A stretch of DNA of 64,000 nt, taken from contig DASQPH010000033.1 of assembly GCA_035644055.1 (NCBI GenBank), positions 3,308-67,307 of the forward strand. The letters are read 5' to 3'. Each line of letters opens with the position of its first letter. Position 1 is the stretch's first letter. Below the pieces are notes generated by a model that worked only from the letters and a program-made list of their open reading frames with translations, searched no databases and was not told the origin of the DNA. Both the position numbers and the translations under genes were made by a program. This DNA is from Chthoniobacterales bacterium (lineage in GTDB: Bacteria; Verrucomicrobiota; Verrucomicrobiia; Chthoniobacterales; UBA10450). Of this stretch, positions 1 through 64,000 are shown piece after piece.

Positions 1-171
1 CTGGCAGGCGGCAAAGTCCGAAACTATGCGACGGACGGAAAGACCACTGAGACTGAGCTTAAAACCGGCGACGTAATCTATCGCGAGCCATTGACCCACG
101 CCGCGGAAAACATCGGCACCACGACTCTGCACATGATTCTCGTCGAGATGAAGGGGCCGCCTTCGCACTAG
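1..171 (+). CDS. 3' end of a cupin-like protein gene (partial, start lies outside the window)
   Basis: Frame 1 is open from the window edge to TAG at 169-171. The translation ...KTGDVIYREPLTHAAENIGTTTLHMILVEMKGPPSH looks like the last strands of a cupin_2 barrel. It is missing from the ORF track because no start codon is in the window. Confidence 0.4.
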   Translation: MAGGKVRNYATDGKTTETELKTGDVIYREPLTHAAENIGTTTLHMILVEMKGPPSH

Positions 172-212
172 TCGTTGTCCGCAGATTACACAGATTTACG
201 CAGATTTCTTCG

Positions 213-235
213 GGCTCATGATTCCATGAGCCTTT
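213..235 (+). terminator. Stem-loop downstream of the partial cupin gene (GGCTCATG-ATTC-CATGAGCC followed by TTT)
   Basis: Perfect 8-bp inverted repeat at 213-220/225-232 with a 4-nt loop and a short T tail, about 40 nt after the stop codon. Two further GC-rich hairpins follow at 241-261 and 299-319. Confidence 0.35.
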
Positions 236-372
236 GGTAGGGACGCCGCGCTGCGGCGTCCGGGAACGTCGACTGATTCCGCGCTGCTCTAGCGGGCCGG
301 ACGGCACTGCGCGCCGTCCTTACCCTGCGATTTCGTGCAGCAGCGTGTCTTGGACCCGTTTGTAAATGATGA

Positions 373-2478
373 ATGAAGACAAATTCAGGACTGATGACGG
401 CCGGGGTAGTTTGCGCGGCGGTGCTATTGACGAGTGAGCTCTCGGCGGCGCAAAGCGCGGAGACTAACGGTGATGCATCGGCCGCATTTCCGGGACCGCT
501 GGTAAGCTTCCATGGTTCCACGGGCAGGCTCGACCCGCGCGACGCTAACACCCAGGCCATTGCCCGCGAAACGGCTAACGCGCTGGCGGGAGAGATCGAA
601 GAGCCGGTCATGACGCCGACGCGCAGCAGCTTCCTGGCGAAGTGGCACGCGGCGGCCGGTGCTACGGGCTACCGCCTCGATGTTTCTACTACTCCATCGT
701 TCGATAGCTATGTGAGCGGTTATAAGGACCGCGATATTGGCAATGCAACCAATCAGATCGTCAGCGGACTCGAGCGTGGGAAGCAATATTATTATCGAGT
801 CCGGGCGTATGATGCAGCCGGGATGGGCAGCGACAGTTCCGAAACCACACCGGCTACGACGGCGAACACTACCTCTGGCCTGGTCATTACTCCTACCTTC
901 GACTCCACGATCACTTCGGACCCGAGATCGAACGCCATCCAGGCGATGATTATTTCCACGATTCAAACCTACCAAACCCTCTTTAGCGATCCGATCACAG
1001 TCGCGATTCGTTTTCGATTCTCGGCAGTCGATGCGAACGGGAAGCCTATGGATAATCTGGTCGGGGCAAGTAATACAACGATCGATGGGATAGACTGGAA
1101 TACCTATATAACGGCTCTCAAAGCTGACGCGAAAACCGCCAATGACATGGCCGCTATCGCCACGTTGCCCACCAGTCCTTTAACCGCCGTCATCGTGTCG
1201 AAGAGTGCTGGAGGCCGGGCCATAGGGCTGAACACGCTCCCGGCAGATTTCGGTTTCGGCGGGGCGTACGATGGCGTCATCACGCTCAATTCGTCCAAGC
1301 CATGTCAATTCACGCGCCCGGTGTCGGCGGGGAATGCGGATGCCCGAATGTTCACCGAGCACGAGATCGACGAAGTGCTTGGCCTGGGGTCGCATCTGGG
1401 CAGCGCGCAGCCGCAATTTCTTTTCGCGCAAGACTTGTTCAGCTGGGCGAGTCTCAATGCGCGTAACACTACCGCCACGGGCGAGCGTCATTTCTCGATC
1501 GACCGTGGATTGCATTTCATCGTGACCTTTAACCAGGATCCGGGCGGCGATTATGGCGACTGGGAGAGCGAGCCGCAGTGCCCGCAAAATCATACGCTGG
1601 TCCAAAACGCCTGGAACTGCTACGGTCAAAGCGCGGAAATTTCCGCAACGTCGCCAGAAGGCATTAACCTCGACGTCGTTGGCTACGACCTCGTTACTGG
1701 CAACGGCGGCAATGGAGTCCTGGGAAATATTTCGACGCGACTACCGGTAGGCAGCGGTGACAACATTCTTATCGCCGGTTTTCAGATTACGGGCAGCAGT
1801 TCCAAACAACTCGTGGTGCGCGCGCTCGGGCCAAGCCTGGCGCAATTTGGATTAACTAATGTATTGCCGGATACCACGCTGGAACTGCACGATTCCACCG
1901 GCGCGATCATCGCGACCAATGATGACTGGCAGAACGGCGCGAATTCTCAATCCATTCCTTCAGCGTTACGACCAACAAATCAACTGGAATCAGCCATTTT
2001 TGCCACACTTGGCCGCGGCGCCTATACCGCAGTCTTGCGCGGGTATAACAACAGCACCGGCATCGGCCTGGTAGAAGTCTACGATACGTCGATTGGGAGC
2101 ACACAGCTGGGCAACATTTCCACGCGAGGTTTCGTGCAGACCGGCGATAACGTGATGATCGCCGGATTGGTCGTGCAATCTCAGAACAAGCAGGTAGTGG
2201 TGCGCGCGCTTGGACCGACGCTAACCCGCTTCGGGATCAACAACGCGCTGTCCGATCCGACGTTGTCGCTCTACGATAGGAACGGTGTTTTGCTTATCTC
2301 TAACGATGATTGGAGAGACACCCAGGAAAGCATTATCTCCAGCACCGGGCTGGCGCCGTCGGACGATTTGGAATCCGCAATCGCGGGGACGCTCGCGCCT
2401 GGGAGTTACACCGCAATCGTGCGCGGCTTTGAGAACGCGACCGGCAATGCACTGGTAGAAGTATACGGGCTGAACTAA
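373..2478 (+). CDS. Secreted multidomain protein: signal peptide, FN3-like domain, metalloprotease-like core with a degenerate zinc motif, tandem C-terminal NISTR/VEVY module
   Basis: 701-aa ORF. N-terminus MKTNSGLMTAGVVCAAVLLTSELSAAQS is signal-peptide-like. FN3-like stretch: GYRLDVSTTPSFDSYVSGYKDRDIGNATNQIVSGLERGKQYYYRVRAYD. Metzincin-like segment: FTEHEIDEVLGLGSH. The last ~250 aa are two copies of the module shared with three other ORFs. Confidence 0.85.
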   Translation: MKTNSGLMTAGVVCAAVLLTSELSAAQSAETNGDASAAFPGPLVSFHGSTGRLDPRDANTQAIARETANALAGEIEEPVMTPTRSSFLAKWHAAAGATGYRLDVSTTPSFDSYVSGYKDRDIGNATNQIVSGLERGKQYYYRVRAYDAAGMGSDSSETTPATTANTTSGLVITPTFDSTITSDPRSNAIQAMIISTIQTYQTLFSDPITVAIRFRFSAVDANGKPMDNLVGASNTTIDGIDWNTYITALKADAKTANDMAAIATLPTSPLTAVIVSKSAGGRAIGLNTLPADFGFGGAYDGVITLNSSKPCQFTRPVSAGNADARMFTEHEIDEVLGLGSHLGSAQPQFLFAQDLFSWASLNARNTTATGERHFSIDRGLHFIVTFNQDPGGDYGDWESEPQCPQNHTLVQNAWNCYGQSAEISATSPEGINLDVVGYDLVTGNGGNGVLGNISTRLPVGSGDNILIAGFQITGSSSKQLVVRALGPSLAQFGLTNVLPDTTLELHDSTGAIIATNDDWQNGANSQSIPSALRPTNQLESAIFATLGRGAYTAVLRGYNNSTGIGLVEVYDTSIGSTQLGNISTRGFVQTGDNVMIAGLVVQSQNKQVVVRALGPTLTRFGINNALSDPTLSLYDRNGVLLISNDDWRDTQESIISSTGLAPSDDLESAIAGTLAPGSYTAIVRGFENATGNALVEVYGLN
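1720..2475 (+). other. Tandem C-terminal module, copies A1 (1720-~2090) and A2 (~2091-2475)
   Basis: LGNISTRLPVGSGDNILIAGF...VVRALGPSL...TTLELHDSTG...NDDW...ESAI...YTAVLRG...GIGLVEVYD, then LGNISTRGFVQTGDNVMIAG...VVRALGPTL...PTLSLYDRNG...NDDW...ESAI...YTAIVRG...ALVEVYGLN-stop. Confidence 0.8.
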
Positions 2479-2728
2479 GCCGTATTTTGATTCGGCAAGC
2501 GCTATTTTAGCAGCGGAGTGCACGACCTGATCGCGACGCTCGACCAGCAAAACGCCGTGGAAAATTCGATGCGCCGAACCGGACACCTGATGCTGGCCGG
2601 GGAACGTCGTGTGACGGATGTTTTCGAAGCAGCGGACGGGAGAACCCGAAAACCGACCTCAGATTAGAAACTCTCGCCTTGTTTGTCGGGTTTCGCTTTA
2701 CTCAGTGACAACTCAAACCACAGTAAAC

Positions 2729-3379
2729 ATGGCAAAATTTGTCCTTTCCTTCTTTGCAGCCCTGATGCTTGGCCATGGCGCCTTTGCCGGAAACGAAGCG
2801 AAGATCGTCATCCCCGCTTTTGATGATAAATACTCAGGCTTTGTCAGGCAGCTCGAAGCGGGACAGACCGATATCAACTACACCGAATTCCGAAACAGTT
2901 TTCTCGAGAGCGAACAATTCAAGGTTGTAGCTAATCAGAGCCCCGATTTGCGGACCTTGAGAACGACGATGCGTGAGCTGATGAAGAGCTCGAAGTATCC
3001 CGAAATCATCGACGTCACGAAAAAAATCTTAAGCCTCGACTATACCGACATGGAGGCGCACAAGATTCTGCAGCAGACCTACAAAATCCTGGGCGACACT
3101 GGCAACGCGAAGAAGTACCACGACATCGAGTTCGGTCTGTTGAATTCGATTGTCAGAAAAGGCGACGGAAAAAGTTGTCGAACCGGCTGGCCGGTCGTCC
3201 AGGTTGAGGAGGAATACTTCATCCTGGGCATGTTGGGCGCGAACGTACGAAAGCAGTCGGTGGATAATACCGGGGGCGTTTGCGATAGGATAGAAGTCGA
3301 GACCCCGGAAGGAAACGCGACCTATTATTTTGAGATAAGCAAAGTGTTTGAGGGATACAAGAAGCGCGGTCTCAAGTGA
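2729..3379 (+). CDS. Secreted hypothetical protein (possibly DUF4919-like helical repeat protein)
   Basis: The ORF track gives 2618-3379. ATG at 2729 yields MAKFVLSFFAALMLGHGAFAG, a clean signal peptide. The family guess rests only on the segment SIVRKGDGKSCRTGWPVVQVEEEYFIL recalled from memory. Confidence 0.65.
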   Translation: MAKFVLSFFAALMLGHGAFAGNEAKIVIPAFDDKYSGFVRQLEAGQTDINYTEFRNSFLESEQFKVVANQSPDLRTLRTTMRELMKSSKYPEIIDVTKKILSLDYTDMEAHKILQQTYKILGDTGNAKKYHDIEFGLLNSIVRKGDGKSCRTGWPVVQVEEEYFILGMLGANVRKQSVDNTGGVCDRIEVETPEGNATYYFEISKVFEGYKKRGLK

Positions 3380-3452
3380 CGTCCCGCAGATATCATACGA
3401 ACGCGGCGATCATAAGTCTTCGCGCTCCGTGGTGGAGGAAGGGTCAATTCGT

Positions 3453-4364
3453 GTGTCGATAAACTCTCGCCCACGGACCGCGGCTCTGGTTAGCATCGTC
3501 GCTTCGCTCGCATCTGCCGGAGCCGCCGCCTCGGCGGGGTTGAATTTTGCGGGCGTGCCTCTTACTCCCGGTGCAACGGTGCGCGCGAACGTGCCACTAA
3601 GCGCTTCGGAAAAATCCTACGTCGCGGAAGGCGGCAACGCGGTGCCGCCTTACACGGTAGCCATGCTGGCCGCGCCGCCGGGTTTCGATCCGAAGAAAAC
3701 CTGGCCGGTCCTGGTGATCTTTTCGTCGAGCGATCACCAACATCAAAACCGTGATGACCTCAGAATGCTCTACCGACGCACCGCGCTCACGGAAGGCTGG
3801 GTTTTACTCGCGGGCGATGGACCAGTGCCGGCGCCTCGCGCGGATAGTCCCGGCTGGCGCGCCGGTCATACCCTCGCGGCGCTGGATGCACTCCATCGGA
3901 GTTTCCCTGGTTCGAAACAATGGCCGGTCGCCTGCGCTGGGCAGTCAGGTGGATCGAAACGGGCAAGCTATCTTGCGCCACTCCTTGCAGTCGCCGGAAA
4001 TCGAATCATTGGAATTTTTCTGGAGGGTATCACCCAGGAGGAACTGCCGGCGCCATCGGAGCCCGCAGTTTCCAACGAGTGGGTGGTGGGTCATCCCAGC
4101 GTTTGTTGCGAAGGGATCACGGACGGTTACCGGCGGTTTCAACCAGGCAGCAGTTTTCTCCGCACTCCCATATTCTTAAGCACCGGCCTCTTTGACAAGA
4201 TAGCCACGCCCGAACAACAAACTGCGGTCGCAGAGTCGATGCGACGCGCAGGATTCACAAACATCAGGCACGCGACGTTTCCCGGAGGTCACGTCGTGAT
4301 GCACGCCCACGTTCAGGAAGCGCTTCGCTGGTTCTGGAAAGGAGTTTGGAAACGAGGATCCTGA
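3453..4364 (+). CDS. Secreted alpha/beta-hydrolase-like protein (esterase/dienelactone-hydrolase type)
   Basis: ORF 3348-4364. GTG at 3453 is preceded by GGAGGAAGGG and avoids overlap with the upstream gene. Hydrophobic leader ALVSIVASLASAGAAASA. Nucleophile-elbow-like GQSGGS. C-terminal ...FPGGHVV. Confidence 0.6.
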   Translation: MSINSRPRTAALVSIVASLASAGAAASAGLNFAGVPLTPGATVRANVPLSASEKSYVAEGGNAVPPYTVAMLAAPPGFDPKKTWPVLVIFSSSDHQHQNRDDLRMLYRRTALTEGWVLLAGDGPVPAPRADSPGWRAGHTLAALDALHRSFPGSKQWPVACAGQSGGSKRASYLAPLLAVAGNRIIGIFLEGITQEELPAPSEPAVSNEWVVGHPSVCCEGITDGYRRFQPGSSFLRTPIFLSTGLFDKIATPEQQTAVAESMRRAGFTNIRHATFPGGHVVMHAHVQEALRWFWKGVWKRGS

Positions 4365-4573
4365 CCTCTGACTTCTGATGCTATCTCGGATTTAGCAGCT
4401 CGGTGCGCCGGATCTCATTAATATTATGAGGAAATTCGGCGATCACCGTTTTGCATTGCCCGGCGGACCGCGCCGTTGATACTCGCACCAACTGATTTCC
4501 AGCTGTGGACAGTATGCGAATTTCAGTTAGTAAGGCCGATCACAATGGGTTCGGCATGCGTTCCTATTAAGTC

Positions 4574-5239
4574 GTGTTACACCTCTGGACCCAACGGCGA
4601 CGGGTAGTAAGCCTGCTGGTGCTCGTTTTGTTTGGACTGGCCCCGGTTCGAGCCGGGGTTTCGGTTTGGGCCTCGGCGCCGAAACCTAAGTTTCCGGAAG
4701 CGGCGCTTAGCAGAGGCAAGGAGGGCTACGTTATTGTTCGCGCGCGGATTGGCAGCGATGGCAACGTTACCGACGCGGCGATCGCGCGTTCGAGCGGCGA
4801 CGCGACGCTCGACGAGACGGCTCGAAGCACTGTCCTGAAGTGGAGGATGAACCCGGCCGCGATCAAACCGGAGTATCGGACAAGCGGATACCAAGTCCGC
4901 TTTGATTTCCGACAGGAGGCGCCTATCGCAGTCAGGTACCGCGATCGGGCCGGTTATTTTTCTACTTATCGGAGCGCGCAGATGTGGAAGTCTGTGTCGA
5001 TCCCCAAATACCCGATCCACGAAGCCGGAATGAAAGCAGAGGGCACAACAATGGTGGGGGTTACCATCGGCCCGGGTGGCGAGATCGTCAGCGTCGAGGT
5101 GGTGAAAACGTCCGGTTATCCTAATCTCGACAAAGCTGCGCTCGCGGCGGTGCATCGGTGGCGCGCCCACGAGCAGTATGCCGGCCGGCGCGTGGTCGTG
5201 CCGGTCCAATTCACGCGGCAGGCATTACGGCGGCGATAG
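4574..5239 (+). CDS. Periplasmic protein with two tandem TonB C-terminal-like domains
   Basis: Two repeats match the TonB_C pattern: PKFPEAALSRGKEGYVIVRARIGSDGNVTDAAIARSSGDATLDETARSTVLKWRMNP and PKYPIHEAGMKAEGTTMVGVTIGPGGEIVSVEVVKTSGYPNLDKAALAAVHRWR. Signal-peptide-like N-terminus. Confidence 0.75.
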   Translation: MLHLWTQRRRVVSLLVLVLFGLAPVRAGVSVWASAPKPKFPEAALSRGKEGYVIVRARIGSDGNVTDAAIARSSGDATLDETARSTVLKWRMNPAAIKPEYRTSGYQVRFDFRQEAPIAVRYRDRAGYFSTYRSAQMWKSVSIPKYPIHEAGMKAEGTTMVGVTIGPGGEIVSVEVVKTSGYPNLDKAALAAVHRWRAHEQYAGRRVVVPVQFTRQALRRR

Positions 5240-5368
5240 CCAATCGATTCGGCAAGCGGCGCGCTTGCCCTACAAATCTATCTCAGCCAAGGCTTGCCAG
5301 TTTCCTTCGCTCCGGTTAGAACGAGACACCGTTGGCAAAGCGTTCCTCGTTTGAGCAACCTATAGCTC

Positions 5369-5701
5369 ATGCGCCTTAATCATATCCACGTCGCTGTGCG
5401 AGATCTTAGCGGAGCCGTGGAGTGGCTGGATCGAGTGTGGCGATTGAAAGCTGACTTTCAGAACGAGCGGCTCGCTACCTTTTCTTTCGGCGATTTCATT
5501 CTCATCCTCGACGCAGCCGACACGGAGAGCCCGGCCACCATCGGTTTCGAAAGCGACGACTGCGACCGGGACTTTCGCGCTGTTATCGAACGCGGAGCGG
5601 TAGCTATTGAACCTCCGGCCGATAAGCCATGGGGAGCCCGTTCGGCTTACATTCAGGGTCCCGGTCGTCTAACCTTTGAAATTGAACAACCGCTAAAATG
5701 A
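5369..5701 (+). CDS. VOC (glyoxalase/bleomycin-resistance/dioxygenase) family protein
   Basis: 110 aa. MRLNHIHVAVRDLSGAVEW... is a typical VOC N-terminus. C-terminal KPWGARSAYIQGPGRLTFEI. Confidence 0.8.
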   Translation: MRLNHIHVAVRDLSGAVEWLDRVWRLKADFQNERLATFSFGDFILILDAADTESPATIGFESDDCDRDFRAVIERGAVAIEPPADKPWGARSAYIQGPGRLTFEIEQPLK

Positions 5702-5702
5702 T

Positions 5703-6068
5703 ATGACACCAACGTTTGGTAACGGAAAAATCTGCTACGTCGAATTGCCTGCGACCGATATCAGTCTTTCCGCGTCGTTCTACGAAAAGGTTTTCGATTG
5801 GAAGACAAGACGGCGCGGGGATGGCTCGATCGCGTTTGATGATGGCGTAGGACAAGTAAGCGGCACCTGGGTGATGGGTCGCCCGCCGGCGACACCGGGA
5901 TTACTCATCTATATCATGATGGATAGTGTAGCAGCGACAGTGGACGCTATTGTCGCAAATGGCTGCGAGATTGTTCAGCCGATCGGCGCGGATGCGCCTG
6001 AGATCACCGCGCGCTTTCGCGATCCCGGCGGAAACATCATGGGGCTTTATCAAAATCCGGCCGGCTAG
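5703..6068 (+). CDS. VOC (glyoxalase) family protein
   Basis: 121 aa. ICYVELPATDISLSASFYEKVFDW ... RFRDPGGNIMGLYQ. Starts 1 nt after the previous VOC gene. Confidence 0.8.
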   Translation: MTPTFGNGKICYVELPATDISLSASFYEKVFDWKTRRRGDGSIAFDDGVGQVSGTWVMGRPPATPGLLIYIMMDSVAATVDAIVANGCEIVQPIGADAPEITARFRDPGGNIMGLYQNPAG

Positions 6069-6120
6069 GTATTTTTTTTGGCTCGGCAAAGGGTGCGCTT
6101 GCCCTACAATCAAGAAATAG

Positions 6121-8574
6121 ATGTCCGCACTGGAGATCGAACCCAGACAAGAAAGGATCAGCAGCCGTCATTATCTCGGCATTTTCCTTTTGTCGCTCGC
6201 GACGCTCTTACTTGAATTGAGCCTGACCCGCGTGCTGTCGGTCGCGCTTTGGTATCACTTCGGTTTTTTGGTTATCTCCACGGCGTTACTCGGGTTCGGG
6301 ACCTCCGGGGTGGTGCTTGCGCTGTGGAGGCGCTTGCGCGAGCTCGCCTCGCTCGATCACGCGCTCGCACTGCTGGCGTTACTCTTCGGCGTCCTGACTG
6401 TTCTTTGTTTTTGGCTCATGCAACGAATCCCGTTCGATCCGTTCAGTCTCTTTTCCGATAAGCGGCAACTGGCCTTCATGCCGCTTTACTATATCGTCAT
6501 CTCACTTCCCTTCTTCTGTTCCGGGCTCGCCCTGGCACTCCTGTTCACTCGTGGCGGTCCGCGGGTGAATCGCCTTTACGCTTTCGATCTCGTCGGTGCC
6601 GGGGTGGGCTGTGGAGCGCTGGCGCTGGTTATGCCGGCTTTCGGCGGCTCAGGCTCGGTTCTTTTGGCAGCAGCCCTAGGACTGATGGCGGCAACGATCT
6701 TTGGTTTTCGCAGTGCGAACAAGATAGCGGTCCTGGCCGTTCTCCTGGCGATAGGTTGTTTCGCCCTCGCTTTTTTCGCGGGACGGATTCTTCCGATCTC
6801 TATCACGCCTAACAAACGCACTCCACCGGAGCCTCCGATCTACACCGCCTGGAACACGTTCTCCAAGATTGACGTTTTTGAATTCAAGGCGCTGCCGCAA
6901 GCTCCGGCCGGTCGCGGCGCGCGTCGTTTTATTTTCGACGCGGGAACGGCAGGTACCGGTATGACGGATCTCCGCCCGAACGTCCGCCAGGTTTTACCCC
7001 AACTCGAAGGACACCACGATTTCACTTCGAACATCGCTTATATCGGAAAGACGCGGCCGAGTGTCTTGATCATCGGCAGTGGCGGTGGCGGACAAGTCCT
7101 CGATGCCTTGCATTATGGCGTGGAAAAAGTGATCGCGGTCGAGATTAACCCGATCATCAATGAGGTGATTACCAACCGGATGCGCGATTACTGGGGCGAC
7201 TTATATCAGCAATCGGAAGTAGAAGTAGTCACGGAAGAAGGACGAAGCTTTGTCCGCCGCTCGAAGGAGCAATATGACGCGATCATTTCCGTGCATACGA
7301 TCAGCAATGCGGCTATCGCTTCTGGCGCGCTGAGTCTGGCCGAGAACTACGTCCTGACCAAGGAAGCATTTGAGGATTACCTCGATCATCTCAAGCCGGA
7401 TGGCGTCCTTTACTTCACGCGTCCGGAAGCGCAGATTCCGCGGCTTTTCTCCACCGGGCGTGAAGCTTTGGCGGCGCGCGGGATCACAGATTTCAAACCG
7501 CATTTTTTCGCCTATTGCAATCCGCCGGAAAGACAAGTCGTCGCTCCAGGACCGAATCGGCTTTCGTTCAGCGCCGGATTTCTCATGAAGAAATCGCCCT
7601 TCACCACTCCGGAGATTGACGCGATCGAGAAGATTCTAAAAGTAGGTCAGGAGCCAGCGACACCAGACAATCAGACAACCGAAGTTCGTTACCGTCCCAA
7701 CGAGCCGGGGTCCGATTCAATTTATGAACGCCTTTTGACGGCGCCGGATCTGGGCGCGGTCTACGCTTCGGAGACGGCTCAAATCGAACCAGCCACGGAC
7801 GACCGCCCGTTCTTCAACCAACACACGCGCTGGTCCAGCATCAACCGTAAGACTTTTCAGGACATCTTTACGCAAAACCGTGGCGGGCGCATGGCGCTGG
7901 AAGATCGGCCTGTCGCCGAAGTAACGCTTATCGTTTTGCTCGCGCAATCAGTTGTTATCGCCGCGGTCTTGATTCTCCTACCGCTGCTAAAGTTCTCCCG
8001 CCAGGGCTTGAGTGTGCCTAACCGCGGAAGTTTCCTTATCTATTTCGCTGGTCTTGGCCTCGGGTTCATCATGATAGAGATTGCGCTACTCCAGCGCTTC
8101 ACTCTGTTTCTCGGTCAACCGGTTTATACCTTCGCCGTTGTTCTTGCAGCATTGCTCATCTTTACCGGAATTGGCGCCGCCCTATCCGACAGGTTCGGAG
8201 CCGCGGTGCGAAAAAGCCTCCGCCTGATTGTGCCACTAATCCTGCTCGCGTTAGTCCTAACTGCCTTCCTGACACCTTACATTTTTAACATGGCCCTTGG
8301 TTGGTCACTGCCGAGTCGCGTGGGTATCTCAGTCTTGATTCTCGCACCATTGGGCATCCTCCTCGGGATGCCATTCCCGAGCGGCTTGAGAATCGTAGGT
8401 CAAGAAGCACCGGCCTTGGTTCCGTGGGCCTGGGGCGTGAACGGATTCTTTACCGTTATCGGAACCGTCGCTGCGCTGATATTAGGAATGGCTTTTGGCT
8501 TTAAAGCCGTTCTTGTTATTGCCGCGCTCTGCTATCTGGGGGCCTTAGCTGCCGTGGCATCAAGTCGGCGCTAG
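6121..8574 (+). CDS. Fused polytopic membrane / spermidine-synthase-like (SAM-fold) protein
   Basis: 817 aa with multiple hydrophobic helices at both ends. The central soluble domain has a Rossmann-type motif VLIIGSGGGGQVLDALHYGVEKVIAVEINP and DAIISV. Confidence 0.8.
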   Translation: MSALEIEPRQERISSRHYLGIFLLSLATLLLELSLTRVLSVALWYHFGFLVISTALLGFGTSGVVLALWRRLRELASLDHALALLALLFGVLTVLCFWLMQRIPFDPFSLFSDKRQLAFMPLYYIVISLPFFCSGLALALLFTRGGPRVNRLYAFDLVGAGVGCGALALVMPAFGGSGSVLLAAALGLMAATIFGFRSANKIAVLAVLLAIGCFALAFFAGRILPISITPNKRTPPEPPIYTAWNTFSKIDVFEFKALPQAPAGRGARRFIFDAGTAGTGMTDLRPNVRQVLPQLEGHHDFTSNIAYIGKTRPSVLIIGSGGGGQVLDALHYGVEKVIAVEINPIINEVITNRMRDYWGDLYQQSEVEVVTEEGRSFVRRSKEQYDAIISVHTISNAAIASGALSLAENYVLTKEAFEDYLDHLKPDGVLYFTRPEAQIPRLFSTGREALAARGITDFKPHFFAYCNPPERQVVAPGPNRLSFSAGFLMKKSPFTTPEIDAIEKILKVGQEPATPDNQTTEVRYRPNEPGSDSIYERLLTAPDLGAVYASETAQIEPATDDRPFFNQHTRWSSINRKTFQDIFTQNRGGRMALEDRPVAEVTLIVLLAQSVVIAAVLILLPLLKFSRQGLSVPNRGSFLIYFAGLGLGFIMIEIALLQRFTLFLGQPVYTFAVVLAALLIFTGIGAALSDRFGAAVRKSLRLIVPLILLALVLTAFLTPYIFNMALGWSLPSRVGISVLILAPLGILLGMPFPSGLRIVGQEAPALVPWAWGVNGFFTVIGTVAALILGMAFGFKAVLVIAALCYLGALAAVASSRR

Positions 8575-8588
8575 GTCCCCTCGCCGCG

Positions 8589-10181
8589 CTAGATTTCGCA
8601 GACAATGCGGAAGCCGATGTCGTTACAGGAATAGTTCGGCGCGTTCGAGGCGCGAGCCGTGGCGCGCAGGTTGGTGAAACGTGATTTCCAACTGCCACCG
8701 CGACACATTCGCTTCATGCCAGAAGCGGGGCCGCGCGGATTTTGCTTCGGCGAACCGGCCAGCGGCTGGTAGAAGTCCAGGCACCATTCCCAGACGTTGC
8801 CGGCCATGTCTTCGATAGCGAAGAAACTCGCGCCTCGCGGGAAGGCGCCGACAGGCGAAGTTACCGGGTAACCATCGTTCATTTGTGGGTCGCGCCACGC
8901 GAACGCAGTGCTGGCATCGGCGAAATTAGCGAACTCGCCGCGACCGGAATTATTGCCCCACGGATATTTTCTGCCGTCGATCCCTCGCGCGGCGAATTCC
9001 CATTCGGCTTCCGTAGGCAGGCGGTAAGTCCTGCCATCCTTCTGGCTCAGCCACTCACAGAACTTCACCGCTTCGAGACTCGTGACGTAGACCACTGGAT
9101 GATCGGCGCCGGCGCCGTCCATTCTTTTCGTCTTATGCCGCGGATCGAACTGCTCAAACTGCGCGTTGGTGATCGGATGCTGCGCGACGTAGAAGGTGCT
9201 AAGACTCACCGGCGTGAGCGGTTGTTCGTTAGGTTGAGCTTCGGGATCATCACTTCCCATGATGAAATCTCCCGGCGGAAGCAGCACCATGGTTGCGCCG
9301 AAAGGATTAGTGAAACTCGGAGGTAGCTGGGTCGCAGCCTGATGTATCTTCGGAACAAAATCTGTGATTGATTTGACCGGTTCTTCCGTTGGCGGCGCGC
9401 CATTCCTGGATGGAAGCTTGATAGTCGGCTTGCAGTTTCCTTGCTTAACAAGGGTGAGCTCCTGGTCCTCGAGAAATTTATCGAGCAATTGTTCGCCGCG
9501 CGACGGAGCAATGCCGAGGTTTTCTGCAACCTGAGCGAGCATGGCGCGGACGGTGTAACTCGCACTCCCCATGTTGAGCGAGCCGAGGCAAAGAATGCGC
9601 AGGTACTCCTTTTCGGAATCTGCGCGCGAAGGGGCGGCGATCTGCGCGACGGGAGCAGGTTCGGGCACCAGCTTCGAACGCCGGGCGCCCTTCCGTTTCA
9701 GTTCTCCTTCAATGCAAGCGTTGATCTGCTCGTCGGGCAGGCCGTTGCTTTGGCCGAATTCCACCAGGTTCGCCTCGGCCTCGGCCGGCAACACCCCGCC
9801 CTTGATCGAAAAGCCGATGAACTTGATTAATTCGTCGAGCGCGTTCTGGTCCGCCTGGGCGGCCAGGCTTTCGTCTACTTCCTGCCGCCGTTGCGGATCG
9901 AGCAGATCCAGTCGTGCCTGAACAAGATAATCGGACGCCTCGGTCAAGCCGCGTCCCAGCAATTGCGCCATCGGATTGCTCGGCTGATTCTTCAGCGGGA
10001 GCTTGCTTTGCCACCACTGGAGAAGCGCGGCGCAATGCTGCTGGATTAGCTCGTCGCTGGGCTCCGATTCGGCGTCCAGGCAGAGGCGCTCGTAGGGGTT
10101 GTCCGCGCGATACTTGCTCCAGCCATCCCACTTCCGGGGATCGTCGGGAAAAACAGGGGGCGCAGAGGTGACGGCGAGCAT
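8589..10181 (-). CDS. Formylglycine-generating-enzyme (SUMF1/FGE-sulfatase) domain protein with a large unassigned N-terminal region
   Basis: C-terminal 260 aa: GDFIMGS...HPVVYVTSLEAVKFCEWLS...YRLPTEAEWEFAARG...YPWGN...GNVWEWCLD...RMCRGGSW...DIGFRIV. I place the start at ATG 10181 (MLAVTSAPP...). The 84-codon upstream extension in the ORF track (to 10433) overlaps the divergent gene and is Arg/Ser-rich. Confidence 0.8.
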   Translation of the reverse strand: MLAVTSAPPVFPDDPRKWDGWSKYRADNPYERLCLDAESEPSDELIQQHCAALLQWWQSKLPLKNQPSNPMAQLLGRGLTEASDYLVQARLDLLDPQRRQEVDESLAAQADQNALDELIKFIGFSIKGGVLPAEAEANLVEFGQSNGLPDEQINACIEGELKRKGARRSKLVPEPAPVAQIAAPSRADSEKEYLRILCLGSLNMGSASYTVRAMLAQVAENLGIAPSRGEQLLDKFLEDQELTLVKQGNCKPTIKLPSRNGAPPTEEPVKSITDFVPKIHQAATQLPPSFTNPFGATMVLLPPGDFIMGSDDPEAQPNEQPLTPVSLSTFYVAQHPITNAQFEQFDPRHKTKRMDGAGADHPVVYVTSLEAVKFCEWLSQKDGRTYRLPTEAEWEFAARGIDGRKYPWGNNSGRGEFANFADASTAFAWRDPQMNDGYPVTSPVGAFPRGASFFAIEDMAGNVWEWCLDFYQPLAGSPKQNPRGPASGMKRMCRGGSWKSRFTNLRATARASNAPNYSCNDIGFRIVCEI

Positions 10182-10317
10182 AAGGGTGACGGAGAAGACC
10201 TGGTGGCGCGCTCTGGGCTGCAACTTCTGTGCCCGGTCCGGAGTTTGGACGTCAGAGATTGGTGGTCGGCGCCGGAAAAGATTGGAAAAGCAGACGCGAA
10301 AGCGGAAGGATGAACCG

Positions 10318-10860
10318 GTGATCGCCGAAGAGCGAGCGATTCTGGAAAGGCTGGACGAGCTCGTGCGCTTGGCGGGTGCGCAGGCTGCGATTCGAACCGT
10401 CGTGGGGCGGGTCCGCGCAGAGTTGGCGCGCAAGCCGGAAGCAGTGATGACCTGGGAGCCGATGCCGTTGGCGGTCTACGGCAATCGTCTGCCGCCGGGA
10501 ATCCAGTCGAGCTGGGTTTTCATTCTGCGAGCGGGGATCAATACCGGACCGGAGCGCCATCCGAATAGCCATCAACGAATGATGTCGTTGGAGGGTGCCG
10601 GAGACATGCAAGTCCGCGCTGATTCGAAGTCTCCATGGCAATCCCACATTTTGAAAAACGATCCAGACGGCGGGCTGGAAACACGTTGGATTTCAATCCC
10701 ACAGAATGTCTGGCACCAGCCAGTCGTAGCGAAAGAGGCTGACTGGGTGGTCGTTTCCTTTCACACCGTCCTGGCCGAAGAACTAATCGAGGAGCGACCT
10801 GATCCGACTGGGATATCGGCGGCAAAGCGAACGACCTACTTGGGTAAGGATGGAGAATAA
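10318..10860 (+). CDS. Cupin-like hypothetical protein
   Basis: ORF 10099-10860. GTG at 10318 is preceded by GGAAGGA. Segment GPERHPNSHQRMMSLEGAGDMQV ... NVWHQPV resembles a cupin metal site. Confidence 0.5.
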   Translation: MIAEERAILERLDELVRLAGAQAAIRTVVGRVRAELARKPEAVMTWEPMPLAVYGNRLPPGIQSSWVFILRAGINTGPERHPNSHQRMMSLEGAGDMQVRADSKSPWQSHILKNDPDGGLETRWISIPQNVWHQPVVAKEADWVVVSFHTVLAEELIEERPDPTGISAAKRTTYLGKDGE

Positions 10861-11256
10861 ATGAATCAGTCCCTCGCAGGCTTTCGCTCAGCCGCACTGG
10901 TCGCAGTTGTTTTTGGAGCTATCGGTTCAATTGGTTTGTTGCGCCACGCACAACAACATCCGCCGCCGTTCCTGGCGTTTCTTTTCGTGATCTGGGTCTC
11001 TGCTCCGTTTGCAGTCCTGGGAGTCGCAAATCTACTTTCACAACGTTGGCCGCTCGCCCTTCGGAAGACTCTTTATGTTGTGACCTTGCTCATCACGATC
11101 GCATCGCTTGCTATCTATGTGGACGATAATTTTGCCCATCGAACCGTGCATCCGGCCGGAGTCTGGGTCGCCGTTCCGCCGGCCTCAGTGATTCTAAGTG
11201 GAGTAGCGATCGCAATTGCTCTGTGGCAGACTCGGAAGGGAACGACTAACACATGA
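10861..11256 (+). CDS. Small integral membrane protein
   Basis: 131 aa with four hydrophobic segments. The ATG directly abuts the stop of the upstream gene. Confidence 0.6.
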   Translation: MNQSLAGFRSAALVAVVFGAIGSIGLLRHAQQHPPPFLAFLFVIWVSAPFAVLGVANLLSQRWPLALRKTLYVVTLLITIASLAIYVDDNFAHRTVHPAGVWVAVPPASVILSGVAIAIALWQTRKGTTNT

Positions 11257-11543
11257 ATAAGTCCTCGTGGAAACGACCAAGCGCGTGGCTCCCTGTCCTG
11301 ATGTCGGTGACGGCACTGGCAATCGTGCTTATTCATATCGTCCGGTTCGGGACGGCGCGGGAAGCTGACGAAGGAACCTCGGCACATCTTTGGCAAATCC
11401 TCATGGCCGGCCAGGTGCCGATCATCGCGTTCTTCGCGATCAGGTGGCTACCGCGAAATCCAAAACCGGCGCTGCTAATCCTCGCGATCCAAGCTATCGC
11501 CGGCATCGCCGCACTAAGCCCTGTTTATTATCTCGGTCTCTGA
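11253..11543 (+). CDS. Small integral membrane protein
   Basis: 96 aa with three hydrophobic segments. ATGA overlap with the upstream gene. Confidence 0.6.
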   Translation: MNKSSWKRPSAWLPVLMSVTALAIVLIHIVRFGTAREADEGTSAHLWQILMAGQVPIIAFFAIRWLPRNPKPALLILAIQAIAGIAALSPVYYLGL

Positions 11544-11545
11544 AA

Positions 11546-12841
11546 TTGGACGTCGCCGCACCAATTAGGTCCTGGTCATCGCTGCGACGGATCGCATTCC
11601 GTTTCGTCTTCCTTTACTTCGGTCTTTACATCGTTACGACCCAGATGTTCTGGGGCGGCCTGGCCCCAATGGCAGATTGGGAACCGCTGGCCACGCTGCC
11701 GCCCTTGCGCCAGGCAATCGCCTGGATCGCGCGTCACATTTTGGGAGTAACAGCGCCATTGGTCATCGAAGGCAGTGGGAGCGGCGACAAGATCTTTGAT
11801 TGGGCTCATGTTTGTCTGCTCCTCGGCATCGCAGCCGTCGGAACGGCGATCTGGACCGTCGTCGATCGGAAGCGCGACAACTATTTTGTAGCACAAGACT
11901 GGTTCCGGCTTGCCGTGCGACTGGCGCTTGGAACAACCATGTTGAGTTATGGCGTATCTAAAGCTGTCCCACTCCAGATGGGTTACGGCCCTTCCTTGAG
12001 CCGGCTGGTCGAGCCTTTCGGAAACTTTTCACCGATGGGTGTGCTCTGGGCTTCAATGGCCTCATCGCCTGCCTATCAAAGCTTCACCGGTTGCACCGAA
12101 ATCCTCGGCGGCGTCCTTCTTCTCCTGCCGCAGACGGCATTGCTCGGCGCGCTCGTCTCTCTGGGTGTAGCTATTCAGATCTTTGTCCTGAACATGAGCT
12201 ACGACGTACCGGTGAAGCTCTTCTCGCTTCACCTAATCCTACTTGCCCTGCTTCTCATCCTGCCCGAACGAACCCGGCTCCGAAACTTCTTTCTCCTTAA
12301 CCGCACGGCGAATCCCGCGTTTGCCATCGTCACTCGAAGCCGCCGCAAATCCCGACTCATCCTGGCGGCGCAGGCTTGCTTCGCTATTTACGTCACGGCC
12401 ACCATGGCCTATGGCGCGAGACAGGGGTGGTCAGAATTTGGAGGCGGCGCGCCGAAGTCGCTTCTCTACGGGATTTGGGAAGTAGAACAAATGTCGGTCG
12501 ACGATGAAATCCGTCCACCCGTTCCAAGCGAGGAACAACGCTGGCGCCGCGTTATCTTCGATCGGCCTGATCGCACCAGCTTTCAACGCATGAACGACTC
12601 ATTGCTGACCTTCAACGCCAAACTTGATGCCAACAAAAAGACAATCGGCCTAACGAAAACTGACGATGCCAAATGGAAAGCTGCGCTCAGTTATGATCGC
12701 CCGGCAAACGACCACATCACTCTGAGCGGTGAAATGGATGGACATCGGGTCGCAATGGAACTGCGCCTGGTAGACCGCGAAACGTTCCTTCTCGTGAATC
12801 GCGGTTTTCACTGGGTCCAGGAGCGACCGTTCAACCGTTAG
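11546..12841 (+). CDS. DoxX-like membrane protein with a soluble C-terminal domain
   Basis: ORF 11390-12841. The first 52 codons overlap the previous gene, so I place the start at TTG 11546. Hydrophobic core includes GTTMLSYGVSKAVPLQ ... CTEILGGVLLLLP. Confidence 0.55.
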   Translation: MDVAAPIRSWSSLRRIAFRFVFLYFGLYIVTTQMFWGGLAPMADWEPLATLPPLRQAIAWIARHILGVTAPLVIEGSGSGDKIFDWAHVCLLLGIAAVGTAIWTVVDRKRDNYFVAQDWFRLAVRLALGTTMLSYGVSKAVPLQMGYGPSLSRLVEPFGNFSPMGVLWASMASSPAYQSFTGCTEILGGVLLLLPQTALLGALVSLGVAIQIFVLNMSYDVPVKLFSLHLILLALLLILPERTRLRNFFLLNRTANPAFAIVTRSRRKSRLILAAQACFAIYVTATMAYGARQGWSEFGGGAPKSLLYGIWEVEQMSVDDEIRPPVPSEEQRWRRVIFDRPDRTSFQRMNDSLLTFNAKLDANKKTIGLTKTDDAKWKAALSYDRPANDHITLSGEMDGHRVAMELRLVDRETFLLVNRGFHWVQERPFNR

Positions 12842-12856
12842 CCCGCCCAACCCTGT

Positions 12857-13714
12857 TTATAAGAAACGGAACGAACGCAAGATTTCGCCGGTATCACCTG
12901 TGCTGCCAGCGTCATCGGGATTCTTGATGTCGTGGCTGTAGGAAGTCCCGAGGATCAGAATGCTGACGCCGTTTCTTTTCCCGGGCGGATGAACAACAAT
13001 CACCTTTCCGAATATTTTGACGCTGGGCAGCTCCTTGAAATCGGCGCGGAAAAGCACGGCGCGGCTTGGCACGCCGCCTACCGTCACCGGAACCCGGGTT
13101 GTTTCCGTATAGTTATGAAAGGTGCCCGATAACTGTTGCCCCAGTTGATCGAGCAGCTTGTCATACAAGGCGTCGTTTTGGACACTCGGCGGATCAAACC
13201 AGGCCGAACCGACCGCGAAATTTTCGGCGGTGCTGTCGTTATTGTTACCGCCAGCCTTCTCGACTTTAACAAAGTTAACTTGCGACGCCGGCTGAAGCTG
13301 GAACGTCTTGGGATATTCGAAGCTAAAGGCAACAAAGTTCGTTTGAAGCTTTGCCGGCAGGTTGGCTTTCACGTTCGTGTAGGTGATCCATCCTTCTTTC
13401 GGTGACTTCGATTCCTTCTCGTCAATTGATTTTAGCGCTGACTTAAAGTCGCTCTTGAACTCCGTGATCCTTTGCCTGGCTCGGTAACTCAGCATCGCAA
13501 TGACCACGCAAATAATGATGATCAACGTAAGGCAGCCACAGCCGCCAAGAACCCAGGGCATCGCGCTTTTCTTCGCTGGCGGACCCGGCGGCGGCGTGTA
13601 AATGGGCGGAGGCGGTGGAGGCGCGGCGGTTTCCGGAGGAGCCGGCGGCGGAGTGAACGGGGGCGGAGGAGGTGGAGGCGGTGTCGGTTCGGATGGATTC
13701 GTTGGTTCGTTCAT
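12857..13714 (-). CDS. Single-pass membrane protein with a polyproline-rich N-terminal tail
   Basis: 285 aa. N-terminus: PTPPPPPPPPFTPPPAPPETAAPPPPPPIYTPPPGPP. TM segment: MPWVLGGCGCLTLIIIICVVIAML. A globular domain follows. Confidence 0.7.
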   Translation of the reverse strand: MNEPTNPSEPTPPPPPPPPFTPPPAPPETAAPPPPPPIYTPPPGPPAKKSAMPWVLGGCGCLTLIIIICVVIAMLSYRARQRITEFKSDFKSALKSIDEKESKSPKEGWITYTNVKANLPAKLQTNFVAFSFEYPKTFQLQPASQVNFVKVEKAGGNNNDSTAENFAVGSAWFDPPSVQNDALYDKLLDQLGQQLSGTFHNYTETTRVPVTVGGVPSRAVLFRADFKELPSVKIFGKVIVVHPPGKRNGVSILILGTSYSHDIKNPDDAGSTGDTGEILRSFRFL

Positions 13715-13835
13715 GACGTCGGGCGTTGCGAGAGGGAATTCTGTCAGCCGCGCGCAAAACCGTCAAGGCCGCCGGAGCGAGTACTTTTATGCGTCCAGGT
13801 CCTTCTTGATGTCCGAATTGGAGATTAGCATCCCT

Positions 13836-14345
13836 ATGAAATTCATGTTCAGCCGTTTTTTGTTCCCGGCCCTCGTTATCACTTTCGCCGTCGCGCCGCT
13901 TAACGCATCGGCTCGGACGATGCGCGACATTCCCGGGGTATCGCTCGCCGGTTTGCGTACCTACATGCCGCAGGAAGCTTATGACAGGCTTATTAGTGCC
14001 CCTATCAAAGCGTGGATCGTTATCCGAGGCCAGATCGTTGGCACCAAGATCTCGGGCGCGAGAGTCGTGCACTCCGAGGGAAACCACGTTTACGATAAGG
14101 TGTGCCTCCGCATGGCCGGTGAAATGGAGGTGATGACGGACGTGACCGCGAGCCGCCTGGCACCGGCAGTGGTCGTGAACGTGTTTATATTTCAGTTACC
14201 TAACGGGAACGAAGATGCGCTGGGGTACGCGCAGGACGACACCCTCGGCGCCAGTAACTTCATTTACTCGCGCTCGCTCATCATGAGAACGATCGGGGTG
14301 TCCAAACAGAAGCAACCGTCGGTCGCCCAGCCCAGGAAGAAGTAG
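13836..14345 (+). CDS. Secreted hypothetical protein
   Basis: ORF 13602-14345. ATG at 13836 gives the signal peptide MKFMFSRFLFPALVITFAVAPLNASA. The Gly-rich upstream extension is the antisense image of the Pro-rich gene. Confidence 0.6.
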   Translation: MKFMFSRFLFPALVITFAVAPLNASARTMRDIPGVSLAGLRTYMPQEAYDRLISAPIKAWIVIRGQIVGTKISGARVVHSEGNHVYDKVCLRMAGEMEVMTDVTASRLAPAVVVNVFIFQLPNGNEDALGYAQDDTLGASNFIYSRSLIMRTIGVSKQKQPSVAQPRKK

Positions 14346-14347
14346 CG

Positions 14348-15355
14348 CTACCTCGCCGGCGCCAAGGGCGGACTGGGTCCCGGCTTTGCTCCAGCCCGTT
14401 TGAGGAGACCAAACAGGTCGCTGTCGGTCGACAAAACGATTGTCGATTCCTTGGTCAAGACCTTCCGATAGGTTTCCATGCTTTTAAGAAAAGCGTAAAA
14501 CTCGGAGGCCTGCGGGTTCTGAGTGTAAGCGCGCGCGTAAATCTCGGTAGCTTTGGCATCAGCTTCACCGCGAATTTCCTGCACCTTGCGATAAGCCGTG
14601 GATTGGATCTCGTTCAGGTCGCGCTCCTTTTGTCCGGCTATGCGCGCCGCTTCGCCTTCACCTTCGGAACGGAAGCGCTGCGCGATCTGTCGGCGCTCGC
14701 TGATCATGCGCTGATAAATCCGATCCAGCACGTCGGGGTTATAGTTTACTCGTCTAAGTCTCAGGTCGAGTAACTCAACGCCGAACTCAGCCAGTTTCAC
14801 AGCCGCGGCTTTCTTGATTTCTTCTTCTATCTTGAGCCGGCCGAAGGCGATGGGCTGGAGCACACCAATGGTTCCCATTCCTACCGGGCCGGTCTTAAGA
14901 CTTTCGTCGTGCATCGGCTTCCTGTCCTTGTCTGTGCGCACGATCTCAATCAGGTCATGTTTCGCGATCGCGTTCCGAGTTTCGCTGCCAAGAATATCTT
15001 CCAGGCGCGATTGAGCGCTGCGTTCATCGTGGAGCCGGACGAAATAGGTCATCGGGGTGGAAATGCGCCAGCGCGCGTAGGTATCTACGTGGATGTAAGT
15101 CTTATCCCTTGTCGGAATGGCGACCGGAAGGCCGTCCCATTCCAGAAAACGCTTGTCGATGCGGTTCACGTCCTGGATCAAAGGCAGCTTGAGATGAAGG
15201 CCTGCTTCAGTTATCGGGTCGCCCATCGGCTGACCGAATTGAGTTATGATCACCTGGTCGGTTTGCTTAACGGTAAAGAAACAGCCAAGAAGAAGCCGGA
15301 AGATCAGGAAGGCGCCGAAAACAAGGACCGCCCAAAGACAACCGCGCCGGTTCAT
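14348..15355 (-). CDS. hflC: FtsH protease modulator HflC (SPFH/band-7 family)
   Basis: 335 aa with an N-terminal TM segment, then FFTVKQTDQVIITQFGQP...LHLKLPLIQDV... and a coiled-coil C-terminus. 4-bp overlap with the hflK stop. Confidence 0.9.
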   Translation of the reverse strand: MNRRGCLWAVLVFGAFLIFRLLLGCFFTVKQTDQVIITQFGQPMGDPITEAGLHLKLPLIQDVNRIDKRFLEWDGLPVAIPTRDKTYIHVDTYARWRISTPMTYFVRLHDERSAQSRLEDILGSETRNAIAKHDLIEIVRTDKDRKPMHDESLKTGPVGMGTIGVLQPIAFGRLKIEEEIKKAAAVKLAEFGVELLDLRLRRVNYNPDVLDRIYQRMISERRQIAQRFRSEGEGEAARIAGQKERDLNEIQSTAYRKVQEIRGEADAKATEIYARAYTQNPQASEFYAFLKSMETYRKVLTKESTIVLSTDSDLFGLLKRAGAKPGPSPPLAPAR

Positions 15356-16332
15356 CGTGCTGGCTCCGGTTTGAGGGAAAGCGGGAGGATCGGGAGCAGC
15401 TGCTTCATCGAATCGTCGATGATGATCTTAGGACCCATATTGGGTAGAACGTCGCCCATCGTTTCGAGGTAGAGCCGGGTCCGTGTGATCTCAGGTGCCT
15501 TAATGTACTGACCTAGCGTCGCGTTGAAGGAAGCGACGTCGCCTTCCGCTTCGTTCACCCGTTTGAAGCGATATCCTTCCGCGCCGCGCACGGTCTGATC
15601 GGCCTGCCCGCGCGCGCGCGGAACTGCCTCGTTGTAGTCGCCGTTGGCCACGTTGATCGCATTCTCGCGGTCCTGCTGCGCCCTGTTCACTTCGTTGAAA
15701 GAAGCCTGCACCTCCCGCGGCGGATTGACGTTCTTCAATTGGACCTGATCAACCCGCACGCCAAGCTTGTAACGCGTAGCCAGCTCCTGCATTCGCGCCA
15801 GCGCGGCCACCTCGATATCCTGCCGGCCAATCGTGATCACTTCGTCCACGGTCCGGTCACCGATGACTTCGCGCATGGCGGCTTCGGACAAATCGCGCAA
15901 GGTCTGGTTCGGATTGCGGACGTCGAAGAGGTACTCCTTTGGATCGGAGATCCGGTACTGAACGACCCATTCGACAAGCGCCGCGTTCAAGTCACCGGTG
16001 ACCATCGATTTCTCTTCAATCTGATCGCGGGCTGGCTGGTCGGGATTCGTATACCCCGGAGTGTAAAAACCGAATTCCAACTTTAGCTGCCGGCGCGTCT
16101 GGACCAGCGTGTATTCATCAATGCCCAACGGGATTTTAAAATTGAGTCCCGGCTCGGCGATCTTAAGAAAGCGGCCAAAACGCAGAACGACTGCTTCGGA
16201 TTCAGCAGGCACAGTATAGAAAGAACTCCAGATGACCACCAAACCCAGGAATACCACCGCGGCTGTGATGATCAGCCGCCAGGGCGGCTTCGGCAGGTTC
16301 ATGGTAACAACTGTGGGCGACTGGTTATTCAT
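15352..16332 (-). CDS. hflK: FtsH protease modulator HflK (SPFH/band-7 family)
   Basis: 326 aa. FYTVPAESEAVVLRFGRFLKIAEPGLNFKIPLGIDE..., typical HflK order upstream of hflC. Confidence 0.9.
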   Translation of the reverse strand: MNNQSPTVVTMNLPKPPWRLIITAAVVFLGLVVIWSSFYTVPAESEAVVLRFGRFLKIAEPGLNFKIPLGIDEYTLVQTRRQLKLEFGFYTPGYTNPDQPARDQIEEKSMVTGDLNAALVEWVVQYRISDPKEYLFDVRNPNQTLRDLSEAAMREVIGDRTVDEVITIGRQDIEVAALARMQELATRYKLGVRVDQVQLKNVNPPREVQASFNEVNRAQQDRENAINVANGDYNEAVPRARGQADQTVRGAEGYRFKRVNEAEGDVASFNATLGQYIKAPEITRTRLYLETMGDVLPNMGPKIIIDDSMKQLLPILPLSLKPEPAR

Positions 16333-16419
16333 GCAGCGTTGCGGCGCACGCTAGTGTAAAATGCCACTTCAAAGAAGCTCAAAGTTGTTTCGTGTCGGGA
16401 CGGCGATTTTTGGCGAACG

Positions 16420-16866
16420 ATGAAGACACTGAACATTCGGAAAGCAACCGTAGCCGACGCGCCGGCAATCGCGCAATTGAGCGGGGAACTCGGTTATTCC
16501 GTGAACGCTGGCACGATGCGAGAACGCCTCGAGCGCATTCTCGGGCGAGACGAGGACGTTGTCTTCGTCGCGGAAACAACGGAAGTCGTGGGCTGGATTC
16601 ACGCCGCGGAACGTGAGCTTCTGGAAATTGGAAAGCATTGCGAAATCTGTGGCCTCGTTGTCGGGAGCGGCCAGCGCGGGAAAGGCATCGGCCGCCATTT
16701 GATCGAAGCCGTCGAAGAATGGGCGCCGCGCCGCGGCTTAAAACAGATTTCTGTCCGGAGCAACGTCATCCGTCCGGAATCGCATCCGTTCTACGAGCGA
16801 CTCGGATTCGACCGCTACAAAACGCAGCACGCCTATCGGAAACGTTTGGCCTTGCCCGATTCCTGA
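16420..16866 (+). CDS. GNAT family N-acetyltransferase
   Basis: 148 aa. Acetyl-CoA motif VVGSGQRGKGIGRHLIEAVEEWA. Confidence 0.85.
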   Translation: MKTLNIRKATVADAPAIAQLSGELGYSVNAGTMRERLERILGRDEDVVFVAETTEVVGWIHAAERELLEIGKHCEICGLVVGSGQRGKGIGRHLIEAVEEWAPRRGLKQISVRSNVIRPESHPFYERLGFDRYKTQHAYRKRLALPDS

Positions 16867-16890
16867 GCGCGGAGTACCTTTCTGCGACCT

Positions 16891-17136
16891 ATGAAAAGGA
16901 CACCCGAACAAGTCGCGAAAGTCATCGACGATTTCGTCGATGGAGACCGGAACCAGTGGGAATGGGACGGGTTTATCTCGATTCGCATCGATGATCCGGA
17001 GCTGGAGAAAATCCGGCAGCGTTGCATCTCGGTCCGGGACGAATTTCCTCCGGATAAGGCGAGCGACTATTGCAGTCCAGCCGGCCTGGAAGTGATGCGC
17101 AAGCTCTCCGAAGGGCTACGCGCGAAAGCTGCCTAA
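16891..17136 (+). CDS. Hypothetical small protein
   Basis: 81-aa ORF with ordinary composition and no recognisable motif. Confidence 0.4.
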   Translation: MKRTPEQVAKVIDDFVDGDRNQWEWDGFISIRIDDPELEKIRQRCISVRDEFPPDKASDYCSPAGLEVMRKLSEGLRAKAA

Positions 17137-17413
17137 CGGCTGCTGAATTCCTGCGAACGCGCGCGAGAAATTCTTCTCGTGAACGCCGCGCCGCATTTCG
17201 GGGTCTTAGCTAGGCAAATGAAGACCATCCTTGGTTTCGCAATTTCCTTAACGAGCCAACCGCGTTGCCGGCAAAAGCGATTACCGCCTCGCTCAATCTC
17301 TACACGTTCAACACGCTTTACAGTTACGGTTACACCAACGTCTACGAACTCGGTCCGCTCATCGACGTGAAGAAATCGGCGCTGACCTTCGAAGGTTCGC
17401 GGCAGGCGCGTTG

Positions 17414-18295
17414 ATGGAATATTTCGAGGAAGCGAAAGTTCGCCGGCTGCTTCGGATTCCGGAGCTGATCGCCGCGATGCGCCGAGTGCTGGCGGAATTC
17501 TCCGCGGGAAAATGGCAGCAGCCGGTGCGCGGCGTCCTGTCGCAGCAAGGCGGATTTTTCGGAGTGATGCCGGCATCGGGCGAATCGATGGGAATCAAAA
17601 TGGTGACGTTCTATCCGAAGAACACGGAATTGCCGACGCACATGGCGGTGATTGCGTTGTTCGATCCGAAGACGGGCGAACCGCTCGCGCTCATGGATGG
17701 ACGTTACATCACGGAGATGAGGACTGCGGCGGTGTCGGCGGTAGCGACGGATGCGCTGGCGTCGCGCGACGCGAAAGTGCTGACGTTGCTCGGCGCCGGC
17801 GTGCAGGCGCAGGCGCATCTTGAAGTGTTGCCGCACGTTCGCCAGTTCCAGGAGATCCGCGTTTGGAATCATCATCCCGAAAAGGCGGAGTGTTTCGCGG
17901 AAGAACATGGAATCAAGGCGATGCAGTTGGAAGCCGCGGTGCGCGACGCGGATGTGGTTGTGACCGCGACGAGCGCCCGCGAGCCAGTTTTGAAAGGCGA
18001 ATGGTTGAAACCCGGCGCACACGTCAATGCAGTCGGCGCATCGCGGCCTGACTGGCGCGAACTGGATGACGCGGCGATGCGAAACGTTGTCATCGTCGAT
18101 TCCTACGAAGGCGCGCGCAAAGAATCCGGCGACGTGATTCTTTCCGGCGCGACGCCGTTCGCGGAGCTGGGCGAGATTCTCAACGGAACCAAAACGGTCG
18201 AGCCAGGCGCGACGACGATTTTCAAGTCGTTAGGCATGGCGGTCGAGGACGTAGCCGCGGCCAAACTCGTTTACGACGCTGCCCTTCCTGCGTAA
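17414..18295 (+). CDS. Ornithine cyclodeaminase / mu-crystallin family NAD(P)-dependent enzyme
   Basis: The ORF track starts at TTG 17411; ATG is at 17414. Motifs: GIKMVTFYPKN, ITEMRTAAVSAVA, Rossmann LTLLGAGVQAQAH, VNAVGA. Confidence 0.85.
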   Translation: MEYFEEAKVRRLLRIPELIAAMRRVLAEFSAGKWQQPVRGVLSQQGGFFGVMPASGESMGIKMVTFYPKNTELPTHMAVIALFDPKTGEPLALMDGRYITEMRTAAVSAVATDALASRDAKVLTLLGAGVQAQAHLEVLPHVRQFQEIRVWNHHPEKAECFAEEHGIKAMQLEAAVRDADVVVTATSAREPVLKGEWLKPGAHVNAVGASRPDWRELDDAAMRNVVIVDSYEGARKESGDVILSGATPFAELGEILNGTKTVEPGATTIFKSLGMAVEDVAAAKLVYDAALPA

Positions 18296-18304
18296 GATCG
18301 CGGA

Positions 18305-19267
18305 ATGGCCGCCGTCCGTCCGATCGAGCTCTCGGAAATTCGCGAAGCGCGGAAGCGAATCGCAGGCACTATCGTTCGGACGCCGCTGCTGCGGCTCGAG
18401 CTTGGTCCGGATTTTCCCGACATCCGGCTGAAGCTCGAAAATCTTCAGCCGATCAATGCTTACAAACTTCGCGGCGCGGCGAACGCGGTCGCGATGTTGT
18501 CGGAGTCCGAACGCAAGCGGGGCGTGTGGACGATCAGCGCCGGCAATGCGGGACAAGGCGTGGCCTACGCGGCCAGAAAAGCCGGAGTGCCCAGCACCGT
18601 TGTCGCGATTGAGACCGCGCCGGCGGCGAAGCTCGAACGGATGCGCGCTTTGGGCGCGAAGCTGATTCTGGTTCCGTACGAAGTCGCATGGCAGGCACTC
18701 GAGGCGCGCGCGTATCCGGGCGCCGACGGAACATTCGTCCACCCGTTCGACGACGATAATTTCATTGCCGGTCACGGAACGATGGGACTCGAAATCCTGG
18801 AGGATGCGCCGGACACAGTGGCGGTGATCGGCGCGATTGGTGGCGGCGGGCTCATCACCGGCGTCGGCAGTGCGATCAAAGCATTGAAGCCGGACGTGAA
18901 AATTTTTGGCGCGGAACCGGAGACAGCGGCGCCAGCGGCGCTCTCTTTTGAGAAAGGTTCGCCGCAGGTTTTCGAAAAATGGCAGGCATCGTTTGTCGAT
19001 GGCGCCGGCGGCCAAAGCATGTTTCCGCGGATGTGGGAACGAATGAAACCGGTCGTGGATGGTTACATCGTCGTTACCCTGGACGAGACGAAAGCCGCGA
19101 TGCGCCTGATGGCGGAGAAAGCACGAGTGATCGCGGAAGGCGCCGGCGCGTTGCCGCTGGCCGCGGCGTTGACCGGGAAAGCGGGCAAGGGCCCGATCGT
19201 CGCGATCGTGTCCGGCGGAAATATTGACTTGAAGAAATTCTCTGAGCTAATCGGAGCAACAACATGA
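18305..19267 (+). CDS. PLP-dependent serine/threonine dehydratase (fold-type II) family protein
   Basis: 320 aa. PLP-lysine motif LENLQPINAYKLRGAANAV. Glycine loop GAIGGGGLITG. Confidence 0.85.
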   Translation: MAAVRPIELSEIREARKRIAGTIVRTPLLRLELGPDFPDIRLKLENLQPINAYKLRGAANAVAMLSESERKRGVWTISAGNAGQGVAYAARKAGVPSTVVAIETAPAAKLERMRALGAKLILVPYEVAWQALEARAYPGADGTFVHPFDDDNFIAGHGTMGLEILEDAPDTVAVIGAIGGGGLITGVGSAIKALKPDVKIFGAEPETAAPAALSFEKGSPQVFEKWQASFVDGAGGQSMFPRMWERMKPVVDGYIVVTLDETKAAMRLMAEKARVIAEGAGALPLAAALTGKAGKGPIVAIVSGGNIDLKKFSELIGATT

Positions 19268-19650
19268 AAGCTATCGCACTCTTTATTGCTGCGCTGTTGG
19301 TGTTATTCGGACTGATCGGCGTGCTCTGGCCGGAAGGGCTGATGCAATTGGCCACGTATTCATTTTCCCGCACGGGTTTGTATGTCGTCGCCGCGGCGCG
19401 AGTCGTCCTGGGCGGATTGCTTTTCTTCGCGGCTTCCGCGACGCGCACACCGAAAACAGTTCGCGTGATCGGTCTCCTGATCCTGATTGCAGGAATTGCG
19501 ACTGCGGTTATTTCGCCCGAACGCGCCGACTTGATGAAAGACTGGTTGGTCGCTCGCGGGCCTGACACGCTTCGGATCGCGGCGTGCATTCCGCTCGCGG
19601 CCGGAATTTTTGTCGCAGGCGCGACGCTGACCAAGAGCCGCGCCAAATAA
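19264..19650 (+). CDS. Small integral membrane protein
   Basis: 128 aa with four hydrophobic segments. ATGA overlap with the dehydratase gene. Confidence 0.6.
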   Translation: MKAIALFIAALLVLFGLIGVLWPEGLMQLATYSFSRTGLYVVAAARVVLGGLLFFAASATRTPKTVRVIGLLILIAGIATAVISPERADLMKDWLVARGPDTLRIAACIPLAAGIFVAGATLTKSRAK

Positions 19651-19789
19651 GTTCCGCCTCAACCGCCCAAGATAGGCGCGAGCGCAAACATCCGACCGGG
19701 CCGCGAGCCGCGAATTGTAATCGGAATACTCTCATCCGCGACTCTGCTGCCGCACCGTCGCGGCAAGCCACGAACCACCTCGCTCCGCC

Positions 19790-22700
19790 ATGAAAAAAGC
19801 CGCTTCATCCCTTACCGCTCGCGTCACTCTCGCCATGCTGTTTCTTCTCAGCGGCGTCGTCCTTCTCATCTCGGCAATTTCCAGCAGCCGACTGTCTTCG
19901 GCCACGCCAGCCAGCGGCTCGATTGGGCCCGCCGGGGCGCCTCTGGGCTGGGATGGAACCGCAACCGGCACGGGATCGGCCAGTGGCGAAAGCACCTGCG
20001 TGGAAGGAGTGAACTGTGACACTTTCACTCTTACCGTTACCGGCACTCAATCCGATTGGGCGAATGCCGGCAAGCGGATCGAAGTAAAGATTACGCCACC
20101 GGCCACGCAGGATGATTACGATCTCGTCATCCACAAGGACAACAATAGCGGCAAGACGATCGACTCGTCGGGTAATGGCGCGGGCGTTCCCGAAGTCGCT
20201 CACATTAATCCGGCCGTAGACGGCGTGGGCGCGTTCACTATCCACGTTATCTACTTCGCTACGACGCCGCCGGATCAATACCACGGCACCGCCACCGTCG
20301 TTTCGCTGACCCCACCGGCGCCGCCGCCCGCGGCTTCCGACAACGGGCCGAAAGTGGGCTATGAAAACTTCGAGGCGCCGGGCATTCTGACGCCGGTTAC
20401 CACTACGACCGGTCCGACGGTGGAGTTCATGGGCCGCGGAGCAGGCGAACCTTCCATCGGCGTGAACTGGAATTCCGCTTCCAACACTGCCATCGGCGGA
20501 GTCACAAACTTTCAGTCCGACCTTGAGACATTGTTCATCAGTTTTTCCAGTCTCTGTTCAACCGGCGTCAATGCCACCTGGGCCAATCGACCGGCGCCAA
20601 CCTCGCAGGTGATCGATTCCGATCCGATTGGCTTTACCGATCGCCAGACAGGTCGCGTTTTTGCGGCCGAACTCACCGCTACTTCCCCAACCTGTAAGGT
20701 TTCGTTCTCCGATAACGATGGGCAAACCTGGGTTGCCAGCTCAGGCCCCTTGGGCTCCGGGATCGATCATGAAACGATTGGCGGCGGACCCTACCACGCA
20801 CCCATTCCACCTGGCCTGATTTATCCAAACGCAGTCTATTATTGTTCGCAGGATCTCGTCACTGCCTTTTGCCTGCGCAGTGACGATGGCGGCGCGCATT
20901 TTGGCAATGTCGTCCCGACTTATACGACCGAATGCGGCGGCCTGCATGGCCATGTCAAGGTTTCACCCAAGGATGGGACGGTTTATTTGCCTAACAACAA
21001 TTGCGGTGGCGAAGGTGCTGTCGTTGTCTCGGAAGACAATGGCGTTAGCTGGGATATTCGGCATGTTCGCAATAATAGCGTCGACACGGTTTCCGGAAGC
21101 AGCGATCCCGCTGTAGGCATCGATAGCAATGGTCGGGTTTATTTCGCCATAGCTAACGCCGATAGCTCGATGGTCGTAGCTACAAGCGATGATCATGGCA
21201 GCACCTGGAACAATATTGTCGATGTTAGTTCCACGCTCGGGTTGAAAAACATCAGATACCCGGCAGCGGTGGCGGGCGACGCCGGACGCGCCGCGGTAGC
21301 TTTTTATGGCTCGACCACAGCTGGCAGCGCCAATGCAGCTACTTTCAATGGTATCTGGCATCTCTACATAGCTCATACGTTCGATGGCGGAGCCACCTGG
21401 ACCGTGTCTGATGCAACTCCGAACGCGCCTGTCCAGCGCGGTTGCATTTGGACCGGCGGCGGCGCGAACATTTGCCGGAACCTGCTCGATTTCTTCGATG
21501 TGAGTATCGATAAGCACGGACGAGTAGAAGTAGGCTACGTGAATGGATGCTCGGGTGGCAGTTGCGCACAGGCTGGGCCTGGCGCCACGGGAAATGGCTA
21601 TGGTGCGGTCGCGACAATCGCCCGCCAATCCAGCGGCCGGCGGATGCTGGCGGGATTCGATCCTTCTACTCCGACCTCAGCACCCGGGGCACCTGCCGTC
21701 ACGCAACGCCGGCTCGGCTCCGTAGTCCATCTTGCCTGGTCCGAAGCCGATAATGGCAACTCCGCCATAACGAGCTATCAAATTCTGCGCGGGACGATCA
21801 GCAACAGCGAGACATCGCTCGCGACTGTTACTGGCACTCAGGCGAACTACGACGACACCACGGCAACGGATCCCAGTAAGACCTACTACTACAAGGTCGT
21901 AGCGGTCAATGCCGTGGGCAGCTCCTGCAGCAACAATGAAATAGCGGCGCCTTACGTTGGCGATACCTGCACCGGAGTTATTATCCATCAGAACCTTCCC
22001 ACTCATCCGGAAAGCACGGCCGCGAGCTCAAACCCGCAGCTGGCTATTGACTATGTTTCAATGGCCGAGCCTCCCAGCACGAGCAACTTCGTGTTTAAGA
22101 TGAAGGTAACTAACCTGAGCACGATTCCGCCCAACAGCAGGTGGCGCATTGTCTGGGACTCCTATGCTTCCGCCGGCCAGCAATTCTATGCCGGCATGAA
22201 CAGCGACAGCACGAGCACAGTTAGTTTTGAATATGGTGAGATTGCCACTGCGGTTGTCGGCCTTGTCGTCGGCGTGCCTACGGAAACAAAGAAGGGCGTT
22301 CCGTTGCCGACCAGTAACTTTAACGCCGACGGCACGATCACCATTGTTATTGCAAAAGCCTCTGTCGGCAATTCCGCGCCGGGCGATCTTCTTGGCGCTG
22401 TGAATGGCAGGACGTTTACAGGCGATACGCCGTCGACAGTAACGTTGGAGCGTTCGACCGCATTGATCGATCATACGTTCGTTAAGGCGCAGACCGATAA
22501 TGGGTATCCACCCGCCACCTATACTGTGACGAACAACAGCCCTTGCACCGCTCCTACTCCTACCCCGACTCCACCTACGACCCCAGCGCAATTGCAAAAT
22601 ATCTCCACGCGCGCTCGCGTCCTTACCAACGACAGCGTTCTTATCGGTGGGTTTATTATCACCGGGACCGATCCTAAGAAGGTGATCGTGCGAGCGCTCG

Positions 22701-23365
22701 GGCCATCGATAAGTCTCAACGGCACGCCGCTTGCCGGCCGTTTGGCGGACCCCGTTCTTGAGCTCCACGACGGCAACACCGTCGTTACCAACGATAACTG
22801 GAAGAGCGATCAGCAAACCGAAATCACGAATACCGGTTTTGCTCCAACCAACGATCTCGAGTCCGCGATCGTGCGGACGCTGTCGCCCGGTAATTACACC
22901 GTGATTGTGCGTGGAAAAGGAGGCGGCACCGGCATAGGTCTGGTCGAAGTCTACGACCTGAGCCAGACGAGCATTTCGTTACTGGGTAATATTAGTTCAC
23001 GCGGATTCGTCGATACTAACGACAACGTAATGATCGGTGGCTTCATCATTGGGCCCGTCGACCGCGGCAATCCGCGAGTGGTCGTGCGCGCTCTCGGCCC
23101 GAGCCTGAGCAGTTCCGGCGTGCCGAACACGCTGCAGAATCCGACGCTCGAATTGCACGATGGCAGCGGAACCCTGATTTCATCGAACGACGATTGGCCG
23201 ACGGACCCCAACTCGAGCCTGGTCGTAGCGAATGGTCTGGCGCCATCCGACACCCGGGAAAGCGCTATCTTCACCCCCCTGACTCCCGGCCAATACACGG
23301 CGATTGTCCGCGGTGTCGGCAATACTACCGGGATCGGACTTATAGAAGTTTACAACCTGCAATAA
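19790..23365 (+). CDS. Secreted BNR/Asp-box beta-propeller (sialidase-fold) protein with FN3 domain and tandem C-terminal NISTR/VEVY module
   Basis: 1191 aa with a signal peptide. Asp-box motifs: SDNDGQTW, SDDGGAHF, SEDNGVSW, SDDHGSTW, FDGGATW. FN3: LAWSEADNGNSAITSYQILRG...KTYYYKVVAVNAVGSS. PTPTPTPPTTP linker, then two module copies. Confidence 0.9.
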   Translation: MKKAASSLTARVTLAMLFLLSGVVLLISAISSSRLSSATPASGSIGPAGAPLGWDGTATGTGSASGESTCVEGVNCDTFTLTVTGTQSDWANAGKRIEVKITPPATQDDYDLVIHKDNNSGKTIDSSGNGAGVPEVAHINPAVDGVGAFTIHVIYFATTPPDQYHGTATVVSLTPPAPPPAASDNGPKVGYENFEAPGILTPVTTTTGPTVEFMGRGAGEPSIGVNWNSASNTAIGGVTNFQSDLETLFISFSSLCSTGVNATWANRPAPTSQVIDSDPIGFTDRQTGRVFAAELTATSPTCKVSFSDNDGQTWVASSGPLGSGIDHETIGGGPYHAPIPPGLIYPNAVYYCSQDLVTAFCLRSDDGGAHFGNVVPTYTTECGGLHGHVKVSPKDGTVYLPNNNCGGEGAVVVSEDNGVSWDIRHVRNNSVDTVSGSSDPAVGIDSNGRVYFAIANADSSMVVATSDDHGSTWNNIVDVSSTLGLKNIRYPAAVAGDAGRAAVAFYGSTTAGSANAATFNGIWHLYIAHTFDGGATWTVSDATPNAPVQRGCIWTGGGANICRNLLDFFDVSIDKHGRVEVGYVNGCSGGSCAQAGPGATGNGYGAVATIARQSSGRRMLAGFDPSTPTSAPGAPAVTQRRLGSVVHLAWSEADNGNSAITSYQILRGTISNSETSLATVTGTQANYDDTTATDPSKTYYYKVVAVNAVGSSCSNNEIAAPYVGDTCTGVIIHQNLPTHPESTAASSNPQLAIDYVSMAEPPSTSNFVFKMKVTNLSTIPPNSRWRIVWDSYASAGQQFYAGMNSDSTSTVSFEYGEIATAVVGLVVGVPTETKKGVPLPTSNFNADGTITIVIAKASVGNSAPGDLLGAVNGRTFTGDTPSTVTLERSTALIDHTFVKAQTDNGYPPATYTVTNNSPCTAPTPTPTPPTTPAQLQNISTRARVLTNDSVLIGGFIITGTDPKKVIVRALGPSISLNGTPLAGRLADPVLELHDGNTVVTNDNWKSDQQTEITNTGFAPTNDLESAIVRTLSPGNYTVIVRGKGGGTGIGLVEVYDLSQTSISLLGNISSRGFVDTNDNVMIGGFIIGPVDRGNPRVVVRALGPSLSSSGVPNTLQNPTLELHDGSGTLISSNDDWPTDPNSSLVVANGLAPSDTRESAIFTPLTPGQYTAIVRGVGNTTGIGLIEVYNLQ
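22586..23362 (+). other. Tandem C-terminal module, copies B1 (22586-~22964) and B2 (~22965-23362)
   Basis: AQLQNISTRARVLTNDSVLIGGFII...VIVRALGPSI...PVLELHDGN...NDNW...ESAIV...YTVIVRG...GIGLVEVYDLS, then LGNISSRGFVDTNDNVMIGGFII...VVVRALGPSL...PTLELHDGSG...NDDW...ESAIF...YTAIVRG...GIGLIEVYNLQ-stop. Confidence 0.85.
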
Positions 23366-23477
23366 ATCAGGGCTGCTGTTAGTCTCGAGAGCGGTGCGGT
23401 TCGACCGGCGCCCGGGCGGTCTGCTGTTGTCACTTCGCGCTTGTCGTTCGCACCACCACTGATTAGCTAACTGGTTT

Positions 23478-24860
23478 ATGAAAGACATGACCGAAGGGTC
23501 CGTGACGCGGCATCTGCTGCACATGGCGTCGTTCATGGCGGTCAGCATGGTAGTGCAGACTCTTTATCTGCTCGCGGACCTTTACTGGGTCGGGACGCTG
23601 GGCAAGGAAGCGATCGCTGCTGTCGGCCTCTCGGGAAACCTGATGATGCTCGTGCTGGCGCTCACGCAAACACTCGGCGTCGGGACAACGACAGTGATTT
23701 CGCATGCGGCCGGGCGCAAAGATCAGCCGCACGCGGAGCTCGGTTTTAATCAATCAACCGTCCTCGCGCTCGTCGCCGCGGTCCTCTTCGGCGTTTGCGC
23801 GTTTCCATTCCGTAATCAATACAGCGTGGCGTTGAGCGCGGACGCCACGACCGCAAAGCTGGCCGTCTCTTATCTGGGCTGGTTCATCCCGGCGTTGATG
23901 CTCCAGTTTCCGCTGGTGTCGTTAGGTTCAGCTCTTCGAGCGACCGGAATCATCAAACCGGCGGTTGGCCTTCAGGTTCTCAGCGTCGTCCTGAACATCA
24001 TCCTCGCGCCGCTCTTGATTTTTGGCATCGGACCGCTGCCGAAAATGGGAGTGAGCGGAGCGGCCCTGGCGACATTTCTCTCCATCCTGATCGCAAACAT
24101 TCTGACGATCATTTATTTCGAACGCAGTTATAAATATTTGCGGGTTCGGTTTTCGCAGTGGAAGCCGCAATTAAAGATTTGGTGGTCGATGCTGCGGATT
24201 GGGCTTCCGGCCGGCGCTGAATTCGCGCTCATGGCGGTTTACATCGTCGTGGTCTACGCAATCATTCGCGGCTTCGGCGCTGCGGCCCAGGCCGGGTTCG
24301 GTGTCGGCGCGCGCGTCATGCAGGCAATGTTCTTGCCGGTGATCGCGGTCGCGTTCTCGGTCGCGCCGGTGGTCGGTCAGAATTTCGGCGGCCGCCGGGC
24401 CGACCGAGTGCGGCAGACATTTTATTCGGCAGTGCTGATCACGTCCGCGGTCATGGTGTTGCTGACGATCTTCGCCCAGTTTTACGGTGGCTTGTTCATT
24501 CGCGGATTTACCAAAGACCCAACCGTGATCGCGTTCGGCGGCGAATATCTCCAAATCATTTCGCTGAACTTCGTGGCGATGGGAATTGTGTTCACCTCCT
24601 CGAGTGTTTTCCAGGGCATCGGGAATACATGGCCACCGTTGATCGCCTCGGCGACGAGGTTGCTGCTCTTTGCCTTGCCGGCCTCCATTCTCGCGACGCG
24701 GCCCGGTTTTCAGATCCGGCAAGCCTGGTATTTGTCCGTCGTATCAATCCTCTTCCAGGCTTGCGTGAACGTGCTTCTTCTTCGGCGCGAGTTTAAAAGG
24801 AAGCTCATCTTTCCCGAGCCCGAGATGACCACGGTGACTGGTTCCCCGACTCCGGCGTGA
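23478..24860 (+). CDS. MATE family efflux transporter
   Basis: 460 aa, 12 hydrophobic segments. N-terminal GSVTRHLLHMASFMAVSMVVQTLYLLADLYWVG is typical of MATE/NorM-DinF proteins. Confidence 0.9.
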   Translation: MKDMTEGSVTRHLLHMASFMAVSMVVQTLYLLADLYWVGTLGKEAIAAVGLSGNLMMLVLALTQTLGVGTTTVISHAAGRKDQPHAELGFNQSTVLALVAAVLFGVCAFPFRNQYSVALSADATTAKLAVSYLGWFIPALMLQFPLVSLGSALRATGIIKPAVGLQVLSVVLNIILAPLLIFGIGPLPKMGVSGAALATFLSILIANILTIIYFERSYKYLRVRFSQWKPQLKIWWSMLRIGLPAGAEFALMAVYIVVVYAIIRGFGAAAQAGFGVGARVMQAMFLPVIAVAFSVAPVVGQNFGGRRADRVRQTFYSAVLITSAVMVLLTIFAQFYGGLFIRGFTKDPTVIAFGGEYLQIISLNFVAMGIVFTSSSVFQGIGNTWPPLIASATRLLLFALPASILATRPGFQIRQAWYLSVVSILFQACVNVLLLRREFKRKLIFPEPEMTTVTGSPTPA

Positions 24861-24864
24861 GCGC

Positions 24865-25764
24865 ATGAGTTTCCAAAGCCGGCTCGGCTGTTGGTGGGTC
24901 CGGCTTTACGTGAAACGCAAGCCGCCCGGCGAACCGGCGCTCGTCGATTTCACGCGCCGCCGGTTCCAGACGCCGGGCTGGCTCGTTTGGCTCCATTCGT
25001 TAGGCGTAAAGATCGAGCCAGTGGAATCGACGGTGAAAGGCGAATGGGTCTCGCCGCCTGACGGGGCGGAGACTCAACGCGTCATCTATTATTTGCACGG
25101 CGGCGGATACATCTCCGGCTCGGCGAAATCGTGCCGGCCGATCACGGCGACGATGGCGCGGTTTTCCCAAGCACGCGTATTTGGTCTCGATTATCGGCTC
25201 GCGCCCGAGCACCTGTTTCCCGCCGGAGTTGACGATGCCGTTGCTGGTTACCGGTGGTTGCTCTCAAACGGAATCGATCCGCGATCGATCGCAATCGTCG
25301 GCGATTCCGCCGGCGGCGGAATGACCCTTGCCGTGGCCCTGCGAATCCGGGGCGCCGGTGAGCCGCTGCCGGCGTGCTTGGTTTGCCTTTCGCCCTGGAC
25401 CGATATGACGGGCACGAGCGATTCGCTCACCGCGAATTCCGAGCGCGATTCGATGTTCGTCGGCGAAGACATCGAACGTTACGCCGGCGTTTATCTTGGC
25501 GATCATTCGCGGCACGATCCCCTCGTCTCTCCGCTCCTCGCCGATCTTTCCGGACTACCGCCACTGTTGATTCAGGTCGGACGGGACGAAGTACTGCTCG
25601 ACGATGCGCGGAAGCTGCACGCAAAAGTCATCGCGGCCGGCGGCTCGAGCGAGCTGCATATTTACGATGACGTGCCGCACGGCTGGCACTACGGTGCGCC
25701 GTTCGTGCCGGAGACAGGACAAGCTTTGCGCGAAGTGGCAGAGTTTATCCAACGTGCGCGATGA
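24865..25764 (+). CDS. Alpha/beta hydrolase (hormone-sensitive-lipase-type esterase)
   Basis: 299 aa. Oxyanion motif YLHGGGY, nucleophile elbow GDSAGG, C-terminal DDVPHGW. Confidence 0.85.
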   Translation: MSFQSRLGCWWVRLYVKRKPPGEPALVDFTRRRFQTPGWLVWLHSLGVKIEPVESTVKGEWVSPPDGAETQRVIYYLHGGGYISGSAKSCRPITATMARFSQARVFGLDYRLAPEHLFPAGVDDAVAGYRWLLSNGIDPRSIAIVGDSAGGGMTLAVALRIRGAGEPLPACLVCLSPWTDMTGTSDSLTANSERDSMFVGEDIERYAGVYLGDHSRHDPLVSPLLADLSGLPPLLIQVGRDEVLLDDARKLHAKVIAAGGSSELHIYDDVPHGWHYGAPFVPETGQALREVAEFIQRAR

Positions 25765-26345
25765 ATGCGCGGAGCTATCCAGACGCGATGACACTGGCAG
25801 AGGCGCGTGCGCTCTTTTTCGCACGCTCGGGTTTGGGCGATGACGGCGGCTACAACGCGCGCTGGGTCCGCGTGGAAACAAAACCGTTGCCGGTTTTTTT
25901 CCCGAACACGGCGCGTCGCGTCGAAGCCGCCAAGCTTCATGACCTTCATCACATCGCGATGGAGTACGAAACCGATTGGGCCGGCGAAGCCGAAATCGCG
26001 GGCTGGGAAATTGCGAGCGGTTGTGGCCGGCACGGTTGGGCCTGGTTGTTGAATCTTGGTGCGTTCACCGTCGGAATGGTTCTCTTCCCACGGCGTCTCT
26101 TTCACGCTTTCCTCCGAGGACGACGCTGCGCAAATCTGTATCGCACCGGTTTTCCTGAAAGCGAATTGCCGCGGAAAACCGTCGGGTGGTTACGAGAACG
26201 GCTGGAACGCGAACACGCGCCCGCAACCGCTACCGGGCACGACCGAGTCGCATTCGGCTGCTGGTGCGTCGTCGGCGCACTGTATCACGCCGCTTATTTT
26301 GTCGCGGGCGCAGCGATCCTATGGTGGATCGTCACGCGGTTGTGA
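25761..26345 (+). CDS. Hypothetical membrane-associated protein with a Coq4-like HDxxH...E motif
   Basis: 194 aa. HDLHHIAMEYETDWAGE resembles the HDxxH-x(10-12)-E metal motif of Coq4-family proteins. ATGA overlap with the esterase gene. The assignment is tentative. Confidence 0.45.
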   Translation: MNARSYPDAMTLAEARALFFARSGLGDDGGYNARWVRVETKPLPVFFPNTARRVEAAKLHDLHHIAMEYETDWAGEAEIAGWEIASGCGRHGWAWLLNLGAFTVGMVLFPRRLFHAFLRGRRCANLYRTGFPESELPRKTVGWLRERLEREHAPATATGHDRVAFGCWCVVGALYHAAYFVAGAAILWWIVTRL

Positions 26346-28589
26346 TTACTTCGGCGGAACGGATGGAGCGGGAGCTTCGGCGGGAGCGGTCTTCGTCAGG
26401 CCGCGGCGCTTCAGGAGCGGGGTCACGTCGGGATCGGCGCCGGTGAAGTTGCGGAACAACTTCATGGCGTCGTCGCTGCCGCCGCGGGAAAGCAGGGTTT
26501 CGCGGAAATGATCGCCGTTCTCGCGCTTCAAACCGCCGTGCTGTTTCATCCACTCGACGCTGTCCGCATCGAGCACTTCACTCCAAAGATACGAGTAGTA
26601 GCCCGCTGAATAACCACCGGCGAACGCGTGCGAAAAATAAGTCGAGCGATAGCGCGGAGGCACCGGCGGATAATCGACGCCGGCTTTTTTCAGCGCTTCG
26701 GCTTCAAAGGCAAGCGTGTCGGTGGGAACCTGGTCGGGCGTCATTTGATGCCACGCCTGATCCAGGAGCGAGGCGGCGAGATATTCCGTCGTCTTGAAGC
26801 CCTGGTTGAATTGTTCCGCTGCCAGAACTTTATCGAGCAACTCCTGCGGCATCGGTGCGCCGGTCTTATAATGCTTCGCGTAATTCTTCAGAATCTCCGG
26901 CCAGGTCGCCCACATTTCATTGACCTGCGACGGATACTCGACGAAATCGCGCGGCACGCTGGTACCGCTGAAGCGCGGATATTTCACGTTCGAAAACATT
27001 CCGTGCAGCGCGTGACCGAATTCGTGAAACGCGGTGCGCACTTCGTCGAACGTCAACAGCGTCGGCTCGCCGGCGGGCGGTTTGGGAATGTTGAGATGAT
27101 TCGCGACGACCGGTTTCGTGCCGAGCAGTGCGTTCTGGCCGACGTACTGGTTCATCCACGCGCCGCCGCGTTTCGAGGGCCGCGCATAATAATCGCCGAT
27201 GAAAAGCGCGAGCGGTTTCCCGTCCTTATCGGTCACTTCCCAGATGCGGACTTCCGGCAAATAAGTCGGTAGATCTTTCCGTTCCTTGAAGCTGATGCCG
27301 TAGAGCTTGTTCGCGGCATAGAACACCCCGTCGACGATGACGTGGTTCAATTCGTAGTACGGCTTGAGCTGCGATTCGTCGAAAGCGTAGCGGGCCTTAC
27401 GAACTTTCTCGGAATAAAAATCCCAGTCGCAGGCCGCGAGTTGGAACCCGCCATTTTCCTTGTCGATGATCTGCTGGATGTCGGCGCCTTCCTTCTTGGC
27501 GTTCGCGACCGCGGCCGGCGCGAGATCGGAGAGCAGTTTGTTTACGGTGCCGACGTCTTTCGCTGTCTGATCTTCGAGTTGATACGCAGCGTGGTTCGCG
27601 TAGCCGAGTAACGTCGCCCGTTCCGCGCGAAGCTTTGCGGTGCGGCTCACGACTTCCTTGTTATCGAATTCGCCGCCGTGGCTGTTTCGCGCGAGCGACG
27701 TGGCCATGATCTTTTCGCGAAGGGCGCGGTTTTGAAGCGAGTCGAGCGCCGGCTGGCCGGTAGTGTTCAGCAATCGAATCACCCATTTGCCCTCCTTGCC
27801 TTCGTCCTTCGCGGCTGCCGCGGCGGCGGCGATCTGATTCTCGGCCATGCCGGCAAGGTCTTCCTTCTTGTCGACTACAATCGACGAAGCGTTCCTTTCC
27901 TTGAGCACGTCCTGCTCGAAATCGGTCGTCAGCTTGGCCAACTCCGCGTTGATCGCTTTCAGCCGCGTTTTTTGTTCGTCGTTCAGTTTCGCGCCGGCTC
28001 GAACAAAATCCTTGTAGTAACGCTCGAGGAGCCATTTCGATTCGGGGTCGAGATTGCTCGATTCCCGGGCGTTGTAGAGCGCTTCGATCCGGGCGAAGAG
28101 CGCGCTGTTAAGATGGATCGCGTCCGAGTGCGCGGAAAATTTCGGCGCCATTTCCTTGTCGAGCTTCTGCAGGTTCTCGTTCGTATTGCAGGCGTTCAGG
28201 TTTGAGAAAACGCGCCGCGCCCGGGCATAAAGCAGGCCCGATTTTTCCATGGCAACGATCGTGTTTTCGAAAGTCGGCTTCTCAGTCTGGTTTGCGATTG
28301 GTTCTACTTCCTTGATCTCCTCCGCCATGCCCTGCTCCAGCGCCGGTTGGAAATGCTCATCCTTGATCTTGTCGAACGGCGGGAAGTTGAACGGCAGTTT
28401 GCTCTCGGTGAGAAGTGGGTTGGCGGTGGCGGCGGTCACGTCTGTTTTTTTGCCGGTGTCTTTTGGCGATGACGATGGCGAGGGCTTGGCTGCTCGACAA
28501 GGCGTGATGATGGCGCAGCCGAGAAGGAGCGCGCTGACACAAGTGAAACGGAAGAGACCCGAAGCGGACGACGAATTCAGATTTTGCAT
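26346..28589 (-). CDS. dcp: M3 family peptidyl-dipeptidase (Dcp-like), exported
   Basis: 747 aa. Zinc motif FHEFGHALHG. Conserved FAGGYSAGYYSYLW. Leader with LLGCAIITPC (possible lipobox). Confidence 0.9.
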   Translation of the reverse strand: MQNLNSSSASGLFRFTCVSALLLGCAIITPCRAAKPSPSSSPKDTGKKTDVTAATANPLLTESKLPFNFPPFDKIKDEHFQPALEQGMAEEIKEVEPIANQTEKPTFENTIVAMEKSGLLYARARRVFSNLNACNTNENLQKLDKEMAPKFSAHSDAIHLNSALFARIEALYNARESSNLDPESKWLLERYYKDFVRAGAKLNDEQKTRLKAINAELAKLTTDFEQDVLKERNASSIVVDKKEDLAGMAENQIAAAAAAAKDEGKEGKWVIRLLNTTGQPALDSLQNRALREKIMATSLARNSHGGEFDNKEVVSRTAKLRAERATLLGYANHAAYQLEDQTAKDVGTVNKLLSDLAPAAVANAKKEGADIQQIIDKENGGFQLAACDWDFYSEKVRKARYAFDESQLKPYYELNHVIVDGVFYAANKLYGISFKERKDLPTYLPEVRIWEVTDKDGKPLALFIGDYYARPSKRGGAWMNQYVGQNALLGTKPVVANHLNIPKPPAGEPTLLTFDEVRTAFHEFGHALHGMFSNVKYPRFSGTSVPRDFVEYPSQVNEMWATWPEILKNYAKHYKTGAPMPQELLDKVLAAEQFNQGFKTTEYLAASLLDQAWHQMTPDQVPTDTLAFEAEALKKAGVDYPPVPPRYRSTYFSHAFAGGYSAGYYSYLWSEVLDADSVEWMKQHGGLKRENGDHFRETLLSRGGSDDAMKLFRNFTGADPDVTPLLKRRGLTKTAPAEAPAPSVPPK

Positions 28590-28750
28590 AGATTTTGAAC
28601 GGCGAGTTGGACAGTTCGCTTCGGGGCCGTGAAGCGGACCCGTTCATTTAAGCAATCGCGCCTCGAAGCGCAAGCGGCGGTTGGAACGCGGCCTGCTAAG
28701 CAAAATGCGCCCAAAACCCCACGTATCCATTGCCTTGTCCACCGCTTTGC

Positions 28751-30352
28751 ATGAAACAATCGCCGCCTTCGCCAAAATCATTCTCCGTCGTTGCGGATAA
28801 AGCAGCGGACCTGGCGCCGGGGGACGCGATCTTTCGCGAGCTCTTTGAGGGCGCGCCGATCGGCATGGCGCTGCTCGCGCTCGACGAGCGGTTCCTGCGC
28901 GTCAACGCGTCGTTCTGCAAAATGGTCGGTTATTCGAACGAAGAGCTGCGGCAGCGCACGGCCGAGGACATTACTTTCGCGGACGACATCGAGACCGGGC
29001 GCCAGCTCGCCCAGAGCTTGTTGAACGGAACGACCCGCTACACGGGCGACAAGCGTTACGTGCACAAGAATGGCGAAGTGCTTTGGGTCAGCCGCACCGC
29101 CAGCATTATCCGAAACGAGCAGGGCGAACCGAAACATTTCCTGCTCATGGTCGAAGACGTTTCCGTGCGGAAAGCCAGCGAGAAAGCCCTTCGGGAAGCG
29201 AAAGAAGAAGCCGACCGCGCGAACCGCGCCAAGAGCGATTTCCTCTCGCGGATGAGCCACGAACTGCGGACACCGCTCAACTCCATTCTCGGCTTCGGCC
29301 AGCTCCTCGATCGCCAGACGCCGTCGGAAATACAGCGGCCGCGCATTCGCTACATTCTCAGCGCCGGCCGGCATCTCTTGAACCTGATCAACGAAGTCCT
29401 GGACATCAGCCGGATTGAAGCGGGCACGTTACAGCTCTCGCTCGAACCGGTCTGCCTCGAGGAAGCAATCGCCGAAGTCCTTGATTTAATGCGGCCACTC
29501 GCCGCCGAACGAAGCATTACCCTGAACGCGAATTGTTCGCTGAATAGCAACACCTACGTTCTGGCGGACCGCCAACGCCTCAAACAGGTGCTGTTGAATT
29601 TCCTTTCCAACGCCGTCAAATACACCGCGGTCAAGGGCAGCGTGACGGTTTCCGTGGCCGAATCCGCCACCGACCTCAGGCGAATTTCAGTGCAGGACAC
29701 CGGCGCGGGCATTCCCGTCGAAAAACAGGCGCGTCTCTTTACTCCGTTCGACCGCCTCGGCGCGGAACAATCTGCGGTGGAAGGAACTGGACTGGGCCTC
29801 GCCCTTTGCCAGCGTTTGGTCCACGCCATGAACGGGTCGATCGGCGTCAACAGCAGCCTCGGAAGTGGCAGCACTTTCTGGCTGGACCTTCCGCAATCGA
29901 AATCACCGCTCCAAACTCTCACCGACGTGCGCGGCGAATCGGCGTCCGAAGCGCAGCTCGGCCAGGAATCCCGCCGCCTCCTTTATATTGAAGACAATTT
30001 CTCCAACGTGACCCTGGTCGACCAGATGCTGGGGGAACGCCCTGCGCTGGAACTAATGACAGCGATGCAGGGCCGGGTTGGTTTGGACCTGGCGCGCCAG
30101 CACACGCCTGATCTGATTTTGCTCGATCTGCATCTTCCCGATATGCCGGGCTGGCAGGTGCTCGCTCAACTCAAGGCCGATCATCTTACCCGCGAGATTC
30201 CGGTCGTTGTCATCAGTGCCGACGCCACCGCACCGCAGATTCAGCGTCTCATTTCCGCCGGCGCCCGCGCCTATCTAACGAAGCCACTCGACATTCCGGA
30301 ATTCTTCCGGGTGATCGACGAAGCACTGTGTTTCGCGGAAGCGGCGGCGTGA
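28751..30352 (+). CDS. Soluble hybrid sensor histidine kinase (PAS - HisKA - HATPase_c - receiver)
   Basis: The ORF track starts at TTG 28730; ATG is at 28751. PAS: FRELFEGAPIGMALL...YVHKNGEVLWV. H-box SHELRTPLNSILGF. G-box GTGLGLALC. REC: LYIEDN...DLILLDLHLPDMPG...KP. No TM segment is evident. Confidence 0.9.
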   Translation: MKQSPPSPKSFSVVADKAADLAPGDAIFRELFEGAPIGMALLALDERFLRVNASFCKMVGYSNEELRQRTAEDITFADDIETGRQLAQSLLNGTTRYTGDKRYVHKNGEVLWVSRTASIIRNEQGEPKHFLLMVEDVSVRKASEKALREAKEEADRANRAKSDFLSRMSHELRTPLNSILGFGQLLDRQTPSEIQRPRIRYILSAGRHLLNLINEVLDISRIEAGTLQLSLEPVCLEEAIAEVLDLMRPLAAERSITLNANCSLNSNTYVLADRQRLKQVLLNFLSNAVKYTAVKGSVTVSVAESATDLRRISVQDTGAGIPVEKQARLFTPFDRLGAEQSAVEGTGLGLALCQRLVHAMNGSIGVNSSLGSGSTFWLDLPQSKSPLQTLTDVRGESASEAQLGQESRRLLYIEDNFSNVTLVDQMLGERPALELMTAMQGRVGLDLARQHTPDLILLDLHLPDMPGWQVLAQLKADHLTREIPVVVISADATAPQIQRLISAGARAYLTKPLDIPEFFRVIDEALCFAEAAA

Positions 30353-30370
30353 GCCGTCGCCGTTACCAAT

Positions 30371-30437
30371 TTTCGCTGGGCGCAGACGATAAATTCTTGA
30401 CGCCATTCCCGCGCTTTCGGTAAAAGCGGGAGCGATT
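30371..30437 (+). promoter_or_regulatory. Conserved promoter-like block upstream of the 2533-aa gene (TTGACG-N18-TAAAAG)
   Basis: CGATAAAT at 30387-30394, TTGACG at 30397-30402, 18-nt spacer, TAAAAG at 30421-30426. Aligns with 38087-38151 upstream of the next giant gene. Confidence 0.5.
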
Positions 30438-30461
30438 AAGTCCTCCGTCCGCCATCGAGTT

Positions 30462-33400
30462 TTGGGCCGCACGCTCGTGCTTCTCAGCGCGGCATGGCTG
30501 TTCATTCCCGCGCCTCGCGTAAGCGGCGACACCTGCACCACGCCACCCGGCGGCATGGTGAGCTGGTGGCCGGGCGATGGCGATGCGACCGATATTCAAA
30601 GCGGCAACAATGGCACGCTGCAAGGCAGTGTCCCATTCGCACCCGGCGAAGTAGATCAGGCATTCAGCTTCAATGGCAATCCAGCGAATTATGTTTCGGT
30701 GCCAAACAGTGCGTCCCTCGAACTTACAACGTTCACCATCGATGCCTGGATATACCCAACCACCGATGCGCCGGTAGCTCAATGGATCCTTGATAAAGGG
30801 CCTTCCAGTGGGGACGCAAATTATGCGTTATCTCTCAGTAAATTTCCTGACGGCAATCACGCTGAAATTGATTTCGACGACGCAAGCATTGGTCATCAAT
30901 TCGTTGATTCGATCGGCCCGATTCCTCTGAACACCTGGACCCATGTTACCGGGACCTACGATGGCACGACACTAAAGCTTTATGTCAACGGCATCCTCGA
31001 CAACTCAGAGATGTTTAGTACCACACCGGCTACGACGGGTCAGCCAGTCACGATTGGACTGAGAGGTACTAGCCAGTATCCATTTAATGGTCTGATCGAT
31101 GAAGTAGAAGTGTTCGATCACGCCCTCACTGATGGGCAAGTTCTAACGATCTACAACGCGGGCAGCGCGGGCAAGTGTAAGCCGCCGCCAAGGGTCGTGA
31201 CGAAGACCGCCGATACTGATGACGGCGTGTGCGACTCCGACTGCTCGCTGCGTGAAGCAATCGCGGTAGCGCAGGCTGTTCCTGGCGCGGACACGATTAA
31301 TTTCAACATACCGACAAGCGATCCGGGCTATGACTCGGGCACGGGAGTTTATACGATCGTCGAGAACAGTTACCTTGCCATTCAAAGCGACGTTACAATC
31401 AACGGTCTCGGTGCGAATGTTCTGACGGTTAAGCGCGCTGATGGAGCGCCCAACCTGTCCGTCTTTATAATTTATCCCGGGACCGTCGTGTCGATCTCTG
31501 GCATGACCATCACCAACGGCAATTACGTCGGCGGTCTCGGCGGCGGAATCTACAACTTCGGCTCGACGACGGTCTCGAACTGCGTCATCACCGGCAATAG
31601 CGTCGGCAGCAGCGGTTATGGCGGTGGTATCTTCAATCACGCGGCAAACAGCAGCGATGCCAGCCTTACCCTGATCGAAAGCACGGTCAGCAACAACACC
31701 GCTATCTACGGCGGCGGCGTAGGCAACCTCGCCAATGATGGCAGGACGGCAACCCTGACAATCATCAGGAGCACGGTCAGCGGCAATACGACGCCCGGTG
31801 GTGGTGGCGGCGGCATCGTTAACATTATTAACAGCGGCAGCAATGGGACTTTGACCATCACTAACAGCACCGTCAGCGGGAATAGCTCTGAATACGGCGG
31901 AGGAATTTTTAGTGTCGGGGGCACGTCGATCTTCACCAATGTCACTGTGACCAACAACCGCGCCGACCTGGACAACGACGGCATCGGTGATGGGGGCGGT
32001 CTCTATAATGGCAGCGTCGGCGGCATCACGCTGGAAAACATAATAGTGGCGCTTAATTACAAAGGTGTCGGCTCTTCGGCGACCGCCGATGATATCTACG
32101 GCGGCACTCTTGAGGCCGCAAGCTCCTATAACCTGATCGGCACCGGTGGAGACGGGGGACTCGTTGACGGGGTGAACAACAACCACGTCGGCGTCGCTAA
32201 TCCCGGCCTCGGAGCGCTCCAAAACAACGGCGGGCCGACTCAAACACATGCCTTAATCGGAGGTAGTCTCGCGATTGACCAGGGCAACAGTTTCTCGCTC
32301 GCGACAGACCAGCGCGGGGCCGGCTTTAGTCGGCCCGTTGATCTCGACGACGCGACCTACCCGAACGCTTCGGACGCCGCGGACATCGGCGCGTTCGAAT
32401 TGCAAACGCTGCCTCCGTCGCCCCTGCCTAACGCGCCCGACCTGCAAGCCGCGAGCGACACGGGAGACAGCGACACCGATAACATTACGGAAGACAACAC
32501 ACCGACATTCGACATCACCGGTGTCACATCCGGCACACTCATCGAGCTGGTGCGTAATGGCGTGCCGGTCGCCAGTGGCATAGCAACCGGAACGACAATT
32601 ACTCTTACCGACAACGGCCCGGCTCCGGATGGCACCCATTCCTACACAGCGCGGCAGACGGTGAATGGCGCGACGAGCGCGGACTCGCCTGCGCTTTCTG
32701 TGATGATTGACGCGCCTCCATCGGTGACGATCAACCAGGCGTCAAGCCAGGCTGATCCAACTAATAGCTCGCCGATCAATTTCACGGTGGTCTTCTCCGA
32801 AAACGTCACCGGTTTCAGCAACGGCGACGTCACCCTGTCGGGCACGGCTGGCGCAACGACGGCAACAGTTACCGGATCAGGCGCGACTTATAACGTGGCG
32901 GTTCGTGGGATGACGGACAACGGGACCGTCGTCGTGAGCATCCCGGCAGGGGCAGCGGAGGACACGACCGGTCACCCGAACACCGCCTCGACGAGCACGG
33001 ACAACGCGGTGACGTTTTTCGGCAGCGTCTTCACCTCGCTCGAGGTCAACTCGACAGCCGACTCCGATGATGGGCAATGCACAACCGATCCTGGAGGTTG
33101 CACGCTCAGAGAAGCGATCAACGCGGCCAACGCCGATCCGGGGGTCGACACGATTACGTTCGCTTCGGGGCTGACCGGCACGATCACGCTGGATACCGCG
33201 CTTCCTCCCCTGTCCGATATGACGATCATCGGGCCGGGAGTGTCGCAGCTGACCGTGCGGAGAAATAGCACCGCGGCGACGCGCTTCCGCATTTTCACGA
33301 TCACGAATAGCGCGTTGGTCTCAATCTCTGGGATGACAATCTCAGATGGTTACACCGCAGACGGCCAGTCCGGCCCCTTCCCTACGTTAGGCGACAATGG

Positions 33401-36400
33401 CGGCGGCATCTTAAATGGGAGCGGTGCGACGCTCAACCTTACGAACGTGGTCATTAAGGGAAATCGTACCGGTAATGGCGGCAGCATTAGCACCGGCACT
33501 AACATCACCAGCGCCAACGGCGGCAGTGGCGGCGGGATCTTCAACGAAGGCGGTGCGGTCCTTAACCTAACGAACGTCATTGTGAGCGATAACGTCGCCG
33601 GCAACGGCGGCGATGCTGGCGACGCGGCAAGCGTCAATGTTCATAGCGGCCCAGGCGGCAGCGCCGGCGCCATCTTCAACGGCAGCGGGGCGGCCCTGAG
33701 CCTGACAAATGTGACGGTGACCAATAACACCGCTGGTAACGGCGGCAACGCCGCCGGTGGTAACGCGTTTGCCGGTGCTGGAGGCGACGGCGGCGGCATT
33801 CTCAATTCCGCCATGCTGACGACCTGCACCAACAGCACGTTTAGCGGGAACCGAGCCGGCAATGGCGGCAACGTCAGCGGCGGCACTAATGTCTTCGGCG
33901 GGAGGGGCGGTTTCGGCGGAGCCATCGCCGTCTTTTTCACCAGCGACCCGTCCAACCTAACGAGTGTGACCATAAGCGGTAACAGAGCCGGCAACGGCGG
34001 GACTGCTTCAGGCAGCAACGCCTTTCCTGGCGGCGGTGGCGTTGGAGGCGGGATCCTTGGCGGTGGCACCTTTACCATCACCAACAGTACGGTGACTAAT
34101 AACACCCCCGGCGCAGGCGGCAACGGCGGCGGCATATATAGCCCCGGCGGTACCGGCCCAATCTTGCGTAACACGATTGTCGCCGGGAACCACGCCGTCA
34201 GCGGCGGCATCGGTCCCGACCTCATCGGTCCTTTTGACTCACAAGGCTACAACCTAATCGGCAATAACTCTGGCGCTACGATCACGCCCAATACCGGCGA
34301 TCAAATCGGCACCTCAGGATCTCCTATTAACCCGCTTCTCGGCCCACTGGCCAATAACGGCGGTCCCACGCAAACCCACGCGCTTCTGCCGGCGAGTCCT
34401 GCCGTCGATAAAGGCGACAGCAGCGGCTCGGCGATAGACCAGCGCGGACAACCGCGGCCGTTTGACCTTTCCAACATAGCTAATGCTTCCGGCGATGGGA
34501 GCGACATCGGTGCCGTGGAAGACACAGCAGTGCAGTTCAGCGCGACCACAAATAGTGTGAACGAGAATGCCGGTAATGCCACCATCACTTTGCAGCGGCT
34601 AGGCAATCCAATCGGGCCGGTGACTGCGAAAGTCACTATCACCGACGTCACCGCCAGCTCGGCCGACTATGTTTTCGCGTCGGGTGTTCTCGATGCGGCG
34701 TTTAACGCGGGGGGCGCGGGAGCGAATAGTTCAGTGCTGGCGGTGGCGACACAACCCGACGGGAAGATTGTTATCGGTGGCACCTTCACTAGTTATAATG
34801 GGGATGTCGCCGCCAACGATTACATCATTCGGCTCAATACCGATGGCTCGCGCGACACCACCTTTAATTCCGGCGGCGCCGGAGCAGATGGGCAGGTCGT
34901 GGCGGTGGCGCTGCAACCTGATGGCAAGATCGTCATCGGCGGAAACTTCACCAAATACAACGGGGAGGCAGCCGCCAACGATTACATCATGCGGCTCAAT
35001 GCCGATGGCTCGCGTGACACCACCTTTAATCCCGGCGGCGCAGGAGCAAATGGTCAAGTAGCGGCGGTGGCGATACAGACCGACGGCAAGATTGTCATCG
35101 GTGGCTACTCGGCCAGCTACAATGGTAACACTGTGTCTAGCTACATCACGCGGCTTAACGCCGACGGAACCCCAGACGCGACCTTTAATCCAGGAAGCGC
35201 AGGAGCGGACAATTTTGTCTATACGGTGGCGATACAGACCGACGGAAAGATCCTTATCGGAGGCGAATTCACCAGTTACAACGGCGACTCCGCCGCCAGC
35301 GATTACGTTATGCGGCTTAACGTCGACGGAACACGCGATACCACCTTCAACTCCGGTGGCGCGGGACCAAATGGCTTCGTCGGGGCGACGGCGGTGCAAC
35401 CCGATGGAAAGATTGTCATCGGCGGGAACTTCACCAGCTACAACGGCACTGGAGCCGCGAACGATTACATCATGCGACTCAACGCCGACGGAAGTCGCGA
35501 CAACACCTTCAATGCGGGCGGCGTAGGAGCAGATGATGTAGTTGCCGGGGTGGCCGTGCAACCGGACGGAAAGATCGTTATGGGTGGCTACTTCACTGTT
35601 TACAACGGCGACCCAGATGCGAGCGATAATGTTATGCGGCTCAATTCTGACGGAACGCCTGACACTACCTTCAATGCGGGCGGGGCCGGAACCAATGCTA
35701 GTGTGAACGCGATAACGATGCAGGGCGACGGGAAAATCGTCGGCGGCGGCTATTTCACCAGTTACAATGGCAATACGGCAGCGAGCGATTACATTATACG
35801 GCTCGACAGCGACCTCTTTGTCACCTGGCCGGCCGGTGATGGCACGGACAAGACTATTCTGCTTCCGATCGTGAACGACATGCTGCATGAAGCAGACGAA
35901 ACTCTCACTCTCACGCTCGTTCCGCTCGTTGGGGCCGCAACCACCGGCGAGATTGCCCCTCAAACGCTGACCATCGTCGATAACGACAACACTGCGCCGG
36001 TCGCGACTAATCAAGCGGTCAGCACGAATGAAGACACGGCGAAGAATATCACACTAACAGGGTCAGATGCCGACAACGACCCGATCACCTTTTCGGTTGT
36101 TAGCAGTCCGAGCCATGGCGCCTTAAGCGGGACGGCCCCGAACCTTACTTACACGCCGGCCTCCGACTACAACGGCGCCGATAGCTTTACCTTTAAAGTC
36201 AATGACGGGCGAGTTGACTCGACCGCCGCTACCGTTTCGATCACGGTTAATGCGGTAAATGATCCCCCGACTGCTAATGCTCAGTCGGTCTCGACAAACG
36301 AAGATACGGCTAAGAGTATCACGTTGACCGGCAGCGACAAAGAAACGCCGTCTGGCAGCCTGACCTTTGCTATTACGGCGACGCCCGCTCACGGCATACT

Positions 36401-38063
36401 CACCGGCACGCCACCTAACGTGACCTATACGCCCACTTCAAACTACAACGGCCCTGACAGTTTCCAGTTTACAGTGACTGACAATGGCGATGGCACATCC
36501 CCGGCATCAACCAGTGGCGCGGCCACGGTCACCATAACCGTCAACGCGATCAATGATCCGCCGACCGCTAATGCGCAATCGGTGACGACAAATGAAGACA
36601 CGGCGAAGAGCATTGCCCTGACCGGATCCGATATAGAGAACGATCCCTTGATCTTCAGCGTAGTCACAAGCCCGACGCATGGCTCGTTGACCGGCACGCC
36701 GCCTAATCTGACCTACGCACCTGCCGGCAACTACAACGGACCGGATAGCTTTACCTTCAAGGCAAATGATGGTCAGGCTGACTCGGCGCCTGCAACTGTC
36801 TCTATTACAGTCAATGCCGTTAACGACGCTCCGTCCTTCACCAAGGGAGCGGACCAAACGGTTACCGCCGGATCAGGCGCGAAGACCGTGAACAACTGGG
36901 CCACGAATCTTTCCGCCGGCCCAGCGGATGAATCAGGTCAGGCCGTGAACTTCATCGTCTCGAATAACAACAACAGCCTGTTCTCCACGCAGCCGGCCGT
37001 GAGTTCCACCGGCACCCTCACCTTCACGCCGGTCAACAGCGGCTCTGGCACAGCTACGGTCAGCGTCTCCATTCACGACAATGGCGGGACCGCGAATAGC
37101 GGCCAGGACACCTCCGCGATCCAGACCTTCGCCGTTACTGTCAATCCATCACCAACGCCAACCCCCACACCTACAGCGACAGCGACCGCAACGGCTACGC
37201 CAACAGCTACTGCTACTGCCACAGCCACGCCTACCGCTACAGCAACGGCCTCGGCTACTCCCACAGCTACTCCGACTGCTACACCAGTTCAGGCCCTGAA
37301 CATTGCAACGCGCCTGCGGGTTGATACCGGCGAGAACGCCATGATCGCCGGCTTCATCATTACCGGCAACAGCGACAAGGCAATCGTCCTTCGCGGCAGA
37401 GGCCCCTCGCTCGCACCCTTTGGCATTCCTGACTTCCTGGCCGATCCAGTTTTAGAGCTCCATGGGCCCACCGGTTCCTTGATTACCTTGAATGACAACT
37501 GGAAGGACACCCAACGCAGCCAGATCGAAGGGACCATCTTCCAGCCCACCGATGATCACGAATCGGTCATTCTCGCGAGCCTTACTCCTACTGCCTATAC
37601 CGCCATCCTGGCGGGCAAGGGCAACACGGCTGGCGTCGGCATTGTCGAAGTGTTCGATAACAACCAGGCCGCCAACTCACAGCTTGCGCAAATCAGCACG
37701 CGCGGGCTTGTCCAGGGCGGCAACAGCGTGATGATCGCCGGATTCATCCTGGGCGGCAGCCAGAACCCGACTCACGTCGCGATCCGCGGCATTGGACCCT
37801 CCCTGGGCCAGTTCGGAATCAACAACCCTCTCCCTGATCCGACTCTCGAGCTCCATGACGGCAACGGCACGCTGCTGATCGCGAACGACAACTGGCTTGA
37901 CGATCCGGTTTCGGCCGCGCAGTTGACCGCGAACGGTCTCGCGCTTTCGAACACGAAAGAATCCGGCATCTTCACCACCCTGCCCGCGGGACAATTCACG
38001 GCGATCCTGGCCGGGAAAAACGGCAGCGGCATTGGCGTGGTTGAGGCCTATAATCTGAAGTAA
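30462..38063 (+). CDS. Giant secreted multidomain surface protein (2533 aa): LamG, two CSLREA-type beta-helix modules, Ig-like domains, Calx-beta with a nested delta-60 propeller, cadherin-like repeats, tandem C-terminal module
   Basis: Uninterrupted 7.6-kb ORF with TTG start and short signal peptide MGRTLVLLSAAWLFIPAPRVSG. Domain motifs are listed in the sub-features. Confidence 0.9.
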   Translation: MGRTLVLLSAAWLFIPAPRVSGDTCTTPPGGMVSWWPGDGDATDIQSGNNGTLQGSVPFAPGEVDQAFSFNGNPANYVSVPNSASLELTTFTIDAWIYPTTDAPVAQWILDKGPSSGDANYALSLSKFPDGNHAEIDFDDASIGHQFVDSIGPIPLNTWTHVTGTYDGTTLKLYVNGILDNSEMFSTTPATTGQPVTIGLRGTSQYPFNGLIDEVEVFDHALTDGQVLTIYNAGSAGKCKPPPRVVTKTADTDDGVCDSDCSLREAIAVAQAVPGADTINFNIPTSDPGYDSGTGVYTIVENSYLAIQSDVTINGLGANVLTVKRADGAPNLSVFIIYPGTVVSISGMTITNGNYVGGLGGGIYNFGSTTVSNCVITGNSVGSSGYGGGIFNHAANSSDASLTLIESTVSNNTAIYGGGVGNLANDGRTATLTIIRSTVSGNTTPGGGGGGIVNIINSGSNGTLTITNSTVSGNSSEYGGGIFSVGGTSIFTNVTVTNNRADLDNDGIGDGGGLYNGSVGGITLENIIVALNYKGVGSSATADDIYGGTLEAASSYNLIGTGGDGGLVDGVNNNHVGVANPGLGALQNNGGPTQTHALIGGSLAIDQGNSFSLATDQRGAGFSRPVDLDDATYPNASDAADIGAFELQTLPPSPLPNAPDLQAASDTGDSDTDNITEDNTPTFDITGVTSGTLIELVRNGVPVASGIATGTTITLTDNGPAPDGTHSYTARQTVNGATSADSPALSVMIDAPPSVTINQASSQADPTNSSPINFTVVFSENVTGFSNGDVTLSGTAGATTATVTGSGATYNVAVRGMTDNGTVVVSIPAGAAEDTTGHPNTASTSTDNAVTFFGSVFTSLEVNSTADSDDGQCTTDPGGCTLREAINAANADPGVDTITFASGLTGTITLDTALPPLSDMTIIGPGVSQLTVRRNSTAATRFRIFTITNSALVSISGMTISDGYTADGQSGPFPTLGDNGGGILNGSGATLNLTNVVIKGNRTGNGGSISTGTNITSANGGSGGGIFNEGGAVLNLTNVIVSDNVAGNGGDAGDAASVNVHSGPGGSAGAIFNGSGAALSLTNVTVTNNTAGNGGNAAGGNAFAGAGGDGGGILNSAMLTTCTNSTFSGNRAGNGGNVSGGTNVFGGRGGFGGAIAVFFTSDPSNLTSVTISGNRAGNGGTASGSNAFPGGGGVGGGILGGGTFTITNSTVTNNTPGAGGNGGGIYSPGGTGPILRNTIVAGNHAVSGGIGPDLIGPFDSQGYNLIGNNSGATITPNTGDQIGTSGSPINPLLGPLANNGGPTQTHALLPASPAVDKGDSSGSAIDQRGQPRPFDLSNIANASGDGSDIGAVEDTAVQFSATTNSVNENAGNATITLQRLGNPIGPVTAKVTITDVTASSADYVFASGVLDAAFNAGGAGANSSVLAVATQPDGKIVIGGTFTSYNGDVAANDYIIRLNTDGSRDTTFNSGGAGADGQVVAVALQPDGKIVIGGNFTKYNGEAAANDYIMRLNADGSRDTTFNPGGAGANGQVAAVAIQTDGKIVIGGYSASYNGNTVSSYITRLNADGTPDATFNPGSAGADNFVYTVAIQTDGKILIGGEFTSYNGDSAASDYVMRLNVDGTRDTTFNSGGAGPNGFVGATAVQPDGKIVIGGNFTSYNGTGAANDYIMRLNADGSRDNTFNAGGVGADDVVAGVAVQPDGKIVMGGYFTVYNGDPDASDNVMRLNSDGTPDTTFNAGGAGTNASVNAITMQGDGKIVGGGYFTSYNGNTAASDYIIRLDSDLFVTWPAGDGTDKTILLPIVNDMLHEADETLTLTLVPLVGAATTGEIAPQTLTIVDNDNTAPVATNQAVSTNEDTAKNITLTGSDADNDPITFSVVSSPSHGALSGTAPNLTYTPASDYNGADSFTFKVNDGRVDSTAATVSITVNAVNDPPTANAQSVSTNEDTAKSITLTGSDKETPSGSLTFAITATPAHGILTGTPPNVTYTPTSNYNGPDSFQFTVTDNGDGTSPASTSGAATVTITVNAINDPPTANAQSVTTNEDTAKSIALTGSDIENDPLIFSVVTSPTHGSLTGTPPNLTYAPAGNYNGPDSFTFKANDGQADSAPATVSITVNAVNDAPSFTKGADQTVTAGSGAKTVNNWATNLSAGPADESGQAVNFIVSNNNNSLFSTQPAVSSTGTLTFTPVNSGSGTATVSVSIHDNGGTANSGQDTSAIQTFAVTVNPSPTPTPTPTATATATATPTATATATATPTATATASATPTATPTATPVQALNIATRLRVDTGENAMIAGFIITGNSDKAIVLRGRGPSLAPFGIPDFLADPVLELHGPTGSLITLNDNWKDTQRSQIEGTIFQPTDDHESVILASLTPTAYTAILAGKGNTAGVGIVEVFDNNQAANSQLAQISTRGLVQGGNSVMIAGFILGGSQNPTHVAIRGIGPSLGQFGINNPLPDPTLELHDGNGTLLIANDNWLDDPVSAAQLTANGLALSNTKESGIFTTLPAGQFTAILAGKNGSGIGVVEAYNLK
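30531..31190 (+). other. LamG / concanavalin-A-like lectin domain (Laminin_G_3 type)
   Basis: PPGGMVSWWPGDGDATD...GEVDQAFSFNG...YVSVPNS..FTIDAWIYP...WTHVTGTYDGTTLKLYVNG...GLIDEVEVFDHALT...IYNAGSAGKC. Confidence 0.75.
31191..32405 (+). other. CSLREA-motif right-handed beta-helix module 1
   Basis: TADTDDGVCDSDCSLREAIAVAQ...DTINFNIP, then repeated GGGIxN...TVSNxxxxGN turns. Ends HALIGGSLAIDQGN...DQRGAGFSRP...DIGAFE. Confidence 0.7.
32406..33030 (+). other. Two Ig-like domains
   Basis: ASDTGDSDTDNITEDNTPTFDITG... (adhesin-type Ig-like) and INQASSQADPTNSSPINFTVVFSENVTGFSNGDVTLSG... Confidence 0.55.
33031..34523 (+). other. CSLREA-motif right-handed beta-helix module 2
   Basis: NSTADSDDGQCTTDPGGCTLREAINAANADPGVDTITFA. 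Many GNGG/GGGI turns. Ends HALLPASPAVDKGD...DQRGQPRPFD...DIGAVE. Confidence 0.7.
34686..35813 (+). repeat. Seven tandem delta-60-type repeats (~53 aa / ~160 nt each), predicted 7-blade beta-propeller
   Basis: Seven occurrences of Q[PTG]DGKI[VL]xGGxF[TS]xYNG...DY[IV]xRLNxDG[ST]xDT[TA]FN.GGAG. Confidence 0.8.
35988..37148 (+). repeat. Three cadherin-like (tandem-95 type) repeats plus one divergent Ig-like unit
   Basis: The unit VNDPPTANAQSV[ST]TNEDTAKSI[TA]LTGSD...HG.L[ST]GT.PN[LV]TY.P...YNG.DSF.F... is repeated three times. Confidence 0.7.
37149..37286 (+). repeat. Thr/Ala/Pro low-complexity linker (SPTPTPTPTATATATATPTATATATATPTATATASATPTATPTATP)
   Basis: Direct translation. Imperfect (ACN-GCN)n coding repeat. 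Confidence 0.9.
37287..38060 (+). other. Tandem C-terminal module, copies C1 (37287-37664) and C2 (37665-38060)
   Basis: ALNIATRLRVDTGENAMIAGFII...VLRGRGPSL...PVLELHGPTG...NDNW...ESVIL...YTAILAG...GVGIVEVFDNN, then LAQISTRGLVQGGNSVMIAGFIL...AIRGIGPSL...PTLELHDGNG...NDNW...ESGIF...FTAILAG...GIGVVEAYNLK-stop. Confidence 0.85.
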
Positions 38064-38086
38064 GATTTCACTGGGATTCTCGAACT

Positions 38087-38151
38087 TTTCGTTCGGCCGC
38101 GCGATAAATCTTGACGCGATTCCGGCTCTTCCCGTAAAAACAGCAGCGATT
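38087..38151 (+). promoter_or_regulatory. Conserved promoter-like block upstream of the 4730-aa gene (TTGACG-N18-TAAAAA)
   Basis: CGATAAAT at 38102-38109, TTGACG at 38111-38116, 18-nt spacer, TAAAAA at 38135-38140. From the TTGACG onward, 33 of 41 positions match 30397-30437 by hand count. Confidence 0.5.
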
Positions 38152-38190
38152 GCGTGATTCGACATTTCAACGCCGAGAGAATTCGGGGTT

Positions 38191-41100
38191 TTGGGGCGCA
38201 TAACGCGATCGCTCAAGCCTAAAATGAGTCCCCTAAAGCTCCGCAACGCACCTGCCATGCGAACAAAACCGCTCGGTCTTACGACTCGGGTCTCGGGCCA
38301 CTTCGCCATTTCGCTTTTCGCAGCAGTCTTGGTCGCGGCAATCGGAAGTTCGGCGGGGACCGCGCGAGGGGTCCAGCCGAATGTCAGCATTACCACGCTT
38401 CCCACCACCATCACTCAAAACTTCGACACTCTCCCCGCCAGCGGAAGCGCGACCTGGACCAACGACAGCACTCTGCCCGGGTGGTATCATGCGCGCACCG
38501 GCAATGGCACGACGATCGTCGCGAATGATGGGCTCAGTAATGGTGGCAATCTTTATTCTTACGGAACTGGGACAAACACCGACCGGGCCCTGGGATCCGT
38601 CGGATCCAGCAACGCCGCCGCCGGAAGTTTCTTCTGGGGGATTCTGCTCACGAACAATACCGGGGCCACCATTACCTCCCTTGATATTTCATACACTGGA
38701 GAGCAATGGCGCAATAGCGCGGCGGCCGCGCAAACGGTTTCGTTTTCTTATCTAATAGGAACTACGCTGACCGGAAGCTTGGTCGAGTTTCAAAGTGCCG
38801 GCGTTGCCGTAACGCAATTGAATTTCACCAGCCCAATAACAGGCGGCACCGCTGCCGCACTCAATGGCAATCTCGCGGCGAATCGCACCGCTATCTCCTT
38901 CACAATCGGTAGTCTCAATCTCGCCGACGGACAAAGCATCATGCTCCGCTGGTCAGATCCCGACCACACTGGCTCGGATCATGGTCTCGCCATCGACGAT
39001 TTTTCGGTAACGGCGAATGGCTCTGGAGGCCCGACGCCTACGGCATCTCCCACGGCGACCGCCACAGCAACCCCGACAGCAACCGCGACTGCGACACCCG
39101 CGCCAATTGCGGTTCACGATATTCAAGGCAGCGGCGCGACTTCGCCGGTGGTCGGACAAACCGTAACGACTACGGGGATTGTAACCGGCATTAGAAGCAA
39201 TGGCTTCTTCATCCAGACTCCCGATGCTAGTGCGGACGCCGACCCAAATACGTCTGAGGGAATCTTCGTCTTCACCAGCAGCGCGCCTCCCGCGGGCGCG
39301 GTGGTCGGAAATGCAGTCTTAGTCACTGGCACGGTTCAGGAATTCATACCCTCCGCCGATCCGTTCAGCCCAGCGCAGACGGAAATCTCCGGCTCCCCAG
39401 TTACAACCGTGCAGTCAACCGGCAATCCTTTGCCGGCGCCCCACGTGATCACGGCGGCTGAGACACAGGTCAACGATCTGAATAACCTCGAGAAGTACGA
39501 GGGCATGCGGGTGCAGGTGAATTCGTTGACAGTCATCGCGCCTACACAGGGCACAATCAGCGAAGCGAATGCGACTTCGACCTCGACTGGATTTTTTTAC
39601 GGCGTGGTTACAAGTGTGGCGCGACCTTTCCGCGAACCCGGCATCGAGGTCGGCGATCCGGTGCCCACGCCGTATCCGTCAGGCCCGGCGCCCGCAAACG
39701 TCCCGCGGTTCGATTTCAATCCCGAGCGGTTGCGAGTAGGCAGTTGTGCCCTCACTGGTTCGTCCTGCATCGACGTTACAACCGGCGCGACGCTCACTAA
39801 CCTCATTGGGCCGCTTGATTACGGATTTCGCACTTACACTATCGACGTCGATCCCAGTTCACCGCCGGTTGTAGCTGGAGTCGTGGGTTTCGTCTCCGTG
39901 CCGGCCCAACTAGCAAGCGAGCTAACCGTCTCGAGCTTTAATCTGCAGCGCTTCTTTGACACGGTTGAGGACCCGGCTGTGGGCGATGTCGTGCTTACTA
40001 CGACTGCCTTTAACAATCGTCTCAACAAAGCATCACTGGCCATTCGCAATGTCCTGCTAATGCCTGACGTGATCGGCGTAGAAGAGATGGAAAACCTGAC
40101 AACGCTGCAAGCCATCGCGAACAAAGTGAATGCCGATGCCGGGCCTGGCACAACTTACCAGGCCTTTCTTGCAGAAGGTAACGATGTTGGCGGAATCGAT
40201 GTCGGTTTCCTGGTCAAGACGCAAGCTAATGGTCTGCCGCGCATCACGGTGAATAGCGCCATCCAGTATAACAAAGCAGAAACTTTCATTGATCCGAGTA
40301 GTAACTCTTCCGCTTTGCTTAACGATCGGCCGCCACTCGTGCTGCGTGCGAGCGTCGATCAGGCTGGTGGCGGTACCTACTCGTTTACTGTAATTGCAAA
40401 CCACCTGCGATCGCTCAGCGGCGTCGATAGCACGACAAGCGCGCATACGCGGGTGAAGCGCCAAAAGCAGGCCGAATCGCTCGCGACTCTGATTCATTCC
40501 TTCGAGACCGTTGGCGACTCGAATCGCGTAGCGCCATTCGACGATAACATCGTCTCGGTTGGCGATTACAACTCATTTGAATTCAATGATGGTTATGTTG
40601 ATGTGGTAGGCACCGTTCTCGGAACGCCGGCCCCGGCCGACCAGGTGGTGCAGCCTTCGGCGACTATCAGCACTGACATGACTGATCTGATTCAGTTTGC
40701 CGCGGCCGGGCAAAACTATTCTTACACTTTCGATGGCGACGCGCAGGCGCTTGATCACGAGTTGGCTAACAGCAGCATGGTCGCGCGCTTGACCCGCCTT
40801 GCTTACGGCCGCATGGATGCCGATTACCCTGAAGCCTATCGCAGCGATCCGAACCGTCCCGAGAAACTTTCCGATCACGATCCGTCAGTCGCCTACTTCG
40901 ATCTAACGCCTGCGCCAACACCAACACCAACACCTACGCCTACTGCAACTGCAACTGCAACTGCAACTGCGACGGCTACAGCCACAGCAACGGCAACTGC
41001 GACTGCAACCGCTACCGCTACGTCAACACCTACCGCGACTGCTACATCCACACCTACCGCGACTCCGCCGGCCGGGCCCATCGCAGTCACCAACACCAAC

Positions 41101-44100
41101 GATAGCGGCGCTGGCTCATTGCGCGCCGCGATCACGGCGGCCAACCTCAACCCCGACGCGGATATCATCGCTTTTGAGGCCAGCGCGACCGGGACGATCA
41201 ATTTGCAAAGCGCGCTGCCCACTCTCTCGACCGACATGACGATTCAGGGGCTGGGCGCGAATGTGGTGACCGTCAGGCGCGACACGGTTCCCGACTATCG
41301 TATTTTCACCGTCAACAGCGGGAAGACGGTGACGATCTCCGGCCTTACGATCAGCAACGGACGCAGCTACGACGGCGGTGGCATCAGTAACGCCGGCACA
41401 TTGACCGTCACCAACAGCACGCTCAGCGGTAATTACACTCCTAGCTCATGCTGCTTCAGGGGCGGCAACGGGGCCGGCATCTTCAACAGCGGCATGCTGA
41501 CGATCACCAACAGCACGCTCAGCGACAATCATACTAGCGACGGCTCCACCGGCTCCCAGGAGAAGGCCGAGGCCGGCGACGGCGGCGGCATCTACAACAT
41601 GGGCACGCTGATCGTCACGGACAGCACGCTCAGCGGCAACCAGACTGGCATAGGCGGCATCTGGGAATTCGTGGGTCCATTTGGTTTCAACTTCGTTGGC
41701 GGCGATGGCGGCTCCGGGGCAGGCATCTTCAATTTCTCCGGCACAGTGACCGTCACTCACAGCACGCTCAACGGCAATCGATGTGGCAGGGCTGGCGGCC
41801 CTGCGGGACTAGGGGGCGGCTTCGGCGGCAGTGGCGCCGGCGTCTTCAACCGGTCCGGCAGCGTGACGATCACCAACAGCACGCTGAGCGGCAATCAGGC
41901 TGGGTGCGGCTCCAGCTCCCCGGCGGAGACGTCTAATGGCTTCGGTAGCGCCATCGATAATAGAGACTTGCTGATCGTCACCAACAGCACACTGAGCGGC
42001 AATTATAACCTCTGCGACGGCGTTGACGAACGTGACAGAGCCGACACCTACGGCATCTACAACGGAGGCACCGCGACCTTCAAGAACTCGATCATCACCA
42101 ACAGCGGGATCTACGGGAATTGTGCGAACGACAATGGCGCTCCTTTCAATGGCTCAGGAAGCAATCTCGAAGCCGCCGGCGGCCTCGGTGATGCCTGTCC
42201 CGGGTTTACCCAGGTCACCAGCGGCCAGCTCAACCTCGGCGCACTCGGCAACAACGGCGGGCTAACCATGACGCACGCGCTCCAGCCGGGCAGTGTGGCT
42301 ATCGACGCCGGCACCGATTTGACGACACTCAACGTCCCGCTCGATAACTCGACGAACACAGTCGTGGTGATTGACGCAACCAGTATTCCTGGCGGCATCG
42401 GTTTCCTGGTCCGGATCGATAACGAGCAGATGAGTGTCACCTCGAAATCGACCAACACTTTGACAGTCGTGCGTGGAGCGAACGGCACGACGGCCGCGGC
42501 GCATAGTGCCGGCGCTGCGGTAAACGCGGCCTTTGACCAGCGCGGCGCCGGCTTCCCGCGGCTACGCGACGGAAATGGCGACAGCACGGCGACGGTCGAC
42601 GTCGGCGCATTCGAGGCCACAGGTACCGCGCCATCCCCCACTCCGACTGCTACCGCGACTGCAACGGCAACGGCAACGCCGACGGCTACCGCGACTGCAA
42701 CGGTTAGCGCGACTGCAACCGCGACGGCGACGCCTGTGACCTCGCCAACACCAACAGCCACGCCCACAGCTACGCCTTTCGGGCAGGAAATATTGTATGG
42801 CATCTCAAATGGGTTGGGCGAGCCAGCGGAGAACCTGATCTACCGGATCGATCCTGCGAACGGCGATCTGTCCAATATGGTGCAGGTAACGCTTCCGGGA
42901 TACACGGTTGGCAGGGTTCAATCGCTGGTCATGCGACCCAGTGACGGCGTTTTGTTCGCAGTCGTTCAAACCCAATCGCCGGATGGACCGCGCCGACTCG
43001 TAACGATAAATCCGACTACCGGCGTATGCACGGATATTGGGGCGTTCACCGAGCAAATCGCTTCTTTGGCTTTCCGCGCGAGCGGGACACTCTATGCCGC
43101 GAGTGGCACTATCATCGGACCCGGACTCCATCCAAAGAGCCTTTTTACGATCAATACGACCACGGCCCAGGAGACCCTTCTCTTTGCTTTGGTAAATGGG
43201 GATGGTGGCGAAACGATAGTCTTTCACCCTAACGGACTTCTCTACCATGCCTCGGGCGGCACTCCCGGTGCGTCCCCGGCTATCTTCGAAAGCATCAACG
43301 TCGATACCCAGGCGGTGACACCGATCAATTCGGATTCTGTTCCGGAGTGCTTCGCGATGGGCTACTCGCCAAGTGCCGGCACGTTGTTCGGTTCGGATTA
43401 TAATTCGGATCTTTATACCGTGGACATCACTACGGGCATCCGGACCTTCGTCGGCGCCATGGCCGATCAGTTGCCGGTTAGTGGCATGATCGCGGCTCGT
43501 AACCGCGGCCTGGCCTTTGCCGTTACTCAGGTGTGCAGCGCACCGCCCGGTGGCATGGTGAGCTGGTGGCCGGCCGATAACACTCCGGCTGACATCGAAG
43601 GCCATCACGACGGAACCTGGACCGGAACGCCGGTCTATGCCGCAGGCGAAGTAGGCCAGGCTTTTAGCTTCGACGGAACTACGGCAAACTATATCGTGGT
43701 CCCGAACAATACCGCTCTCGACCTCACCCAATTCACCGTAGACGCGTGGGTCTATCCTACAGCTAGTCCGGATGCGGGCTTTGGAACTGTGATTGATAAG
43801 GAATTTTCCACGGGCGGAATCAACTACGCATTGTTTGTCGGGCACGACGGTACTGTCGAAATTGACTTCAACGCAGGTAGCCACCAATTCGTTGACTCAG
43901 CTCCCGGCGCCGCTCCGCAGAACACATGGACCCATATCGCAGGAACCTACGACGGCACAACCGTTAAGCTTTACGTCAATGGCGTTCTGAATGGCTCATT
44001 CGTGTCCAATCAAACGCCCACCGGCGGACAGGACCTTTATATCGGCGTCAGAAATGCAGCCAGCCTTCAAGGCGCATTCCAGGGCTTAATCGATGAGGTG

Positions 44101-47100
44101 GAGGTTTTCGATCACGCCCTCACCGATGCACAAGTTCTGGCCATCTACAGCGCGGGCACCGCGGGGAAGTGCCGCTCATGCGCGACGCCTCCTTTGAACA
44201 TGTTGGCCTGGTGGCCCGGCGACGGAAACGTCAGTGATCTTCAGGGAAATCACAACGGGACGCTGATGAACGGCGCGACCTTCGGAACCGGAGAAGTCTC
44301 TCAGGCGTTCAGTCTCGACGGAGTAGACGACTATGTTGACGTTGGCGACGTCGATCTGCCCGCCACCTTCACCATCGATGCCTGGATCGATCCGACGACG
44401 GTGACAAGTGATCCGTATGGCCATACTATTATCTCGAAGGCGGACAATACCTTTTCCAGCTACGACCTCGCCGTTGGCGATGGGTTCCTTTTCCTCAGCG
44501 TAGAAAACAGTATAGGAAACACGACGGTATATCGCTCGCTTGATGCGCTTGTTCCTGCCGGCGTCTGGTCGCATGTCGGCGTAACCTACGATGGAAACGC
44601 GGGGGCGGGCGAAAAGATAAAGTTTTACATCAACGGAATTACCGACACTGGGATACCTATAGGAGGCAATGATGCGGGCGGAACGCCACGAAACACCAGT
44701 GTTCCCGCTGCAATTGGCCGAGTCGGCAGCTTCTCGGGCGCGTATTTTTCCGGCCTGATTGACGAAGTCGAACTGTTTAGCCGAGTTCTCTCGGTTGTTG
44801 AGATTCAGGCGATCTACGATGCGGGGAGTTTCGGCAAGTGCAAGCCGCCGCCGGTGGTCCAATTTAACTCGGCAACCTACAGCGTTAATGAAGGAGATGG
44901 AAACGTAACGTTAACCGTAACGCGCACCGGTGACTCGTCCGGGACTTCCACGGTCCAGTATGCAACCGCGAATGGGAGTGCGACCGCGGGCTCGGATTAT
45001 ACGACTACGTCAGGCACGCTTACGTTTGCTCCCGGAGTCATCAGCCAGGACATCCTGGTGCCGATCACGGACGATTCCACCTACGAAGCGAGCGAGGACT
45101 TTACCGTAACGTTAAGTGCGCCTTCGACTGGGACGACGATTGGAACACCCGATAGCGCTACGGTTACGATAACCGACAACGATCCCGTTCCGACCATTTC
45201 CATCGACGATGTCGCGCACAATGAAGGGAATAGCGGCACGACCAGTTACGACTTTACGGTGAGCCTTTCAAACCCGTCGTCCCAGACCATCACGGTTGAG
45301 TACGCGACGGCGGACGACTCCGCCACGGCGCCTTCTGATTATACCGCGATTCCGACGACGACATTGACCTTCAATCCAGGCGACACGAGCAAGCCGGTTA
45401 CAGTCCTGGTTAACGGCGACACGGCGTTCGAGAACACGGAAACTTTCACCGTTCACCTCTCCGCCCCGACGAACGCAACCATTAGCGATGCCGACGGCAC
45501 CGGCACGATCACGAATGATGATACCGCACCAGTCTTTACGATCGACGACGTCACTCACAACGAAGGCAATGCCGGTACGACCATCTACACCTTCACGGTG
45601 ACCAAGACCGGCAGCACAGCGTTGAGTTCTTCCGTCCAATTCCAAACCCAGGACGGCACGGCCACAGTTGCGGATAACGATTACCAGGCAAATTCTGGCA
45701 CGCTCTTTTTCGGAGCGGGGGTGACTACGCGGCAGGTCACGGTCCTGGTCAACGGGGACACGAACGTGGAACCGACCGAGACCTTCACAGTTCACCTGTC
45801 GAATGAGGTCAATGCTTCCATCAGCGACGCGGATGGAACCGGAACGATCACTAACGATGACATCTTCTTCTCGATTAACGACGTGACGATGAACGAGGGC
45901 AACGCAGGCCAAGCCTCGTTTGTCTTCACCGTAACGAAGTCCGGCGACAACGGCTCGGGCTCGTCGGTGAATTTCGCCACTCAGGATGGCACCGCGAAGG
46001 TAGCGAATGGCGATTACCAGGCCAATAGCGGCACCCTGAACTTCGGGGCGACTGACACCACGATGCAGATCACGGTGCTGGTCAATGGCGACATCACGCC
46101 CGAGCCCGATGAAATCTTTACCGTTCACCTCTCCGGCGAAACCAACGCCACCATCTCCGACGCCGATGGCGTCGGGACGATCACCAACGATGATGGTCCG
46201 CCGCCGATTGTGTACGTCGATGACGATTGGGCCGCGGTGCCGACCGGCGACGATCCGGACGGCGCGGGACCGGCCACGAGCATGGGCTTCGACGCGTTCG
46301 CCACGATTACGGACGGCGTAAATGGTGTGGCCAATCCGGGAACGGTGATCGTTTATGCCGGCACGTATGCCGAGGGCAACAACACGATCGACCTTACTAA
46401 GTCGGTTACTATATCAGGACCCAACGCGGCCAACAGTCCGAACACAGGCCTACGCGTCGCCGAGGCGGTCGTCACCAGTCAGGGTACGAGTATAGTCCCG
46501 AACGGAGTATTCCGGCTCAACGTGCCGAACCTCACCGTGACGATAGAGGGGCTTAAGTTCGATGGCACCCCGGCGGCGATGAATGCCTACGCCGACCACG
46601 ACACCATCAGCCTGAAGAAGAACATATTTACCGCGTCACATGACCCGGGAATGTACTTCGAGACCCCGAACCTTACCATCGATGACAACCGTTTCGTAGA
46701 TATTGCGGCCCAGGGTGAAGACACGATCGCCGTAGACGTCAATGTCGGAGTCAACCGCGCTCCCGTCACCATCACTAACAACATCTGGTCCAATGTTGCC
46801 GTCGGCGCACTTAATCTGAGTCGGGTTTCCGGTACGATTTCAGGCAACCAATTCCTCAACGTCCAGTATTACGGTGTGTTGGTTGCGTACGATGCCGGCA
46901 ACCTGTCGATCACCGGCAATGTATTCGATGGCATCACCAATCCCGATCCAACAAACGTCCCGACGTGGGGTGCAGGAATTCGCTTCTACCAACCGGCCGT
47001 TACTGCGCCGGTTAATGTTGCGAGCAACAGGTTCACGAATTCCTACGTGGGCGTTGGCATTAGAGGCGTTCCGAATGATCCGGGGGCGGACATTACAGGC

Positions 47101-50100
47101 CAGCCTATTCACGTGAACTTCAACTCATTTATCAATAACACTCATGGGATAAGCGATGGCGCGGCTGGAGCGCTGGATGCGGAGAACAACTGGTGGGGAT
47201 GCAACTATGGGGCAGGCGCAACCGGCGCTGGATGCTCCATTACTACCAATGACGTGTTCAACAATGGCAGCGGCACGGTGGACGCCGATCCGTGGATCGT
47301 CCTGGGCGTGAGCGCAGCGCCGAATCCGATCGTTCCCGGCGATCAATCGACTGTCACGGCCGATATGACCCATAACTCGGCCAACGCGGTCCCGTCCGGA
47401 ACGATGTTTGTGCCGAACGTGGCCGTCGCGTTCGGCGCCACCGAAGGAACCATCGCGCCACCGACTGGAACCATCACCAATGGCCAGGCCACATCGACGT
47501 TTACCTCGACATCGAGCAATGACGGCACTGCTTCGGCCACGGTGGATAGCCAGACGACGAGCACGACGATCGACGTTACTCCCCCGTCCTTCTCGATCGA
47601 CGACGTTACCCAGGCTGAAACCAATTCCGGCCAGACTGCCTTTGTCTTCACGGTGACCAAAACGGGCGCCTCGGCGTTCGGCTCGTCCGTGGATTACCAG
47701 ACCCAGGACGGAACGGCCACCGTCGCGGACAACGACTATGTCGCCAAGAGCGGCACGCTGACCTTCGGACCGACCGACACCTCAATGACGGTCACGGTGC
47801 TCGTAAACGGCGACACCATTTTCGAAGCGAACGAGACCTTCACCGTTCATCTGAGCAACGCTTCGGACGCGACGATCGGCGACGCGGACGGCACGGGCAC
47901 GATCACGAATGACGACGACGCACCGCTCCTTACGATTGACGACGTGACGAAGGCGGAAGGCAACGCGGGAACAACTTCGTTCACCTTCACCGTCACCAAG
48001 ACCGGCGTCACCGAGGTAAACGCGACAGTCGATTACGCTACGGTCAATGGAACCGCGACGGCGCCCTCGGACTTCGCCGCGATTCCGACGACGAGTCTTA
48101 CCTTCCTGCCTAACGAGACCACGAAGCAGATAACCGTTTTAGTCAACGGCGATACGACACCGGAGGCGGACGAGACCTTTACCGTCCACCTAAGCAATCC
48201 GAACAACGCGAGCATTGCCGACGCCGACGGCACTGGCACGATCGTCAACGATGATACCGACGTCAGCGTTACGGTGTCATCGCCCTCGTCCGTCCCCGAA
48301 GACGGCGCCCAAAACCTCACCTATACCTTTACCCGTAATCCGCAGACGACCGGCGACATTACCGTTAACTTCAGCGTCGGAGGCACGGCCACCTTCGCCA
48401 CTGACTATACCCAAGCTGGCGCAGCCTCCTTTACTGCCACCAGCGGGACAGTGACGATCCCGGATGGTCAAACGACCGCGACGGTAACAATCGATCCGAC
48501 CGCGGACAATGTCGCCGAGCCGGACGAGACCGTTATCCTGACTGTGACATCTGGAACTGGATACAATGTTGGTACGCCAAGCGCGGCTACGGGCACGATC
48601 CTGAACGACGATACCAGTGTGACCGTCGCCGTCTCACCTGCTTCTGTGACTGAGGATGGCACAGGGAACCTTGTCTATACTTTCACTCGTAATCCGGTTT
48701 TCAGCGGACCGCTGACGATCGATTTCACTGTAGGCGGGACCGCCACCTATAACAGCGACTACACCGTCACCGGCGCGGATTCGTTCAGTTCCTCGAGCGG
48801 GACCGTAACCTTCGCGGACGGCAGTAACACCGCGACGGTGACCGTCGATCCGACTGCGGATACGATTTACGAATTGGATGAAACGGTAATCCTGACCGTG
48901 GGATCAGGGAGCAATTACAGTGCGGGCAGCCCGGGTGCTGCCACTGGCACCATAACCAATGATGACCCAGCGCCCACTTTGAACATAGGCGACCGGATCC
49001 TGGCTGAAGGTAGTAGCGGCGGTACGACCGCGTTTAACTTTACCGTCACCAAGACGGGTGCGACTCAGGAAACAGTAACCGTCGACTACAACACCCAGGA
49101 CGGAAGCACCAATCCCGCCACCGGCGGCGCGAGCTGCGGCGGCAATGTCGATTACATATCCAAATCGGGATCAGTAACCTTCCTGTCGAATGAGACGACC
49201 AAGACCGTCACGATAGATGTCTGCCAGGACACGACCGTTGAACCTAACGAGACGTTCTTTGTCGAACTGTCGAACCCCGTAAATGCCACTCTCTCCGACG
49301 GCGAAGGCCGCGGGACAATTCAGAACGACGACACTCCTCCGCCGCTGGTTCCGATCAACACCACCGATGACACCGATCCCACCGGCGTATGCACAGTGGC
49401 GCATTGCAGTCTGCGTAATGCCATAAACAGCGCCAACGCCAGCGCCGGCGCGGTCTCGATCAACTTTGGGATTCCGGCAAGCGACCCGCGGCACTTCTAT
49501 TATGCCGACGACCATGTCGCCGGACAGGTAAGTCAGGCAAATGTAACCGTCACGACGGCGGCGACTGATAATCTGATCCCTGACATCGACCCGGATTGGC
49601 CGCATAGCTGGTGGTCGATTCTGCCGACCTCGGAGTTAACAGCTATTAACCAGACAGTCACTATTGACGGCTACTCACAAACAGGCGCCGCGGCCAACAC
49701 CGTTACCGGCATGGATGCCGCGGTGCTCAAGATAGAAGTCGATGGCGCGAGCGCCGGAGTCAGCTCGAATGGCCTTACTGTCAACGGCCCAGGTTCGACG
49801 GCCCGCGGTCTGGTAATCAATCGGTTTACCGCCAACGGCATTAACCTGTCCGGCGGTAACACGACGATTGCGGGCAATTTCGTAGGGACCGACGTCAGTG
49901 GCACTCTGGACCTCGGTAACAGTGGTCACGGAGTGTCCACGAGCAGCTTCAGTGAATCGATCGGTGGTTCCACCCCGCAGGACATGAATCTCATTTCGGG
50001 TAACAACGGCGATGGTATCGTGCTGTCGAATAGCAACAGCGATCTAATTCTGGGGAACCTGGTTGGAACCAAATCCAATGGCACGACCGGGCTGGGTAAC

Positions 50101-52383
50101 ACTGGAAATGGCATGACCCTTTCGGGCGGCGGCACGGTGTTCAATACAATCGGGGGCACCCAGGCCGCGGACAGCAATGTCATCGCCTTCAACGGCGGTG
50201 ATGGTGTTCAGGTCGCAACGGCGGGAGTTTCCAATGGTATTCGTGGTAACTCGATCTTCTCCAATGGGACGACGAATTTGCATCTGGGCATCGACCTGGG
50301 CACCGACGGAGTTACACCGAACGACAATAAGGATGGCGACGGCGGCCCGAATGGTTTGCAGAATTTCCCGATTATTACTTCAGCATTGGCGACTGGATCC
50401 ACGAAGACGGTTACCGGAACGCTTAACTCTTCCGCCGGCGACCAGTTCGATATCGACTTCTACGCCAACGATTCCTGCGATGCTTCCGGCAACGGCGAAG
50501 GCCGGACTTACCTGGGTTCGATGACAACCATCGCGACAGATAGCAACGGCAATGTCTCGTTCACGTTCCATCCCGATGCCACTCATGCGTTGCTCATGAC
50601 CGTGGGCAAAGTCATTACCGCGACCTCTACCACAACCGGAGCTTTCTTCGACACCTCGGAGTTCTCCGCCTGCGTTGCGGTCGTGGACGGCTCGCCTGGA
50701 GCGGGCGACATCCAGTTTACTTCGGCGACCTACACGGTGGGTGAAGCTGGCGGAACAGCGGCCATTACCGTCGCGCGCGTGGGCGGCAGCAATGGCTCGG
50801 TAACCGCGAACTTCTCAACCAGCAATGGCACCGCGACAGCGCCTGGCGATTATACCGCTATTACGAACCAGCCTGTTACCTATGCAGACGGCGAGACCGG
50901 GACAAAGACGATCAATGTTACGATTAACAATGATTCCATCTACGAGAACAACGAGACGGTCAACCTAACCCTCGGTTCGACCCAGATTAATTTGCCAGAT
51001 AAAGGCGGCTCCGACTCTCCCGACCAAGCGGTAAATCCGCACGCAGCGGTTCTTACCATCGTGGATAACGACACGAAGCCGAGTTTCTCCATAGACGACG
51101 TGAGCCACAACGAGGGTAACAGCGGCACCACGGCCTATGTTTTCACCGTCACCAAGACCGGTGCGACGGAAGTAACTGCGAGTCTGAATTACTCGACCGT
51201 CAACGGCACCGCCACGGCGCCATCGGACTTTACCGCAATTCCATCTTCCAGTCTTATCTTCGCTCCGGGCGACGCCTCGAAGCAGGTTACTGTCTTAGTG
51301 AACGGCGACACGACGGTGGAACCTGACGAGACCTTCACTGTGCACTTGAGCAATGCCCTTAACGCCACTATTTCCGACGCCGACGGTACCGGGACTATCG
51401 TGAACGACGACGTTACGCCAAGTCCCACGCCAACAGCCACGGCAACAGCAACTGCGACGGCTACTCCAACCGCTACGGCTACGGCGACCGCGACCGCAAC
51501 CGCCACGGCTACAGCCACACCTACAGCGACCGCGACTGCCACGCCTACTGCTAGCGCCACTGCCACCGCAACGCCTACGGCCACGCCGACAGCTAGCCCG
51601 GCTCAAGCGCTAAACATTTCCACCAGACTCCGCGTTGACACCGGCGAAAACGCCATGATCGCCGGGTTCATCATTAACCCTGCGAACAGCAGCAACAAGG
51701 CAGTCGTGCTCCGCGGTATCGGCCCGTCGCTCTCATCCTTTGGTATTACCGGCGCCCTTCAGGACCCGGTAGTAGAGCTGCACGGGTCCAATGGTTCGTT
51801 AATTACGATGAACGACAACTGGAAGGACACGCAGCGCAGTCAGATCGAAGGCACGATCTTCCAACCGGCCGATGATCGTGAATCGGTGATTCTCGCGACC
51901 CTCAGTCCGGCAGCTTATACCGCCATTCTCAGTGGCAAGAACAACGGCGTCGGGATTGGTGTCATCGAGGTTTATGATAACAACCAGGCAGCCAACTCAC
52001 AGCTTGCCCAAATCAGCACCCGCGGTCTTGTCCAGGGAGGCAATAGCGTCATGATTGCAGGATTCATCTTGGGGGGCAGCCAGAATACCACTCACGTCGC
52101 GATCCGCGGTATCGGACCATCTTTGGGCCAGTTCGGAATCACCCGCCCGCTGCCTGATCCCACTCTCGAGCTACGTGACGCCAATGGCGTCCTGCTTATC
52201 GCAAACGATAACTGGCTGGACGATCCGGTGTCGGCCGCGCAGTTAACTGCGAACGGTCTCGCGCCTTCGAACACGAAAGAGTCCGGCATCTTCACGATCC
52301 TACCTGCGGGCCAATTTACGGCGATCCTCGCCGGGAAGAATGGCGACGGCATTGGCGTGGTCGAAGTCTATAATTTGAAGTAA
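38191..52383 (+). CDS. Giant secreted multidomain protein (4730 aa): N-terminal beta-sandwich, ExeM/NucH-type nuclease, beta-helix modules, propeller-like domain, two LamG, eleven Calx-beta, tandem C-terminal module
   Basis: Uninterrupted 14.2-kb ORF. The ORF track starts at TTG 38191; in-frame ATGs at 38224 and 38257 are alternative starts. From 38257 the signal peptide reads MRTKPLGLTTRVSGHFAISLFAAVLVAAIGSSAGTARG. Confidence 0.9.
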   Translation: MGRITRSLKPKMSPLKLRNAPAMRTKPLGLTTRVSGHFAISLFAAVLVAAIGSSAGTARGVQPNVSITTLPTTITQNFDTLPASGSATWTNDSTLPGWYHARTGNGTTIVANDGLSNGGNLYSYGTGTNTDRALGSVGSSNAAAGSFFWGILLTNNTGATITSLDISYTGEQWRNSAAAAQTVSFSYLIGTTLTGSLVEFQSAGVAVTQLNFTSPITGGTAAALNGNLAANRTAISFTIGSLNLADGQSIMLRWSDPDHTGSDHGLAIDDFSVTANGSGGPTPTASPTATATATPTATATATPAPIAVHDIQGSGATSPVVGQTVTTTGIVTGIRSNGFFIQTPDASADADPNTSEGIFVFTSSAPPAGAVVGNAVLVTGTVQEFIPSADPFSPAQTEISGSPVTTVQSTGNPLPAPHVITAAETQVNDLNNLEKYEGMRVQVNSLTVIAPTQGTISEANATSTSTGFFYGVVTSVARPFREPGIEVGDPVPTPYPSGPAPANVPRFDFNPERLRVGSCALTGSSCIDVTTGATLTNLIGPLDYGFRTYTIDVDPSSPPVVAGVVGFVSVPAQLASELTVSSFNLQRFFDTVEDPAVGDVVLTTTAFNNRLNKASLAIRNVLLMPDVIGVEEMENLTTLQAIANKVNADAGPGTTYQAFLAEGNDVGGIDVGFLVKTQANGLPRITVNSAIQYNKAETFIDPSSNSSALLNDRPPLVLRASVDQAGGGTYSFTVIANHLRSLSGVDSTTSAHTRVKRQKQAESLATLIHSFETVGDSNRVAPFDDNIVSVGDYNSFEFNDGYVDVVGTVLGTPAPADQVVQPSATISTDMTDLIQFAAAGQNYSYTFDGDAQALDHELANSSMVARLTRLAYGRMDADYPEAYRSDPNRPEKLSDHDPSVAYFDLTPAPTPTPTPTPTATATATATATATATATATATATATATSTPTATATSTPTATPPAGPIAVTNTNDSGAGSLRAAITAANLNPDADIIAFEASATGTINLQSALPTLSTDMTIQGLGANVVTVRRDTVPDYRIFTVNSGKTVTISGLTISNGRSYDGGGISNAGTLTVTNSTLSGNYTPSSCCFRGGNGAGIFNSGMLTITNSTLSDNHTSDGSTGSQEKAEAGDGGGIYNMGTLIVTDSTLSGNQTGIGGIWEFVGPFGFNFVGGDGGSGAGIFNFSGTVTVTHSTLNGNRCGRAGGPAGLGGGFGGSGAGVFNRSGSVTITNSTLSGNQAGCGSSSPAETSNGFGSAIDNRDLLIVTNSTLSGNYNLCDGVDERDRADTYGIYNGGTATFKNSIITNSGIYGNCANDNGAPFNGSGSNLEAAGGLGDACPGFTQVTSGQLNLGALGNNGGLTMTHALQPGSVAIDAGTDLTTLNVPLDNSTNTVVVIDATSIPGGIGFLVRIDNEQMSVTSKSTNTLTVVRGANGTTAAAHSAGAAVNAAFDQRGAGFPRLRDGNGDSTATVDVGAFEATGTAPSPTPTATATATATATPTATATATVSATATATATPVTSPTPTATPTATPFGQEILYGISNGLGEPAENLIYRIDPANGDLSNMVQVTLPGYTVGRVQSLVMRPSDGVLFAVVQTQSPDGPRRLVTINPTTGVCTDIGAFTEQIASLAFRASGTLYAASGTIIGPGLHPKSLFTINTTTAQETLLFALVNGDGGETIVFHPNGLLYHASGGTPGASPAIFESINVDTQAVTPINSDSVPECFAMGYSPSAGTLFGSDYNSDLYTVDITTGIRTFVGAMADQLPVSGMIAARNRGLAFAVTQVCSAPPGGMVSWWPADNTPADIEGHHDGTWTGTPVYAAGEVGQAFSFDGTTANYIVVPNNTALDLTQFTVDAWVYPTASPDAGFGTVIDKEFSTGGINYALFVGHDGTVEIDFNAGSHQFVDSAPGAAPQNTWTHIAGTYDGTTVKLYVNGVLNGSFVSNQTPTGGQDLYIGVRNAASLQGAFQGLIDEVEVFDHALTDAQVLAIYSAGTAGKCRSCATPPLNMLAWWPGDGNVSDLQGNHNGTLMNGATFGTGEVSQAFSLDGVDDYVDVGDVDLPATFTIDAWIDPTTVTSDPYGHTIISKADNTFSSYDLAVGDGFLFLSVENSIGNTTVYRSLDALVPAGVWSHVGVTYDGNAGAGEKIKFYINGITDTGIPIGGNDAGGTPRNTSVPAAIGRVGSFSGAYFSGLIDEVELFSRVLSVVEIQAIYDAGSFGKCKPPPVVQFNSATYSVNEGDGNVTLTVTRTGDSSGTSTVQYATANGSATAGSDYTTTSGTLTFAPGVISQDILVPITDDSTYEASEDFTVTLSAPSTGTTIGTPDSATVTITDNDPVPTISIDDVAHNEGNSGTTSYDFTVSLSNPSSQTITVEYATADDSATAPSDYTAIPTTTLTFNPGDTSKPVTVLVNGDTAFENTETFTVHLSAPTNATISDADGTGTITNDDTAPVFTIDDVTHNEGNAGTTIYTFTVTKTGSTALSSSVQFQTQDGTATVADNDYQANSGTLFFGAGVTTRQVTVLVNGDTNVEPTETFTVHLSNEVNASISDADGTGTITNDDIFFSINDVTMNEGNAGQASFVFTVTKSGDNGSGSSVNFATQDGTAKVANGDYQANSGTLNFGATDTTMQITVLVNGDITPEPDEIFTVHLSGETNATISDADGVGTITNDDGPPPIVYVDDDWAAVPTGDDPDGAGPATSMGFDAFATITDGVNGVANPGTVIVYAGTYAEGNNTIDLTKSVTISGPNAANSPNTGLRVAEAVVTSQGTSIVPNGVFRLNVPNLTVTIEGLKFDGTPAAMNAYADHDTISLKKNIFTASHDPGMYFETPNLTIDDNRFVDIAAQGEDTIAVDVNVGVNRAPVTITNNIWSNVAVGALNLSRVSGTISGNQFLNVQYYGVLVAYDAGNLSITGNVFDGITNPDPTNVPTWGAGIRFYQPAVTAPVNVASNRFTNSYVGVGIRGVPNDPGADITGQPIHVNFNSFINNTHGISDGAAGALDAENNWWGCNYGAGATGAGCSITTNDVFNNGSGTVDADPWIVLGVSAAPNPIVPGDQSTVTADMTHNSANAVPSGTMFVPNVAVAFGATEGTIAPPTGTITNGQATSTFTSTSSNDGTASATVDSQTTSTTIDVTPPSFSIDDVTQAETNSGQTAFVFTVTKTGASAFGSSVDYQTQDGTATVADNDYVAKSGTLTFGPTDTSMTVTVLVNGDTIFEANETFTVHLSNASDATIGDADGTGTITNDDDAPLLTIDDVTKAEGNAGTTSFTFTVTKTGVTEVNATVDYATVNGTATAPSDFAAIPTTSLTFLPNETTKQITVLVNGDTTPEADETFTVHLSNPNNASIADADGTGTIVNDDTDVSVTVSSPSSVPEDGAQNLTYTFTRNPQTTGDITVNFSVGGTATFATDYTQAGAASFTATSGTVTIPDGQTTATVTIDPTADNVAEPDETVILTVTSGTGYNVGTPSAATGTILNDDTSVTVAVSPASVTEDGTGNLVYTFTRNPVFSGPLTIDFTVGGTATYNSDYTVTGADSFSSSSGTVTFADGSNTATVTVDPTADTIYELDETVILTVGSGSNYSAGSPGAATGTITNDDPAPTLNIGDRILAEGSSGGTTAFNFTVTKTGATQETVTVDYNTQDGSTNPATGGASCGGNVDYISKSGSVTFLSNETTKTVTIDVCQDTTVEPNETFFVELSNPVNATLSDGEGRGTIQNDDTPPPLVPINTTDDTDPTGVCTVAHCSLRNAINSANASAGAVSINFGIPASDPRHFYYADDHVAGQVSQANVTVTTAATDNLIPDIDPDWPHSWWSILPTSELTAINQTVTIDGYSQTGAAANTVTGMDAAVLKIEVDGASAGVSSNGLTVNGPGSTARGLVINRFTANGINLSGGNTTIAGNFVGTDVSGTLDLGNSGHGVSTSSFSESIGGSTPQDMNLISGNNGDGIVLSNSNSDLILGNLVGTKSNGTTGLGNTGNGMTLSGGGTVFNTIGGTQAADSNVIAFNGGDGVQVATAGVSNGIRGNSIFSNGTTNLHLGIDLGTDGVTPNDNKDGDGGPNGLQNFPIITSALATGSTKTVTGTLNSSAGDQFDIDFYANDSCDASGNGEGRTYLGSMTTIATDSNGNVSFTFHPDATHALLMTVGKVITATSTTTGAFFDTSEFSACVAVVDGSPGAGDIQFTSATYTVGEAGGTAAITVARVGGSNGSVTANFSTSNGTATAPGDYTAITNQPVTYADGETGTKTINVTINNDSIYENNETVNLTLGSTQINLPDKGGSDSPDQAVNPHAAVLTIVDNDTKPSFSIDDVSHNEGNSGTTAYVFTVTKTGATEVTASLNYSTVNGTATAPSDFTAIPSSSLIFAPGDASKQVTVLVNGDTTVEPDETFTVHLSNALNATISDADGTGTIVNDDVTPSPTPTATATATATATPTATATATATATATATATPTATATATPTASATATATPTATPTASPAQALNISTRLRVDTGENAMIAGFIINPANSSNKAVVLRGIGPSLSSFGITGALQDPVVELHGSNGSLITMNDNWKDTQRSQIEGTIFQPADDRESVILATLSPAAYTAILSGKNNGVGIGVIEVYDNNQAANSQLAQISTRGLVQGGNSVMIAGFILGGSQNTTHVAIRGIGPSLGQFGITRPLPDPTLELRDANGVLLIANDNWLDDPVSAAQLTANGLAPSNTKESGIFTILPAGQFTAILAGKNGDGIGVVEVYNLK
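39031..39105 (+). repeat. Thr/Ala/Pro linker (PTPTASPTATATATPTATATATPAP)
   Basis: Direct translation. Confidence 0.85.
39106..40905 (+). other. ExeM/NucH-family extracellular nuclease-like region (OB-like head plus endonuclease/exonuclease/phosphatase fold)
   Basis: IAVHDIQGSGATSPVVGQTVTTTGIVTGIRSNGFFIQTPD...TSEGIFVF. EEP motifs in order: SFNLQRFF, VIGVEEMEN, VIANHLRS, VGDYNSFE, LDHELAN, LSDHDPSVAYFDL. Confidence 0.75.
40906..41079 (+). repeat. Thr/Ala/Pro linker (TPAPTPTPTPTPTATATATATATATATATATATATATSTPTATATSTPTATPPAGP)
   Basis: Direct translation. The antisense strand reads as a spurious VAVAVAV ORF (40893-41237). Confidence 0.9.
41080..42620 (+). other. Right-handed beta-helix module (SLRAAI variant of the CSLREA motif)
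   Basis: VTNTNDSGAGSLRAAITAANLNPDADIIAF, repeated TVTNSTLSGN turns, terminal HALQPGSVAIDAG ... DQRGAGFPR ... DVGAFE. Confidence 0.7.
42621..42777 (+). repeat. Thr/Ala/Pro linker
   Basis: GTAPSPTPTATATATATATPTATATATVSATATATATPVTSPTPTATPTATP. Confidence 0.9.
42778..43533 (+). other. Unassigned ~250-aa beta-rich (propeller-like) domain
   Basis: Recurrent strand-turn segments: LYGIS...LIYRIDPANGD, LFAVVQT...LVTINPTTG, LYAASG...LFTINTTT, LLYHASG, LFGSDYNSDLYTVDITTG. Confidence 0.4.
43534..44853 (+). other. Two tandem LamG / concanavalin-A-like lectin domains
   Basis: PPGGMVSWWPADN...GEVGQAFSFDG...FTVDAWVYP...WTHIAGTYDGTTVKLYVNG...GLIDEVEVFDHALT...GKC, then LAWWPGDGNVSD...GEVSQAFSLDG...FTIDAWIDP...GLIDEVELFSRVLS...GKCKPPP. 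Confidence 0.75.
44854..46194 (+). repeat. Calx-beta domain array A (4 units, ~112 aa each)
   Basis: ATYSVNEGDGNVTLTVTRTG...ATANGSATAGSDY...GTLTFAPG...ITDDSTYEASEDFTVTLS, followed by three units ending ETFTVHLS...ISDADG[TV]GTITNDD. Confidence 0.85.
46195..47577 (+). other. Parallel beta-helix (PbH1-type) domain followed by an invasin-like Ig domain
   Basis: VYAGTYAEGNNTIDLTKSVTISG..., repeated ITNNIW/ISGNQF/ITGNVF/ASNRF turns, ENNWWGC, then VSAAPNPIVPGDQSTVTADMT...TNGQATSTFTSTS. Confidence 0.65.
47578..49332 (+). repeat. Calx-beta domain array B (5 units, ~117 aa each)
   Basis: Units begin FSIDDVTQAE, LTIDDVTKAEG, VSVTVSSPSSVPEDG, VTVAVSPASVTEDG and LNIGDRILAEG. Each has a D[YF] core and ends in G.I.NDD. 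Confidence 0.85.
49333..50694 (+). other. CSLRNA-motif right-handed beta-helix module 3
   Basis: DDTDPTGVCTVAHCSLRNAINSANAS...INFGIP, then GN.IG[GT] / GNGI turns, GIDLGTDGVTPNDNKDGDGGPNGLQNFP. Confidence 0.7.
50695..51411 (+). repeat. Calx-beta domain array C (2 units)
   Basis: IQFTSATYTVGEAGGTAAITVARVGG...TSNGTATAPGDY..., and FSIDDVSHNEGNSGTTAYVFTVTKTG...ETFTVHLSNALNATISDADGTGTIVNDD. Confidence 0.85.
51412..51600 (+). repeat. Thr/Ala/Pro linker (63 aa)
   Basis: VTPSPTPTATATATATATPTATATATATATATATATPTATATATPTASATATATPTATPTASP. Confidence 0.9.
51601..52380 (+). other. Tandem C-terminal module, copies D1 (51601-51984) and D2 (51985-52380)
   Basis: ALNISTRLRVDTGENAMIAGFII...VLRGIGPSL...PVVELHGSNG...NDNW...ESVIL...YTAILSG...GIGVIEVYDNN, then LAQISTRGLVQGGNSVMIAGFIL...AIRGIGPSL...PTLELRDANG...NDNW...ESGIF...FTAILAG...GIGVVEVYNLK-stop. 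Confidence 0.85.
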
Positions 52384-52443
52384 GGCCGCCGGATTAGTTT
52401 TGACATTCCGGCTTGGAATGAGTGAGTAGGTCTCCCACGTCCT

Positions 52444-52923
52444 ATGAAAAGATTCATTTCGTTCTTCTGCCTGCTTCTCGCTTCTTTGGTTTCGTTGCCC
52501 GCCGCCGAACCTGAGACTCCGGCTTTCCCCGGCGTGCAAAAGGCAATGACACCGGAACAATACGAAGCCGCCGGCTTATCGAAGCTCGATGCGACGGAAC
52601 GCGCAAAGCTCGACGAGTTCATTAAGAACTATGTCGCGGTAAGCAACGAAAAGGTGGCAACGACCGCGGTCGACAAAGCCGTCAAGGAAAAGAAGGTATC
52701 GGAGCCGGAAGTTATCCAGAGCCGGATCGTAGGTCCATTCACCGGTTACACCGGCACAACCGTCTTCACCCTGGAAAACGGGCAGCGTTGGGCGCAATCG
52801 CAACGCGACAGTGCCTACTATCCAAAGATCGATTCCCCGCCGGTCGTGATCATCAAAGCCGGCTTCGGTTATCGCATGTACATTCAAGGCGCGAGCGCGA
52901 TCCGCGTCTCGAAAGTCCGCTAG
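52444..52923 (+). CDS. Small secreted hypothetical protein
   Basis: 159 aa. Signal peptide MKRFISFFCLLLASLVSLPAAEP. No recognisable motif. Confidence 0.65.
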   Translation: MKRFISFFCLLLASLVSLPAAEPETPAFPGVQKAMTPEQYEAAGLSKLDATERAKLDEFIKNYVAVSNEKVATTAVDKAVKEKKVSEPEVIQSRIVGPFTGYTGTTVFTLENGQRWAQSQRDSAYYPKIDSPPVVIIKAGFGYRMYIQGASAIRVSKVR

Positions 52924-52938
52924 GGCCCACTCAGCCAG

Positions 52939-55900
52939 CTAGGCGCCTGCCGGAGCGGGAGCTTTGCCGTTCCCGCCCTTGGGCTGGTCCGCTTCGTGGT
53001 GGGTGTGGCCGCTGCGAAGAAACGGAACGCGGTCCAGAATATTTTCCTGGACCCATTCGAGAGCGAGATAGATCACCGGCGTGATGTAAAGGGTGATCAG
53101 CTGCGAGACGATCAAGCCACCGACGATGACGAGACCTAACGGGCGACGCGAGGAGCCGTCCGCGCCGTAACCAAGGGCCAGCGGCACCGCGCCCATCAAA
53201 GCCGCCAGCGTCGTCATGATGATTGGGCGGAAACGTTCGATGCTCGCTTCGTGAATCGCGGAGCGCAGGTCGTAGCCTTCATCGATCCGATGCAGGGCGA
53301 AGTCGACAATCATAATGCCGTTCTTTTTCACGATCCCCATCAGAAGGAACAAACCGATGACTGAATAAAGCGACAGCGTCGAATTGAAAAGCCAGAGGGT
53401 GAGCAATCCGCCGACGACCGCGGGGAACAAAGTCGAGAGCACAGTCACGGGATGGACATAGCTCTCGTAGAGAATTCCGAGGATGACGTACATCACAAAC
53501 ACGGCGGCAAGGACGAGAAAGGGCAGCGCCTTGAAGAGCTGTTGGAGAACCAGGCCTTCGCCTTGCATCTCCCCTTTTACCGTCGGCGGCAGGACCTCGG
53601 CAGCGGTCTTCTCGATGAAGTTAGTCACATCGCCCAGCGGCGCGTCGGGTTTCGTATCGAACCCGAAAGTGACGCTGGTGAATTGATTCAGGTGGTTCAC
53701 GGCCTGCAAGCCGAGCTTCGTCGTCGACTTCGTCAAGGTCCGGATCGGGATCAGCGTGTCCTTGCCATCCGGCCGGATGTAGAGCTGGCGTAAATCTTCC
53801 GGTTTGGAACGGTCCGCGTCGTCCACTTCAAGAATGACCTGGTATTGATCGTCCGGCTGCTTGATCAGGTAGACGTAGTTTTGGGAATACGCGGCGCGAA
53901 GCAGTCCCTGGAGCTTGCTGATGGAAACGCCATACATGCTGGCGCGGTCGCGATCGACATTGATATCGAGGTTCGGCTGGTTGCGAAACAAATTCGACCG
54001 CGGCGGCGCGGCAAAACCGTCGTAGTTTTTCAATTTATCGCCGAGCGCATCGGCCGCGGCGTAAACCTCTTCCGGGTCGATCCCGCTGATCGTGTAGCTG
54101 TAACGTCCGAACTGACTGCCGGTCGCGCCGATGTTGATCTGGAGAACGGGTGACGGATTGAGAGTCGGGAAAATGCCGGGGATTTGGCTCAGGGTGCGGC
54201 GCAATTCCATCGCCACGTCTTCGATCGGCTTCCGCTCTTTGGCGTCCTTCAAAAACAGGACGCAAAAGATTCCGGAAGATCCGGCCCGTCCGCTTCCGGC
54301 GATGGTGAAATATTTATCCACGGCCGGATCTGCTTGAAGAATCGGGTCGAGTTTTTCCTGCATGACGCGCTGTTGCTGGGGTGAGGCGCCTTCCTGCATG
54401 AGCAAGGCGCCGCGGATCACGCCGCTATCCCCTGTCGGCAAGAGCGTGAACGGCAAGGAAGAAAAAAAGAACCAAACCCCGAAGCCGCAAGCGATGAGGA
54501 TCGGCACCGCGAGCCAGCCATGATCAAGAAACCAATCGAGCGAGCGACCATAGAACGCCCGGATCGGCTTGAAGAAACTGTCGGTGAAACGTTCCATCCA
54601 GGTTTGGCGATGAACGGAATCGTGCTCGCGCAAGAGCCGCGCGCACATGAGCGGCGTCAGGGTGAGTGAAACCAGGCCTGACGCGAAAATCGCGACGATG
54701 ATCGTGATCGCAAACTCACGAAAGATTCGGCCGAGCAACCCCGGCATGAAGGCGAGTGGGATGAAGACCGCCGCCAGGGAAAGCGTCATGGACAGAATGG
54801 TGAAAGAAATCTCGCCGGCGCTATTCAGCGTTGCGCGATAAATTGATTCCCCGTGTTCGGCGCGGCGAACGACGTTCTCCAGAAACACGATCGCGTCATC
54901 GACGAGGAAACCGATGGCAAGGGTGAGTGCCATCAGGGTGAGGTTGTTAATGGAATAATTGAGGGCCCACATGACGAGAAACGTCAGCAGGATCGACAGA
55001 GGCAGAGCGACGACCGGGATCATTGTGTCGCGCGCGCGTCCGAGAAAGATGAAGATCACGAGCACCACGAGGACAAACGCGATGAAAAGCGTGGCCTGCA
55101 CGTCGGAGACCGAATGAACGATGCTGAGGGAGCGATCGAAGGTCGGAATAAGGTTGATCGACCCCGGCAGCTCGAGTCGCATTTGCGGCATGAGACCGTT
55201 GATCGATCGAGCGACCTCGACTGCGTTCGCTCCGGCCTGGCGCGAAACCGCGAGAACAATCACCGACGCCGGCGCATTATAGCCGCGTGCATAAAAGTGG
55301 CGGGAAAGGCGTTCGTCCTGGACGCTATCGACCACGGTCGCGACATCGCGGAGATAAACAGGCGCTCCGTCTTTGCCACGAGCGACGATCAGATTTCGGT
55401 AGCCCTCGGCATCAGCGATCTGGCCGTTCGGGCGCAGGACCAGAGACGTGTTTTTCCCGTCGAACTGTCCCGCGCCGGAGTACGAGGTCCCGGCGCGGAT
55501 CGCGGTGGAAAGCTCATCGAGCGTGATATTGCGCGACGCGAGCGCCGAAGGATCGACTTTGATTCGGATCGCGCTTTTAACGCCGAAGATCTGCACCTGT
55601 GATATCCCCGGCAGGATGTTGATCCGCTGCTGGACCTGTGAGGTCGCGTATTTGTAAAGCTCGCCGTCGCTCAGCGTATCGCTGGTGAGCGCGATATACA
55701 TGACCGGGGAATCATTCGGATTGCTCTTCTGAAATTGCGGCGGTTGGGGCAGGTCGTTAGGCAACTGACCACTGGCGCGCTGGATCGCGGCCTGCACGTC
55801 CGTGGATGCGTCGATGATGCTTTTATCGAGATCGAACTGGAGCGTGATGTTCGTCGAACCCTGCGTACTTGAGCTCGTTGAGAGCGTGAGTCCCGGGATC

Positions 55901-56223
55901 TGGGTGAACTGTTTCTCGAGCGGCGTGGCGATCGTGTTCGCCATCGTTTCGGGATTTGCCCCGGGATAATTCGCGCTCACCGAAATGACCGGGTAATCGA
56001 CAGCCGGCAGATCGTTTACCGCGAGCTGCTTGAAAGTCAGGATGCCGAAGACGATGAGCGAGGCGGTCAACAGCATCGTCATGACCGGCCGCTGAATGAA
56101 CGGCTTGGAAAGACCGGAAGAAAATTGAACGAGCTTGCCTGCCGGCGTTTTCTCGCCGGGAACATCGTCGCGATGTTCGCCGGGTTCGCCGGGCGGCGCG
56201 GTGCGCTCGTCGTGATCGCTCAT
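52939..56223 (-). CDS. RND efflux transporter permease (AcrB/MdtC-type)
   Basis: 1094 aa. FIQRPVMTMLLTASLIVFGILTF..., 12-TM RND topology with two large periplasmic loops. Conserved GFLVDDAIVFLEN and GIVKKNGIMIVDF. Confidence 0.92.
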   Translation of the reverse strand: MSDHDERTAPPGEPGEHRDDVPGEKTPAGKLVQFSSGLSKPFIQRPVMTMLLTASLIVFGILTFKQLAVNDLPAVDYPVISVSANYPGANPETMANTIATPLEKQFTQIPGLTLSTSSSTQGSTNITLQFDLDKSIIDASTDVQAAIQRASGQLPNDLPQPPQFQKSNPNDSPVMYIALTSDTLSDGELYKYATSQVQQRINILPGISQVQIFGVKSAIRIKVDPSALASRNITLDELSTAIRAGTSYSGAGQFDGKNTSLVLRPNGQIADAEGYRNLIVARGKDGAPVYLRDVATVVDSVQDERLSRHFYARGYNAPASVIVLAVSRQAGANAVEVARSINGLMPQMRLELPGSINLIPTFDRSLSIVHSVSDVQATLFIAFVLVVLVIFIFLGRARDTMIPVVALPLSILLTFLVMWALNYSINNLTLMALTLAIGFLVDDAIVFLENVVRRAEHGESIYRATLNSAGEISFTILSMTLSLAAVFIPLAFMPGLLGRIFREFAITIIVAIFASGLVSLTLTPLMCARLLREHDSVHRQTWMERFTDSFFKPIRAFYGRSLDWFLDHGWLAVPILIACGFGVWFFFSSLPFTLLPTGDSGVIRGALLMQEGASPQQQRVMQEKLDPILQADPAVDKYFTIAGSGRAGSSGIFCVLFLKDAKERKPIEDVAMELRRTLSQIPGIFPTLNPSPVLQINIGATGSQFGRYSYTISGIDPEEVYAAADALGDKLKNYDGFAAPPRSNLFRNQPNLDINVDRDRASMYGVSISKLQGLLRAAYSQNYVYLIKQPDDQYQVILEVDDADRSKPEDLRQLYIRPDGKDTLIPIRTLTKSTTKLGLQAVNHLNQFTSVTFGFDTKPDAPLGDVTNFIEKTAAEVLPPTVKGEMQGEGLVLQQLFKALPFLVLAAVFVMYVILGILYESYVHPVTVLSTLFPAVVGGLLTLWLFNSTLSLYSVIGLFLLMGIVKKNGIMIVDFALHRIDEGYDLRSAIHEASIERFRPIIMTTLAALMGAVPLALGYGADGSSRRPLGLVIVGGLIVSQLITLYITPVIYLALEWVQENILDRVPFLRSGHTHHEADQPKGGNGKAPAPAGA

Positions 56224-56229
56224 CGTGGC

Positions 56230-57417
56230 CTAATGAGTCGTGCTGCCCGTGGATGACGACCCGGGCTTTTCGCCGTCGTTCGGGCCGCCGGGCCGCGGAT
56301 TCACTTTCATTCCAGGCGACAATTGCAACTGGCCGGAAGTCACCACCATCTCACCGGCCTGCACGCCATCGGTAATAACGGTGAGATCGCCCTGCGGCTG
56401 GCCGGGTTTCACCTGCCGCAATTCCAGAGTCGAATCCGATTTCACGATGAAGACATACGGCCCGTTCTGGCCGATCTGGACAGCGGTGCTCGGCACGAGC
56501 CTGGCGTCTTTCAAGACATCGAGAACCAGGCGCACCTTTACGAATTGCGCCGGCCAAAGCGCGCGGTCGGGGTTCGGCGTGACGCCGCGTAGTTTCACCG
56601 TGCCGGCGCCGGGCTGGACCGCCTGGTCGATGAAATACAATTTGCCGTCGCGCGGCTCTACGTTGTCGTCGTCCGCGTCGGTGACAACCTTCAGGTTTGG
56701 GTTGCTGAGATACCGCCGGACAAGTGGAAGGTCGGGCTCGGCGACCGTGAAGTCGGTATAGATCGGATCCATTCCCATGATCGTGAGCAACGGCGTGGTT
56801 CCGCCGGGGCCGACAACATTGCCAATGTCCACATTGCGCAAACCTGCCCGGCCATCGATAGGCGATCGGATGTAGCAACGGTCCAGATTTACCTGCGCGG
56901 CGGCGACGGCGGCCTCCGATCGGCGCTGATTCGCCTGCGCGGTGTCCCACTCCTGGCTGGCAGTGACGTTTTTGGCCTTTAATTCTGCCTGACGTTTGAA
57001 CGTCGCCTGATTCAATGCCAGATCCGCCTGGGCCGAAGCGAGCGCCGCTTCATACGGTTTCGGATCGATCAGGAAAAGCAGATCGCCTTTTTTCACGTCG
57101 GCGCCGTCTTTGAATTCGCGGGAAATGATTTGTCCGCTGACTTGCGCCTGGACCTGCACGATCTCGTACGCAGCGGTACTGCCGATTTCATCGAGATAAA
57201 GCGGAACGTCCTGGGTGATAACCTTCGCGGTCGTCACCGGGCGCGGACCCGGCGTCTGATTTGGTTTCGGCCGATTGGCAATCGTTCGAAGAGTCAGGAG
57301 CAGCGCAATCAAAACGATCAGGCCGCCGCCCCAATAAAGCTTCTTGCGACCGAAACGGTGCTCCAATTTTCCGACCGCGTCGCGCGTGAGAATGTTGGCC
57401 TTCGCCAGAGTGGTCAT
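56230..57417 (-). CDS. RND efflux periplasmic adaptor (membrane fusion protein)
   Basis: 395 aa. N-terminal TM segment, coiled-coil hairpin (ALASAQADLALNQATFKRQAEL...), IRSPIDGRAG lipoyl motif. Confidence 0.9.
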   Translation of the reverse strand: MTTLAKANILTRDAVGKLEHRFGRKKLYWGGGLIVLIALLLTLRTIANRPKPNQTPGPRPVTTAKVITQDVPLYLDEIGSTAAYEIVQVQAQVSGQIISREFKDGADVKKGDLLFLIDPKPYEAALASAQADLALNQATFKRQAELKAKNVTASQEWDTAQANQRRSEAAVAAAQVNLDRCYIRSPIDGRAGLRNVDIGNVVGPGGTTPLLTIMGMDPIYTDFTVAEPDLPLVRRYLSNPNLKVVTDADDDNVEPRDGKLYFIDQAVQPGAGTVKLRGVTPNPDRALWPAQFVKVRLVLDVLKDARLVPSTAVQIGQNGPYVFIVKSDSTLELRQVKPGQPQGDLTVITDGVQAGEMVVTSGQLQLSPGMKVNPRPGGPNDGEKPGSSSTGSTTH

Positions 57418-57902
57418 GACAAACCGTTGCCTTTCGTCAGATCGGAATGACCATTGCGCGCGCCATTCGCAGGTCGTTCCGCCTTCTCCCTTATTTTCGA
57501 GAGCACCTTAATGCAAGTTTCCAGATCGCGCCGCGGAATATCTTCGATCAACTCGGCGCGGAGGTCGTGGGCGGCATTGAAAATCTTATCAAGCACGGCT
57601 TTGGAGCGGCGCTGAAGATGGACGGTTTTGCAGCGGCGATCTTCCGCGACGTCGCGGCGTTCGACCCAGCCGTCGTTTTCCAGCCGATCGAGCAAACCCG
57701 CCAGGGTCGCACCTTCGATCCCCATCCGCTCGGCGATTTCCTTCTGGGTGAGTTTGTTTCCGCCCTGCGAAAGATGCATGAGCGTCCGCCATTTTCCCTG
57801 GCTCAAACCGAGCGGGCGTAACCGCTGGTCGAGCTTCGTCCGCCAGGCGCGGGCGGTGCCGAAGAGAATGAGACCGAGCTCGTTGATGTTCAGTGGAGGC
57901 AT
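57414..57902 (-). CDS. MarR family transcriptional regulator
   Basis: ORF 57414-57935; ATG 57902 (MPPLNINELGLILFG...) is the likely start. Winged-helix segment LSQGKWRTLMHLSQGGNKLTQKEIAERMGIEGATLAGLLDRLENDGWVER. 4-bp overlap with the adaptor gene. Confidence 0.85.
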   Translation of the reverse strand: MPPLNINELGLILFGTARAWRTKLDQRLRPLGLSQGKWRTLMHLSQGGNKLTQKEIAERMGIEGATLAGLLDRLENDGWVERRDVAEDRRCKTVHLQRRSKAVLDKIFNAAHDLRAELIEDIPRRDLETCIKVLSKIREKAERPANGARNGHSDLTKGNGLS

Positions 57903-57954
57903 GACGGAATTGGTTAGCGTGCTAACGAATCCCAATTTACCCGGATGTCAAAAA

Positions 57955-59388
57955 CTATCGGCCCCCTACCCTCGCCAGAATCACCGTGTGGTTTCGATAA
58001 TCGGTGAAGCCTTCGATCCGCTGCGGCCGCAACGGGAGCCAGCGCTGACTTTCCGTGAGTTCTCGTTCACGTTCTGCCTGGACGAGCAAATACCGCGCGG
58101 TCGTGGGCACATCCTCGAGACGGCTGACGTAAATCAAGCGCGATCGGACATAGAAAAGGAACGGCTGATAATCGGGATCGACGGCATAAAGCGGTTCTCC
58201 ATTCGGCACGAGCCGGTCGATTTGCTGCGCGATCGGTCTCACTTTTGAGCGTCGTTGCAAGAAGGGAACGATGGCGGCTGCATAGGCGCACAACCCGAAG
58301 CTGGCCACGATCGCAATCGCGATCACAAAACGTTGACGGCTCCTGGTCGACCAAAGTTTTTCGCGCCACCGAACTTCCGGCGCCGACAGCGTCATTGCCA
58401 TTAACCAACAGGCCGGAACAAGCGCCGGCATCGAGTAACGTGACAGGCCGCCGGGCAACAGGTTCACCACCAAAAAAGGCAAAGCAGTTCCCCAGCTCAA
58501 CCCGCGCGCCAGATTGCGATCTGAATTCGATGTCCAGTTTGTCTGCTGAACGAGCGGCAACAAGAGTGTCCAGGGGAGAAAGTAAGCGAGCCCGCGAGGA
58601 ATATTCATCAGCCAGCTGGCAAGTTTAAAATCGTCGCCAGTAAAACGGCCGGTCAATTGCACGGCCCAGTTTTGCCCGACGCTGGCGCCGTGCAGCGCCT
58701 GCCAGTACGGAATCGCCCAGGCCGCGAAGATCCCGATCATCAACAGAGCGCCGGCGAAATGTTTGGCGCTCAGGAGCTGGCGAAATTCTCCTTCAAAGAG
58801 AAGGACTGCGACGACGATCGGGTAGAAAAAGAAGAGGTGGACCGGGCCTTTCGCCAATATCCCGAGCCCGAGAAAAATCCAGGGCAGAGTCCAGGTGAGC
58901 CAACCGGATTTCCGCTGCTGCCACCAGCTCAGCCAAAAAATAAACGCGAGTCCGAAGAGTGAGACATAAAGCGCTTCGATCTCGATCAGTCGGCCCTTTT
59001 CGACGATGCCGACGTTCGCCAGCCAGATGATTGCGGCGAACAGCGATCCGTTTTGGCCGAGAGACGGACGCGCTACCGTCAGAAACGCGATTGCGACAAA
59101 GAGCACGCAAAGCACGGATGGCAGGCGCGCTGTCCATTCGTTGCGCACACCGGTCAGTTTAAATGACGCCGCCACCAGCCAATTCACGAGCGGCGGCTTG
59201 CGGAAATACGGTTCGCTCCCGACTTGAGGCACGAGATAATTACCGGTCTCGAGCATCGTCACCGCGGGCAAAATCCGCCGGCCTTCCTCTCCTTTGATTT
59301 CGAGCGAGCCGAGTCCCGGCAAATAAATTGCCGCCCAGCAGGCGATAACGAGACAGAACGAGGCGGCGCGCGACATCTCAGCGCCCAC
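57955..59388 (-). CDS. Glycosyltransferase family 39 (ArnT / protein O-mannosyltransferase-like) membrane protein
   Basis: 477 aa, polytopic. N-terminal loop EIKGEEGRRILPAVTMLETGNYLVPQVGSEPYFRKPPLVNW matches the GT39/GT-C signature region. Confidence 0.8.
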   Translation of the reverse strand: MGAEMSRAASFCLVIACWAAIYLPGLGSLEIKGEEGRRILPAVTMLETGNYLVPQVGSEPYFRKPPLVNWLVAASFKLTGVRNEWTARLPSVLCVLFVAIAFLTVARPSLGQNGSLFAAIIWLANVGIVEKGRLIEIEALYVSLFGLAFIFWLSWWQQRKSGWLTWTLPWIFLGLGILAKGPVHLFFFYPIVVAVLLFEGEFRQLLSAKHFAGALLMIGIFAAWAIPYWQALHGASVGQNWAVQLTGRFTGDDFKLASWLMNIPRGLAYFLPWTLLLPLVQQTNWTSNSDRNLARGLSWGTALPFLVVNLLPGGLSRYSMPALVPACWLMAMTLSAPEVRWREKLWSTRSRQRFVIAIAIVASFGLCAYAAAIVPFLQRRSKVRPIAQQIDRLVPNGEPLYAVDPDYQPFLFYVRSRLIYVSRLEDVPTTARYLLVQAERERELTESQRWLPLRPQRIEGFTDYRNHTVILARVGGR

Positions 59389-59475
59389 TGTTCAACCGCC
59401 ATCTTTCCCGGGTCAACCTCCGCTTGACGAAAGGTCCTTGGAAAATTAGGTTAAGCGCCTAGTCCGCGCTGGATG

Positions 59476-59502
59476 GAGTGGGAGCTGTGTCCCACTCTTT
59501 TT
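59476..59502 (+). terminator. Intrinsic-terminator-like hairpin in the nusA leader (candidate attenuator)
   Basis: GAGTGGGA (59476-59483), loop GCTGTG, TCCCACTC (59490-59497), then TTTTT (59498-59502). It sits 22 nt upstream of the nusA ATG. The upstream gene is divergent, so this hairpin does not terminate a neighbouring gene. Confidence 0.5.
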
Positions 59503-59523
59503 AGTCTGCGGGCTGCGTGTTTT

Positions 59524-60777
59524 ATGAACGCCGAGTTTATTGCCATGCTGGATTACCTGGAGCGCGAGCGCGGGATCAAACGCGAGGTCCTGCTCGAGGC
59601 GGTCTCCAACGCGCTCCTTTCCGCTTCGAAGAAAAGCGTGAGCGCCTCGCGTGAATTGCGAATCGATATCAATCCGAAGACCGGCGAAATCCGAGCCCTC
59701 GCGAAGTTGCTTGTCGTCGATCAGGTCACGAATCCGGCCGACGAGATTTCGTTAACCAAGGCGCAGCGGATCGACCCGAACGCAGTCGTTGGCGGCGAAG
59801 TGGAAGTCGAAGTCACGCCCAAGAATTTCGGACGCATCGCAGCCCAGACCGCAAAGCAGGCAATGATGCAGCGCATCCGCCAGGTCGAGAAGGAAATGAT
59901 TTACGAGGAGTTCAAGGACCGCGCGGGCGAGATCGTCAGCGGGACCGTGCGACGCTTCGATCGCTCGGACGTGATTCTCGACCTAGGAAAGTTTGAAGCC
60001 GTGATGCCGCAACGGGAGCGCGTCGTCGTTGAAGATTACAACGTTGGCGATCGGCTGCGCGCCTACGTGGTCGCGGTCGAAAACGGGATTCGCGGGCCGG
60101 AGATCATCGTCTCACGCAGCCATCCGAATTTTGTCCGGCGCTTGTTCGAGCTGGAAGTCAGCGAGATCAATGATGGAACCGTCGAGATTCGCGGCATTGC
60201 CCGCGAAGCCGGTTATCGGACCAAGATCGCGGTCACGAGCGCGAACGAAAAAGTCGATCCGGTGGGCGCGTGCGTCGGGATGCGCGGCTCGCGGGTGAAA
60301 AACATCGTTCGCGAATTGAACAACGAGAAGGTCGACATCATTCGCTGGAGCTCCGATCCGAAGGAGTTCGTTCTTGAAGCGCTCAAACCGGCGAAAGTGA
60401 AGAACCTCGTTTTCGATCCGGAAAAGAAGAGCGTCCAGATTTCCGTCGATGAAGATCAGCTTTCGCTCGCGATCGGGAAGAAAGGACAGAACGCGCGGCT
60501 CACTTCGCGTTTGACCGGCTGGGAGATCAACATCGATCGCGACACCTCCGCGACGCACGCGGTCGAGCAGAAGGTCGCGCAGGCTGCCCAGGCACTTTCG
60601 GCCGGCCTTCCGATCACCGAGGAACAGGCGCTTTCGCTGGTTAAATCCGGGTTCACGAACCTGGAAGGATTGCGCGACGCGGCGGTCGAAGATTTGGTGG
60701 AGATTCTTTCGGTGGACGAAGCGAAGGCGAAAGAGATCCACGAAGCTGTTCATCAGGAGACACCCGCGGCACAGTAG
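59524..60777 (+). CDS. nusA: Transcription termination/antitermination factor NusA
   Basis: The ORF track starts at 59473. ATG 59524 gives the canonical N-terminus MNAEFIAMLDYLERERGIKREVLLEAVSNALLSA. S1 and KH motifs present (GEIVSGTVRRFD, RTKIAV..DPVGACVGMRGSRV, AIGKKGQNARL). Confidence 0.92.
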   Translation: MNAEFIAMLDYLERERGIKREVLLEAVSNALLSASKKSVSASRELRIDINPKTGEIRALAKLLVVDQVTNPADEISLTKAQRIDPNAVVGGEVEVEVTPKNFGRIAAQTAKQAMMQRIRQVEKEMIYEEFKDRAGEIVSGTVRRFDRSDVILDLGKFEAVMPQRERVVVEDYNVGDRLRAYVVAVENGIRGPEIIVSRSHPNFVRRLFELEVSEINDGTVEIRGIAREAGYRTKIAVTSANEKVDPVGACVGMRGSRVKNIVRELNNEKVDIIRWSSDPKEFVLEALKPAKVKNLVFDPEKKSVQISVDEDQLSLAIGKKGQNARLTSRLTGWEINIDRDTSATHAVEQKVAQAAQALSAGLPITEEQALSLVKSGFTNLEGLRDAAVEDLVEILSVDEAKAKEIHEAVHQETPAAQ

Positions 60778-60859
60778 CGCGCACGGTCCGCCACGGGACG
60801 GACTCGCCGTGGCGAGTTTGTTGGTGGACCGGCCATGGCCGAATTAAGAAATTTTTGTA

Positions 60860-63172
60860 ATGGCAACGAAGACGACGAAACCTGCAGGACGCAAAACCGC
60901 GACCGATCGCAAACCGGTCAAGGCGGCTGCTTCGTCGTTGCGCAGTTCGGCTCACGCTGAGCCGAAGAAAAAGGAAGCGCCCAAAGAGACCAAGGCCGCA
61001 AAAGCGCACATTCCGGCGAAAGTAGTTTCCAAACCCGCGGTCGCACCCGCTCCGGCCAAGCCGAAATCGGAACCGCATCCGGCACCGAAAACGCCAGCGC
61101 CGCCAGCAAAACCGCACCCAGAAACGCCGAAGCCGGCCGAGCCCCCCAAACCAAAAGCGGCCCCGCGTAACGTCGAGAGCGTTTCGCTCATTGACGAGAA
61201 AAAGCCGAAGCCGAAACGCGCCGAAACCGATGGCGCCGTGAAACGCGCCGCGATTCTGCCCCCGATTTCTCGCCTCAAGACGCCAGGTCCATTGCCGGCA
61301 CCGGTCGCGCCGCCGCCCGCGCCCAAACCTGAAGCGCCCGTCGCTCCCACCGAACCGACTGCCGCAGCTCCGACGGCCGAGCCGGAAGCGGAACAAAAGA
61401 TCATTCACATCAAGCCGCCGATTATCGTCAAGGAATTGGCCACGCACCTTGGCTTGAAGCCCTATCAGCTGATCAAAGAGCTGATGACCGATTTCAACAT
61501 TTTCGTCAACATCAACCAAACGGTCGAGCCGGACATCGCCACTCAGATTTGCCAGAAACACGGGTTCGTTTTCGAAATGGAACGCCGTGAGAAAGGCGGC
61601 GGCGTTCACAAGGTCGAACAGGTCGTGGTCGCGCCGCCTCCGCCGGTCATCGAGAAGGAAGAAGAACTCAAAGTCCGCGGGCCGATCATCACGTTCATGG
61701 GCCACGTCGACCACGGCAAGACGTCATTAATGGACGCGATCCGCAAGACGCGCGTTGCCGCGGGCGAAGCGGGCGGCATCACCCAGCATATCGGCGCCTA
61801 CACCGTCGATTACAAGGGCACGCACATCACGTTTCTCGACACGCCGGGCCATGCCGCCTTCACCGCGATGCGCGCGCGCGGTGCGCACGTTACCGACATC
61901 GCTGTGATCGTTGTCGCCGCGGACGACGGCCTCATGCCGCAAACGATTGAGGCGATCAACCACGCGAAAGCCGCGCCGCACGTCAAAATCATGGTGGCCA
62001 TCAACAAGATCGATTTGCCTTCGGCAAACATCGATCGGGTGAAGAAGCAATTGCAGGAGCGCGAACTGGCGCCGGAAGATTGGGGTGGAGAAACGATCGT
62101 CTGCGAAGTTTCGGCCACCAAAGGAACCGGCATCGATCATCTCCTCGAGATGATGACGTTGCAGGCGGAAGTGATGGAATTGAAAGCGTCGCCGACGGCG
62201 ACTCCGCGCGGCACGGTGATCGAAGCACAGGTGGAAGCGGGTCGGGGCCCGACTGCGACGGTGATTGTGCAAATGGGCACGCTGAAAATCGGCGACCCGT
62301 TCATTTGCGGCGATTACGCCGGCAAAGTGAAGTCGTTGATCGACGATCATGGCAAGCCCATCAAGGAAGCCGGTCCATCGACGCCTGTGAAGGTGCTTGG
62401 ATTCAGCGGACTTCCTCAGGCCGGCGATGAATTTCTCGTCATGGAATCGGAACGTTCGGCGAAAACGCTGGGCGAAGAACGGCTTCTCGGCCGGCGCGCG
62501 GATAAATTGGCGGCACCGCAACGCGCGACGCTCGAAAGCCTGCTTGAAGCGGCCGACGGCAAAAAGCATTTGCGCATTGTCTTGAAGTGCGACGCGCAGG
62601 GCTCACTCGAAGCATTGAGCGGCGCGCTTTTGCAAATCGAGAGCAAGAAGGTCGATCTCGAAATTATCCATGCCGGCGTCGGACCCATTTCGGAATCGGA
62701 CATGCTCCTGGCGAGCGCGTCGAACGCGGTCGTGATCGGGTTCAACATCAAGGTCGAAAGCATGGCCGTCGGCGCGGCGAAACGCGAAGGCGTGCAGGTG
62801 AAGCTCTACAGCATCATCTACGAATTGATCGACCAGATCAAAGACTCGATGGCCGAGCTGCTCGATCCGGAACATCGCGAGACCGTCATCGGCCACGCCG
62901 AAGTGAAACAGATTTTCAAACTGAGCAAGGGCATCGTCGCGGGCTGTCTCGTCACCGACGGCCGAATCGCGCGGACGGCGCGGGCGCGGGTTCTCCGCAA
63001 ACGCCAGCCGGTTTACGACGGTGGGCTGTCGACCCTGCGCCGTTTCCAGGACGACGTGAAAGAAGTCCGGGTCGGCCTCGAGTGCGGCATCAAGCTGGGG
63101 GATTTCAGCGAATATCAAGTGGGCGACATTATCGAGTGCTATCTGCTCGAGGCCGTCGCGCAGAAACTGTGA
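60860..63172 (+). CDS. infB: Translation initiation factor IF-2
   Basis: 770 aa. Lys/Pro/Ala-rich N-terminus. GTPase motifs [20 protein letters not shown]-terminal domains are conserved. Confidence 0.95.
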
Positions 63173-63244
63173 TTCGTTGAAACGATGAAGCGTTGGAGCG
63201 GCGAGTCGCTTTAACGCTTCAACGCTTCAACGGCAAACGTCGCC

Positions 63245-63589
63245 ATGAAACATCGATTACTTCGCGTAAACGAACTCCTGAAGCGCGAGCTGAGCAGCAT
63301 CATCACTCGCGAGATCAACTTCGAGGGAGCGCTGGTTACGTTGAACCAGGTTGACGTCACGCCCGACCTGAAAAGCGCGCACGCTTACGTCAGTGTCCTC
63401 GGCAAAGGGGATCAGTCGGCCGTGATGGCGAAGCTCGAAAAACACCGCGCCATTCTGCAGTCCACGCTCGCGAAAGCCGTGACGTTGAAATACACGCCAC
63501 AGCTCGTTTTCCATCTCGACGATTCGATCGAACGCGGCGCGCGCGTCTTCGAAATCCTCCAGGAAATCGAAACGCCGGAGAAGGAATGA
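63245..63589 (+). CDS. rbfA: Ribosome-binding factor A
   Basis: 114 aa. RVNELLKRELSSII...VTLNQVDVTPDLKSAHAYVSV...LKYTPQLVFHLDDSIERG. Confidence 0.9.
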   Translation: MKHRLLRVNELLKRELSSIITREINFEGALVTLNQVDVTPDLKSAHAYVSVLGKGDQSAVMAKLEKHRAILQSTLAKAVTLKYTPQLVFHLDDSIERGARVFEILQEIETPEKE

Positions 63590-64000
63590 AGCAATCGAGC
63601 TTCGAAGAAATCGGCGCGGTCTTGCGTTCGCAGCAAACCTTCGCCGTGCTCAGTCATGTCCGGCCGGACGGCGACGCACTCGGCAGCCAGCTTGGCCTTG
63701 GCCTTTCGCTTTCGAAACTCGGAAAGACCGTGATGGTTCGGAACGAGGACGGTCTCCTCGAGAAATACGGTTTTCTGCCCGGTGGCGAATTTTTACAGAT
63801 GCCATTGAGCGAGCCGCAGGATTTCGACGTTGCCATCGCCCTCGACACCGCAACCCAAAGCCGCCTCGGCACCGCGACATCTCTCGTGCGCAGCGCCAGG
63901 ACGTGGATCAACATCGATCACCATCCGAGCAATCCGCGCTACGGGGATCTTGTTTACATCGACTCGAATGCGCCCGCGACCGGCCAGATTCTTTTCGAAT
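63586..64000 (+). CDS. DHH-family phosphoesterase (NrnA-like oligoribonuclease/pAp phosphatase), 5' part, runs off the window
   Basis: Not in the ORF track because no stop is in the window. ATG 63586 overlaps the rbfA stop (ATGA). Translation: MKQSSFEEIGAVLRSQQTFAVLSHVRPDGDALGS...FDVAIALDT...INIDHHPSN (DHH motifs I-III). Confidence 0.8.
   Translation, partial: MKQSSFEEIGAVLRSQQTFAVLSHVRPDGDALGSQLGLGLSLSKLGKTVMVRNEDGLLEKYGFLPGGEFLQMPLSEPQDFDVAIALDTATQSRLGTATSLVRSARTWINIDHHPSNPRYGDLVYIDSNAPATGQILFE

Follow-up and report, generated by a model that had tools for sequence, protein, structure and literature searches.

Two adjacent giant genes of a soil Chthoniobacterales bacterium encode predicted multi-domain exoproteins with a common C-terminal tandem module

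Introduction

Tandem jelly rolls of ~120 aa at the C-terminal end of a secreted enzyme are known from the PPC/ColG s3a-s3b type of module. The ColG collagen-binding domain (CBD) and the C-terminal domains of Tk-SP and KP-43 serve in binding or stabilisation and do not act as export tags. In the Bacteroidota, one C-terminal beta-sandwich-type domain, the T9SS C-terminal domain, is common to unrelated secreted proteins. Adhesins of the LapA, SiiE and BapA types are large and acidic, and they carry arrays of Calx, cadherin and Ig-like domains. The Chthoniobacterales are among the most abundant soil bacteria. At the level of single proteins, a CSLREA-domain protein has been placed among the candidate T2SS substrates in Acinetobacter (PMC9245377), and DVUA0089 is listed in the sigma54/DVUA0057 exopolysaccharide-biofilm regulon of D. 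vulgaris (PMC4641369). Giant genes have repeatedly been reported for PVC bacteria.

Here we describe two adjacent giant genes, P1 (30462..38063) and P2 (38191..52383), from a soil Chthoniobacterales (Verrucomicrobiota) bacterium. They lie in an analysed stretch of 64,000 nt, hereafter called the window, and code for 2533 and 4730 aa, respectively, in open reading frames with TTG starts. All features discussed below are located on the + strand, and L-numbers (L002, L013, L019 etc.) denote loci of relatives' genomes that were compared with the window. The ORF coordinates bear out a first-pass annotation of this DNA, which had described two intact, co-oriented giant ORFs with a gap of 127 nt occupying about one third of the window; the two genes make up 34% of it. 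Both end in a C-terminal tandem module, for which we have coined the name CTM. It resembles the tandem jelly rolls of ColG, but the CTMs of P1 and P2 lack a significant sequence match to the PPC/ColG type, and the module is present on thousands of proteins with diverse passengers that are not mainly peptidases. The T9SS C-terminal domain is comparable by analogy only, and it differs in that the CTM is tandem and ~3 times larger. We consider it probable that P1 and P2 are intact genes for Sec-exported, multi-domain exoproteins of the CTM family that were assembled by joining passengers. PVC bacteria often have giant exoproteins of modular build, so the two genes are by themselves no surprise, and they represent a clear yet not unusual example of domain shuffling.

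Domain architecture of P1 and P2

P1 starts with a predicted Sec signal peptide (30462..30527, aa 1-22) that contains a hydrophobic 12-mer at aa 4-15 (Kyte-Doolittle 2.3). This is followed by a LamG domain (30531..31196), a CSLREA/choice-of-anchor-Q beta-helix (31194..32411) that extends from a CSLREA head (CSLREAI at aa 261) to a choice_anch_Q ending, a Big_13/Big_12 region, and a second such helix (33042..34520) with a CTLREA head (CTLREAI at aa 880) and the same type of ending. The remaining part contains a Calx-beta domain with a nested delta-60 (DUF5122) propeller (34530..35987), three tandem-95/cadherin-like repeats and an Ig-like domain (35988..37181), a Thr/Ala/Pro linker (37182..37286) whose coding DNA consists of imperfect ACN/GCN repeats, and the CTM (37287..38060, aa 2276-2533), which ends in ...VEAYNLK-stop. 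This arrangement of modules is so far found in this lineage only.

Nearly all of the domains named in the first-pass annotation were reproduced by annotation with Pfam and NCBIfam. The LamG domain of P1 scores 106.8 bits with PF13385 (1 domain; gathering threshold 27.6), and the two helices pass the cut-off of 25 bits with both TIGR04214 (CSLREA_Nterm; 63.2 bits, 2 stretches) and NF041518 (choice-of-anchor Q; 127.5 bits, 2 stretches). The modules listed as private to P1 are likewise borne out, the delta-60 propeller by TIGR02608 (237.8 bits, 6 stretches; cut-off 76.5) and PF17164 (249.9 bits, 7 stretches), and the cadherin-like repeats by NF012211 (136 bits, 3 stretches; cut-off 90), with PF17963, PF17892 and PF17803 in the same region. 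The Calx-beta domain is divided into aa 1357-1408 and 1785-1842 by the propeller (aa 1409-1784, nt 34686-35813). As encoded, it scores 18.3 bits with PF03160, below the gathering threshold of 27. With the propeller spliced out, the alignment covers profile positions 8-118 of 119 and the score rises to 30.4 bits.

In P2, a predicted signal peptide is followed by an N-terminal domain (38368..39060, aa 60-290; best Pfam match no better than E 0.22), an ExeM/NucH-like nuclease (39148..40905), a first beta-helix (41077..42660) and a DUF6923/DUF4394 propeller-like domain (42778..43530; E 8.7e-11 and 7.8e-10), with linkers on both sides of the nuclease and between the helix and the propeller-like domain. 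Next are two LamG domains (43531..44859), Calx-beta units 1-4 (44842..46200), and a PbH1-type right-handed beta-helix with an Ig-like domain (46198..47571; PF13229, E 5e-11; PF05048, E 2e-5). A core whose module order is matched in relatives (47575..51426) consists of five Calx units, a CSLRNA-headed beta-helix (49336-50775, aa 3716-4195; CSLRNAI at aa 3739) and another two Calx units. The protein ends with a terminal Thr/Ala/Pro linker (51427..51600) and the CTM (51601..52380, aa 4471-4730).

The LamG domains of P2 score 165.5 bits with PF13385 (2 domains; gathering threshold 27.6), and the nuclease, the PbH1 helix and the propeller-like domain, all described earlier as private to P2, are reproduced by Pfam, NCBIfam and PDB matches. 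Eleven Calx-beta units had been counted; our own HMM also finds 11, and PF03160 recognises 10 stretches (522.5 bits; gathering threshold 27). Like the CSLREA/choice-of-anchor Q proteins, P1 contains two complete modules and P2 one. The P2 copy differs in that its head, GSLRAAI (aa 975), has no cysteine, and in that its choice_anch_Q ending holds a 67-aa insertion (nt ~42313-42534), which gives a HAL-to-DQRG spacing of 87 aa versus 20 aa in P1; it passes NF041518 at 34.1 bits (cut-off 25). The second head in P2 (aa 3723-3749) scores 20.5 bits with TIGR04214, below the cut-off of 25, and leads into a different helix.

The nuclease module of P2 (aa 328-904) aligns over the full length of the ExeM/NucH model NF033681 (positions 2-545 of 546), with a score of 128.2 bits that is below the 300-bit cut-off. 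Three motifs of the endonuclease/exonuclease/phosphatase fold, SFNLQRF, ANHL and GDYNSFEF, are aligned with PDB 9sf8 (E 1.2e-10), and an SDHDP motif, outside these three, is also present. Judged from these similarities, the module appears to resemble a functional ExeM/NucH member, though NF033681 does not class it as one, and it differs from the known enzymes in being one module within a 4,730-aa protein.

The C-terminal tandem module

The CTM is composed of two tandem PPC/collagen-binding-like jelly rolls of ~128 aa each, in total ~257 aa. The CTMs of P1 and P2 both show the family pattern of paired ISTR...GPSL...NDNW...ES...G-x-G-x-V-E-x-Y units at the C-terminus, and the conserved end reads ...G-[IV]-G-[LV]-[VI]-E-[VIA]-Y-x-[LV]-x. 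An exhaustive profile search identified 18,064 clusters (50% identity) that carry the module at E<=1e-3, and the best 78 genomic loci were all from Verrucomicrobiota/Chthoniobacterales genomes. As many as 63 different Pfam passenger families were found on 57 family members. P1 and P2 belong to this very large and probably lineage-specific family, which is defined by its common CTM, usually attached via a Thr/Ala/Pro linker, and not by its variable passengers.

That the terminal module defines a very large family had been overlooked in the first-pass annotation, as had its presence in two more genes, so that the window contains four CTM genes. The third (373..2478, 701 aa) encodes an NF038122-family metalloprotease with an fn3-like region and a CTM, and the fourth (19790..23365, 1191 aa) a BNR-like region, an fn3-like region and a CTM. 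The CTM units of these two genes match NF038127, the 'DVUA0089 family', at 50.1 and 37.6 bits, respectively (cut-off 29). This model differs from the CTM in being 150 positions long, and it thus covers one unit, not the tandem pair. It is matched above the cut-off by 11 of 57 family representatives, but the CTMs of P1 and P2 gave no match to it even at E<=1, and no Pfam or NCBIfam model matched them. Their homology to NF038127 is indirect only, via 48-50% identity to the paralogous copies in the 701-aa and 1191-aa genes. PF04151 (PPC) did not match the P1 and P2 CTMs either (gathering threshold 25.9 bits), and scored 16.6 and 21.5 bits, below the threshold, with the two divergent copies in the window. 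The CTM family (~18,000 clusters) is not modelled in Pfam-A and only partly covered by NCBIfam. Cluster look-ups of the family returned no informative names, and no description of the module was found in the literature on Chthoniobacterales, Udaeobacter, giant genes, choice-of-anchor, DVUA0089 and CSLREA. Its annotation would label thousands of 'hypothetical' proteins in soil metagenomes for the first time, and would indicate a testable retention or sorting mechanism.

Searches of the PDB with a single CTM sequence and with a profile gave chance-level matches only (Kelch, ricin-like lectin). Structure prediction gave a jelly roll of the PPC/CBD type (pLDDT 82-86). The best Foldseek match of the tandem model was ColG s3a-s3b (5iku; E 1.7e-10), and a single unit gave TM scores of 0.56-0.72 (1nqj, TMt 0.72; 5sv5, TMt 0.67; 3afg, TMq 0.63). 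The modelling thus suggests that the CTM has a jelly-roll fold like that of the ColG collagen-binding domain. Double-jelly-roll capsid proteins of viruses (PRD1 P3, PBCV-1) were matched with Foldseek TM values of ~0.2-0.3 and were judged to reflect a generic jelly-roll resemblance.

By analogy with sorting signals in other lineages, the CTM could be the tag of an undescribed Chthoniobacterales pathway for sorting, secretion or attachment rather than a plain binding domain, a reading that we regard as possible but unlikely. The module is nearly always located at the extreme C-terminus, where it has a conserved terminal motif, the stop codon being placed 0-5 codons past it in nearly all of 133 CTM ORFs, and thousands of proteins whose passengers are unrelated carry it. 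It is under more constraint than these passengers (dN/dS = 0.08-0.15) and appears to have been homogenised between the neighbouring 3' ends of P1 and P2, since the CTMs of P1 and P2 share 84% identity (unit 1, 77%; unit 2, 92%), but the P2 copy shares only 68% with the CTM of the positional ortholog of P2 in L019. Furthermore, passengers in the family are homologous to proteins that have sorting signals elsewhere, and hit NCBIfam models whose names refer to PEP-CTERM, GlyGly-CTERM, myxosortase-dependent and 'choice-of-anchor' proteins, which suggests that the CTM sits at the position of the C-terminal sorting or anchoring signal of other lineages. If the CTM were a pathway tag, it would have a job in the Chthoniobacterales like that of the T9SS C-terminal domains and PEP-CTERM, and the linker-bounded design would allow any passenger, even the multi-thousand-residue chains of P1 and P2, to be plugged onto it. 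However, no partner gene recurs beside the CTM genes among 868 clustered ORFs from 79 loci and the window, the clustering having returned just the synteny of the P1/P2 slot and generic kinases. In one subfamily, the module is internal and followed by a beta-helix (~6/137 CTM ORFs, in the L038 and L042 arrays), which means that a free C-terminus is not strictly required everywhere. The nearest folds, those of the ColG collagen-binding domain and of the Tk-SP and KP-43 protease C-terminal domains, also argue against a tag, and the known C-terminal sorting signals are, to our knowledge, much smaller than the tandem CTM. In the reading that we prefer, the CTM would be a common handle, which may bind the protein to a ligand on the cell surface or in the matrix, or retain it there, or aid its export.

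Shared modules and their relatives

P1 and P2 had been described as mosaic paralogs that are built from a shared module set. The set comes down to the LamG domains, the linkers, the C-terminal tail and a single type of beta-helix, and to nothing else; Calx-beta, which had also been named as a shared block, is present in both proteins, but in P1 only as the one copy that is split by the propeller. The LamG domains open with near-identical motifs, as noted earlier, PPGGMVSWWPGD at aa 28 of P1 and PPGGMVSWWPAD at aa 1785 in the first LamG domain of P2, and the two domains are 52-63% identical. Beta-helix 1 of P2 and the helices of P1 share 37-50% identity. The third beta-helix of P2, at aa 3716-4195, has only a CSLREA-like head of ~50 aa in common with the P1 helices and no choice_anch_Q ending. 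In the DNA comparison of the two genes, the CTM alone aligns well (79% over 927 nt).

Adjacency, co-orientation and the common LamG, beta-helix type, linkers and CTM would also be expected if one giant gene had been duplicated in tandem and the copies had diverged and lost domains, so that no shuffling was necessary, and relatives often have tandem arrays of CTM genes. This explanation is disfavoured, and we find it improbable. The synonymous divergence is very unequal, with dS values of 0.65-0.98 for the CTM, 1.4-2.2 for the beta-helices and at least 2.7, which is saturated, for LamG. This contrast shows that the shared modules have different ages. The modules also differ in order and in number, and counterparts in the partner protein exist for only ~54% of P1 and ~27% of P2. 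Moreover, the protein from other genomes that comes closest to P1 or P2 changes from block to block. The C-terminal 700 aa of P1 (aa 1833-2533) are closest to a protein from the non-syntenic locus L009 (58% identity). In L028, the P2 core is inherited as a single giant directly downstream of the kinase, and P1 is absent. Taken together with the changed gene context of the nuclease described below, these data support module shuffling rather than simple duplication, as the first-pass annotation had suggested, and the term "paralogs" is apt for the domains of P1 and P2 but not for the entire genes.

The slot that contains P1 and P2 is conserved in relatives, in the order PAS kinase / X / small ORF-AcrB-MFP-MarR-PMT-NusA-IF2. 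What fills it in relatives varies between a decayed remnant and single giants of ~3,000-3,500 aa, and the extremes across the set are a pseudogene remnant and coding sequence for 7,263 aa in total. The conserved small ORF (52444..52923, 159 aa), which is predicted to be secreted and follows the CTM gene or genes in the syntenic slot, did not match any protein-family model. The region of P2 from aa ~1996 to 4730 follows the module order of a 2,988-aa protein in L002, and aa 3094-4408 are 57-63% identical to blocks of the same order in the giants of L003, L025, L027 and L028, where the alignments begin between aa 3094 and 3377. Identity to the positional ortholog in L019 is 74% over aa 3793-4730. 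P2 probably consists of an inherited slot core (LamG, Calx arrays, beta-helices, Calx and CTM) and an added N-terminal part of ~1,800-2,000 aa, which would include the nuclease of ExeM/NucH type, predicted to be active. The conserved slot can be used to study how surfaces vary between strains of soil Verrucomicrobia, which are abundant and for the most part uncultured.

The nuclease is the only module for which a move between genes could be traced. Its homolog in L013 is a simple 1,297-aa protein with an LTD (lamin-tail-like) domain, the nuclease and a CTM, which is encoded elsewhere in the relative, and the N-terminal domain of P2 stands in place of the lamin-tail-like domain. The two nucleases are 90% identical in amino acid and 86% in nucleotide sequence, a divergence equal to that between the orthologous genes in the flanks (81-86% nt), and the CTMs of the two proteins are just ~66-67% identical. 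At both ends, the match stops inside the ACN/GCN repeats that code for the Thr/Ala/Pro linkers, where the joints of the traced move would be located. The comparison shows that the module has moved between gene contexts, either by fusion into P2 or by excision from it, and it has been caught in these two contexts at orthologous-gene divergence. Each type of passenger (nuclease, CSLREA helix, delta-60 propeller, tandem-95, Calx) is also known elsewhere as a simple protein of one or two passengers and the tail. We propose that the giants were assembled by joining such passengers, in which case P2 would provide a clean and dated example of passengers from simple proteins being joined at linker-coding repeats.

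Export and proposed function

Both proteins contain N-terminal hydrophobic, signal-like segments by a hydrophobicity criterion, and both are acidic (D+E 8-9% versus K+R 3%). They are most likely Sec-exported, Ca-binding exoproteins that are held or targeted via the CTM, and would be located at the cell surface. The passengers, that is, the lectin-like LamG domains, beta-helices, propellers, cadherin-like and Calx rods and the nuclease, may work extracellularly on polymers or surfaces.

P1 and P2 resemble adhesins of the LapA, SiiE and BapA types in that they are large and acidic and contain arrays of Calx-beta, cadherin-like and Ig-like domains, and they could in principle be cargo of one of the known routes, as a T1SS RTX adhesin, a T5SS autotransporter or a T9SS substrate. 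We consider this very improbable. No HemolysinCabind/RTX, autotransporter beta-barrel or Por_Secre_tail model was found in P1 or P2 in the Pfam and NCBIfam scans, nor Por_Secre_tail in the CTM, and the N-terminal signal-peptide-like segments are unlike what is seen in T1SS substrates. The C-terminal module also differs from those of the adhesins in being family-specific.

Integrity of the gene pair

The two genes encode repetitive proteins (11 Calx units, delta-60 blades, Thr/Ala/Pro linkers) and the nanopore-based relative L001 has a frameshift within a linker, but it is barely credible that P1 and P2 are artefacts of the assembly, either as chimeras or through repeat arrays that were collapsed or expanded, given a 99.9% match with SNPs only in three further data sources, full-length gene calls in one of these, and intact genes for ~3,000-3,500 aa of equal module order in relatives. 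The internal DNA repeat units of both genes are only 70-87% alike, which makes an assembly collapse unlikely.

The first-pass annotation had raised the possibility of frame-disrupting differences in independent assemblies, and none was found in the parts covered by these metagenome contigs. They were reached via neighbouring genes with ATG starts by exact look-up. The same type of look-up with P1 and the histidine kinase gave no match, and we suspect that ORFs starting with TTG were deposited with Leu as the first residue, or that the recorded calls have other start codons. For P2, the true start is more probably Met23 (38257), where the signal-peptide-like segment begins. No terminator was found in the intergenic regions between P1 and P2 and between P2 and the small ORF, which hints that the three may be co-transcribed. 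Contig k141_729047 of ENA ERZ27253148 matches the window at 16346-38589 and 42444-62932 with 99.9% identity. The differences amount to 2 SNPs for P1 and 3 for the part of P2 that it covers, and neither gene shows an indel. Its gene calls are 2528 and 4717 aa long, and for the positions 38590-42443 of the window, the independent support is the spanning gene call. Contigs from JGI 3300012929 and Logan SRR5882724 span 42965-52383 with no indels.

Two adjacent giant genes with intact, mosaic architectures

The genes P1 (30462..38063, plus strand, 2,533 aa) and P2 (38191..52383, plus strand, 4,730 aa) have the same orientation, are separated by 127 nt and cover 34% of the window, in agreement with the first-pass annotation, which had put them at about one third. 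Translations and scans with Pfam and NCBIfam recovered almost all of the domains named there, and a motif search found the quoted motifs where they had been placed. P1 starts with a signal-peptide-like N-terminus, followed by a LamG domain, a CSLREA-headed beta-helix with a choice-of-anchor-Q ending, Big_13/Big_12 domains, a second CSLREA/choice-of-anchor-Q helix, a Calx-beta domain, a delta-60 (DUF5122) propeller, three tandem-95/cadherin-like domains, an Ig-like domain, a Thr/Ala/Pro linker and the C-terminal tandem module (CTM), which consists of two jelly rolls of ~128 aa (units 1 and 2). P2 contains a putative signal peptide with a probable start at Met23, an N-terminal domain (aa 60-290; window 38368-39060) that matched no Pfam model, an ExeM/NucH-like nuclease, a CSLREA-type helix, a DUF6923/DUF4394 propeller-like domain, two LamG domains, eleven Calx-beta units in three blocks, a PbH1/NosD-type helix, a distinct helix with a CSLRNA head, a linker and the same CTM as P1.

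Two modules carry insertions. The single Calx-beta domain of P1 is split by the propeller (aa 1409-1784; window 34530-35987), in which Pfam recognized seven DUF5122 stretches. As encoded, the domain scores 18.3 bits, and the Pfam threshold is reached only after the propeller is removed and the halves are joined, which gives 30.4 bits over positions 8-118 of the 119-position model. This increase in score places the propeller in a loop of the Calx-beta domain. In the choice-of-anchor-Q ending of the first P2 beta-helix, an insertion of 67 aa (window 42313-42534) separates the HAL..AID.G and DQRG motifs, which are spaced by 87 aa, versus 20 aa in both copies in P1.

Independent assemblies contained no frame-disrupting differences, as expected if both ORFs are intact, as had been proposed. 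The contig k141_729047 (55.9 kb) of the ENA assembly ERZ27253148 corresponds to window 16346-38589 and 42444-62932 at 99.9%, with two SNPs in P1, three in the covered part of P2 and indels in neither gene. The two genes are called there as 2,528 and 4,717 aa, and window 38590-42443 is covered by the gene call alone. A contig from JGI 3300012929 and a Logan contig from SRR5882724 both span 42965-52383 with no indels. The internal DNA repeats of the two genes are only 70-87% alike. The GC skew is steadily negative over the giant genes (window 36000-52000), with the cumulative skew going from +0.14 to -0.43; we would guess at the codon composition of such Thr/Ala-rich genes as the cause, not at replication.

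Modules shared by P1 and P2 differ in divergence

P1 can be matched to P2 over about 54% of its length, and P2 to P1 over about 27%. In fragment-wise BLASTP comparisons, the LamG domain of P1 was 52-63% identical to the first and 33-50% identical to the second LamG domain of P2, the CSLREA/choice-of-anchor-Q helices were 37-50% identical, and units 1 and 2 of the CTM were 73-78% and 92-93% identical, respectively. The beta-helices had been listed among the shared modules, which holds for the CSLREA/choice-of-anchor-Q type, but the helix at aa 3716-4195 of P2 shares only its ~50-aa head with those of P1. At the DNA level, the CTM alone aligns well (79% over 927 nt). The dS values are 0.65-0.98 for the CTM and 1.4-2.2 for the helices, and are saturated for LamG (at least 2.7). 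Because dS differs so sharply between modules, a single whole-gene duplication cannot give this pattern.

The tails of the two genes seem to have evolved in concert. The CTMs of P1 and P2 are 84% identical (92% in unit 2), while that of P2 is just 68% identical to the CTM of its positional ortholog in L019, the locus from the closest species representative. Moreover, an ENA metagenome protein fragment (P0001) combines a unit 1 that matches the one of P1 at 95% identity with a unit 2 that matches the one of P2 at 93%; this apparent chimera suggests recombination between P1 and P2 tails in related strains. Together with CTM dN/dS values of 0.08-0.15, these comparisons suggest that the two neighbours have exchanged sequence at their 3' ends and are, in addition, under strong purifying selection.

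A conserved genomic slot with variable content

P1 and P2 are located in a slot between genes for MatE, a hydrolase, an M3 peptidase and a PAS hybrid kinase on one side, and a small ORF followed by AcrB, MFP, MarR, PMT, NusA and IF2 on the other. This order was identified, whole or in part, in eight loci of relatives (L001, L002, L016, L019, L025, L027, L028 and L054), several of which end at a contig edge or at the 10-kb flank limit. The content of the slot varies. In L001 (6702-10780), it is one ~1,360-aa reprolysin-like metalloprotease with a CTM; a frameshift inside its long Thr/Ala linker, seen in this nanopore assembly, may stem from faulty assembly or from genuine decay. L016 (9550-10708) contains a decayed, frameshifted Ig-linker-CTM remnant and nothing else, L054 contains four smaller CTM genes, and L002, L025, L027 and L028 contain one giant each, of 2,988-3,525 aa.

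Comparisons using HMMs built from the modules of P1 and P2 revealed a core of Calx(n)-CSLRNA helix-Calx(n)-CTM that is common to P2 and these four giants. The module order of P2 aa ~1996-4730 is that of the L002 giant, blocks within aa 3094-4408 are 57-63% identical to L003, L025, L027 and L028, and the last 941 aa are 74% identical to L019. The extra part of P2 is the N-terminal ~1,800-2,000 aa, comprising the N-terminal domain, the nuclease, a helix, DUF6923 and the first LamG domain, with Thr/Ala/Pro linkers between the first three of these. Among the loci compared, no other species carries P1 in the slot; the closest relative of its C-terminal 700 aa is a protein (58%) at a non-syntenic locus, L009.

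The nuclease of P2 has a close relative in L013, in a 1,297-aa protein with a lamin-tail-like domain, a nuclease and a CTM. This protein shares 90% identity with P2 aa 306-905, and its gene is 86.3% identical to window 39035-41063 over 2,035 nt, a divergence equal to that of its orthologous neighbours on the same contig, the M3 peptidase and kinase genes (81-86% nt). However, the lamin-tail-like domain is present where P2 has its aa 60-290 domain, the CTMs of the two proteins are just ~66-67% identical, and the L013 gene is located upstream of the M3 peptidase, outside the slot. Both ends of the match also fall inside linker-coding ACN/GCN repeats. The nuclease module has thus switched gene context after the two species split, either by fusion into P2 or by excision from it. 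The spread in dS, the slot comparison and this relocation all support the earlier suggestion of module shuffling rather than simple duplication.

An ORF of 159 aa with a predicted signal peptide (window 52444-52923) always follows the slot CTM gene or genes, in seven loci. It matched no family, is far better conserved than the CTM genes ahead of it and is identical in independent assemblies. It may be functionally linked to the giants.

The CTM represents a very large C-terminal domain family with almost no annotation

No Pfam-A model matched the CTM, with PPC found only below threshold in two divergent window copies, and a Pfam scan of 57 CTM family members identified no family common to all. 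The NCBIfam cut-off for NF038127 ("DVUA0089 family protein"), a named but uncharacterised family, was passed by two divergent window CTMs and by 11 of the 57 representatives but not by the CTM of P1. AlphaFold predicted two beta-jelly rolls (pLDDT 82 for the pair and 86 for one unit). The top Foldseek match of the pair was the tandem collagen-binding domains of ColG (5iku, E 1.7e-10), and the best matches of one unit included the C-terminal jelly roll of the Tk-SP subtilisin (3afg, TMq 0.63), ColG s3b (1nqj, TMt 0.72), the PPC domain of a Bacillus anthracis collagenase (5sv5, TMt 0.67) and the KP-43 protease. From these structural matches and domain scans, the CTM is predicted to be a divergent jelly-roll pair of the PPC/collagen-binding type, weakly tied to NF038127.

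A tblastn search showed that the CTM also ends an NF038122-family metalloprotease (373..2478, 701 aa) and a BNR-like protein (19790..23365, 1,191 aa), both with CTMs ~49% identical to that of P1, giving four CTM genes in 64 kb. A word-indexed search returned 5,584 matches, none of which had a name or a Pfam domain on the module. A profile search run exhaustively over 1.84 billion cluster representatives gave 18,064 matches at E<=1e-3, of which 8,967 had E<=1e-30; the matching region almost always ended at the last residue of the protein. Verrucomicrobiota account for all of the best 78 genomic loci, most of which come from Chthoniobacterales ("Spartobacteria") genomes in soil or peat assemblies, and one genome often supplies several. 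In nearly all of the 133 CTM ORFs in these loci, the stop codon is located 0-5 codons past the module. Tandem arrays of CTM genes are frequent, as in L014 with six in 21 kb. The only clear exceptions to the C-terminal position belong to a small subfamily. Its genes of ~1,160 aa form tandem arrays in L038 and L042 (for example L042 8585-12067) and place the CTM mid-protein, ahead of a CSLREA/choice-of-anchor-Q beta-helix.

The domains ahead of the CTM are highly variable, with 63 different Pfam families in 57 representatives, including propellers, He_PIG, DUF11, LamG, PKD and Calx. In NCBIfam, these domains matched models whose names refer to PEP-CTERM, GlyGly-CTERM, myxosortase-dependent or "choice-of-anchor" proteins, and by analogy the CTM takes the position that a C-terminal sorting or anchoring signal has in other lineages. 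A dedicated sorting pathway that recognizes the CTM is nevertheless unlikely, as no recurrent partner gene was found beside the CTM genes and the internal CTMs in L038 and L042 speak against a strict need for a free C-terminus. CTM proteins have a median length of ~750 aa, and P2 exceeds all ~286 others sampled. Every variable domain type in P1 and P2 is also present in relatives as a simple protein, such as nuclease-CTM, helix-CTM, propeller-CTM and propeller-tandem-95-CTM.

Predicted export and function

P1 and P2 each begin with a signal-peptide-like segment and contain acidic residues in large excess. They carry many Calx-beta and cadherin-like units, and the domain scans identified no cytoplasmic-type domains. 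The P2 nuclease has kept the motifs SFNLQRF, ANHL, GDYNSFEF and SDHDP, the first three of which align with 9sf8, a solved protein of the endonuclease/exonuclease/phosphatase fold. Neither RTX, autotransporter nor T9SS C-terminal domains were detected in the Pfam and NCBIfam scans. Based on these sequence features, P1 and P2 are probably Sec-exported and extracellular. The variable domains would bind or degrade polymers, and the CTM would be a common handle, keeping the protein at a ligand of the cell surface or matrix or directing it there. In kind, P1 and P2 represent a phenomenon well known from the literature, the giant modular exoproteins of PVC bacteria, to which they add a clear comparative record of mosaic origin. 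The conserved synteny beside the slot includes a glycosyltransferase of the PMT/PMT_2 family (window 57955-59388, minus strand), and, as pure speculation, the Thr/Ala/Pro linkers would make plausible targets for O-glycosylation.

Follow-up and report, generated by a model that had tools for sequence, protein, structure and literature searches.

A tandem two-domain module, mostly C-terminal, of secreted Chthoniobacterales proteins as a candidate binding or retention module

Four secreted proteins end in the same tandem module

In the window (the whole stretch of 64,000 nucleotides analysed here, from a soil Chthoniobacterales bacterium), four plus-strand ORFs each carry a terminal pair of module units (Table 1). 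The first-pass annotation had described eight units of ~125 aa in four terminal tandem pairs, and every one of these ORFs and units was recovered at its position: a hidden Markov model trained on the window's eight units detects eight copies there and no more, with domain E-values from 3.7e-61 to 4.8e-55. The consensus motifs that had been listed (NISTR, GPSL, DPxLEL, NDxW, ES, YTAI and VEVY[DN]L) are all correct, and a Pro/Thr/Ala linker, claimed for three of the four modules, precedes those of proteins B, C and D. The junction between linker and module carries a moderately conserved P-[AS]-Q-L-L ahead of NISTR, and no strongly conserved processing motif was found there. In all four proteins, the last unit reaches the residue before the stop, which lies one residue past the last strand, and the ends read ...VEVY[ND]L[QKN]-stop; as had been noted, neither a terminal TM helix nor a PEP or LPXTG motif is present (no helix is apparent, and NCBIfam gives no match to such a tag).

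Table 1. Host proteins, linkers and module units in the window.
Feature	Position	Strand	Description
Protein A, 701 aa	373..2478	+	signal peptide, FN3-like region, NF038122-family metalloprotease, module pair
Unit A1 (copy-1 type)	1717..2103	+	unit HMM E 9.8e-59
Unit A2 (copy-2 type)	2104..2475	+	unit HMM E 8.6e-59; protein end ...VEVYGLN-stop
Protein B, 1191 aa	19790..23365	+	signal peptide, BNR-like propeller, FN3, PT linker, module pair
Pro/Thr linker of B (NSPCTAPTPTPTPPTTP)	22535..22585	+	
Unit B1	22589..22975	+	unit HMM E 1.5e-55
Unit B2	22979..23362	+	unit HMM E 3.4e-57; protein end ...IEVYNLQ-stop
Protein C, 2533 aa	30462..38063	+	LamG, CSLREA/choice-of-anchor Q, delta-60 propeller repeats, cadherin-like, Big_9, PTA linker, module pair
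Pro/Thr/Ala linker of C, 49 aa	37140..37286	+	
Unit C1 (first half of the flagged interval)	37290..37676	+	unit HMM E 4.7e-60; AF2 model residues 1-125, 8-strand sandwich
Unit C2 (second half of the flagged interval)	37680..38060	+	unit HMM E 1.2e-55; AF2 model residues 132-258; end ...VEAYNLK-stop
Protein D, 4730 aa	38191..52383	+	ExeM/NucH-like nuclease region, LamG, Calx-beta x10, beta-helix, PTA linker, module pair
Pro/Thr/Ala linker of D, 64 aa	51409..51600	+	
Unit D1	51604..51996	+	unit HMM E 3.7e-61
Unit D2	52000..52380	+	unit HMM E 4.8e-55; protein end ...VEVYNLK-stop

The N-termini of all four proteins are signal-peptide-like, in line with the signal peptides originally proposed for them. 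The claim of unrelated cargo, including the FN3/metalloprotease and BNR assignments, also stood: protein A (NCBI HZE56755.1, from a Chthoniobacterales MAG) scores 118.5 bits against the NCBIfam metalloprotease model NF038122 (cut-off 80) and matches fn3 with E = 4.6e-5, and protein B (NCBI HZE56777.1, named 'hypothetical protein' in its record) matches BNR_2; the BNR_2 and fn3 scores, 30.3 and 24.0 bits, lie just under the Pfam cut-offs of 31.4 and 25.

The pair as a fixed two-domain unit

The description of the module as invariant was overstated: units of different proteins are 43-56% identical, with the exception of those of the adjacent genes C and D (C1-D1 76%, C2-D2 92%), and only 22 of about 125 columns are invariant across the eight window units. 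The 3' stretches of C and D, comprising linker and module, show a mean column identity of 88% in aligned DNA. It had further been claimed that copy 1 of each pair is closest to copy 1 of the other proteins. Within the window this relationship is barely visible (A1-B1 50% vs. A1-A2 51% identity), but among 156 pairs (312 units) from related genomes, 309 of the 312 units have their nearest relative in another protein and at the equivalent place in the pair, copy 1 with copy 1 or copy 2 with copy 2. Exactly two copies were found in 165 of 185 ORFs from Chthoniobacterales loci, which, together with the same-position neighbours, upholds the view of the pair as a fixed two-domain unit. Over the 156 pairs, which average only about 50-56% identity, conservation reaches 90% or more in over 30 columns; many of the highly conserved columns are polar loop residues, with D, E and N columns among them. 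To judge from the alignments, the combination of conserved polar loops with copy-specific identity over many paralogues suggests a specific interaction.

A large family with a strong C-terminal bias

The unit profile matches 18,861 representative clusters (50% identity) at E <= 1e-3, and therefore the module recurs far beyond chance and represents a very large, unnamed family. It is concentrated in MAGs of Chthoniobacterales (Verrucomicrobiota), with numerous paralogues per genome: a 64-kb sample of one MAG, for example, contains at least 17 module ORFs. Of the 185 ORFs from Chthoniobacterales loci, 171 have the pair at the C-terminus, as do 138 of the 150 top representatives, an overall C-terminal bias of about 92-99%. 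The module had been described as strictly terminal, which is accurate for this majority but not for the entire family: real pairs occur immediately after the signal peptide (P0230, P0188 and P0157), at both ends of a protein (P0121, P0129 and P0144) and internally (L022, P0132 and P0166), as expected for a binding or anchoring domain but not for a C-terminal sorting signal.

Predicted fold and relation to known families

The AF2 model of the pair of protein C (pLDDT 89.8, pTM 0.84) consists of two 8-strand sandwiches. The top match of this model in a Foldseek search against the PDB was 5IKU (E = 7.9e-11, probability 1.0), the tandem collagen-binding domain (CBD) s3a-s3b of the Hathewaya (Clostridium) histolytica collagenase ColG, solved with Ca2+, followed by DeCLIC entries (a channel with an additional N-terminal domain), the best of which were solved with Ca2+, and, at the lower ranks 28, 39 and 43, by Ca2+-bound LipL32. 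The whole-pair TM-score against 5IKU is low (0.31-0.33), indicating that the fold match holds per domain and that the two domains are oriented differently with respect to each other. With the ColG tandem CBD as its best PDB match, the pair is, as modelled, assigned to PPC/CBD-like beta-sandwich (jelly-roll) domains, two non-identical ones, and the initial remark that the module is reminiscent of PPC domains is thus borne out at the fold level.

Like ColG s3a-s3b, which end a secreted enzyme, the module is formed by two beta-sandwich domains in succession at the very C-terminus of a secreted protein. Unlike the ColG domains, it is borne by dozens of unrelated cargo types, not by a collagenase alone, and its NISTR, GPSL and NDxW motifs are specific to the module family; sequence similarity to the ColG CBDs is undetectable, with no match in a HMMER comparison of the module to PDB sequences. 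PPC domains, too, are C-terminal beta-sandwich accessory domains of Sec-exported proteins, often in tandem, and share with the module the core D-x-x-L-x-L-x-D-x-x-G ... G-x-Y, whereas the unit is about 125 aa long compared to about 70 aa for the PPC model, the module is an obligate heterotandem, and its cargo is mostly non-peptidase. At the sequence level, PF04151 (PPC) scored at best 21.7 bits vs. a gathering score of 25.9 and reached E < 0.01 for only 9 of 124 pairs; the other sub-threshold Pfam matches were likewise to beta-sandwiches (the galactose-binding-like GBD_IRG7_N and Y_Y_Y).

The first-pass annotation had been unable to place the module in a named family. This holds for Pfam, in which no model reaches threshold for the window modules, but NF038127 (the DVUA0089 family; cut-off 29 bits) is exceeded by two of the four, the pairs of A (49.7 bits) and B (37.6 bits), with no match on the other two. 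At E <= 1e-3, NF038127 matches only 9 of 61 representative proteins, an hhalign comparison of the module with it gave a probability of just 11%, and the PGAP names of the window proteins do not use it. The module and the NF038127/DVUA0089 ('FDP') domain have in common an FDP/DPxLxL...G...PGxY core. In DVUA0089 itself, a signal peptide, a single domain and a PEP-CTERM anchor (in translation) were found, such that the domain is the cargo and not a terminal pair, whereas the window proteins combine the pair with large cargo and have no PEP-CTERM.

The PPC-like fold and the weak PPC matches would also suit a 'pre-peptidase'-type extension, that is, a helper in folding, solubility or latency during or after secretion that is then proteolysed and has no lasting role in localisation. 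Two C-terminal PPC domains are found in precursors of M4 proteases, from which they are usually cleaved off after secretion, and those of M4 protease E495 bind protein substrates via conserved Asp, Tyr and Trp; the suggested roles of such domains are a contribution to secretion or localisation, or inhibition of the enzyme (PMC3327674). Some of the module cargo is protease as well (NF038122, M36 and S8), but most is not (propellers, Ig and cadherin arrays, Calx-beta, nuclease, LamG, beta-helix). Given also that P-[AS]-Q-L-L is the only, moderately conserved, motif at the junction, and that the conserved loops suggest a specific interaction, we regard such a transient helper as unlikely.

Cargo, genomic context and the possibility of a sorting signal

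Among the 61 representative proteins surveyed, the cargo comprises 59 Pfam families. It includes choice-of-anchor Q, C and Z, GloVer and M36 peptidases, and for some of it the closest curated NCBIfam models are named rhombosortase-, myxosortase- or T9SS-dependent, an overlap from which it follows that the module occupies a slot that other bacteria give to an anchor. In 13 of 120 close homologues of cargo A (about 62-66% identity), an FG-GAP/VCBS propeller replaces the pair; PEP-CTERM was found in none of the 120.

These observations bear on the possibility that the pair truly serves as a tag for sorting or export, read in the fashion of the T9SS C-terminal domain (CTD) by an undescribed Verrucomicrobiota outer-membrane translocon or sortase-like enzyme, and then cleaved or covalently attached to the surface. 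The prevalent position at the extreme C-terminus with the stop directly past the last strand, the great diversity of the cargo and its kinship with sortase- and T9SS-dependent families, and the abundance of paralogues all point in this direction, as does the presence of a single PEP-CTERM ORF in about 1.3 Mb (stop-to-stop ORFs of at least 100 aa in the fetched loci and the window). T9SS C-terminal domains are, moreover, also beta-sandwiches. Against a sorting tag stand the genuine N-terminal, internal and double-ended pairs, the exchange of the pair for a propeller, which is not another sorting signal, and the size of the module. The pair resembles the T9SS CTD, PEP-CTERM/exosortase and LPXTG/sortase systems, as functional analogues only, in its C-terminal position, diverse cargo, many paralogues and overlapping cargo families, but its two folded domains, about 250 aa in total, are much larger than known tags. 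No match at E <= 1 was obtained in Pfam or NCBIfam with T9SS CTD (Por_Secre_tail/TIGR04183-type), PEP-CTERM, LPXTG or autotransporter models. Furthermore, no conserved candidate machinery adjoins the module genes in the 80 sampled regions (79 loci and the window), where the most recurrent neighbour family occurs in 16 of 80, and no T9SS machinery was found within the window or the loci examined. On balance, a sorting or export tag is less likely than a binding or retention module, and we consider it improbable in its own right. Doubtful to a similar or somewhat greater degree is the proposal that Chthoniobacterales/Verrucomicrobiota possess an undescribed pathway for surface sorting or outer-membrane export, with the pair as its module for recognition and attachment and the rare N-terminal or internal copies as secondary derivatives. 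If it were real, such a pathway would account for the arrival and retention at the cell surface of dozens of Sec-exported proteins as long as 4730 aa, and the pair would correspond in function to the T9SS C-terminal domain or PEP-CTERM.

Several established classes were rejected as identities for the module. A tag of the PEP-CTERM, LPXTG or GlyGly-CTERM type was discarded for want of a signature motif, a hydrophobic helix or an NCBIfam match, and identity with the T9SS CTD because there is no model match and the C-terminal position is not obligatory. An autotransporter (T5SS) beta-domain was dismissed because the model shows two sandwiches that are related by internal duplication, there is no Pfam match, and the terminal aromatic residue is absent, the last residue of module proteins being Q, P, N or K.

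A candidate binding or retention module

Among the roles of sorting, anchoring or export tag that the first-pass annotation had put forward, the evidence favours non-covalent anchoring or binding. We propose, with about even confidence, that the pair is a rigid, portable, non-catalytic binding or retention module that tethers diverse secreted proteins to a common ligand. Counting for this reading are the fold match and the weak sequence links, the fixed heterotandem and its conserved columns, the flexible position, the slot exchange, the precedent of the E495 PPC domains and the lack of adjoining machinery. The proteins would be exported by Sec, as their signal-peptide-like N-termini imply. 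As read directly from the translated ORFs, the pair is attached to its cargo (a protease, a nuclease, a propeller or a giant adhesin-like array), in many cases via a flexible Pro/Thr/Ala linker. The pair itself, probably stabilised by Ca2+, would then act as the portable binding or retention element, with the conserved polar and aromatic loops (GDN, GPS, DP, NDxW and ES) binding one common ligand; strand-alternation logic would place these loops at the ends of the sandwiches opposite the linker. The ligand is most likely a polymer of the cell's own surface or of the surrounding matrix, such that the secreted proteins may be held near the cell.

In architecture, the module is like SLH domains, dockerins and CBMs, which are portable, have a fixed copy number, occur in unrelated secreted hosts, usually at a terminus and at either end, and often follow Pro/Thr linkers; this likeness is one of functional analogy only and carries no claim of a relationship in sequence or fold. 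The C-terminal bias and the stop immediately past the last strand are needless for binding and count against a pure binding module, as does the heavy overlap of the cargo families with those that bear true sorting signals elsewhere. The low whole-pair TM-score against 5IKU also weighs against this reading. The frequent removal of PPC domains from proteases after secretion (PMC3327674) may hold for the module too, which would count against a lasting tether.

The pair could instead target an environmental polymer (a protein or polysaccharide of soil organic matter) in the manner of a CBM or the ColG CBD, rather than tether proteins to the cell. The best structural match is a collagen-binding tandem, PPC domains bind protein substrates (PMC3327674), and such targeting would be of use to the cargo that is hydrolytic (protease, nuclease, BNR). 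Much of the cargo, however, is non-enzymatic and adhesin-like, and one ligand for dozens of unrelated enzymes and giant repeat proteins better suits a cell-associated receptor, so that we hold environmental targeting to be quite improbable. It overlaps with the favoured tether reading, from which it differs solely in the location of the ligand.

The module in the four window proteins and its family

Translation of the four module intervals showed that proteins A-D each end in two tandem units of about 125 amino acids, with a single residue between the last strand and the stop codon, and all four have Sec signal peptide-like N-termini. The repeat and the motifs listed in the first-pass annotation are present in every unit, and a profile HMM built from the eight units recovered exactly 8 copies in the window (domain E-values from 4 × 10−61 to 1 × 10−55). 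The description of the module as invariant was too strong, with units of different window proteins 43-56% identical. The units of C and D, whose genes are adjacent, are closer (76% and, for the copy-2 units, 92% identity at the protein level), and the 3' stretches that span linker and module (37100-38063 in C, 51414-52383 in D) have a mean column identity of 88% at the DNA level, a similarity that, judged from the sequences, speaks for recent duplication or gene conversion. Near-perfect ACN-GCN repeats make up the linkers of C and D (see the table). In NCBI, protein A is named 'fibronectin type III domain-containing protein' and protein B 'hypothetical protein'.

Features discussed in the text (window coordinates, except for the L022 protein)
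Feature	Position	Strand	Description
Protein A	373-2478	+	ORF, 701 aa; NF038122 metalloprotease/FN3 cargo
Protein B	19790-23365	+	ORF, 1191 aa; BNR propeller cargo
Protein C	30462-38063	+	ORF, 2533 aa; LamG/delta-60/cadherin-like cargo
Protein D	38191-52383	+	ORF, 4730 aa; nuclease/Calx-beta cargo
Linker ahead of module B			Pro/Thr/Ala, 17 aa
Linker ahead of module C	37140-37286	+	Pro/Thr/Ala, 49 aa
Linker ahead of module D	51409-51600	+	Pro/Thr/Ala, 64 aa
TonB protein	4574-5239	+	two TonB C-terminal domains
SPFH/Band-7 genes	14348-16332	-	two adjacent paralogues
PAS-histidine kinase-receiver gene	28730-30352		comparable to the hybrid histidine kinase found near module genes
RND operon	52939-57935	-	AcrB-type RND transporter (1094 aa), HlyD-type membrane-fusion protein, MarR regulator
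Glycosyltransferase	57955-59388	-	PMT_2/PMT family (GT-C); about 5.5 kb downstream of giant genes C and D
L022 protein, Chthoniobacterales	899-5179 (locus L022)	+	cargo, pair (aa 762-1015), PT linker, 412-aa CSLREA/beta-helix-like region

At E ≤ 10−3, the eight-unit profile matched 18,861 representative clusters defined at 50% identity, of which 9,437 matched at E ≤ 10−30; a second database gave at least 7,109 matches to the module, and at least 509 stretches were confirmed from 593 candidates in species-representative genomes. Among the best 79 loci listed, 78 come from Chthoniobacterales, Spartobacteria or Verrucomicrobiota MAGs. Together with the window, these loci contain 185 stop-to-stop ORFs with the module, up to six per 20-kb locus, and a single MAG carries at least 17 module ORFs within the 64 kb sampled. 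All of the best 120 matches of the first protein search (P0001-P0120) are ORFs of only 204-224 aa, whose start lies inside copy 1 ('MRAIGPSL...') in 8 of 8 inspected; some of their contigs are several hundred kb long. These short ORFs likely stem from frameshifts in long-read MAGs or from miscalled start codons, so that full-length members would be undercounted.

The Chthoniobacterales, an order to which 'Ca. Udaeobacter' belongs, rank with the most abundant bacteria in soil, and most of them have not been cultured. This one unnamed module marks a large share of the proteases, nucleases, propellers and giant adhesin-like proteins that they secrete, and it provides a single handle on the whole extracellular proteome of the order. 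No published description of it was found in the literature on DVUA0089, Chthoniobacterales C-terminal domains and choice-of-anchor proteins, and a formal definition of the family, with its roughly 19,000 clusters at 50% identity, would allow part of thousands of proteins to be named, many of which currently carry the label 'hypothetical'.

The pair is an old heterotandem of two beta-sandwiches

Exactly two units are present in 165 of the 185 module ORFs. Comparison of 156 pairs shows that the nearest relative of a unit is the same-position unit of another protein for 309 of the 312 units, and its own partner only once. Copy 1 is marked by a Lys at column 30 and an Asp at column 123, both near-invariant, and copy 2 by 'STRGF'; by these sequence criteria the two copies are separate orthology classes. 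The nearest-relative counts, combined with the copy-specific residues, indicate that the pair is an old, fixed heterotandem, which bears out the first-pass annotation on this point. Every unit starts with N-[IL]-S-T-R (e.g., window 37296-37313 and 37689-37703), a motif that also matches the N-x-S/T sequon; across the 156 pairs, its Asn is 97-99% and its Arg 99-100% conserved.

A single-sequence AlphaFold run on the module B pair reached a pLDDT of 41.9, and the structure used is that from an AlphaFold2 run with a 124-row alignment (pLDDT 89.8, pTM 0.84), which consists of two eight-strand sandwiches with short helices. The high pTM suggests that the two domains adopt a defined mutual arrangement. 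Sandwich strands run up and down in alternation, so the conserved polar loops, namely GDN after strand 1, GPS...DP after strand 3 and NDxW...ES after strand 5, would be expected to share one end of each domain, opposite the N- and C-termini and the linker attachment.

In a Foldseek search against the PDB, the top match was the tandem collagen-binding domain s3a-s3b of ColG (5IKU, E = 7.9 × 10−11, probability 1.0), followed by entries of DeCLIC, a channel with an additional N-terminal domain, the best of which were solved with Ca2+; Ca2+-bound LipL32 appeared at ranks 28, 39 and 43. Whole-pair TM-scores are low (about 0.3), and the structural likeness therefore holds per domain. No Pfam model reached its gathering score on the module, and the sub-threshold matches among 124 pairs were to GBD_IRG7_N (23), Y_Y_Y (12) and PPC (9). 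Modules A and B scored above the cut-off of the NCBIfam model NF038127 (DVUA0089 family), which gave nothing on C and D and matched just 9 of 61 representative proteins. DVUA0089 differs in combining a signal peptide and a single 'FDP' domain with a PEP-CTERM anchor, and its hhalign match to the unit profile, at a probability of 11%, is weak and confined to the DPxLxL...PGxY core. Sequence searches of the PDB that used either a single module or the unit profile as query yielded chance-level matches only (bunyavirus NSs, Cif, biotin carboxylase). Given the Foldseek likeness, the lack of a Pfam match at threshold and the partial NF038127 coverage, the module is a distinct family in the PPC/CBD-like beta-sandwich class that Pfam misses. 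It is a variant of the known C-terminal PPC/CBD accessory domain, from which it differs in being an obligate heterotandem with its own motifs (NISTR, GPSL and NDxW), in its occurrence on dozens of unrelated cargo types, in its massive expansion in one soil lineage, and in being uncaptured by Pfam and only grazed by NCBIfam.

Position, cargo and proposed role

The reading we favour, at about even chances, takes the pair as a portable module of the PPC/CBD kind that serves in binding or retention. Many enzymes and adhesin-like proteins would be exported via Sec, and the pair, probably stabilised by Ca2+, would tether them to one common ligand, contacting it by way of the conserved loops clustered at the linker-distal end. 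The data show the class of fold, the fixed tandem arrangement, where in the proteins the pair sits and how varied the cargo is; that Ca2+ is bound, which face makes the contact, what the ligand is and that the pair tethers at all are our inferences. Precedent for a binding module comes from the ColG tandem CBDs and from M4 proteases, in which two C-terminal PPC domains bind protein substrates via conserved Asp, Tyr and Trp residues (PMC3327674). If the bound ligand is a cell-surface polymer, the module would explain how exo-enzymes are kept close in a diffusive soil environment and would constitute a natural display tag. That the pair instead targets an environmental polymer, a reading that differs only in where the ligand is located, appears quite improbable. 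Removal of the pair after secretion, as a PPC-type pro-domain, is a minor possibility; the linker-module junction has no strong cleavage motif, only a weak P-[AS]-Q-L-L preference.

The first-pass annotation had proposed a sorting, anchoring or export tag, of which anchoring or binding is plausible, whereas neither sorting nor export is proven and both are somewhat disfavoured. A true sorting or export tag, which we consider unlikely, would fit the position of the pair, which ends no more than 5 residues from the stop codon in 171 of the 185 ORFs and no more than 3 residues from it in 138 of the 150 top representatives, with a conserved strand, G-L-V-E-V-Y-N-L-[QPNK], as the terminal sequence. 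It would also fit the diversity of the cargo, with 59 Pfam families in 61 proteins, among them choice-of-anchor Q, C and Z, GloVer, ScyF-like proteins and also M36 peptidases, for which the nearest curated models are rhombosortase-, myxosortase- or T9SS-dependent, as well as the near absence of PEP-CTERM, detected in a single ORF among all those of 100 aa or longer, read from stop to stop, in the loci and the window (about 1.3 Mb). However, the pair follows directly behind the signal peptide in proteins such as P0230, P0188 and P0157, occupies both protein ends in P0121, P0129 and P0144 and is internal in P0132, P0166 and the L022 protein, and the module matches no T9SS CTD, PEP-CTERM, LPXTG or autotransporter model.

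The tag reading is further weakened by the homologues of cargo A. Among the closest 120 (61-100% identity), 93 end in the pair, 8 have one unit only, 6 are short and lack the module, and in 13 the pair is replaced by a C-terminal FG-GAP/VCBS propeller of roughly 200-300 aa; PEP-CTERM replaces it in none. At the sequence level, this shows C-terminal domain swapping on the NF038122 metalloprotease cargo. The propellers (P0336, P0341, P0345, P0355 and others; query, window 373-1716) have 4-6 blades with FDFNRDGKPD repeats. If the pair were a sorting signal, it would define a new pathway in the PVC superphylum; we regard a new Verrucomicrobiota surface-sorting pathway as distinctly unlikely.

Genomic neighbourhood

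A search for dedicated machinery, in which all ORFs without the module from the window and the 79 loci (80 sampled regions) were clustered, revealed no conserved gene family beside the module genes, the commonest being present in at most 16 of the 80 regions. Recurrent neighbours (e.g., at loci L071, L026, L063 and others) are a Ser/Thr kinase with TPR repeats (16 loci), a hybrid histidine kinase (15), an ECF sigma factor (11) and an S41 tail-specific protease (7). We rejected these four as dedicated machinery given this frequency and their membership of large families, and their recurrence may simply reflect family size. The window, too, speaks against a tag in having no secretion system; it contains housekeeping genes, an AcrB-type efflux pump and a PMT-family glycosyltransferase. 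The downstream RND operon was considered as an exporter of the giant proteins and rejected as an AcrB/MFP/MarR efflux system, and a T1SS route was rejected because all four proteins have Sec-type N-termini.

The Pro/Thr/Ala linkers of C and D would be, in kind, typical substrates of O-glycosylation, and are putative ones here. The two SPFH/Band-7 paralogues and the protein with two TonB C-terminal domains are unrelated to the module.
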